From: a virus
Lineage: Duplodnaviria; Caudoviricetes
DNA: 33,577 bases
Reading direction: 5' to 3' (one strand)
IMG/VR virus record: IMGVR_UViG_3300030330_005348
Coordinates: 1 to 33,577 of that record
The first letter of the stretch is position 1. Each line of letters starts with the position of its first letter. The position numbers and the translations under genes are program-made. The notes under the pieces are model-generated. The model was not told the origin of the DNA, made no database searches, and was given only the letters and a program-made list of their open reading frames with translations. This document shows positions 1 to 33,577 of this stretch, in pieces.

Positions 1-51
1 TCCTTGAGCAGCAGCAAGTTTTTGTTTCATTTTATCAAGATTGATACCCAT
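1..51 (-). CDS. 5' end of a gene running off the window (MGINLDKMKQKLAAAQG...), possibly a gp32-like ssDNA-binding protein
   Basis: ATG at 51 is preceded by SD GAAGGAG and a sigma70-like promoter, and the frame is open to the window edge. The product is a guess from the recalled N-terminus of phage SSBs and the position after pol/tubulin genes. Confidence 0.45.
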   Translation of the reverse strand, partial: MGINLDKMKQKLAAAQG

Positions 52-79
52 TATTTCTCCTTCTAAAAGTTATACACAC

Positions 80-108
80 ACTATAGGTTATCTGAAAACA
101 AAAGTCAA
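80..108 (-). promoter_or_regulatory. sigma70-type promoter TTGACT-N17-TATAGT
   Basis: Minus strand has -35 TTGACT (108-103), a spacer of exactly 17 nt and -10 TATAGT (85-80), with an A-rich tract upstream and the SD/ATG at 51 downstream. Confidence 0.75.
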
Positions 109-944
109 GAACTTTTTTTATTTTGTATTTCTGATGTACTTGAAATGAAATAAGCGTATTTGTCTGAGTATTGTGTAGAGAACACTCCATAAGATACTTT
201 TGTATCTTTTTCTTGTGGTGTATCTTTTACCTGTGACATAATCTTATTCATCAAAGTCTTATCAGTTTTTAGTTCCGTTTCAGGAATGGCATAATAATAG
301 CGCTTTTCTTTTACATTGTCAAGAGAAAAAAATGGACTCTCCTCACCTGTTTCTGGATTTAATATACCAAAAGTTGAGATTCGGCAAGTGTTTTTAGGGT
401 TAGATAAAGTCCCCACCACTGGATCTGTGTGGTTGAATACGTTTGTCATGTGGATGGTTGCGACGATTACCTCGTTTAAGCTATCGTAATAGCCCATAAT
501 TGGCGCTCCGCCTAAGATTTTATCTATCTGCTGGTTATCAATAGCGTAAAACTGCTTAAAAAGACCAGATCTAGCATAGTTCTGAAGTGTTCCAAAGACC
601 AAATTTGTCTGTAATCTTCTTGTTTCCGACAATGTTGCCACGTCAGGATGTATATATAGGATGTTTATGTTGCCCTTATTTTTTATTTGCTCAAGTATAC
701 GCAGGGTGGCTCCAGAGATAATGCTTGCTCCCGAAACAATGAACAAGATTTCTCCGTCAACGTCACTTAAGTGGGAAGTGATGTCCGGAAAGTGCTCCTC
801 ATAGTCTTCGGGGTGGTCATGCCTCGGCACACATATTGTGGCTGCGTCGTCGTGATCAATTGTTATTGTTTTGTATTGGGGGTGTTTTGAAAAAGCCTTA
901 ACTATTTTATATCCAACACCACCTAGTCCAATTAATAAATCCAT
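105..944 (-). CDS. divergent tubulin/FtsZ-family (PhuZ/TubZ-like) protein, 279 aa
   Basis: N-terminal LLIGLGGVGYKI resembles the T1 loop. It also has TITIDH, a degenerate T4 loop VSGASIISGAT at the expected position, YIHPD, and AIDNQ...LNEVI, matching the FtsZ IxN...N pattern. Confidence 0.6.
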   Translation of the reverse strand: MDLLIGLGGVGYKIVKAFSKHPQYKTITIDHDDAATICVPRHDHPEDYEEHFPDITSHLSDVDGEILFIVSGASIISGATLRILEQIKNKGNINILYIHPDVATLSETRRLQTNLVFGTLQNYARSGLFKQFYAIDNQQIDKILGGAPIMGYYDSLNEVIVATIHMTNVFNHTDPVVGTLSNPKNTCRISTFGILNPETGEESPFFSLDNVKEKRYYYAIPETELKTDKTLMNKIMSQVKDTPQEKDTKVSYGVFSTQYSDKYAYFISSTSEIQNKKSS

Positions 945-2119
945 AAATCTTTCATCTCTCCAAAATTTCTGCCACCAGCAACATTAGTTTTAAATTTGCC
1001 GAAGGGGGTATCCATAAATTCCAAATAAACATCGTTAATAAAAGTGCCATCTTCATTGGCGTAGTCTAGCACAATGCTATCGTGAATGATAAATGCTATT
1101 TTTGTTTTTTTGCCCTGAAGCATTTCGGATATTATTATTGCTTTGTCAAGGATTAAATCGCTGCAAGTGCTTTGAATTATGTAGTTCAGGGCATGATACT
1201 CATCAGAGGGTATGGTTCTATGGTACGTTGTCTCTATTTCAGTTCCGTTCCAGTACTCTTTCTTTACAGCATCTCGGTCATAAAGCTTAGAAAGGATTTC
1301 ATCTTGAGCGTTAGGATTGTAAAGCCAAGAAAAAATACGCTTTTTGGCTTCGTCTCGGGTTATATCGCCTCCAAACAATTCAAGGGCATTATATTCATGT
1401 AAATCTATGGGAGGCTGTTTTTCTCCGAGCAAGCCGAGAAGAACTCTCAACTCGGCTGCGTTGTAGTCTAGCTCAACAAACCATTCATTATTTGGCTTAA
1501 TAACCTTTCTGAATTTCTTATCCATTGTCAAAATTGGAAAAGAATTCTTTCGTGTTGTCAGTCTCCCCGTCTTAGTTCCAAAGGGGTTGTAATTTATATA
1601 AGGGTCTGTCCTAAGCATCTTCTTATAAAACTCTTTCGTGCGAGTATCAGATAGGTCATTGTTGAGTATCGATAGGTCTACATTCAATCTTTGATATTTA
1701 ATATCGGTGATTAATTTCGTAATCTGAACCATGTTATCATAGTTGGTGGGGCGCTGGTAATTGTCAAAAACGTGCTGAGTTATCTGGTCTTTTAGCATGC
1801 AGAACTCCTTGAGGAACCCTTCGGGCACGAGATCAAAAAAGCAATGGTCTTGCAGTGAGATCTTGGCTATAGCAAAAGATTTGTAAAATGCCTTAAGTTT
1901 TGACCAGATACGCTCGTAATCTTCTCTAAGTTCATCGGGGCAGGCTTCGCCCAAGGATTTTCCTTGACAAAGGATATTGGCGTATTCCACCTCAATATCC
2001 TTTAGGAAAGATGAATACTTCCATGTGCGTGTGATCTGTTGTGGTAGGTCTTTGTGGATCTCCCCGTTAGCATAAATGCCAACACACTTTTCTTTTTCGT
2101 CTAGGGCTTGGAATAACAA
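932..2119 (-). CDS. family A DNA polymerase (polymerase domain only, 395 aa, TTG start)
   Basis: Motifs GTKTGRLT, A (ELDYNAAELRVL), B (RDEAKKRIFSWLY), ALNYIIQSTCSD and C (IIHDSIVLD). No recognisable exonuclease motifs. Confidence 0.85.
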   Translation of the reverse strand: MLFQALDEKEKCVGIYANGEIHKDLPQQITRTWKYSSFLKDIEVEYANILCQGKSLGEACPDELREDYERIWSKLKAFYKSFAIAKISLQDHCFFDLVPEGFLKEFCMLKDQITQHVFDNYQRPTNYDNMVQITKLITDIKYQRLNVDLSILNNDLSDTRTKEFYKKMLRTDPYINYNPFGTKTGRLTTRKNSFPILTMDKKFRKVIKPNNEWFVELDYNAAELRVLLGLLGEKQPPIDLHEYNALELFGGDITRDEAKKRIFSWLYNPNAQDEILSKLYDRDAVKKEYWNGTEIETTYHRTIPSDEYHALNYIIQSTCSDLILDKAIIISEMLQGKKTKIAFIIHDSIVLDYANEDGTFINDVYLEFMDTPFGKFKTNVAGGRNFGEMKDLWIY

Positions 2120-2129
2120 TACTGACCTT

Positions 2130-3575
2130 CTAGTAAAATTGTTTTAAGTATCGTTCAATATAATCTATTGCGCGACCGCTGTCAACTAATTTATACAAAG
2201 TGTCTATCTTTTTTATATTTGCCATTATAGATTCTGGGGTTACATTGGCTTTTAGTTCATGTAACCTGACCACGAAATAAAGCTTTGTGAAAAAAAGCAT
2301 ACTAAAATCATCGGTAAAATCGCCGTTGCTTATTTCAACACGATCTATTGTTACCTTCCTGCTTCCGATATCACCACACGGTATAGCAAACGTAGTTTTG
2401 GGGAATTGCTCCGCATATCTATTGTAGAAAGTTAATAGTATGTTTTTTAAGCGAACGATATCCTCAAAGACTGTTCTGTGATAATATCTAAAAAAGAAAT
2501 TGTTTAAAGTTAATGGCTCTGGCAGCGGTTGTACTGGCAGGTTGTGTGCGTGTGGACCGATACCTGTCGGTACCCCGTTGGGATAAGTCCATGCTTGGGC
2601 TTCTTGCACTTGAAAGTTCACTATTTTATGTCTATGTTTTACACCGTTAGGACCTTTATGAATATTGGTTTGTCCGTTACCTCTTTCATTCACGATATAC
2701 TGATGTTTGTGAATTTTTGGGATGCCATCCGGCAAGAAGTTTTTATTTGAAGGTTTTGTCATTCCTTTTCTGGGTATAGACAAAAAGGCTATCATTCTGC
2801 TTTCCATGTAATGTTTCATTTTTGGAGAACTTAAATTAGCAACCAATCTAAAGGGCGCGTTTTTGTCTACCATAAAGCCATATTTCGAGGCGATCATCAA
2901 ATATGATTTGTAGTTTCTATTATTAAAGTAGGTGTCAAAAATTTTATGTACATCCGATTTATCATCTTTTGATATCTCCAAGCATAATCCTGAAGCCATG
3001 GGGCTTATTTCATTTGATAGAAGCATTCCTTGTATAGTCAAAGGAACGTCAGTTATAATATCCCTTATACATAAATTTAAAAACACTTCTACGAAATTCT
3101 CGGCATTTCTTATCTCTTTGTGCCTGTTTTGACTTTTTAGAAAAACTTCAACAAATGAGGTGTATATTGCTTCATCCATTAAATCTCTTATCTTTAACGG
3201 ATCGTCCCAAGCCTTGACAGCTTTAAGCGGCTTTTTTATTCTATCGCCATCATCAATTAGTTTTTGACCATTTTTGCCGTTCATGTATCTCTGCATTTGG
3301 TCAAAAGCGTCAGTAACAAAATCAAAAGCAAACAAGTTTGTGTTTGTCGATCCTTTAACTTGAGTAATGAAATCTGTTCTTGGATATACAATGTTTTTTT
3401 GTTCGTCCATAAGACCATACATTCTGTTTTCTTGCTTCCAAAAATCAATTGGCTCGGGGAACCCGAAGCCTTTAGGATAGAGCTTTTCATATTTTTCTCT
3501 TTCTTCAAATAAATACTTCGGGCTCATCCCATTTTTAATTAACACTTCTTGATTAAACTTTTTATATCTTCCCAT
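2130..3575 (-). CDS. hypothetical protein with a His-rich (3x HxH) segment, 481 aa
   Basis: Long ORF coupled to the upstream gene by a TAATG stop/start overlap at 3575. HKH, HRH and HAH lie at 2711-2544. Confidence 0.75.
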   Translation of the reverse strand: MGRYKKFNQEVLIKNGMSPKYLFEEREKYEKLYPKGFGFPEPIDFWKQENRMYGLMDEQKNIVYPRTDFITQVKGSTNTNLFAFDFVTDAFDQMQRYMNGKNGQKLIDDGDRIKKPLKAVKAWDDPLKIRDLMDEAIYTSFVEVFLKSQNRHKEIRNAENFVEVFLNLCIRDIITDVPLTIQGMLLSNEISPMASGLCLEISKDDKSDVHKIFDTYFNNRNYKSYLMIASKYGFMVDKNAPFRLVANLSSPKMKHYMESRMIAFLSIPRKGMTKPSNKNFLPDGIPKIHKHQYIVNERGNGQTNIHKGPNGVKHRHKIVNFQVQEAQAWTYPNGVPTGIGPHAHNLPVQPLPEPLTLNNFFFRYYHRTVFEDIVRLKNILLTFYNRYAEQFPKTTFAIPCGDIGSRKVTIDRVEISNGDFTDDFSMLFFTKLYFVVRLHELKANVTPESIMANIKKIDTLYKLVDSGRAIDYIERYLKQFY

Positions 3576-6457
3576 TATTCAGTGCCCTCCTGTATTTTCT
3601 CAGCTTTCTCTGCGCTAATGGGCATGTTGGAGGTTGGGGATATGTTTGTAATACCGTTGGACTGCCAATCGGCTGAGACACTGGTTGTCCAATTTCCGTT
3701 ATCTATTTCGTTTGAAACCTCTGTTACCAAATAGTATCCCCCTAGCCCCAATTCATTTAATACACCCCTTTCATCAGGCAAATAAGAAAAGCCACTGATA
3801 ACCGGCTCAATGTATATGTGTTTCCCCGGTGCCAACAAGTTATTGCCAATCATGGTCATCTCCACATTGAATATGTTCCACAATTCTATATTTTGATTCG
3901 AAGAGGCACCGGCAAGTTGACGCTCAACCATCATCTCTCTTTGACCTGCTTTTTTTACTTTAACAAATTTTATGTCTTTAATTAAATCAGTTCTGCCTCC
4001 AGTCGTAGAAGAAGCACTACTAGCATCACCAAAAGTAAAGTGATATATTCCCTTTTCCATATCAGACTCATATGTGCTAGTTAAGCCAGTTATATCATCT
4101 GTCTGAGCGCCATAGATAACCATATAAGTCCATATATCTTCAGCCCTAGCTTGCTTTAGAGTGTTGGCATCCAGCAACTTTCTAAATTCATCCATAACGT
4201 CTTTGTTAGATATATCGAACCGCCCCTGCAGGCTCTCAATTCCGACTGCTCCGAATTCATCTTCCAAGCCCTCGGAACCCAAGGTTGTCAAAACAGCATT
4301 CGATGTGTGAACGAAGTTGTTTTTTATCTTCGTGGGAGATGAAACAGGGATGCCACCATTTGGTTGATTCAAAGATGGTATTACTAGTTGCTTTACAATT
4401 CCATTAACAAAATCCAATAATGGTAGCTTGGTAACATTTTTATCAATAATTGTCTTGGCAAAAAATTGAGAAAAGTATTCTAAATTTATGGGAATGTTAG
4501 CGATGTTTATTGAATGTGTCCCGCCTGAGCTTTTTGATGGGGTTTCTAAATTATTGTACGGGTCGATTTCTTTAGTATAATTAATATTCCCGACCATTAA
4601 ACCTGTCTTATTCCTGACCAAAGTATCAAATACCGAATCGCCTATGGCAGTCTCTATTATATCTCCAAGGTACACATAGTAAATCACCTGCTTGCCTCTG
4701 GAAGCCTGCGAATCAACGTTGTCTGAGGTGTCTAATAACTCATTGAGACCCAGAGCAATTGCTAGATTTAAATCCACTTGATTTTTTCCCGTCAAGGAAG
4801 GATCCGTTGGGAGAGTTTTTGCTTGCTCTGAAATTTTCTTGTTAACCTTTTTAATGAGTTGAAAGTGAGAGTTAGATTTTTTAACTCCTTTACCCTCGCC
4901 CTGTTCTGCAAAGATGGCGTTCGATGCCCCAGAGGCGGCGAAAGTTTTTCTCTTTTGTACTTCCCTTTTTATCTCCTCTGGGGTTTTTCCGTCGAACTGT
5001 TCGGATATTAGCGCATCGAACTTGGGGGAATACAGCATAAGATCATCTTGGTCAACAATGAATTGATATACCCTGCCGTTGTTCATAATGCCGGTCATCA
5101 TTTGGGCATATTGGTTAATCTTGTTTTGGCGGGTCAATCTTGCTATGGCTGCGTCTCGGGCGTTCAGGAACCTTTGCTTCTGTTCTTCGAGGGTAAAATC
5201 GGACGAGGATTCCGCAATTGCGACTCCGGGGACGAGTCCGGTCTCATTGTTGATTGATGCCTCAATATTGGCTACTTCTTGCTGGGCTTCTTGAATGGCA
5301 TCTTCAATGGTCTTTTCCCCAATGCCAAACAACCCACCCTCTTCCACAATGACGCCTTCTCCGTACTGCTTTTGATGAGCCTCCATTACCGCTATTGATT
5401 CTTCAAGATGCTTTATAACCTCTTCTCTTTGTTGTATCTTTGCGTCTATCTCCTCAAGTCGTTCCATGGCTTGGCGTTCTTTGGAATCTATTTTCTTTTT
5501 AAGTTCTGCTTCACGAGCGCTACTATAGAGCGATTGCTCTGTTGTTGAAGAAAAAACATCATAAGTGAGTCTCTTGGTCAACTCCCTATCCATATAAGAG
5601 TGGTAATTTAAATCAAGAGTAATCATACCATTTTGAGTTATATTTAAGTCATAATCCTCCAGCTCCAACAAGAGAACAATTTTATTAAATTCTGCCCCTG
5701 CGGCGCTGGCTGCTCCGAAGAGGGCTGCCATCTCTGCGTCATCTGTAGCTGACCCTAACTGAGCGGCGCTTACCGGATGCCATCCTACCTCTAGCCTTAG
5801 AGAATACGAATGGTAAAGAGTGGGTTTCGCTGACACGCGACCACCCGTTCTTCTAATTAAATCAAGATAAGAAAAGTTTCCGGGCTTGCCCTCAGTGGTA
5901 ACTACTCTGTATGTTTTATTTAAGGCTTTAAAAGAATTAAAACCTAAACTCAAACTAGCCTGCACCATTCTGGATGCTCCGAATGCTGTCTGATCTTTTA
6001 GATCAAAACTAATACCACGGAAAAAAGCCTCGTTACTTCTATCTTGCCGATCCACAATCTTTTGAGTTCCATATAAAAATAAAGGAATTTCCACCTCATC
6101 AACAGCTTTGTTGTTCTCGTCTTTGTAAACCTTTATGATTCTTATCTCTGGGGCTCTAGAGGAGGCTAAGACAGGGTGTCCTCCGAATTCTATAAATGGG
6201 GCGATGGGGTTACCGCCATCACGACCAGCAGGGGCGTTTATGTTGGAAATTAATACGCTAGGTTCTGGGTGCAGTAGCTGTATGAACCCCTTGTAGCCCT
6301 CGGGCTGGAGCTGATCTGCGAGGGCATTGTGAAGGGGAAGAGAATTCATGAGAAGATTCTGAGCTAATTGCTGCATATCTGGTGCTTCGTCTCCAGAGGA
6401 AACGGCTATTCTAGCCCTTCGTATTGCGGCGTCTACACTGGTTCTTTTCTTGCTCAT
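3575..6457 (-). CDS. putative baseplate hub-type protein (gp27/late-control-D-like C-terminus), 960 aa
   Basis: Follows the LysM/gp53-like gene. C-terminal VEMTMIGNNLLAPGKHIYI...GLGGYYLVTEVSNEI...WTTSV resembles the hub beta-barrel end. There is an internal coiled-coil segment. Confidence 0.55.
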   Translation of the reverse strand: MSKKRTSVDAAIRRARIAVSSGDEAPDMQQLAQNLLMNSLPLHNALADQLQPEGYKGFIQLLHPEPSVLISNINAPAGRDGGNPIAPFIEFGGHPVLASSRAPEIRIIKVYKDENNKAVDEVEIPLFLYGTQKIVDRQDRSNEAFFRGISFDLKDQTAFGASRMVQASLSLGFNSFKALNKTYRVVTTEGKPGNFSYLDLIRRTGGRVSAKPTLYHSYSLRLEVGWHPVSAAQLGSATDDAEMAALFGAASAAGAEFNKIVLLLELEDYDLNITQNGMITLDLNYHSYMDRELTKRLTYDVFSSTTEQSLYSSAREAELKKKIDSKERQAMERLEEIDAKIQQREEVIKHLEESIAVMEAHQKQYGEGVIVEEGGLFGIGEKTIEDAIQEAQQEVANIEASINNETGLVPGVAIAESSSDFTLEEQKQRFLNARDAAIARLTRQNKINQYAQMMTGIMNNGRVYQFIVDQDDLMLYSPKFDALISEQFDGKTPEEIKREVQKRKTFAASGASNAIFAEQGEGKGVKKSNSHFQLIKKVNKKISEQAKTLPTDPSLTGKNQVDLNLAIALGLNELLDTSDNVDSQASRGKQVIYYVYLGDIIETAIGDSVFDTLVRNKTGLMVGNINYTKEIDPYNNLETPSKSSGGTHSINIANIPINLEYFSQFFAKTIIDKNVTKLPLLDFVNGIVKQLVIPSLNQPNGGIPVSSPTKIKNNFVHTSNAVLTTLGSEGLEDEFGAVGIESLQGRFDISNKDVMDEFRKLLDANTLKQARAEDIWTYMVIYGAQTDDITGLTSTYESDMEKGIYHFTFGDASSASSTTGGRTDLIKDIKFVKVKKAGQREMMVERQLAGASSNQNIELWNIFNVEMTMIGNNLLAPGKHIYIEPVISGFSYLPDERGVLNELGLGGYYLVTEVSNEIDNGNWTTSVSADWQSNGITNISPTSNMPISAEKAEKIQEGTE

Positions 6458-6464
6458 TTTTGTA

Positions 6465-6809
6465 TTACGTGTTTGGTTCCATAAATCTCAGAGTCATCTG
6501 TAGTGGTGTTGGTATGTATATCACATCACCATATTCTATATCAGACTCCGTTGGTTTTTTATTGAAAATAGCTATAACCCACCAATAAGTTGAATCTCCG
6601 TAATATTTATGAGCCAACTTATAGTAATGATCACCAGTTTTCCAGATGTGATTCCTTAACTGAAGCTTTTCAATCTGTGCCGGGGTTGGGTATTTAAGTG
6701 TGCCTGTCGTAAAATGCCTGATTTTTGTAACACCACGAGATTTAAAAATGTTTCTATAGCTACGAGATCGATTGGCTGTTGTAGCTCTGTTTTTGTATCT
6801 GCTTGCCAT
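6465..6809 (-). CDS. LysM-like baseplate protein (T4 gp53/tail protein X-like), 114 aa
   Basis: HIWKTGDHYYKLAHKYYGDSTYWWVIAIFN...IEYGDVIYIP is a typical LysM/gp53 pattern, and the position after the tape measure fits. Confidence 0.8.
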   Translation of the reverse strand: MASRYKNRATTANRSRSYRNIFKSRGVTKIRHFTTGTLKYPTPAQIEKLQLRNHIWKTGDHYYKLAHKYYGDSTYWWVIAIFNKKPTESDIEYGDVIYIPTPLQMTLRFMEPNT

Positions 6810-6830
6810 ATCTTATTAGCCTCCGACGTT

Positions 6831-7601
6831 TTAATTATTTTGCTTTTTCAGGATGTTTTCTGCCTGCGAATCGTTTATTTCAGGAGTTCCGGTGCCGGTT
6901 TCTTGCTCCTCCAGAGTATTATCTAGTTGGCTAGCCTCATTAGCAGCGGAATTCTGACTAACTGAATAAGGGAAGGCGGAGAAGGCACCCGGAGTTCCTC
7001 CATCGGCGTCAAACCCAAGACGCTGTGTGTGATAGGGGACGAAATTAAAGTTTATCGTCAAGTACTTTGGGAATAAATATAATTGACCAGTTTCTTCTCC
7101 ACCTGTTCTAACATCCTCATAAACACCGTCTTTTAAATCAAAAGTGTGATTTAAGTTAGTTATGTATCCCAAAAGAGGACCACCCGATGTGTTGTCTTGT
7201 ATTAAATTTAATAACTTAACAGTCAAAAGGGGTCTGTCTTTTACTACGCCGCCTTCATACGTAGGATATAAAAATTGAGCTAGTTTCCCCATATCAGCCA
7301 AATTTCTAACTGCTATCTTAGAGGACTCCGCGATCAATATCAATCGCACCGACATTGATCTTGTGGTGTTGGAGTAGTTTGCAATTTGGTCCATTCTTCC
7401 ATATGATTCTTCGGAAGACCAGTTCGCATTAAAGTTATCACTAAAATCATCAACAATGCCAGAGCTAAAAAAGATTGATTGCCCAACAGCAGGATATCCA
7501 ATACTAATTAATTTATCAGATACATAACCCCTAAAAGAATCTATCATCCCTGTTTTCTTGGGTAAGTCTTTATAAGTTCCTTGTTTTGTTTCAACACCCA
7601 T
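6831..7601 (-). CDS. putative tail-tube initiator / baseplate tube-fold protein, 256 aa
   Basis: FSDNFNANWSSEESYGRMDQIANYSNTTRSMSV...LYPTY...GYITNLNHTF...PKYLTINFNF fits a tube-like fold. It lies immediately downstream of the tape measure. Confidence 0.6.
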   Translation of the reverse strand: MGVETKQGTYKDLPKKTGMIDSFRGYVSDKLISIGYPAVGQSIFFSSGIVDDFSDNFNANWSSEESYGRMDQIANYSNTTRSMSVRLILIAESSKIAVRNLADMGKLAQFLYPTYEGGVVKDRPLLTVKLLNLIQDNTSGGPLLGYITNLNHTFDLKDGVYEDVRTGGEETGQLYLFPKYLTINFNFVPYHTQRLGFDADGGTPGAFSAFPYSVSQNSAANEASQLDNTLEEQETGTGTPEINDSQAENILKKQNN

Positions 7602-7614
7602 AGTTTGGTTTTCC

Positions 7615-10287
7615 TTATGTCAAAGACATTTCCTTGTTCATTATATCGACGATAGCCTTTCCCATTTTTCTTTTGTCCAGTTCAACAGTAACATTGACAG
7701 CGTTGGCAGTTCCATTACCAGATGGTGTTCTCATTCCAGCAGCTATCGTTTCTAGGGCAGCAATTAATCTTTCTGGTATCTGAGAGCCTCCACCTAGCGA
7801 CTGCGCTATTGGACCACCCGGTTTGGCTGCGATCAACTGGTCTTGCCTGTTGATTGGTGTTACTTTTGTTTTGCCACCATCATTGCGAACTATAGCATCG
7901 TCAACGCCCGACGTTACATCAAATCCTCCGGCAGTCATTTTACCAATAGAGCCGATAGGTGTAGGCGCGGCGGCTTTTTCTCCCCCACCTAATCCTCGAA
8001 CTAAGGAGACGATACCTGCGATACCTGCTCCCAGTGTAACACCAGCAGCAATTGCTCCGAGTGGTGTTGTTAAAAAAGCACTTTTTGCAAGAGCGGCGGC
8101 AGCGAAACCTGCTGCGACGAGAAGCAATCCGCCAAAAAAGGCTTGTAATCCGGGGCTCAAGCCACTCAAGACACTATCTAGAAGCTGGAAAGCAGACACC
8201 GCTGTACCCACTATTTGTACCAAGTCCCCAATCCCCATACCCTTGAAGCCTTTGCCTGCTCCTTCTGCAGCACCTTCTGTATCACCTAAACTTTCACTCA
8301 AGGATTCTATCTTCCCACCAAGGTCCTTCACATTAGCCTTTCCCGCTTCACTGACCTCTTTTAGTTTGGTTCCGAAATCTTCCGTGCCCTCTTCAAGTTC
8401 TGGAAATTGTTGCTTGAATCCCTCCAAGAAATCTTCCGAGTCCAAAAAGTCTTCAATGTTTGTTTTCTGCGCCTGTAATCCTAGTATTTTTAACTGAGTG
8501 GTTATATTGGCAACGTTGGTTGCCATGCCAGTGGCTTCTACTTTGGCTTGGCGCATACCGCTAATAAATTTACCAATAGAAACCACAAACATACCAATCA
8601 CTGCTGGTCCGAAGGCACTTCCCATACCAGAAGCAACCGTGCTTATTACCTCGGCAACGGGTGCCAATATTTCAGAAAGGGGACCGAAGACACCCTGAAG
8701 GCTTGCTGCCAATTTCTCTAGCACTGGCGTTGCTTCTTTAACCATGTCTTCAATTGTTTTTGAATTTTCTTTTTGAACCTTGTCTAATTCTTCTTGACTT
8801 CTGATTTGACCATCCATAATCTGAGTTAGCATATCAATTTCCATACCAAAACTCTTTGCCATGAATTGCTTTTCTCGAAAATTCAATCCCCCTAGTGTTT
8901 TTCCTGCTTTAGCCAAGCCTTGTTGTAGAATTTCAACTTGAGCAAAGGGACCCTCGGATGCTGCCATAACAAGGTCATAGGTATCAACAAACGACCCACC
9001 AAGTGTTAGGTTAAAAGCTGCGACCTTACCGGCTGCTTCATCAAATTCATCTAATCCATCACTTAACTGAAATAAGTTTCCACCTAGTTCTCCGACTGAT
9101 AAGCCAAGGTCTTTAGCAGCGGCAGCGGTTTTCATTAAAATATCTGGTGCTCTTGCTCCGAAAAGGGCTAGTCTTGGCTGCAGTGTTTCTAAGGCAGAAG
9201 CTAATTGTTGTGGGGGGATGCCTAAATTAGCACCCTGTTCTATCATAGTTCTAAAGGTTTCGTTGGCTTGCTCGCCTGTCATTCCCAAGCTTGAAACCAA
9301 AAAGCTAAAATTATCTGCTGTTGTGGAGGCGTCCACTCCGAGCTTTGATAACGCACCAGCAGTTTTTGTCATTTCATTTTGGAGAGATATATTCCTCTCT
9401 CCTGTCTCAGTAACCAATTCGGTGAATTTTGGAAAATCAGCTAACAAAGCGGCTTGGGCGCTGCCTGCTACCTCGAACCCTAAACCAAGCTCTCTCAAAT
9501 CGTTTGAAACAGTGGCAAGCTGATATGAGTATTCTCTTGAAGCTCCTGTTGCTGCTGTCACATTGGCAGCAACACTGTCAAATGCGATTCCCAATTCAAT
9601 AAGATTAGAGGTAACAAACCCCAGCATGTTACCAAGAGAAAATACTTCGCCAATTTGAGCGCTCACGCCCTCCATCATTCCGGCAAAACCTTTTCCAGCA
9701 TCTCCGGTTTGGAAGGCTTTAAAGAAGTCATTCATGGCAGGATTTGGCTTCATACCGACAAGTGAACCAATGCTGTTCACAAGATTTGCTCCCGCAGTAG
9801 CCCCAGCTTGCCTTGCGGCAGCGGTTCTCTCTTGGACATCCAACTCTTTTATTAATGCCTTTAGTCGCTTCTCTGCTTCTTGATTTTCTGTTCCTGCAGA
9901 ATTTACTATTTCCTGTTTAACTCTGAGGATTTCATCTGCCACAGCCTTTTGTGCTTCAGCATTCGCAAAGAGCATGCGCCCCTTTTCCACTTCCGTATCC
10001 AGCAACTCTTTATATTTTTGAGTGGTATTTACGAGATCGTCTGTGTTGGCAGTTAACTGTGTTGCCAGATCCAACAATTCCCTAGAAGCGTCTGTCTGTT
10101 CTCCCAAAAGCATGGAAAGGCGTTGGGCGTCTGATACATCTTCGCCTCGCAAACGCTTAAGCCTGACCTGATATTGAACTTGCTTTTCCAAAGCCTTGTT
10201 CATATTTTTTATAATATCAAGCTGGTCTTGTTTTTGCTGTGTAACTTCCTTTTCTTCTTCGGGAGTATTGTTGTCGCCTTCAGCCAT
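7615..10287 (-). CDS. tail tape measure protein, 890 aa
   Basis: Ala/Gly/Leu-rich and helical, with hydrophobic stretches near the C-terminus and a VNVTVELDKRKMGKAI end. Canonical position after the tube and chaperone genes. Confidence 0.8.
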   Translation of the reverse strand: MAEGDNNTPEEEKEVTQQKQDQLDIIKNMNKALEKQVQYQVRLKRLRGEDVSDAQRLSMLLGEQTDASRELLDLATQLTANTDDLVNTTQKYKELLDTEVEKGRMLFANAEAQKAVADEILRVKQEIVNSAGTENQEAEKRLKALIKELDVQERTAAARQAGATAGANLVNSIGSLVGMKPNPAMNDFFKAFQTGDAGKGFAGMMEGVSAQIGEVFSLGNMLGFVTSNLIELGIAFDSVAANVTAATGASREYSYQLATVSNDLRELGLGFEVAGSAQAALLADFPKFTELVTETGERNISLQNEMTKTAGALSKLGVDASTTADNFSFLVSSLGMTGEQANETFRTMIEQGANLGIPPQQLASALETLQPRLALFGARAPDILMKTAAAAKDLGLSVGELGGNLFQLSDGLDEFDEAAGKVAAFNLTLGGSFVDTYDLVMAASEGPFAQVEILQQGLAKAGKTLGGLNFREKQFMAKSFGMEIDMLTQIMDGQIRSQEELDKVQKENSKTIEDMVKEATPVLEKLAASLQGVFGPLSEILAPVAEVISTVASGMGSAFGPAVIGMFVVSIGKFISGMRQAKVEATGMATNVANITTQLKILGLQAQKTNIEDFLDSEDFLEGFKQQFPELEEGTEDFGTKLKEVSEAGKANVKDLGGKIESLSESLGDTEGAAEGAGKGFKGMGIGDLVQIVGTAVSAFQLLDSVLSGLSPGLQAFFGGLLLVAAGFAAAALAKSAFLTTPLGAIAAGVTLGAGIAGIVSLVRGLGGGEKAAAPTPIGSIGKMTAGGFDVTSGVDDAIVRNDGGKTKVTPINRQDQLIAAKPGGPIAQSLGGGSQIPERLIAALETIAAGMRTPSGNGTANAVNVTVELDKRKMGKAIVDIMNKEMSLT

Positions 10288-10299
10288 TTAAAAGGTTTC

Positions 10300-10629
10300 C
10301 TATTTGAAAGGCCACTTTATCTTTGTCGCTTTTTCAAAAGCAGCAATAGCCTTCTCTAATTTATGCCTGTTGTTTAGAGTTTTTGGGTCAGTTAAACCGT
10401 ATTTTTCAAAGTCTTTAAGGTATCTCTTCTCATTGCCCAAGGCACGGGCAAAGAGACCTAATTGTTGTTTTGTTCCCCTAATTTTTGTTACAGGGGAAAA
10501 GCCACCAAACATTGATTTTAAAATATATTCTACTTGTGCTCCGAGTGCTCTTAAATAACCCTCGTCAACTGTTTCTGGATTTAAATCAATCTCAATGGGT
10601 GCAAATTCTTCTGCTTTATTGTTTTCCAT
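10300..10629 (-). CDS. hypothetical protein, 109 aa
   Basis: ATG with strong SD GGAGGAG and an upstream ACTATTTA motif. Confidence 0.8.
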   Translation of the reverse strand: MENNKAEEFAPIEIDLNPETVDEGYLRALGAQVEYILKSMFGGFSPVTKIRGTKQQLGLFARALGNEKRYLKDFEKYGLTDPKTLNNRHKLEKAIAAFEKATKIKWPFK

Positions 10630-10646
10630 AACGCACTCCTCCGATA

Positions 10647-10654
10647 TAAATAGT
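10647..10654 (-). promoter_or_regulatory. putative late promoter motif ACTATTTA
   Basis: Intergenic, 17 nt upstream of the ATG at 10629. The motif recurs in other structural-gene gaps. Confidence 0.6.
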
Positions 10655-10661
10655 TATTAAT

Positions 10662-10701
10662 AATAAAAAAAAAGATCAAAATAAGCCGTTAGTTATGGCT
10701 A
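10662..10701 (-). terminator. possible weak intrinsic terminator
   Basis: AGCC...GGCT short stem at the stop of the gp51-like ORF, followed by TATTTTGATCTTTTTTTTT. The stem is short. Confidence 0.3.
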
Positions 10702-10887
10702 TCTTGATCTCTTTCTAGCTTTCTCTGCTTCTTCGTTTTCTTTATCAAATTGCTTTTGTAGTCTTCTTAGAAACCATCGACGAATTTGAATTGGTAAGTT
10801 ATATGACTCTAGAATGCTCCATCCGCCGTGATACTTAAGTAGGAACATCTCCTCATAGACACCTTCAATGTAATCATTGCTTAGGCC
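10699..10887 (-). CDS. gp51-like tail/baseplate assembly chaperone segment, probably expressed as a +1 frameshift extension of the upstream gene
   Basis: GLSNDYIEGVYEEMFLLKYHGGWSILESYNLPIQIRRWFLRRL resembles small gp51-like chaperones. It lies in the +1 frame, overlaps the end of 11746-10874, and has no convincing start of its own before the conserved-looking part. Confidence 0.65.
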   Translation of the reverse strand, partial: GLSNDYIEGVYEEMFLLKYHGGWSILESYNLPIQIRRWFLRRLQKQFDKENEEAEKARKRSR

Positions 10888-11746
10888 AAAAAAAGTCAGT
10901 GGTAAACGGTACCTCCAAAGCTTGTTCAAATCCACAACTGGAGCATTCATAATGTTGCACAAGCTCAACATTAGGCATGATATTTTTATAAGTTGTTCTC
11001 AAAAACTTTGAATCCAACGCTGGCATGTTATCAACGAATTCACTAACTGTCACAGGATTCCCATTGTGTGTGACACTAAGAACATAGCCCTTGATCTGGT
11101 CTGTCAAGCCTAGCGGGGGGAGACGATGTTTTTTTCTTACTTCGCTTTGGGAAACAATCTTTTTCTCATCTGCGCCGGTCTGCGGTTTAACTTCTACCAC
11201 CGCGCCAGTTCTGGGTAGGGTGATAAGAAAAGTTCCGTTTTCTGTCTGTTCGGCGTCGTAGGATGCGAGGTCCGGATTGTTGATTACTTTGGCTTCTTCT
11301 AGATCGAATTCGTTATCGGACGTACTTCCGCAAGATGGGCAAGCTACTTTAGTGATGTATTCTGATCCATATCCTGTTACTCTAGTTGCTACGACGAGAG
11401 CGTTCTTGTCGCCGATGAGCAGATCATCTGTCTTGATTGCCTTGTTGACAATAACGTTTTCAAGAAGCTTATCAATAGCAATTCCTTTCTTAAGATAAGA
11501 TTGGTTGACAAGGATATCTTCATCTTTTGCCGTCATGTGCCTTATTTCAATAGACTCTTGTCCATGGAGGGGGTGCCCCTGTGGATAAAATTTTCCCTTA
11601 GACGGCAGTTCGACCAACTCTGTTGGGGCGACGTATGACATCGTTGGAGATGCTTCTTCTTGTTGTTGATAAACTTCTGGTGGGGGTGTGTCTGTATCGG
11701 GGGAGAGTGGTCCCCCGAAACGATCTTGATTATTTCTAGAACTCAT
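10874..11746 (-). CDS. baseplate hub assembly / tail assembly chaperone (T4 gp26-like), 290 aa
   Basis: VELPSKGKFYP, IRHMTAKDEDIL, LLIGDKNAL, two CxxC pairs (CPSC, CSSC) and an FFWP end. Lies between tube and tape measure; SD GAGGT. Confidence 0.75.
   Translation of the reverse strand: MSSRNNQDRFGGPLSPDTDTPPPEVYQQQEEASPTMSYVAPTELVELPSKGKFYPQGHPLHGQESIEIRHMTAKDEDILVNQSYLKKGIAIDKLLENVIVNKAIKTDDLLIGDKNALVVATRVTGYGSEYITKVACPSCGSTSDNEFDLEEAKVINNPDLASYDAEQTENGTFLITLPRTGAVVEVKPQTGADEKKIVSQSEVRKKHRLPPLGLTDQIKGYVLSVTHNGNPVTVSEFVDNMPALDSKFLRTTYKNIMPNVELVQHYECSSCGFEQALEVPFTTDFFWPKQ
10885..10897 (-). other. candidate +1 programmed frameshift site GAC UUU UUU UGG
   Basis: Run of 7 U (10894-10888) four codons before the stop. 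A +1 slip from UUU to UUU enters the gp51-like frame. Confidence 0.6.
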
Positions 11747-11824
11747 TTATACCTCATTAGTACTATTTGGTATAATAACTATAAACTAGTTTGAAAAATA
11801 TGTTAAATATTTTTATTTATTATC

Positions 11825-12436
11825 CTAGTTTCCTAGTTGAATCTTAGCTAAGTTATCTCTTGTTTTCTTGGTCGCCCGATTGCTTGTCTGGCCCTCAGCT
11901 TTGGATGCCATGATCTCGTAGGTCGCGTAATCATACTTTAAAGCAATGTCAATTGACATCAGATCATCAGACGTATAGTCATAATCTCCAAGGTTTGCTG
12001 ACAAGATCCATGCGTTATGAAGCGTCCATTTATCAATTTCACCCCCATCTTGATCAAGAGCGGTTAAAACACACTTAATGGTTGAGTTAGCTTTGGAGAT
12101 CGTTCCTTGGGAGGTGGCGGAATCTGATTGTTTTGGCAAAACATATCCTGACGCAGCCAGCATTCCCATGAGGACACCAGTCGAGTCAGGCACAACTGCG
12201 TCCACAACGGTAAAGGAAACGTCATTCCAAGTTAATCTACCCGGAAAGTAAAAAGTGTGGTTTAGGTATGAATGCGTGGTTTCTGATATGCTAAAACTAG
12301 GTCTAGTTACCTTTTGAACAACCCACTTTTCAAAACTAGGCAGGTTAGCTCCTCCTGCGTAACCAACATCCAAAATATATCTATACTTTCTTTTTGCAAT
12401 CGCATTCGAGTTTGCCCAAAAATTTCCATTTGCCAT
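11825..12436 (-). CDS. tail tube protein (T4 gp19-like), 203 aa
   Basis: KVTRPSFSISET...FYFPGRLTWNDVSFTVVD...KWTLHNAWI...GDYDYTSDDLMSIDIALKYDYA. Directly follows the sheath; SD AGGAG. Confidence 0.85.
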   Translation of the reverse strand: MANGNFWANSNAIAKRKYRYILDVGYAGGANLPSFEKWVVQKVTRPSFSISETTHSYLNHTFYFPGRLTWNDVSFTVVDAVVPDSTGVLMGMLAASGYVLPKQSDSATSQGTISKANSTIKCVLTALDQDGGEIDKWTLHNAWILSANLGDYDYTSDDLMSIDIALKYDYATYEIMASKAEGQTSNRATKKTRDNLAKIQLGN

Positions 12437-12477
12437 TTATTTTAATCTCCTGTTCCCATTTAAAGTGTCACCTACAG

Positions 12478-12485
12478 TAAATAGT
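12478..12485 (-). promoter_or_regulatory. putative late promoter motif ACTATTTA
   Basis: Intergenic, 41 nt upstream of the tube ATG. Confidence 0.6.
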
Positions 12486-12498
12486 TCCCTAGTTTATT

Positions 12499-15486
12499 TT
12501 AGTCCTCAAAACCAGCGCCAGAGTTCGTGATTACAAAATCAATTGCGAAGAACTCAACAGCCTTAGTTGGTTTCAAGAAGATCTTAGCATAGATTGTGTT
12601 TCTATCAACAAGATCTGGTGTTGTTGTTGTGTCATCAAGAATAACCTTGAAGGCGTCTATACCAAATTGGTTTTGAATATTAGCCAAGAATGGGTTGACT
12701 TGCGATGTAAAGTTGTTCCAAGTTGCCTGAACGTTTGGTTCAAACAATAGCGATGAAGCAATTCTAGAAATTTCTTTCTTCACAAAGATCATCAATCTTC
12801 TTACGTTAATTCTATCCAATGCAGATGGTGTGACTTGGAGAGTTTTTTGCCCGAAGATCACAATTCCTTCGTTGGGGAAGGTTGCGATTGGATTGATGTT
12901 TACATCGTAAAGATCATCTCTGTTCTTGGATGTCAACTTGTTTCTAACCATTGTCACTGGAATACCTGCTGCTCCCTCGGACAAACCTCCTCGATTAAAC
13001 CCTGCTGGTGCGAACCAAAGGGCGGATTGTCTCTCAGAGAAGGACAAGGCTCCGAAGGCTGCGACCGAAGGTGGTGCCCAAACGCCTCTACCAGAGATCG
13101 TGTCAGTAATTCTAACCCATGGATAGTATGTCGCTCCGTAGCTGGAATTTAAGTTACGTGTTGTCATGTTGTTCACAACATCTGCGACATGAGTTACGCT
13201 GATTCTATCTTTTTCTGTTTTATAGTTTTCTGATGCCGGAGTATATCCACCTCGTGGGTCAATGATCGCCAAAGTATCTCCACGACCTTCAGCAATTTCA
13301 ACCATTGAGGTTGTAAGACCCTCATTCACTATACCCGGAGCAACCAAGATATTTCCTTCAATGAACTCTGGATCCGCGTACAAATTGATTGCTTTCTTAA
13401 CCGAATAGTACATGGAGTAATTTATATCCGTTGCGCCTTCAGGCAATGCTCTTGTTTGGTTGAGAGGTTCTTTTTCTGTGATATCGAAACCATTGAATCC
13501 TCCATAAAGAGGTGATGTGAACCTATCATATCCAGCATCAAGAATAGCCTTGTAAGATCCGGTCATCGCTGTAATAGATGCCCCTCTGGCTCTGGAGCCG
13601 GAAGCATAGTATACATCACTAGTTGGGGTTGCTCTCTCAACATCATCAAGGGAGAAGTACCAAGAAACCTGACTTGTATTGGCTACTGCTGCGAAGCCGT
13701 CTGCCCCGCCTGCTCCTTTCGGTAATGGATACAAGACATCATAGTTGCTTGCATCAAATACAACAGAACCCGAAGTTCTGGAAAAGCTTGCTCCGAAGTA
13801 AGCCTCTGTTGGATCCGACAAACCGTCCGCACTAGCACTAATTCTCAATGGAACTGCTGGGAATTTAACACTACCAGTAAACTGACATTCATTCGTAGTT
13901 GCGGCGCTTAATTGAACCACATCAAAAGCTGCGGAGCCAGTTGTTGCTCCGAAACAAGGAGCCGAAGAAGCGGAGCCTGCGTTTAGGAATGGAGCAACGT
14001 CGGTAATGTCCAGACTTGACGATATGTGAACTTGACTAGTTTGAAGTGTAAAGTCCTTAAGTTTAGTTGGTCCATACACACCAAACGGAAGAAGTTCTGG
14101 ATTAGTTTGTGCTGAATCAACAGCGGCAGCCATCTCAACGCGAACAATCTTTGATACATTTGGATGAGAGCCATATTCTACAAGTCTTAAGTTTGTTGTG
14201 TCCCACTCAACATACATGTCACCAATTTGCTTGGCGATGTAATTTGGAGAGTTTGGATCTAACGAAAGATTTGTATAACGCTCAACATACTTTTTAGCGC
14301 CGTCGCTGTCTCTAATATCTCTAATGGCGAGAGTAAAAGAACCATATGGCAAGTTTGTATTTCTAGAGTAACGAACATCCTCAATAGAAATTTTGAAATT
14401 TCTTTGCTCCTCTTCACCAGTTGAAAGAGTGTGAAGTTTAAACAACTTAGTGACTGTATCTAAGTTCTCTGGGTTGTATGGGGGATTAAGGGTTGCGTTT
14501 TCTGCTTCGTCAGCAGAACCAGAAGTGTTTCTCAAGTCCTGAGAGAAGAACCATCCAGTTTGGGCTGGTACTGTGGCGTATTTAAACTTTCCACCGTCAG
14601 CCATAGTGGAGCCATTACCAATCTTCAAGATGCAGCCATATGCTTCGCGACTTCCAGAAAGTACTTCTCTGACGTGTCTTTCGTATGTTTGTCCCAAAAA
14701 GAATTTGGAGGTATTATCGTTGGCAGTATCTACCAACGCACTATTGGTTTTGGTTGGGTTTGTGTTAAACACTTTTCTAATAAAGTTTTGTGAACCCTCG
14801 CTAAAGTTGAAAACCGTTTCCTTGAGGACGTTTCCTTCCGATGCGTTGGCGCGGTTACCCGCTGCATCATAAAATCTAAGTTTAAAGTTCTTGTTGGTGT
14901 CAAGAGCGCAAACCATCACTGAAGATCCGGTTACCTTGGCTCCGCCGCCAAAGCCCGATGCTGTAGATCTAATAGAGCCTGAGAGTGTTGGTGCTCCTTC
15001 ACTAGAATAAAATATAGCCGCCAAAGCTCCGTTGACCACTTCTCTTGCTCCACTACCGGAATCAAAAAGGAAAAGACCGTATGCCCCTCCTCCAGCTGCG
15101 GAGAGAGTGTTTGTGGGAAGCTCCCAACCTGCTGTAGCGGTGGAGTCAGTGGTGTCTGCCTGTGGGTGTTGATCACCAAGGACACGAATAAATGTTAAAG
15201 GAGAGTTGTTCTTAAGCCATGCCTGCGCTGCGTATGCAGCGAATGTAGGAGCGGTTGGAATACCCGATCTCCAAATATCGCTCGCTTCTTGTCCTGCGAC
15301 GGGATTTCCAAACAGAGTAATAAACTCTGAAAATGATTGAACTTTTACTGGTCTATACGCTGGTCCTCTTCTGGAACGTCCAATTACGACGGGACCAATT
15401 GCTTCTGATTCTCTCGGCAGTTGAGAGTTATCGATTTCCTCAATAAAAACTCCGGGGGATACAAACTTGTAATCTCTTGCTGACAT
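12499..15486 (-). CDS. tail sheath protein (T4 gp18-like) with large insertions, 995 aa
   Basis: N-terminal FVSPGVFIEEID; C-terminal WFAPAGFNRG, INPIATFPNEGIVIFGQKTLQ, SALDRINVRRL, LFEPN and IFLKPTKAVEFFAIDF; SD AAGGAG. Confidence 0.95.
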   Translation of the reverse strand: MSARDYKFVSPGVFIEEIDNSQLPRESEAIGPVVIGRSRRGPAYRPVKVQSFSEFITLFGNPVAGQEASDIWRSGIPTAPTFAAYAAQAWLKNNSPLTFIRVLGDQHPQADTTDSTATAGWELPTNTLSAAGGGAYGLFLFDSGSGAREVVNGALAAIFYSSEGAPTLSGSIRSTASGFGGGAKVTGSSVMVCALDTNKNFKLRFYDAAGNRANASEGNVLKETVFNFSEGSQNFIRKVFNTNPTKTNSALVDTANDNTSKFFLGQTYERHVREVLSGSREAYGCILKIGNGSTMADGGKFKYATVPAQTGWFFSQDLRNTSGSADEAENATLNPPYNPENLDTVTKLFKLHTLSTGEEEQRNFKISIEDVRYSRNTNLPYGSFTLAIRDIRDSDGAKKYVERYTNLSLDPNSPNYIAKQIGDMYVEWDTTNLRLVEYGSHPNVSKIVRVEMAAAVDSAQTNPELLPFGVYGPTKLKDFTLQTSQVHISSSLDITDVAPFLNAGSASSAPCFGATTGSAAFDVVQLSAATTNECQFTGSVKFPAVPLRISASADGLSDPTEAYFGASFSRTSGSVVFDASNYDVLYPLPKGAGGADGFAAVANTSQVSWYFSLDDVERATPTSDVYYASGSRARGASITAMTGSYKAILDAGYDRFTSPLYGGFNGFDITEKEPLNQTRALPEGATDINYSMYYSVKKAINLYADPEFIEGNILVAPGIVNEGLTTSMVEIAEGRGDTLAIIDPRGGYTPASENYKTEKDRISVTHVADVVNNMTTRNLNSSYGATYYPWVRITDTISGRGVWAPPSVAAFGALSFSERQSALWFAPAGFNRGGLSEGAAGIPVTMVRNKLTSKNRDDLYDVNINPIATFPNEGIVIFGQKTLQVTPSALDRINVRRLMIFVKKEISRIASSLLFEPNVQATWNNFTSQVNPFLANIQNQFGIDAFKVILDDTTTTPDLVDRNTIYAKIFLKPTKAVEFFAIDFVITNSGAGFED

Positions 15487-15540
15487 TATCGATTTCTCCT
15501 TTAAATCGTCTTATGAAATACGACGGTATTATTTCTTTAA

Positions 15541-15548
15541 TAAATAGT
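15541..15548 (-). promoter_or_regulatory. putative late promoter motif ACTATTTA
   Basis: Intergenic, 54 nt upstream of the sheath ATG, followed by a small leader hairpin (15525-15507). Confidence 0.6.
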
Positions 15549-15572
15549 GCTTGGTTTTATGAAAGTCCAAAA

Positions 15573-16487
15573 TTATTCTCTATACTTGCCATCCACTCCA
15601 AAGTTTTTCTTATCATCTTCTGGTGGTCCGCCTGTAACTATTTGATCGTCCCACACTGTGTGCTCTCGACCGATTCTTACCTGCACTGCGTTTTCTCTAA
15701 TTGAAAACTTTGGCGTTTTTTGATTGTCGCCTTCGCCGACCAAATATGCCAACACCTCTATTTGAACTGTTGTTTCGTATTTTCTTTCCTCGTTTTCCAT
15801 AGAGTCTAAGTTGTTTTGACTTGTAAAGTTGGAAGAGACAAAAGCCTCATAGCGATGACCATCTCGGTGAACCACAAAACTGTTTATGAAACCCGGTCTC
15901 GTGATGAATGGCTGTAGCAAATCATTCATTTGTTGTTGATATTCTGTTCTTATTTTTATGTCATAGTTTACTGAAACATGGACGAGGGCGGGAATAGATA
16001 TTGTTTCATAGACAACTTTTTCCGTAGCTTTTCTGACAAAATTAGGAGCCGCTGTGTCGTTGTATCTGCGTTTAGCATCCGCATTAGCAAAGTTAGATGT
16101 TTTATCCTGCTTTATCCTTCTAGAAATAACCACTGATCCGCCTTTTTCAGGTTGAGTGGATATTGGAAACATGCCACCATAGTAGGCTCCCTTCCTTGTC
16201 GGGCTCTTGTCTACATTCTTTCTCTCTATTGTTATTGCCGGGAGGATAATCAACCCTTCATTGTCCCTATATTCTTTGCTGTTTTTAATTTGAAAAGCTC
16301 TCTCGGCAGAAGCCCAAATAACAGGGACTTTTTTTCTGCCTTCATTTGTTAGCGTCTTAAGGTCTAGGGCATCATTTATGTAATCATAAATGGAATAGTC
16401 CACAGTCTCAAGCGTAGAGGGGGCAAAATTAAGATCTTGATCTAGCTTTACCTTATCGTCTTCTGGAATTCCTGTATAGTTTGACAT
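15573..16487 (-). CDS. tail completion / sheath stabiliser (T4 gp15-like), 304 aa
   Basis: KVPVIWASAERA, ILPAITIER, VSVNYDIKIRTEYQQQMNDLLQ and ERKYETTVQIEVLAYL. Lies between the neck genes and the sheath. Confidence 0.65.
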   Translation of the reverse strand: MSNYTGIPEDDKVKLDQDLNFAPSTLETVDYSIYDYINDALDLKTLTNEGRKKVPVIWASAERAFQIKNSKEYRDNEGLIILPAITIERKNVDKSPTRKGAYYGGMFPISTQPEKGGSVVISRRIKQDKTSNFANADAKRRYNDTAAPNFVRKATEKVVYETISIPALVHVSVNYDIKIRTEYQQQMNDLLQPFITRPGFINSFVVHRDGHRYEAFVSSNFTSQNNLDSMENEERKYETTVQIEVLAYLVGEGDNQKTPKFSIRENAVQVRIGREHTVWDDQIVTGGPPEDDKKNFGVDGKYRE

Positions 16488-16497
16488 AATTTAAGCC

Positions 16498-16986
16498 CTA
16501 GTATCCGTTAAAGTTTCCCTTTCTTGCTCTTTTACATGTTGCTGCAATTTCATATTTGTAATCAACCTGACCGAATAACTCTCTTGGTTCATTTAAAGTT
16601 ACAATTTCGTAATGAAATTTTCCATACAAAACGAAATCGCCCTCCCTAACAAAGAGGTTTTGATCTTCCGTAAGCCTTCTCTTGTGAAAATAAATATTAA
16701 TTGAAGATCTCTTGTCAACACCGAAAGAAGTATTTGTAGTCTGCTGACCTTCCCATCCAATTAGAGCGTATACTCTAACGGGTGGTAAGAAAGTCTTCTC
16801 TAGTGCTTCACCATATAGCTCATGAAAGTTAGTTTTATCAAGACTTATTGGATAATAAAGAACAGTTTGCCCTATTACTCTCTCAATGACTTCATCATTG
16901 ATTTGCTTAACTAAATTACGCTCTTTCTCCCCAGTAAACAAGGGAGGTGGAGGACTATCTGGTTGTGACCATTTGTTATCTGCCAT
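16498..16986 (-). CDS. neck / head-completion protein (T4 gp14-like), 162 aa
   Basis: GQTVLYYPI...HELYGEA...VREGDFVLYG...YEIV pattern, and synteny after the gp13-like gene. Confidence 0.65.
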   Translation of the reverse strand: MADNKWSQPDSPPPPLFTGEKERNLVKQINDEVIERVIGQTVLYYPISLDKTNFHELYGEALEKTFLPPVRVYALIGWEGQQTTNTSFGVDKRSSINIYFHKRRLTEDQNLFVREGDFVLYGKFHYEIVTLNEPRELFGQVDYKYEIAATCKRARKGNFNGY

Positions 16987-16992
16987 TTACAT

Positions 16993-18294
16993 TTATCCTA
17001 CATATAAAGAGGGTGGTACATTCTTTAACACATTTTGTGCCGAGTCACTTATATTGCTATCTTTTTCAGCTAGCTTCTCATATGTAAGCTCATCAAGGAC
17101 TGTCTTCAGTTCTTCTCTCAAAGCATTCTGATCCTCTTTTGCTTCGCTTACTAACGATGGACCGTTAAGGGTTACACTCTCGTTTGGTATTGGAATAGTG
17201 GCAAATTTGCTCCTGATTAAACCCAGCATTTCTTTAGATAATGCTAAAGCAAACCTTCTAATCCATTGCTTGCCAATTGAATTAATTTTATCATATGGTA
17301 TATTTTCAAATGGCAGAGTATTCATATTGTTGATACCAGCAGCACCGTCTTCTTTTCCAGCCTCTTCCGACCACGGATCAGACTCCACTGTGAACTCTAT
17401 CCACATTTTCTTTGGACTGTGGTCAACTGGGCTTGGGAATAATCTCAAATTGTTGTTTTTGATCTCATACGAAAAGTGAGAAGCCCTTGTGTATATTGAA
17501 TCCTCAAATGCCATTGCCTGAGCTTTATTTTGCCAAGCAGGAATAAGTTCAAATGTTGAGTCGTCGGAGTATTGTCCGTAGTAAGACAGATTGCCGACTG
17601 TGTTTAATCCCCCATAGTATCCGTAAAATCTCCACATAGCATTTGGAGTTTTATAGTACACTTTCCTAATGGTAATTCTCTTGTCCCCATTTGATCCCAA
17701 CTTCTGGTAGAAAGGGCTTCCAGAGTCGGTTGTGGATGTTGTGCTTACTATATCTTGTAGATCGTAATCTTGTTTGTTCACCAAAGTATCAAATGACGCG
17801 GAATATATGGTGGTGGTCCCACCGAGACCTGCTTTTGTCGATACAACATCACCAACCCTATCTGCATATTGAAAGTCGTATTTTGGATACTTCAAAGCAA
17901 CATCGGAGCCACTTAAAGAGTGTGCCGCATGAAGCTCGCCGTCATTATCAAAGGAGCCTGTGGAAGCGCCCAAGACACTCCCTAAAACATTTTTGGCTTG
18001 GTGGACATTTACAAGATATGAATATTCAAGACACGCTTCTTCATAAGCAGCGTAAACTTGGTATTCAGTAATCTCAACATCAACAACGTCTCCTCCGAGT
18101 TTCTTATATACATAAGCAACTTGATCCACTGCTCCGGTCACAAAGTGTTGCTTTGCTTTTAGTGACGAAGCATGGTCAATATAGACTCCATATGGAAGAG
18201 GGTTGTCCGAAGAATTTACGTTATCCGCATTCCCAGTAACAGGAAGTCTAGAAACACTAGTTGTACTTGATGGTGTTAAAGTTGGGTAAGCCAT
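16993..18294 (-). CDS. neck protein (T4 gp13-like), 433 aa
   Basis: KLGGDVVDVEIT at the N-terminus and QWIRRFALALSKEMLGLIRSKF...VTLNGPSLVSEAKEDQ...L at the C-terminus. Follows the major capsid gene. Confidence 0.75.
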   Translation of the reverse strand: MAYPTLTPSSTTSVSRLPVTGNADNVNSSDNPLPYGVYIDHASSLKAKQHFVTGAVDQVAYVYKKLGGDVVDVEITEYQVYAAYEEACLEYSYLVNVHQAKNVLGSVLGASTGSFDNDGELHAAHSLSGSDVALKYPKYDFQYADRVGDVVSTKAGLGGTTTIYSASFDTLVNKQDYDLQDIVSTTSTTDSGSPFYQKLGSNGDKRITIRKVYYKTPNAMWRFYGYYGGLNTVGNLSYYGQYSDDSTFELIPAWQNKAQAMAFEDSIYTRASHFSYEIKNNNLRLFPSPVDHSPKKMWIEFTVESDPWSEEAGKEDGAAGINNMNTLPFENIPYDKINSIGKQWIRRFALALSKEMLGLIRSKFATIPIPNESVTLNGPSLVSEAKEDQNALREELKTVLDELTYEKLAEKDSNISDSAQNVLKNVPPSLYVG

Positions 18295-18327
18295 TCATTC
18301 TATCTCCTTGGTACAATCGTATCATAG

Positions 18328-18335
18328 TAATTAGT
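18328..18335 (-). promoter_or_regulatory. putative late promoter motif variant ACTAATTA
   Basis: Lies between the capsid terminator and the neck gene, 33 nt upstream of the ATG at 18294. Confidence 0.55.
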
Positions 18336-18361
18336 TGTGGAGTAAACTTAAAGCATAATAG

Positions 18362-18397
18362 AAAGAAAAAAGCCCCGCCAAATTAATGACGAGGCTC
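18362..18397 (-). terminator. intrinsic terminator after the major capsid gene
   Basis: AGCCUCGUCA-UUAAUU-UGGCGGGGCU forms a 10-bp stem (two G-U pairs) followed by UUUUUCUUU. Confidence 0.85.
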
Positions 18398-18422
18398 TTT
18401 GTTTGTCTAAATCCTATCAGAA

Positions 18423-20171
18423 TTATCCGTTAAGATCGCGACAGATAACAAGACCGTACATATCAGGTCTAACCATCTTCTTAGCATAACGGGTCATGAC
18501 ACCCTTACGAGGTACAAAGTCCTCTACACCGAAGATAGTTGGAGTTACCTGAAGTGGGACGTATGGAGCGTAAACATATCCGCTCTCAAGGAACGATCCA
18601 CCTTTACGTCCGACAAGAATAACGTTTCTTGGGAAGTAAGGATCAACGTATACGTCAAACTTCTTGCTCAACGATCCAACATTAACTGCTCCAACAGTTC
18701 CGTTTCCGTAGTCGTTTCCGATGGAAGCGCGGAATCCAGCAGTGAACTCAAGGATGTTCGCAACTTCTGGTGAACAAACAACGAAGTTTGCGCCGCCGCG
18801 AAGTGTCTTTCTGTGGATTTGAGCCGATACATCGTTGATGGTTTCTGCAAGAGTCTCGTACCATTCGGAAACAGTACCAGTAAAGTCAGCACCCATCAAG
18901 GATTCGTTGTCCAAGTTTCCACCAACCTGTACACCGTTGTCACGCTTGAGGAATCTACCCGGACGACGCGACCAGTATTGAGTTCCAGCGGAAGCACCTT
19001 TGATAAGGTCTTCGAGGATCTCGCGGTCAATCTCAAGAGCAATCTGCTCAGAAAGGATACTTGTAAGCTCAACTTCTGCGTCAAGGTTGTGGTAAGCATT
19101 GAGATCTTGTCCCAATTCTGGAGTCCACTTAGCCTTGAGCTTCTTGGTTTGAGCAGTAACCGCAATGGAATCAACTTTGATGTCGATCTCTGGGATTCTT
19201 GGCTCGTTCTCAAGACCCCAAGTAGGATCACCGACAACAGCACCAACAGCGCCGCCTGCGATAAAGTCATCATCAATTGGGTAATTGAGTCTCAACGCTG
19301 CGTTGATTCCCTTAAGGTCATCAAGCAAGTTGTCGTTTTTGTTGTTTGCGGAAGGCTTGAACACCAACTTAACCAAAAGGTTAGTATTTGTTGGGTCGTA
19401 CTTATCACCTGTAGATCCAGAGTGAATCGCAGTAAGTCTTCTCACCAAAGTACCACCACCTGCTCCAGTAGAACCAGTGAGGTTGAAAGCAACAAGATTT
19501 TTCAAGTCAGCCTGAACCAAGTCAGCCGAACCAGAGAAAGCAGTAACAACAACAGCAGATCCAGAAAGATCTGGGTCAAAGTTAATTGCCTTATCAAGAT
19601 CAAAGTCGCCAGCAGAAGCAGTTCCGTGAATAATGAAAGCGTCAGAAGCAGCAGCTAACAAACACTCTCCAGAGGAACCAGTTGGGCTAGCATATCCGTT
19701 GTTCAAGGCATAAGGTCCTTGCTCTGGATTGCTAAGGTCAACACCGCCTGTCAACTGTTGACCAACAACCTGACCACCGTAAAGTGATTCTTCAGTGCTT
19801 CCATATCCGAGACGTGGAAGTCCTGCTCCATCTGTGGAGGTTGTGAAGTCCAAGAAGAAAATGAGTCCGGATGGGAGGCTCATTGGTTGAACGCTTACAA
19901 GATCATTAGCGATCAAATTACCGAATACACGGCGAACGATTGGGAATGCAACTGCTGCAAAACCCTCAACATCTGCTCCAGCCATGGAGGATGCCTCACG
20001 GAGAAGTTCTTTTGCTTGGTTTTCAAGCAAACGAGCCATTCCGTCTTTTGATTGGTCACTGTCAAGTCCCTCAAGAAGTCCGGTCTTTTCCCACTTGTTG
20101 AGTAGGGCTGCACCTTCTTTCTGGAGGTCGCGATTAACAATGCCTTCTGTTAATTTATCTAAAACTGACAT
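18423..20171 (-). CDS. major capsid protein (T4 gp23-like), 582 aa
   Basis: LLENQ, FPIVRRVF, VSVQPMSLPSGLIF, KKLKAKWTPELGQDLNAYHNLDAEVELTSILSEQIALEIDREI, YAPYVPL and GVMTRYA; SD AAGGAG. Confidence 0.96.
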   Translation of the reverse strand: MSVLDKLTEGIVNRDLQKEGAALLNKWEKTGLLEGLDSDQSKDGMARLLENQAKELLREASSMAGADVEGFAAVAFPIVRRVFGNLIANDLVSVQPMSLPSGLIFFLDFTTSTDGAGLPRLGYGSTEESLYGGQVVGQQLTGGVDLSNPEQGPYALNNGYASPTGSSGECLLAAASDAFIIHGTASAGDFDLDKAINFDPDLSGSAVVVTAFSGSADLVQADLKNLVAFNLTGSTGAGGGTLVRRLTAIHSGSTGDKYDPTNTNLLVKLVFKPSANNKNDNLLDDLKGINAALRLNYPIDDDFIAGGAVGAVVGDPTWGLENEPRIPEIDIKVDSIAVTAQTKKLKAKWTPELGQDLNAYHNLDAEVELTSILSEQIALEIDREILEDLIKGASAGTQYWSRRPGRFLKRDNGVQVGGNLDNESLMGADFTGTVSEWYETLAETINDVSAQIHRKTLRGGANFVVCSPEVANILEFTAGFRASIGNDYGNGTVGAVNVGSLSKKFDVYVDPYFPRNVILVGRKGGSFLESGYVYAPYVPLQVTPTIFGVEDFVPRKGVMTRYAKKMVRPDMYGLVICRDLNG

Positions 20172-20192
20172 AGTTTTATTTCTCCTTTAAAG

Positions 20193-21224
20193 TTAGTTTA
20201 ATCCGGCTAACCTACGCATTCTATTGATACGTGGATCAACAGGTTGTTTAGCCTCTTTAGTTTGTGGTAATAAAGTAGATTTCCTACTAACCGCCTCGCT
20301 AAGTGTTTTCGGGGACTCTTTTTGAGCACCACTCACCGTGCTTTGAAGGGTTTCAAAGATTACCTTTGCTTCTTCAACAGTTTTGGCATTTGAAATAGCT
20401 TCGACAAGTTTTGTTTTTTGTCGCCCATTCAAAGAGTCGCTAGTTAATGCTTCGTTTGTGTAAAGTAGCTTTGCGTTCTGAACTGAGGTTTCGTTCAGAG
20501 CATTTTTTAACTTGAGAACAACGTCCTCAATGTGTTTGGTGTTAGACTGGAGTGACTGGAGTTTCTCTTGTAGTTCTTTCTTTTCTGCTTCAAGAGTCTC
20601 GACAGATTCTCTAAGTTTTCCAATTTCCTTTGGAATTTCATCAGAGGCTTCTTCCTCTTCGTCTATGTGAGCCTTGAGGGCTTTTGCCTCTTCATATGCT
20701 TCTTGTTTTTGGCTATCTGGCATTCCAAGATTGCCCGACTTAACTGGCTCAAAATCAAGTGTTAGCTTTTCTGCAAGTTTCGCAACTGCCTCTTCATCTA
20801 AATTAATTTCTTCGTCTTCAAATAAATTATTTAAATCAATTTCGTCACTTTCCTGAAGATCTTCTTGCCCTTCTTCGTTTTCGATTTCTTCTTCTGCGAA
20901 GTCATGTCGGTCGGTCATTTCTTCTGCCTGCTCTTCTTCTCCTAGCTCTTGGTCAATCATTTGCTCAAGTTCAGCGAAGTCAAGCTCGACAACTTCCTCA
21001 CTGGATGTTGCCTCTGGGGATGTGACATCCGAAGCTGCCATGGGTATGCTTCCTACGACACCAGTTTCATCTTCGGAAATAATTTCTTCCGTGTTTAACA
21101 TGGTATCAACTGCCTCTCTAATTTCTTGAGAATATTTCTCAATAATAGTTGATTCCGCGCTTTTAATAGCAGCTTCCTTTAGTGCTTTAGCATCGACGAT
21201 TGCTTGATCTAACATTGATGACAT
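20193..21224 (-). CDS. prohead core / scaffolding protein (gp22-like), 343 aa (start reassigned to ATG 21224)
   Basis: Highly acidic with a coiled coil, NAKLLYTN, and a C-terminal RMRRLAGL. Immediately upstream of the capsid gene; SD AGGAG precedes 21224. Confidence 0.75.
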   Translation of the reverse strand: MSSMLDQAIVDAKALKEAAIKSAESTIIEKYSQEIREAVDTMLNTEEIISEDETGVVGSIPMAASDVTSPEATSSEEVVELDFAELEQMIDQELGEEEQAEEMTDRHDFAEEEIENEEGQEDLQESDEIDLNNLFEDEEINLDEEAVAKLAEKLTLDFEPVKSGNLGMPDSQKQEAYEEAKALKAHIDEEEEASDEIPKEIGKLRESVETLEAEKKELQEKLQSLQSNTKHIEDVVLKLKNALNETSVQNAKLLYTNEALTSDSLNGRQKTKLVEAISNAKTVEEAKVIFETLQSTVSGAQKESPKTLSEAVSRKSTLLPQTKEAKQPVDPRINRMRRLAGLN

Positions 21225-21272
21225 TATATAATCTCCTAATATTTGGTCGCAAATAGACGTTTTGCGTCGTAG

Positions 21273-21280
21273 TAAATAGT
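21273..21280 (-). promoter_or_regulatory. putative late promoter motif ACTATTTA
   Basis: 48 nt upstream of the scaffold ATG, followed by a CGCAAA/TTTGCG hairpin (21266-21248). Confidence 0.6.
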
Positions 21281-21319
21281 TGTAAAAAAAGCAAAAATAC
21301 AAAAAAATAACAACTTAGT

Positions 21320-21574
21320 TCATGAAATCACTAAGTTATCGTTTTCATCCCAATAAAGATCGTTATTGTCCAAAAGAAAACCATCTATGGACATTAGGTA
21401 AAATTCCATTTCATTTGGTTTCATTTTCTTTGTCTGTATTTGATAATAACACCACTGAATGATGGTGTTAATGAGAAAAGCTTTGGGGGCGAAAACAACA
21501 TTATCCTCCACTCGATAACTAGGATCGTTTTGTTTAAGGTAGCGAATAATGTCAGTTCGGTCTTTGATTTTCAT
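21320..21574 (-). CDS. hypothetical protein, 84 aa (start reassigned to MKIKDR)
   Basis: ORF fills the gap. The longer start in the ORF track runs through a terminator hairpin. Confidence 0.6.
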   Translation of the reverse strand: MKIKDRTDIIRYLKQNDPSYRVEDNVVFAPKAFLINTIIQWCYYQIQTKKMKPNEMEFYLMSIDGFLLDNNDLYWDENDNLVIS

Positions 21575-21577
21575 AAT

Positions 21578-21616
21578 AAAAAGGGTGAGGGCAGAGACCC
21601 GTAGATCCCTGCCCTC
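21578..21616 (-). terminator. terminator-like hairpin with cUACGg tetraloop
   Basis: GAGGGCAGGGAUC-UACG-GGUCUCUGCCCUC forms a 13-bp stem, followed by ACCC-UUUUU. It lies just after the stop of the 880-aa fibre gene. Confidence 0.8.
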
Positions 21617-21631
21617 GGTTATCAAAAAGTA

Positions 21632-24274
21632 TTACTTCTTGAGGAGAGCTTTCAATTCTTCGATCTGAACTTGTTGAGCCTTTACAGCCTCGACGAGAAC
21701 AGAAGTGAGTCTTGAATAGTCAACTCCTTGAACTCCGTTTCCTGCCACATGAACTGCCTGTGGAAGTACACTTTGAACATCTTGAGCAATGAAACCGAAG
21801 TCTCTTTCACCGGAATCTTTCCAAGTGAACTCAACACCTTCAAGGGACATGACAGTATCGAGAGCAGTGTTGCCCATGGAAGCAACGTCACTCTTAAGGC
21901 TTTCGTCCGAGTAAGTAACGAAGGCAGCAGCGCGGACTTTGTTAATATTGTCCGAACCGTTAGCAACATCAAGAGCAAACTCAGAAGTAGCATCACCACC
22001 AAGGTTCAACATTGTTGCTCCAGAGCTGTTAACGAATTGAAGAACGTGGTTTCCTGCGTCGTAGCGCATAACTTCGTTTGCTGCGCCACCGTGAGCTGTG
22101 AAGTTTACACCAGCGCCGTCAGCACCAATAGTGAGTGCTCCGTCAGCGTTGATTGCACCAGCAGCAGTCACACTAACTCCAGAGTCGCCATATCCACCAC
22201 CAATGGTCATGGCACTAGTAACAGTCAAGCTGGCAGCAACTGAGACGTTTTGGTCAGCATCCATAGTGATGGTTGATTCGCCTTCAGAGTTAGCAATTGC
22301 ATTTCCGCCAATCTTAATTGGTCCACCGAAAGCTACAGTGTCGTCTGACTGAGTACCGAACTGGACGTTTCCGCCAAGGTCAGAATTGAGAGCAGCGCCG
22401 ATCATAGCACCAGTGACAGTTCCACCAAGGGAAACTGCGGATCCACCAACAGTGACCGAGCTATTTGCCAGTTTGGCATTAGCAATAGAGCCCGCAAGCA
22501 TCGCATTGGTAACACCAGAGGCTTTTACACGGAGAGCGTCAGAGTCAAGTTCGATTGAGCTATCATCGACACCAACAGCAAGAACACCAGAAGAGGCAGC
22601 AAGTCCGTTACCGGCAACGGCGGTCATGAGGTCAGCGACAGATTCAATCTTTGCATCTCCAGTTGCGCCACCGTCAAGGAACATGAAGTGGTCATCAGCC
22701 ACAGCGACAGCAGCGGCAGTAAGAAGACCCGGACCATCTTTCATAAGATTGTCAACACCGATCTTCTTAAGAGTTCCGCCATCGGAGATCATCATTTCAT
22801 CAGCAGCGGCAAGACCGTCAGAAGCCAATTCAGTTTGGCCAGAAATAACGTTATCGTTGAGCATCCCACTTTCGACAGCATCGTTTGCGATAGTCAAGGC
22901 ACCACCAGCAGCGATAGCCGCATCTCCGGAAACGTCAGCGAAAACTGCGTCTTGGAGGTTGGAGAAAGTGATTTTCTTTTCAGTTCCGTTGTCAGAGACT
23001 AGGAAGTGATCTTGTGTCTGGTGAAGACTAGCGTCACCTTTAGCGGTAAGCTCATCAATGTCAATAGCGAGTGTTGCGATGCTAGCGTGTGCGCCTGTGA
23101 AAGTAAGACCAGTGCCAGCAACAGATCCAGATAGGGCAACCTTATCACTAGTGATGTGAACAGCACCAGAGACCTGAACAGCGAGAGCGGATCCACCACC
23201 ACCTGTGAGACCGTTTCCGGCAACAGAGGAGGCAAGGGCATCAGCATCAATACCGCCGTCCTTTACTCTAAGGGCATCAGAATTAAGTTCGATAGTAGCA
23301 TCATCAACTCCAACAGCGAGAACGCCAGAAGAGGCAGCGAGACCATCACCCGCAACAGCAGTCATAAGATCTGCAACTGACTCGATCTTGGCATCGCCAG
23401 TTGCTCCGCCATCGAGGAACATGAAGTGATCGCTACCAACAGCAATAGCCTCTGCTCCGAGAAGTCCCGGTCCATCCTTGAAAAGGTTATCAACTCCAAT
23501 CTTCTTAAGAGTTCCGCCATCGCTGATCATCATTTCATCAGCAGCAGCAAGTCCATCAGAAGCCAATTCTGTTTGACCAGAAATAACATTGTCGTTGAGC
23601 ATTCCGCTTTCAACAGCATCAGCTTGGATGGTGACAGCACCACCTGCTGCGACTGCGACATCGCCGGAGACATTTCCGAAGATAGCGTCTTCGAGGTCAG
23701 AGAACGTGATAGACTTGATGTTGTTAGAATCATCAACATCTCCAGCATAAAGCAAGTCACCTTGAGCAAGGTCACTTAAAGAAGAAGCCAAAGATCCACC
23801 ATCAAGCTTGTCCATGTCGATTGCAGCATCGGAAGCAATAGAGGCATTGACAACAGCGTTAGCAGCTAATTGATCAGCTCCAACAGCGTCATCAGCAATC
23901 ATTGCTTGCTCAACAGCGTCATTAGCAATTGTCAAAGCACCGCCAGCAGCGATTGCGGCATCGCCGGAGACATTTCCGAAGATAGCGTCTTCAAGATCGG
24001 AGAAGGTAATTTTCTTCTCAGTTCCATTGTCAGAGAACAAGAAGTGGTCTTGTGTCTGGTGAAGGCTTGAGCCAGCAGTAAACGCATCAATGTCTACAGC
24101 TTTAGCGAGGTCGGTAACAGTACCACCCTCGTTTTGAAGGTAAAGTCTAGCAGATCCAACAGCACCAGAGGCGAAGAGATAAATCCCTCCGTTTGGGGCA
24201 GCAGCATCGGCAGATCCAGAATTATTCTGGAGAGAAACAAATTTTCCGTATTGAGATACAGTAAATGCAGCCAT
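21632..24274 (-). CDS. trimeric fibre protein with internal repeats and a C-terminal S74-type intramolecular chaperone, 880 aa
   Basis: Ala/Gly/Asp-rich repeats. C-terminal TYSDESLK...FTWKD...FGFIAQDV...VDYSRL...LVEAVK plus a coiled coil; SD GGGAGG. Confidence 0.85.
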   Translation of the reverse strand: MAAFTVSQYGKFVSLQNNSGSADAAAPNGGIYLFASGAVGSARLYLQNEGGTVTDLAKAVDIDAFTAGSSLHQTQDHFLFSDNGTEKKITFSDLEDAIFGNVSGDAAIAAGGALTIANDAVEQAMIADDAVGADQLAANAVVNASIASDAAIDMDKLDGGSLASSLSDLAQGDLLYAGDVDDSNNIKSITFSDLEDAIFGNVSGDVAVAAGGAVTIQADAVESGMLNDNVISGQTELASDGLAAADEMMISDGGTLKKIGVDNLFKDGPGLLGAEAIAVGSDHFMFLDGGATGDAKIESVADLMTAVAGDGLAASSGVLAVGVDDATIELNSDALRVKDGGIDADALASSVAGNGLTGGGGSALAVQVSGAVHITSDKVALSGSVAGTGLTFTGAHASIATLAIDIDELTAKGDASLHQTQDHFLVSDNGTEKKITFSNLQDAVFADVSGDAAIAAGGALTIANDAVESGMLNDNVISGQTELASDGLAAADEMMISDGGTLKKIGVDNLMKDGPGLLTAAAVAVADDHFMFLDGGATGDAKIESVADLMTAVAGNGLAASSGVLAVGVDDSSIELDSDALRVKASGVTNAMLAGSIANAKLANSSVTVGGSAVSLGGTVTGAMIGAALNSDLGGNVQFGTQSDDTVAFGGPIKIGGNAIANSEGESTITMDADQNVSVAASLTVTSAMTIGGGYGDSGVSVTAAGAINADGALTIGADGAGVNFTAHGGAANEVMRYDAGNHVLQFVNSSGATMLNLGGDATSEFALDVANGSDNINKVRAAAFVTYSDESLKSDVASMGNTALDTVMSLEGVEFTWKDSGERDFGFIAQDVQSVLPQAVHVAGNGVQGVDYSRLTSVLVEAVKAQQVQIEELKALLKK
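22523..24067 (-). repeat. internal duplications in the fibre gene: block A 24067-23909 / 23029-22871; block B 23620-23261 / 22882-22523
   Basis: Residues 70-122 match 416-468, and 219-338 match 465-584 almost exactly. A third partial copy (ITFSDLEDAIFGNVSGD) starts at residue 189. Confidence 0.9.
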
Positions 24275-24368
24275 ATGTAAATCCTCCCATAGATTTATTA
24301 TTAAATTTTAGATTAAGTTAAAGAAAAAGCGCCAGAAGGCGCTCAAAGCACAAGATTGTGCTCACATA

Positions 24369-24376
24369 TAAATAGT
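24369..24376 (-). promoter_or_regulatory. putative late promoter motif ACTATTTA with a structured leader
   Basis: 94 nt upstream of the fibre ATG, followed by two hairpins (24362-24347 and 24343-24328). Confidence 0.6.
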
Positions 24377-24458
24377 TTTGAAAGTGAGATTTATGACTTG
24401 ATAAAATTACTTATTCAAGTATTTTGTCATAATCACAGGAAAGGATTGATAAAAAATA

Positions 24459-24962
24459 TTAATGTTGACCATCACTATATCTAGAAACACTAATTCCAGA
24501 TCCAGTTAAAGCGTACATATCTTCGGCAGGAATATGAGTAAGTTCAGCATACACAGCAAATGATCCTGCGTTAACGCCACCGGCAGCGGGTCCCGAAACT
24601 AATCCACCAATAGGTGCTGCTGTAATGTACAGCTCTTTACACTTAATGTGTGCGTCAAAAGAGCCTGTTGTGGGATTGTTGCTGGTAATTGCTGCTGGTA
24701 TAACATAGTAATGTATACCGTTAATCGCCGCTGGGGCGGTCGCTTTTGGAACAAAATAAACTGCTAACTCACTAGCTGTGCAATTATTAATAACCTTAAC
24801 GTACTTAGTTACATTTGGAAACTCAACTTTGTATTCGTTTCTTGAAGCAAAAGCAGCAGACCCTTCTGCTTCAACAATTGAACCTGTTAAGTAAGGCTTT
24901 CCCGAAACTTGATATGCTGCTGAGTTTCCTAGCCCGCTTGCTCTTGGATTGTATAACGACAT
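24459..24962 (-). CDS. putative small virion (decoration-type) protein, 167 aa
   Basis: Beta-rich-looking, small-residue-rich protein with three TGS motifs; SD AGGAG; located in the head module. Confidence 0.6.
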   Translation of the reverse strand: MSLYNPRASGLGNSAAYQVSGKPYLTGSIVEAEGSAAFASRNEYKVEFPNVTKYVKVINNCTASELAVYFVPKATAPAAINGIHYYVIPAAITSNNPTTGSFDAHIKCKELYITAAPIGGLVSGPAAGGVNAGSFAVYAELTHIPAEDMYALTGSGISVSRYSDGQH

Positions 24963-24973
24963 TTTATTTTCTC

Positions 24974-25210
24974 CTAGTCTCTATATTTAGCATTGTATTC
25001 TCTTTGGAGCCTTTTTAAAACTCTGTTGCGCTCTTTTTTCTTTCTGCGGCGCTTGTCTGTTGGCTTCTCAAAGAACATGTGTTTTTCTCGCCACTCATCA
25101 AGGACACCTTCCTTTTTGACTTTTTTAATAAACCTCTTGATCATTCTCTCTGGAGATTCATTTTTTCTTGGTGTAACTTCTACGTTAACCGGCTTGGCTC
25201 TCTTTCTCAT
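24974..25210 (-). CDS. rpsU: phage-encoded 30S ribosomal protein bS21 homologue, 78 aa
   Basis: V.V...NES.E...KRF.KKV.K.G.L.E......FEKP..KRRRKK matches the bS21 family pattern; very basic. Confidence 0.85.
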   Translation of the reverse strand: MRKRAKPVNVEVTPRKNESPERMIKRFIKKVKKEGVLDEWREKHMFFEKPTDKRRRKKKERNRVLKRLQREYNAKYRD

Positions 25211-25217
25211 TGGTTTC

Positions 25218-25634
25218 CTACTTTAGCAACTGTTTCCATATTTTTGCCCCATCCAAAAAGCCAGAAATATCAACACCCTCATCATCAGGGGCAACCCCCT
25301 CAAGGGCAGATGAAGGTCCAGATGGCGCGGATGGGTTGCCTGCTTTACTAATTGGGGTTGTTCCTTCGAAAAGATCTACACCGCCAAAAGAATCTTTGCC
25401 AATCGCATCAAGCATTTTCTTTCTTGTCTCGGCTAGTTTTTGTTTCTGCTTCTCTACTGCCTGTACACTGGCTTGGTGTGCGGAGCTTTGTTGGGGGGTG
25501 TTCAGCTTTTGTTCTGCTTGGATTACGCCCACTGCTTTTACGACTTCAGAAATAACGCCCTTAAGGACACCTTCCTCAACGAGAACCTCCTTGACACCTT
25601 CTTTAATCATTTCTTTAAATTCGCTCTTTTTCAT
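25218..25634 (-). CDS. hypothetical protein, 138 aa
   Basis: Tightly packed minus-strand ORF. The N-terminal MKKSEFKEMIKEGVKEVLVEE helix suggests a prohead-associated protein (inference). Confidence 0.7.
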   Translation of the reverse strand: MKKSEFKEMIKEGVKEVLVEEGVLKGVISEVVKAVGVIQAEQKLNTPQQSSAHQASVQAVEKQKQKLAETRKKMLDAIGKDSFGGVDLFEGTTPISKAGNPSAPSGPSSALEGVAPDDEGVDISGFLDGAKIWKQLLK

Positions 25635-25635
25635 T

Positions 25636-26232
25636 CTAGTCCTTTACAATATCATTTAAAAGTCTATTGATCTTGTCCGCCTTGGTCCACATGTTTGGTT
25701 CTTTATTTTCTTTCATCATAAAAGCGCCAGTTGTGGATGGCTCAGAAACCATGTCAAAGCAAATCAACTGAAAATCATCATTCACTCTTGCGGCTCCATT
25801 ATTCTCATCAACGGTTCCCAAACCACGGGAGGAGATGCCCACTTGACATCCTCCTTCAACAAGCGCTCGAAGTGTTTTTCCCGCTGGTGTCTCAAGTACT
25901 TTAATCTTGCCCATAACATCTTTGCCCTCAAACCACACCGCTGTAACAATGTGGGAGGCATTAGCAAGATTAACGATAGAAGATTCTGGATGGTCTAGTT
26001 CTCCTAGTGCTCTTTTTTCCTTGACAAGTTTCTTGTAGTTCTCCACTTCTCTCTCTAAAACTCGCATAGGATAAACTCTGCCATTTCCGTTTTGCGCTTC
26101 CGCCCTTTGCATCACGCCGGAAAGAATCAGTCCACCATTTGCGACATAGCGCTTTTCCTCTTCCGTTAGAAGATCTTGGCATGTTCCACCTTCGCATAGT
26201 TGATAAAATTCTGTTAATAACATTTTTGACAT
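25636..26232 (-). CDS. prohead core protease (T4 gp21-like), 198 aa
   Basis: NGNGRVYP, ALGELDHPE, ASH, GISSRGLG and FDMVSEPST motifs. Confidence 0.93.
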   Translation of the reverse strand: MSKMLLTEFYQLCEGGTCQDLLTEEEKRYVANGGLILSGVMQRAEAQNGNGRVYPMRVLEREVENYKKLVKEKRALGELDHPESSIVNLANASHIVTAVWFEGKDVMGKIKVLETPAGKTLRALVEGGCQVGISSRGLGTVDENNGAARVNDDFQLICFDMVSEPSTTGAFMMKENKEPNMWTKADKINRLLNDIVKD

Positions 26233-26267
26233 AATAATAATCCTTTGACGGGCGTTACCCGTGCGAG

Positions 26268-26321
26268 TTAGGAGCCTCTACAGCAACGTCTAACTGGTTG
26301 TAACATCCATTTCGCATTCAT
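26268..26321 (-). CDS. unannotated 17-aa peptide MNAKWMLQPVRRCCRGS
   Basis: ATG at 26321 has a near-perfect SD (AAGGAGGT) overlapping the upstream stop codon; TAA at 26270-26268. It fills an otherwise empty 100-nt gap. Confidence 0.65.
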   Translation of the reverse strand: MNAKWMLQPVRRCCRGS

Positions 26322-26332
26322 AAGAACCTCCT

Positions 26333-26647
26333 TTACTCGTGAATATTGTTAATCTTTATTCCGCTATCACTAATAACAACATTTAAAGCATATGATGTAG
26401 CCGAAGATAAACATCCTAAAATCAGCAAATTAGCGATATTATACTCAAAATTAAATAGTTCTGTTAAGCCATTTATTCCGAACAAAAATACCCCTACCCA
26501 AAAACCCGTACACATCGGGCAATGAATAAGTGCGCCAAACCAATCAGATTTTTCCAAAATCCAATGGCGTTGATTTTCAAATATACTACCGTAAACTAAG
26601 ATTTGGGTCATGCCCCAAGAGGCGAGAATAAAATATAAAAGTTCCAC
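26333..26647 (-). CDS. small membrane protein with CxxC (DUF1360-like), 104 aa
   Basis: About three hydrophobic segments and an LIHCPMCTGFWVG motif. Confidence 0.7.
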   Translation of the reverse strand: MELLYFILASWGMTQILVYGSIFENQRHWILEKSDWFGALIHCPMCTGFWVGVFLFGINGLTELFNFEYNIANLLILGCLSSATSYALNVVISDSGIKINNIHE

Positions 26648-27195
26648 TATTCGTACCTATACATCCCTGCTAAACCATAATAATAACCCGGATAACCCGG
26701 ACTTAATGTCCCTTTCTTTTCTTTTTGTGGAACCTCGCCGAGGTTAGTGCTGTCTTCTTTATCTGGGTGGAGTAACCTTTCGTCTTCCATGTCATCAATA
26801 TACTCGAATGAATCCATGTATGCTTGTTCGGACTCCATAAATCCAGCGATATTATAAAGAACTATTTCTGTAAGATTATCTACTTTTGCTTCCTTTGGGT
26901 ATGCTGCCTCAATTGAGCCAAACACATTTGAGCCCTTAACGCTTTCAGGCAAGACAACCCCCTTCTTGAATAGAAAATCAAAAAGCCTGTTTTGACTCTT
27001 GTAAACCAATTCTCCAAAATCTTTTTTTGAATAAGCGGTGATCTTGCCAGCTTGCTCGTCCAAAACAATGTCCATGTCAATGTGATTAAAAACCATAATT
27101 TGCCCAGAAAGAGAGCGCCTCATATCAAGATTCCTGATCTCGTTCTCCATCACGTCTAATGGTAGCTGATTTTTAATTGTAATTTTAACAGTCAT
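26647..27195 (-). CDS. hypothetical protein, 182 aa
   Basis: Tightly coupled ORF between the portal and protease genes. Confidence 0.75.
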   Translation of the reverse strand: MTVKITIKNQLPLDVMENEIRNLDMRRSLSGQIMVFNHIDMDIVLDEQAGKITAYSKKDFGELVYKSQNRLFDFLFKKGVVLPESVKGSNVFGSIEAAYPKEAKVDNLTEIVLYNIAGFMESEQAYMDSFEYIDDMEDERLLHPDKEDSTNLGEVPQKEKKGTLSPGYPGYYYGLAGMYRYE

Positions 27196-27196
27196 T

Positions 27197-28027
27197 TTAG
27201 TTATTTATTTCCCTAGCCAATTCTTGGATCTTTAAGATCTTTTTTAAATCACCATCCTCCAAAGGCTTTTGGCTAAAAGCCTCTAGAAGCTCCAACACTT
27301 GATCTGCTTTGTGCGACATCTCCTTGTCTTCAATGAACTCTCTAGTCTCTTTCGCTGTGGAAACCTCTTCTTTGAGTCTCCCAATTTCTGTATTTAGATA
27401 GATCTGAAATTCTAGGTCGTTACCAACACCAGAAGCAATAAATCTAGATAATAAAGTTTTTTGCTCCTCAAGGAGACCGGAATATTCATTGTTAAATCTT
27501 TCCACAAAAGACTTGAATACAAGATTATCAATGTGCTTAAGCTCCTTGTTCTCAGATTCTCGTATACCCTCAGTCATAAGTTGCAGAGCCTCTTCCTCAA
27601 GAAGAACTCGCTCCTTAGCAGAAAGGTTGAGGTTGTTGAAAACTTGGTGAAGTGTAGCCAAGTTTTTATAGTTTGGGACAAATGTTGTGAATACGTCTTT
27701 AGAAAGCTCCTTGTTGATTCTAGAAATCATTTGACTTTGTTCCGAGAATATTTGCTTCTTGTCAAGAACAGAATATTCAATTTTAGATTCGGACAAGATT
27801 TTCTCCGCAATTGTTGATTTAGCCTGTGTTGTGTCTAGTATGTTTTTGTAAATCTGCACTTCTCTACCCATAACAGTTTCCTTATTAAAGTGCTCCCTAA
27901 CAAGGCTTAAGATAGTCTCTCTCCTGTCTTGGTCCTTCTCAACTGTGGCTTTTGTCAATTCTCTGACGAGCGCTTCGTAAAGGAAAATGGTGTTCCTTTT
28001 TTTGTTGTGCTTAATTTTCGCTGACAT
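27197..28027 (-). CDS. hypothetical protein, 276 aa
   Basis: Overlaps the end of the portal gene; starts KIKHNKKRNTIFLYEALVRE; helical composition. Confidence 0.75.
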   Translation of the reverse strand: MSAKIKHNKKRNTIFLYEALVRELTKATVEKDQDRRETILSLVREHFNKETVMGREVQIYKNILDTTQAKSTIAEKILSESKIEYSVLDKKQIFSEQSQMISRINKELSKDVFTTFVPNYKNLATLHQVFNNLNLSAKERVLLEEEALQLMTEGIRESENKELKHIDNLVFKSFVERFNNEYSGLLEEQKTLLSRFIASGVGNDLEFQIYLNTEIGRLKEEVSTAKETREFIEDKEMSHKADQVLELLEAFSQKPLEDGDLKKILKIQELAREINN

Positions 28028-29966
28028 CTTTCTTGGTCTCCAGTTCCGTAATCAATGCTTTTACTTCGTTGTTAATTTCAAAGATTTTTCTTTCTTCTTC
28101 TCTATAATTAGATTCTTGTTCTTCTTTAATCCCTCTTGCTAGGCGGGAAAGGTCTTGATAGCCCTTGTTTATGTTTCTACTAGTGCTACTAGCTAAATTA
28201 CTTCCCGCATCTGAAGACATCTGCCTTTGCATGGACCTTTTGCCAGAAAGATCTGTGCGGGGCTTATACCATTTTCCCTTGGATTTAGAAGTTGTGGTCA
28301 TCTTCTTACCAGCTACTTTTTTTTCAATCTTGTCATCTCTATTGGCTGGGGGTGTTGCTAAAAGATTTGTTTCTGGCTCCTCGGGCGGCTCCTCGGCTGC
28401 CAATTCTTCTGTGCCGCCTTCTTCAGCGCCGAGGTCATCCAGACCCTCGCCTCCGGGTTCGTCGCCCATGAGATCTTCCATTCCTCCGCCTCCTAGACCT
28501 CCGCCCATGTCTGCGGCTTCAGCTGATTGATCAAGCTGGGCGGTAATTATCCTATCGTGGAACATTTCTCGCTGGTTACGTAAGAACTCCTCCTCCGAGA
28601 TGGCAAAGAGGTTTTCTGCGATCCAGCGCTTGGAGAAGAAGCCTTCTGCTGCTGCAGAAGCAACGTCAAACTTGGTTCTCCACTGTTCCAAGTCTTGGAG
28701 TTCAGCAATCTTGGAGGGGTTATTCATCGAGAGCTTGAAAGAAATAAGATCGTTTTCTCTATATCCCAAAGTGAAAAGGTGGATAATGGCAATCTTTTCC
28801 AACTCTGTGATCACAACTCTTTGTAATCTTTGGATTGTTCTCGCAAAACGAATGTCTTTTTGGGCTAGAGTTGCCTTGTCTTCATCAGCACCTTCACCAC
28901 GAAAGAGATACGACTGTGGGATTTTAAGTGCCGAGAATAGTTTGTCCTTTAGGTATTTAACATCATCAATATCGCCCGTGTAGGTTCCTCCGGGCAAACT
29001 TTCAACCCTTGTTGATTGACCGCCACGAGTAGGAATAAAATAATCCTCATCAACTGACATTGGATTGTATCGAAGATCAACGCGACCTGTATCAGCGTCA
29101 ACAACTTGATTGCGCTTCATAGAGGTCATAACCTTCTGCATGTACTGTTCAACATCGTTAGGAGCCATGTTCCCAACGTCAACGTAAAAAACCCGGCGTT
29201 CTGGGGACCGGACGATGCGATAAGCCATCATAGCATCTTCAAGCAACGTAAGTTGTCTAAATATTCTCCTCGATGGATCCAGAACTGAAGTCCCATACGG
29301 GGCATGTTTATCGTTCCCAAGTACACGGAAGTGAGCAACCTGCCAATTCTCGAAAGTAAGACCCGCTGAATTCCATTGGTATTGAACGTAGTTTGGGTTC
29401 GTCTTGTCCTCTCCCTCTAAGCGCTCCACCTCTCTGAGTGGGAGACTAATAACGTTTTCTATGCCTGTTTTTTCGTCGATGTCCAAGTATAGAATGTAGT
29501 CTCCATATTTACACAAGGTTCTACACCAATTAAAAATGTTGTGTTCTATGTTGAGTACATTGTGAAAAAGTGAATTTAAAATAACCTTTATCTCTTCATT
29601 TTGACAATGGATGTTTAAAAGGGGCTTCATCGGAGAAGAGGTGGTCATTTCATCAGCATAGATGTCCAGCGCGGAGGCGATGATTGGCTCATACTCCATT
29701 TGATCGAAGTCAATATATCTTTGGAGTCTAGATTGGTTTTGGTAAACATTAGCCGATAAGTCGGAAAATGGATTGTACCCCATTCTCTTAAATTGTTTGC
29801 CCGATGCGGATTGGAATTGGGTGGCATATTTATCCAGATCTCTTCTTTTATTTTGATTTACATTTTGTGCTCGATAATTTACGATAGGACCAGAAAAAAG
29901 CCTAGTCAATCTTTTAAAGAGAGGAGATGCGGGATTTCTTACGTTCTTTCCGTTTTTGGGAGCCAT
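28011..29966 (-). CDS. portal protein (T4 gp20-like), 651 aa
   Basis: IASALDIYADE, LEDAMMAYRIVRSPERRVFYVDVGNM, EDYFIP, LPGG, DIDDVKYL, ALKIP and DIRFARTIQRLQ motifs. Confidence 0.95.
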   Translation of the reverse strand: MAPKNGKNVRNPASPLFKRLTRLFSGPIVNYRAQNVNQNKRRDLDKYATQFQSASGKQFKRMGYNPFSDLSANVYQNQSRLQRYIDFDQMEYEPIIASALDIYADEMTTSSPMKPLLNIHCQNEEIKVILNSLFHNVLNIEHNIFNWCRTLCKYGDYILYLDIDEKTGIENVISLPLREVERLEGEDKTNPNYVQYQWNSAGLTFENWQVAHFRVLGNDKHAPYGTSVLDPSRRIFRQLTLLEDAMMAYRIVRSPERRVFYVDVGNMAPNDVEQYMQKVMTSMKRNQVVDADTGRVDLRYNPMSVDEDYFIPTRGGQSTRVESLPGGTYTGDIDDVKYLKDKLFSALKIPQSYLFRGEGADEDKATLAQKDIRFARTIQRLQRVVITELEKIAIIHLFTLGYRENDLISFKLSMNNPSKIAELQDLEQWRTKFDVASAAAEGFFSKRWIAENLFAISEEEFLRNQREMFHDRIITAQLDQSAEAADMGGGLGGGGMEDLMGDEPGGEGLDDLGAEEGGTEELAAEEPPEEPETNLLATPPANRDDKIEKKVAGKKMTTTSKSKGKWYKPRTDLSGKRSMQRQMSSDAGSNLASSTSRNINKGYQDLSRLARGIKEEQESNYREEERKIFEINNEVKALITELETKKDVSEN

Positions 29967-29970
29967 TTTT

Positions 29971-31545
29971 TTATCCTTTAAGAATCCAATTGAATTGTTG
30001 TTGTTCTTTTATTCTATCACTTTTTCCGACTGGTTTATAGCCCTGTTGACCCGGAATTGTTGTATTTAGTTCACTTTTTGTTCTAGTCATCGTGCTAAGA
30101 AACGCTTTTGTATATTGCACATCTCTTTGGTTGGTTTCCAATGCGGTATCTCTAACCCAGCAACCAATAGCAAAAGCCATAACCAAGTCATCGTTATACA
30201 TACGCATAGCTTGGGGGCGACCGTTTTGCCAAACAAAAGTCTCTAGCTCATTAAATAGTCTAGTAGAATATATTGTAACTAGTTTATTTCTAATGAATTC
30301 TTCCATTTTTGCTACAATCAATGGTCTCGTCTTGGAGGTCGTAGAGAAGCCAGCGACAGCATTAGATTGTGTTTCTCCCAGATAAGAATCAATGTATTCG
30401 TGAGTGGACTTGACCGAGTAGTAAAGGTTTGGGTAAGCCATGTCCCTAAGTTTATCCAGAACAGCAAAGCCAACAGAATTGTTCTCAATTACCATTAAGC
30501 ACTCACCAAACTCTTTGCCCACTTCATTTAACATATTGGCGAACAAATCTGGTGTTATTTTTGATTTGTACTCTCCGACAATTTCCATCGTTGACAATTT
30601 CATGATGTGGAAAACAGAACTATCTTTATCATCACCACGAGCAACGTCGGCTACAAGAAGATAGCTTTCTCCCGGTTGATACTCTTCCCAAATCCAAAAG
30701 TTTCTATCAAAACCTGTTTTATACTTTGGGTCCTGAAGTCCTTTCTTTATTCTAGCCATATCCTCGGGGTGAATAACGGTTTCACCAGACATATTAAAAT
30801 TACATTCATACTCTTGAGCCACTTGTCGCTGGGACATGTTTTTCGTTTCTTCCTCGAACCATTCGTCATCTCGATCAGGATGGACATGCCATGGGAGAAT
30901 AGTTGGAAAGAAATCATTGATGCCTGCTTCTGCGTCAACATAGGTTTGATGAAACCAATTGCCCACACCATTTGGAGTGGATAGAGCGATACATCGACCC
31001 CCTGTTGACAGGGTAGGGTAAAGACCAGTCCAAAGTTCATCAAGCCCCTCAACATGTGCTGCCTCATCAATAACAAGAAGAGACAAAGCTTCTGAACGAC
31101 CTGCGTCACCAGAAGTTGTTGATGCCTTGATCTGAGAGCCATTATTTAATTCAAAGGAGGCTCTGTTGTCAATAGAAATTGTTGCTATCTGCATCCATTC
31201 TGGTAGGTTTTTGATGATTGCCTTAACTTTCTTGACCAGATTGGCTGCTGTCTGAAACTTGGTAGCCATGACGAGAATGTTTTTGTCTCGGTGAAAAAGC
31301 ATCATCCAAGACACATACGCAGCAGTGATGGTAGAAATGCCCAACTGTCGCCCTTTCAATATGACATTGAAGCGATGATCATTAAAATCTTTTAGGAGTT
31401 GGGTTTGAAAATCGTAGGTATTGAAAGGTACGGTGCCGTGGATTGGGTGGGAGATCCTAGCATAACTATTGATAAAAAAGTCAGGGTCTTTGCCACACTT
31501 GACTATTTCAGCGAGTATCTCTTTTTTAGAAAGTTTATAAGCCAT
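29971..31545 (-). CDS. terL: terminase large subunit (T4 gp17-like), 524 aa
   Basis: YDFQ (Q motif), LKGRQLGIST (Walker A), LLVIDEAA (Walker B), LSTPNG (coupling motif), QEYEC, nuclease ADVARG.D.D and NDDLVMA. Confidence 0.96.
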   Translation of the reverse strand: MAYKLSKKEILAEIVKCGKDPDFFINSYARISHPIHGTVPFNTYDFQTQLLKDFNDHRFNVILKGRQLGISTITAAYVSWMMLFHRDKNILVMATKFQTAANLVKKVKAIIKNLPEWMQIATISIDNRASFELNNGSQIKASTTSGDAGRSEALSLLVIDEAAHVEGLDELWTGLYPTLSTGGRCIALSTPNGVGNWFHQTYVDAEAGINDFFPTILPWHVHPDRDDEWFEEETKNMSQRQVAQEYECNFNMSGETVIHPEDMARIKKGLQDPKYKTGFDRNFWIWEEYQPGESYLLVADVARGDDKDSSVFHIMKLSTMEIVGEYKSKITPDLFANMLNEVGKEFGECLMVIENNSVGFAVLDKLRDMAYPNLYYSVKSTHEYIDSYLGETQSNAVAGFSTTSKTRPLIVAKMEEFIRNKLVTIYSTRLFNELETFVWQNGRPQAMRMYNDDLVMAFAIGCWVRDTALETNQRDVQYTKAFLSTMTRTKSELNTTIPGQQGYKPVGKSDRIKEQQQFNWILKG

Positions 31546-31563
31546 TTCTACAACGGTGGGTTA

Positions 31564-32058
31564 TTAATTCTTAGAAGTATCTATCCATCTTTTAATATTT
31601 TCATTGATGTCTTTTGGCTGGTCTTCTTCTAGTACACCCTCCGCTCCACCAATTTTATAGATACAGCTCGATTGATACCAAGTGCGAACATTTGACATCT
31701 TTTGAACAAGAATATCGGTATCTCCCTCTCTTGTTAATCGAAGGTTTTTACCAGAAGCTCCTCTGTATTCTTTTTGGATGAAAGAGATAATATCAGCAAT
31801 GTTCTGTTCAACCATATCTTGAAAGTTTGGCTTTTGAACTTGTTTGATATTACATTCGGAAGAATAACTAAGAATCATCTTGTCACCCTGAAATCTAACA
31901 CCGAAGCCGTCAACAAGCCTGCTGTCTGTTACAGCATTGTCAACTTCTCTTTTGAGCCCGATTTTTACTGGTTTTCCTTCTTCATCTAGTGCGCCGTCGT
32001 AACCCTTGGTGGATACGATGTTTTGAATTGTTTGTACAACATCTAAAATATTAGCCAT
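31564..32058 (-). CDS. hypothetical protein, 164 aa
   Basis: ORF directly upstream of terL, overlapping the previous gene. Confidence 0.75.
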   Translation of the reverse strand: MANILDVVQTIQNIVSTKGYDGALDEEGKPVKIGLKREVDNAVTDSRLVDGFGVRFQGDKMILSYSSECNIKQVQKPNFQDMVEQNIADIISFIQKEYRGASGKNLRLTREGDTDILVQKMSNVRTWYQSSCIYKIGGAEGVLEEDQPKDINENIKRWIDTSKN

Positions 32059-32467
32059 TATCTTTCCCCTTATAAAAGTTTCCTAAAAACTCTACTCTTT
32101 GGTCTATGTCTGCCCAGCGTTCTTCTCTGCCTTCAACAAAATACATATAGCAATTCCAACAGCAATCATACTTGTTCATATACATATCGTCTTTTAGAGA
32201 AAACGAGTATTCAAAGCAAGCAGGGCAAACACGGTCTTCGTCTTTAGTAAGTAGTTTTTTTGATACGAAAAAACCATCTTTATTAATCTTTTCAACATCT
32301 TCTCTTCGACTGAGTTCTTTTTTGTGTTGTATCTTGATTTGCTCTAGATAATTAAGTTCCTTTTCTTTCGTCCATCCTGACTTTGGATTTACGATTGTTT
32401 TGGGACCATACTTTTTGGAAATTGCTTGCTCTATTTTTGCTACCGTATTCAAATCGTGCTTCTTCAT
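32051..32467 (-). CDS. hypothetical protein with a putative zinc finger (CPAC...CCWNC), 138 aa
   Basis: CxxC and CCxxC motifs in the C-terminal half. Confidence 0.7.
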   Translation of the reverse strand: MKKHDLNTVAKIEQAISKKYGPKTIVNPKSGWTKEKELNYLEQIKIQHKKELSRREDVEKINKDGFFVSKKLLTKDEDRVCPACFEYSFSLKDDMYMNKYDCCWNCYMYFVEGREERWADIDQRVEFLGNFYKGKDNG

Positions 32468-32476
32468 TTAACACCA

Positions 32477-33397
32477 TTATACATCTAATTTATCTAGTTT
32501 TTCAGCCAAAAGATCTATTTTATTTTGCTGCTCTTTCACAGCCTCAACCAAAAACGAAATAATTCTAGTGTAATCCATTGTATTTGCGTATTGGGGATCA
32601 GCGCTCCATTCAACAATCTCAGGGATTACTTTACCAACCTCCTCCGCAATGAAACCAAAATCTTTTTTTCCTGTATCCTTCCAATTATATGAAACACCTT
32701 GAAGTTTGCTTATTGTCTTAACAGCAGACTCAAGAGGTTCAACATCTTTCTTATACCTTATAGAAGAATATGACACAAAAGCATTAGCCTTAACTTGCCC
32801 TGCTGGTCCGCTTGTGTCTGGCAATGTAACAGCATGAGTGGCGTTTCCTTCTCCAACTCCTACTCCAAGATACTTCTCTATATTGACAGCAGAACCAGAT
32901 ATTGTTACTCCGCCGTTAAATGCGGACCCTGATATGACTAGAGCATTGGTTGGGGACGTTTGAAAAAATATCTTTGCCTCGTTATTTGGTCCGAAATTGA
33001 AAGCTGATGCGTCCCCCTCTGATCCCACAAACTGAATTGCGCCGCCTATTTTAAGAGGAGAAGCTCCCTCTAGGGTTCCATCTATCTGAATTGTTGAGCC
33101 GGACAACACGATGCCCTGATCAGAACCCGAAATAACTAAAAAATCATCCAAATTCTCGTTATATTCTATGAAGGCATCTGAGTTTGTACCGAAAATCAAC
33201 TTTACATCGTCGGCAATCTTCAAGTCGGTTCCATCAAAAGTAAAGGTGGATATGTTACCAAAAGATCCGTTGTTGTTATACTGAATGTGCGTGTTAGATC
33301 CAGCAGGATTAGTTACTCCAGAAGAAGGAGTAGAGAGTGCCGCCTGCTGTTTTATCAAAGCCATCAATTTATTGTGGCTATACTTACCTATCGCCAT
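32477..33397 (-). CDS. short fibre/spike protein with a C-terminal S74-type chaperone, 306 aa (start reassigned to ATG 33397)
   Basis: AGSNTHIQYNNNGSF fibre motif. C-terminal SYSSIRYKKDV...YNWKD...FGFIAEEV...MDYTRI...LVEAVKEQ; SD GGAG precedes 33397. Confidence 0.8.
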   Translation of the reverse strand: MAIGKYSHNKLMALIKQQAALSTPSSGVTNPAGSNTHIQYNNNGSFGNISTFTFDGTDLKIADDVKLIFGTNSDAFIEYNENLDDFLVISGSDQGIVLSGSTIQIDGTLEGASPLKIGGAIQFVGSEGDASAFNFGPNNEAKIFFQTSPTNALVISGSAFNGGVTISGSAVNIEKYLGVGVGEGNATHAVTLPDTSGPAGQVKANAFVSYSSIRYKKDVEPLESAVKTISKLQGVSYNWKDTGKKDFGFIAEEVGKVIPEIVEWSADPQYANTMDYTRIISFLVEAVKEQQNKIDLLAEKLDKLDV

Positions 33398-33575
33398 TTG
33401 ATTTGATCTCCACGGCGACTGCAAAGACTGCTATGGAAAGAACTATACCACCAAGCACACCACCGGCAAGCCACCAATGGCTGTTGTCATTTGGTCTTTC
33501 TAGTGCTAGTTCCTGTAGTCGCTTGTTCTCCTCGTCTTTTATATTGAGAAGATTTGTGTATTTGTCTGTTGCCGA
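33384..33575 (-). CDS. 3' end of a coiled-coil protein with a C-terminal transmembrane helix (possible spanin/lysis-related)
   Basis: Manual translation gives ...LLNIKDEENKRLQELALERPNDNSHWWLAGGVLGGIVLSIAVFAVAVEIKSNGDR*; the start lies outside the window. The function is a guess. Confidence 0.55.
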   Translation of the reverse strand, partial: SATDKYTNLLNIKDEENKRLQELALERPNDNSHWWLAGGVLGGIVLSIAVFAVAVEIKSNGDR

Positions 33576-33577
33576 GG

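Follow-up and report, generated by a model that had tools for sequence, protein, structure and literature searches.

What a single tripeptide, serine or threonine followed by glycine and serine ([S/T]-G-S), is doing in virion proteins of unrelated fold is the question raised by a 33.6-kb genome fragment carrying 30 genes (33,577 nucleotides, hereafter the window). Its Gp23 capsid, Gp20 portal, contractile sheath and S77 protease are T4-like and related to Immutovirus/RM378, the closest records being immuto, Mel-JY01 and LR756508; capsid identity to cultured phages is about 50%. A first-pass annotation had read the motif as a possible sequon of a modification system that marks outer virion proteins only. 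Its manual counts reproduce exactly, including those in the sheath (15060-13555), in the capsid (19682-19413) and the total of 27, with the highest motif at 33130, slightly inside the end that it gave (33165).

Table 1. Virion and neighbouring genes of the window and their [S/T]-G-S-bearing regions
Feature	Position	Strand	Assignment or remark
Putative tape measure (890 aa), hub assembly protein, tail tube	7615..12436	-	0 motifs
Tail sheath, 995 aa	12499..15486	-	PHROG 23, PF04984/PF17482
Motif-bearing middle region of sheath	13555..15060	-	DSSP of model
Neck / head-tail adaptor Ad2, 433 aa	16993..18294	-	PHROG 211
Major capsid protein (Gp23 family), 582 aa	18423..20171	-	PF07068
Capsid insertion motif cluster, residues 164-253	19413..19682	-	Between T4 gp23-matching parts
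880-aa fibre, S74 chaperone	21632..24274	-	PF13884
167-aa protein, head gene region	24459..24962	-	3 motifs
bS21	24974-25210	-	PF01165; inside TerL-portal-protease-capsid block
Portal, large terminase	28011..31545	-	0 motifs
315-aa fibre (306 aa from first ATG), S74 chaperone	32477..33424	-	PF13884 at 220-271

From per-protein composition, 8.5 motifs were expected in the window against the 27 observed, and all of these lay in six virion proteins (sheath 10, capsid 5, neck 3, 167-aa protein 3, 315-aa fibre 4, and 880-aa fibre 2), the remaining 24 of the 30 genes having none. When the proteins were shuffled 1000 times at each of four scales (10-, 20- and 40-residue blocks and the whole protein), 27 was never reached and the highest shuffled value was 21; the excess thus withstands the composition shuffling that had been proposed as a check. 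SGS ranked first among the 8000 tripeptides (17 vs. 4.7 expected), and SGS/TGS ranked first among 228,000 two-word patterns. After correction for the number of patterns, the window by itself reaches borderline significance (Bonferroni about 0.08); it is replication in other genomes that has to supply the proof. The inner proteins had no motif against 2.5 expected when pooled, and as the expectation for each was 0.1-0.8, the zero in any single one is uninformative. The 880-aa fibre, counted among the marked proteins at first, is not enriched (2 vs. 1.5).

With the hypothesis fixed beforehand, the motif was counted in genomes G001 (84 observed/38.7 expected) and G002 (109/43.4), as well as in immuto (117/47.5), Mel-JY01 (148/61.9) and RM378 (52/19.4). 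An excess of 2.2-3.1 times thus extends over a large group of T4-like phages, among them two in culture, the Flavobacterium phage immuto and RM378, while 11 control genomes or part-genomes gave 0.68-1.56 times and the sister group showed no excess (108 vs. 132 in 890 ORFs). Among S/T/G-rich proteins of six positive sets, [ST]GS occurred 415 times against 128.5 expected, whereas [ST]G followed by N, D or A stayed at 1.0-1.1 times; the corresponding proteins of the controls had 193 against 133.9, a baseline of about 1.4 times. Not every genome follows the pattern: sheath and capsid of RM378 carry a single motif apiece, several motif-positive genomes have a capsid protein with 0-1 motifs, and non-virion proteins in whole genomes are not depleted. 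The restriction to outer virion proteins holds within the window. For whole genomes, where the remaining proteins stand at background (0.8-2.0 times), it is better to speak of enrichment on the outside than of exclusion elsewhere.

The sheath carries 10 motifs against 1.3 expected, all between residues 143 and 644, and the conserved C-terminal core, in which profile positions 662-962 align to T4 gp18 353-653, has none. According to DSSP of a structure model (pLDDT 77.5), six sites fall in loops or helix ends, three within strands or at a strand end and one in a low-confidence segment. Across 37 aligned sheaths, residues 121-660 hold 208 of 209 motifs, and the conserved ends have 0 and 1 against 5.8 and 8.0 expected. 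Poorly conserved segments contain 59 motifs against 19.3 ± 4.3. The sites occupy 68 columns, and a pair of sheaths has 28% of its sites in common.

In the capsid protein (5 vs. 0.53), the parts flanking the cluster match T4 gp23 residues 90-134 and 248-478, and four of the five sites lie in loops or strand ends of the predicted model (pTM 0.38). Residues 115-326 hold 202 of the 222 motifs of 77 aligned capsid proteins. The neck has three motifs (vs. 0.47) at 112, 128 and 191, plus an SAS at 165, and its site 112 reads T-[GAS]-[ST] in all 66 aligned necks. The 167-aa protein has no PHROG, Pfam or NCBIfam match, and its nearest Atlas clusters are all viral and without name; its 27 homologues hold 71 motifs against 10.8. 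Encoded in the head gene region, it is probably a virion (decoration-like) protein. For capsid, neck and 167-aa protein together, the variable segments held 22 motifs against 12.1, a value not above all shuffles (maximum 23). The four motifs of the 315-aa fibre (vs. 0.48; at 99, 108, 165 and 176) all precede the chaperone domain. Inner proteins of relatives were poor in the motif: 3 vs. 7.6 in the tape measure, 0 vs. 4.6 in the hub assembly protein, 1 vs. 6.3 in 37 homologues of the tail tube, 1 vs. 4.9 in the portal and 0 vs. 3.3 in the large terminase. These distributions support selection acting on an ordered motif in domains that are inserted and probably face outwards on the virion; the motif is residue-specific, turns over in position and is restricted to certain clades.

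No modifying enzyme was found in the window, as had been stated, the window being a fragment. In near-complete relatives, two tandem family-4 glycosyltransferases, GT-A and GT-B, head a variable, soluble sugar island. In 72 of 76 loci, the gene after GT-A is GT-B, and the E-x7-E motif is intact in 75 of 77 GT-A and 75 of 78 GT-B proteins. A count over 87 island ORFs from five genomes gave only two hydrophobic windows, both borderline. Of the motif-positive IMG/VR records, all five with a completeness of at least 90% had both genes, as did immuto and Mel-JY01, the latter with GT-A divided between two ORFs. Neither gene was found in G021, LR756511, XacN1, S-SM2, P-SSM2, HTVC008M or Aeh1, although the P-SSM2 sheath has 5 motifs against 1.3 despite the missing pair, and S/T/G-rich proteins of HTVC008M, also without it, show 1.9 times the expected [ST]GS. 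LR756508 keeps GT-A and lacks GT-B, and its structural region has no excess (12 vs. 12.7, over 241 of 484 kb); as a quick, preliminary capsid tree (SH-aLRT values only) places it inside the motif-positive group, a joint loss of GT-B and motif is probable.

The same pair recurs in a second myovirus lineage, represented by genome G041 (116 vs. 46.1 motifs), which lacks Gp23 and whose virion genes found no BLAST match in the first group. Its sheath family has 334 motifs against 57.4 in 74 proteins, and both genes were found in three of three further near-complete relatives; 11 distant sheaths of this lineage showed no excess (18 vs. 15.7 summed). The proposed co-occurrence with a phage glycosyltransferase cluster was thus found in two virion lineages, with one probable joint loss, and the motif does recur in unrelated folds. 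The co-occurrence amounts to about three independent contrasts, and because the two lineages also share some replication genes, another shared gene may be the true partner of the motif.

As the excess on predicted outer domains goes together with the same glycosyltransferase pair in two groups, the motif is likely a tag for sugar coating, and we consider it probable from the sequences that [S/T]-G-S is the acceptor sequon of a phage-encoded virion O-glycosylation. The genome of the window presumably carries the pair beyond the 33.6-kb fragment on record. The sequon idea of the first-pass annotation gains an ordered, selected motif on inserted domains and candidate enzymes, while docking of a decoration protein, which it had also raised, found no support. 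The target would be hydrophobic-[S/T]-[G>A]-[S>T]-hydrophobic, its small middle residue letting the enzyme in, and the first sugar would be placed on one or both hydroxyls in the infected cytoplasm by one enzyme of the pair, for which GT-B best fits the distribution. Substitutions at fixed sites mostly retain both hydroxyls. The partner and the variable island may then extend and cap a lineage-specific glycan on capsid, neck, sheath, baseplate and fibres. Since capsid and sheath subunits number in the hundreds and each would bear several sites, the coat could be dense and may alter adsorption, aggregation, proteolysis or grazing.

It is unlikely that the motif is instead a selected site for something else, whether another modification (phosphate, sulfate, acyl, methyl, or nonulosonate added by some other transferase), recognition by a host enzyme, or the binding of a decoration or chaperone protein. 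The islands do encode methyl-, sulfo-, formyl- and acetyltransferases and nonulosonate genes besides nucleotide-sugar genes, and RM378 offers only a diverged GT-B candidate (E 3.5e-10). These extra genes differ from genome to genome, however, while the pair is constant, and one host enzyme is hard to fit to the recorded hosts Flavobacterium, Rhodothermus and (as labelled) Microcystis. General O-glycosylation in Bacteroidota uses a D-[S/T]-[A/I/L/V/M/T] sequon and a periplasmic, lipid-carrier pathway. Like that system, the phages would have a three-residue O-glycosylation sequon, and the closest cultured phage infects Flavobacterium, but the motif is different, virions assembled in the cytoplasm would not meet the periplasmic pathway, and the islands lack membrane steps. 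D-[ST]-[AILVMT] was raised only in sheath (9 vs. 3.6) and neck (4 vs. 1.7), with 1 vs. 2.1 in the capsid, while neither the 167-aa protein nor the short fibre has any.

Quite unlikely, too, is an inherited structural signature, in which the tripeptide marks strands and turns of beta-rich outer domains, amplified by descent and repeats, and is unmodified, with the island riding along. Both flanks are enriched 1.3-2.6 times in hydrophobic residues, a pattern shared with ordinary beta-strands, and certain sites come close to fixation (58 of 77 capsid proteins at residue 164, 33 of 37 sheaths at residue 629), so the fold contributes; repeat proteins also inflate the counts of Mel-JY01 and G041, and controls have the 1.4-fold baseline given above. 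Asn and Asp are the usual turn residues, but neither was enriched at the third position after [ST]G, where Ser was at 3.2 times. The excess persisted without large repeat proteins (34 vs. 11.0 ± 3.1). Against mere inheritance also stand the unrelated folds, the two virion lineages, the positional turnover, and the missing excess in the sister group, LR756508 and the 11 distant sheaths. That the pair and island act on host envelope or DNA, the link to the motif being a coincidence of shared ancestry, is very unlikely: DNA and serotype modification are the roles usually given to phage glycosyltransferases (PMC12619734), a PD-(D/E)XK nuclease gene adjoins GT-A in 68 of 76 loci, and small siphoviruses with weak GT-A homologues have no motif, but LC-MS of immuto DNA lists dA, dC, dT and fdPreQ1 and no sugar-modified base in the available part of that report (10.1101/2023.04.13.536721), the islands are without membrane proteins, the G041 pair adjoins the virion module and abuts tail genes, a weak GT-A homologue lies inside the virion module of three siphoviruses, and LR756508 has neither motif nor GT-B.

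Among known systems, mycobacteriophage virion glycosylation was reportedly described by Freeman et al. in 2023. In Che8, Corndog and Myrna, capsid and tail tube subunits bear the glycans at their C-termini, and phage-encoded glycosyltransferases have been proposed to place them there as a shield (PMC12363180, PMC12619734 and PMC10877033). As there, the glycosyltransferases of the near-complete relatives are phage-encoded, but the glycan here is a predicted one, and our sites are internal, many per subunit and of a common tripeptide, and they mark sheath, neck, baseplate and fibres while sparing the tube. No mycobacteriophage was among the 12 and 10 records that GT-A and GT-B matched (50,697 searched, E<=1e-5). 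Chloroviruses PBCV-1 and NY-2A likewise use virus-encoded soluble enzymes and non-canonical sequons for their capsids; those glycans are N-linked to Asn in a eukaryotic virus (PMC9614988), while the motif here has no Asn and implies O-linkage in bacteriophages. N-x-[ST] in the capsid protein is at background (3 vs. 3.9). The best PDB match of GT-A (residues 7-392, nearly the whole length, E 5e-11) is chlorovirus NY-2A B736L (3OY2), a GT-B-fold enzyme of putative activity, and GT-A may belong to the B736L/A546L kind of soluble enzyme.

The bacterial pair GtfA/GtfB is a tandem of cytoplasmic family-4 enzymes that glycosylates Ser/Thr alternating with small residues in long Ser-rich repeats of a secreted adhesin; GtfB is non-catalytic, and downstream enzymes extend the glycan. 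The phage pair is similarly arranged in tandem, but both genes retain E-x7-E, the motif is scattered over folded domains, and Gtf1 gives a weak, partial match (E 0.0034). As in phage clades a-e with bS21, this gene lies within the block of terminase, portal, protease and capsid genes, but here it shares the strand of the structural genes, whereas in the published clades it lies opposite to them; in the available part of that paper, the words 'glycosyl' and 'motif' occur 0 times (PMC9723584). No published description of an [S/T]-G-S virion motif was found in the literature searched.

Sugar islands of aquatic T4-like phages are usually filed as genes modifying host envelope or DNA, their target unspecified. 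A virion sequon would give them a substrate and is directly testable in the cultured phage immuto_2-6A, and a soluble O-glycosyltransferase reading a three-residue tag would be a useful tool for glyco-engineering. We give an even chance to the wider reading that a portable two-gene module defines [S/T]-G-S as a general sequon, which every phage lineage acquiring the module evolves over its whole outer surface; held jointly with it, at the same balance of belief and doubt, are a decay of the sequon after loss of GT-B and, no more and no less probable, a dense, lineage-variable glycocalyx gained by abundant aquatic myophages. If so, sequon-directed glycosylation of the whole virion would be seen in bacteriophages for the first time, and the purpose of their 'LPS-like' sugar islands would be explained. 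The first capsid scan alone gave an estimate of about 7,700 matching stretches in IMG/VR, and if [S/T]-G-S is indeed glycosylated, a very large group of aquatic phages would consist of glycoproteinaceous particles, with a bearing on adsorption, decay, grazing and virion proteomics.

The tripeptide [ST]-G-S occurs 10 times in the sheath, five times in the capsid protein (Gp23), three times each in the neck protein and the 167-aa protein, four times in the 306-aa fibre and twice in the 880-aa fibre. These counts of the first-pass annotation were all reproduced, giving 27 motifs in total, and the remaining 24 of the 30 genes in the window contained none. When the proteins were shuffled at constant composition, 8.5 motifs were expected, and 27 was reached in none of 1000 shuffles at each of four scales. 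The 880-aa fibre, which the first-pass annotation had included, shows no enrichment with its 2 motifs against 1.5 expected. SGS was the highest-ranking tripeptide in the window. Under full look-elsewhere correction the window alone is borderline (p 3.7e-7 over 228,000 patterns), so replication in other genomes decides whether the excess is real.

The genes of the 33.6-kb window run from a PolA-like gene through tail, neck and head genes to terminase, all on the minus strand, and the record is part of a T4-like myophage genome. Among 50,697 phage genomes, its nearest records were LR756508, Flavobacterium phage immuto, Mel-JY01 and RM378, with capsid identities of 43–52%. No transferase gene was found within the window, as the first reading had stated. 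The bS21 clades described in the available part of PMC9723584 differ from the window in the strand of bS21 relative to the structural genes.

In 80 related loci, whose homologues are mutually non-independent and include fragments, the observed/expected ratio was 3.9 for the capsid protein, 3.9 for the sheath, 4.4 for the neck and 6.6 for the 167-aa family, and at most 0.5 for tube, portal, terminase, scaffold, tape measure and hub assembly protein. Across the whole genomes of immuto, Mel-JY01, RM378 and two IMG/VR records (G001 and G002), the motif reached 2.2–2.7x, compared to 0.68–1.56x in 11 controls, ten of which are part-genomes or small phages. Loci retrieved with the immuto and LR756508 capsids held 2310 motifs versus 638 expected, and 80 loci of the LR756511 sister group, which have no detectable sheath or neck homologues, held 108 versus 132. 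Three further records (G008, G011 and G014) gave 2.1, 3.3 and 3.6x, their count being confined to roughly 20 kb surrounding the capsid gene. The restriction to outer virion proteins holds in the window but not in the five whole genomes, where non-virion proteins were not depleted (0.8–2.0x). We conclude that the motif is real, selected and clade-restricted.

In S/T/G-rich proteins of six positive sets, [ST]G-S was enriched 3.2x, [ST]A-S 1.9x and [ST]G-T 2.1x (the last probably mostly from one Mel-JY01 repeat protein), while [ST]G-N/D/A stayed at about 1x; in the same class of nine control sets, [ST]G-S was 1.4x. Flanking residues in 2,613 unique contexts were preferentially I, V, F and L, and a Pro directly after the final Ser was rare (0.16x). 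Within a strand, the two hydroxyls of the motif would face one side. At fixed sites, substitutions were mostly confined to [ST]-[GAS]-[ST]; neck residue 112 is an example, with 66 of 66. It is unlikely that the motif serves another modification or a ligand.

Across 37 sheaths the motif occupied 68 alignment columns, and across 77 capsid proteins 43; a pair had 28% (sheaths) or 37% (capsid proteins) of sites in common, a turnover that misaligned variable regions may inflate. Poorly conserved sheath segments held 59 motifs versus 19.3 ± 4.3; the capsid value (22 versus 12.1, shuffle maximum 23) did not lie above all shuffles, nor did those of the neck and the 167-aa protein. Sheath residues 121–660 contained 208 of 209 motifs, and the conserved ends fell below expectation. 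The C-terminal third, which is free of motifs, matches T4 gp18 353–653 and minimal sheaths from injection systems; in T4, inserted sheath domains face outward. Capsid residues 115–326 held 202 of 222 motifs, between segments matching T4 gp23 90–134 and 248–478, the place of the surface insertion domain in T4. In predicted models, most window sites lay in loops or strand ends. That structure and descent alone explain the motif is improbable.

Two adjacent family-4 glycosyltransferase genes, GT-A and GT-B, are common to G001, G002 and immuto. Downstream lie islands of nucleotide-sugar, nonulosonate, methyl-, sulfo- and formyltransferase genes, the content of which differs between genomes; a simple hydropathy scan found no membrane proteins in them. 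In the 76 of 80 GT-A loci that could be ordered, GT-B came next in 72, a contig edge in three and something different in one. Both proteins retain E-x7-E. The nearest Atlas clusters of GT-B are viral, and the best match of GT-A among solved structures is chlorovirus B736L, the activity of which is itself unproven. Co-occurrence with the motif was then examined, incomplete records being uninformative. Of the motif-positive IMG/VR records, five had a completeness of 90% or more, and all five contained both genes, as did immuto and Mel-JY01. Neither gene was present in G021 (98% complete), LR756511, XacN1, S-SM2, P-SSM2, HTVC008M or Aeh1. Since immuto, Mel-JY01, RM378 and LR756508 proteins were among the profile inputs, the profile scores of these four are partly circular; single-query searches are free of this.

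LR756508, placed between the groups of the window and immuto in a quick capsid tree (SH-aLRT only, long branches flagged), keeps GT-A and a sugar island. GT-B was not found in the whole record, there was no motif excess (12 versus 12.7 in 241 of 484 kb counted), and its two sheaths and neck held no motif. This contrast points to GT-B as the enzyme of the pair more closely tied to the motif.

G041, a 182-kb record rated complete and found via the GT-B search, has no Gp23, and its virion genes gave no BLAST match to the first set. Its GT-A/GT-B pair adjoins tail genes, and the motif occurred 116 times versus 46.1. When its two large repeat proteins were left out, 34 versus 11.0 ± 3.1 remained in the virion region and 17 versus 15.3 elsewhere in the genome; the putative tape measure held none. 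The sheath family contained 334 versus 57.4 motifs in 74 proteins. Both genes were present in six of ten related records searched, including all three near-complete ones, the other four being 24–41% complete; two of the related records (G058 and G062) are apparently one genome. Eleven distant sheaths of this lineage held 18 versus 15.7, and no GT genes were found in the single, incomplete record of that group that could be searched.

Other observations weigh against the link. RM378 has only a diverged GT-B candidate, and its sheath and capsid bear a single motif each. In P-SSM2, which lacks the pair, the sheath holds 5 motifs versus 1.3 expected, possibly a separate system; another GT4 gene is present in the genome. 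In three small siphoviruses, weak GT-A homologues lie within the virion modules and the motif is missing; these phages are candidates for virion glycosylation at non-motif sites. The independent contrasts number about three, and both motif-bearing lineages share some replication genes, so a different shared gene could be the partner of the motif. A coincidental link, the island targeting host or DNA, is very unlikely. Immuto DNA yielded dA, dC, dT and fdPreQ1 in the portion of 10.1101/2023.04.13.536721 available, which disfavours a DNA target; the figures or supplements of that paper may hold minor peaks.

Positions of features in the window and in other records
Record	Position	Strand	Feature
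Window	105-944	-	Gene of 279 aa following the PolA-like gene; G001 and G002 carry it too; no match in Pfam, PHROG or NCBIfam; N-terminal glycine pattern perhaps tubulin/FtsZ-like
Window	932-2119	-	Family A polymerase-like gene, short (395 aa); PF00476 match partial only
Window	12499-15486	-	Sheath; D-[ST]-[AILVMT] 9 versus 3.6 expected
Window	21632-24274	-	880-aa fibre; long internal duplication, Asp/Ala/Gly-rich; absent from G001 and G002
Window	24974-25210	-	bS21 (ribosomal protein) gene within the head-gene block, on the strand of the structural genes
LR756508 (L110)	19998-32466		GT-A at head of a different island without GT-B; two sheath genes motif-free
Mel-JY01 (W01)	2-8430 and 83441-84932		Long S/G/T-repeat protein near 1227-aa GT4-containing gene; GT-A divided into two ORFs
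G059, C1	66724-69105		GT-B match in two parts inside 839-aa frame, which suggests an in-frame insertion such as an intein
L497, bacterial MAG chromosome	9878-12826		Close GT-B homologue and two neighbours flanked by N-runs; perhaps mis-assembly or captured phage piece
P-SSM2 (W07)	112635-114824		Sheath
L105, siphovirus	6979-8172		Weak GT-A homologue directly after capsid or portal genes
L106, siphovirus	9787-10971		Weak GT-A homologue directly after capsid or portal genes
L107, siphovirus	9916-11058		Weak GT-A homologue directly after capsid or portal genes
G045			Gp23 capsid gene present twice, the copies separated by about 200 kb, in a 269-kb record, which may be chimeric
XacN1 (L175-L182)			TPT/PTP/VTP in very strong excess (169 versus 20; count covering 160 kb), which probably reflects Pro/Thr repeats

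Comparison was made with GtfA/GtfB, with the sequon of Bacteroidota and with the domain geometry of T4, and mycobacteriophage virion glycosylation was reportedly described by Freeman et al. 2023. In the parts available, accounts of virion glycosylation in mycobacteriophages (PMC12363180, PMC12619734, PMC10877033) and chloroviruses (PMC9614988) describe a similar working, and the putative system proposed here is a member of neither; further background came from the available parts of PMC13738210, 10.64898/2026.10.24.761521 and 10.64898/2026.09.14.751636. The literature covered, which takes in few subscription journals, yielded no description of the [ST]GS motif or of any sequon on phage virions. 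On the most likely reading, the motif serves as the sequon of a phage-encoded system that O-glycosylates the virion. The most probable mechanism is that the GT-A/GT-B pair would act in the cytoplasm, priming a glycan on Ser/Thr of the motif, and that the sugar island would then elaborate it; the acting enzyme, the hydroxyl, the sugar and the benefit to the phage are all what we infer from these patterns.
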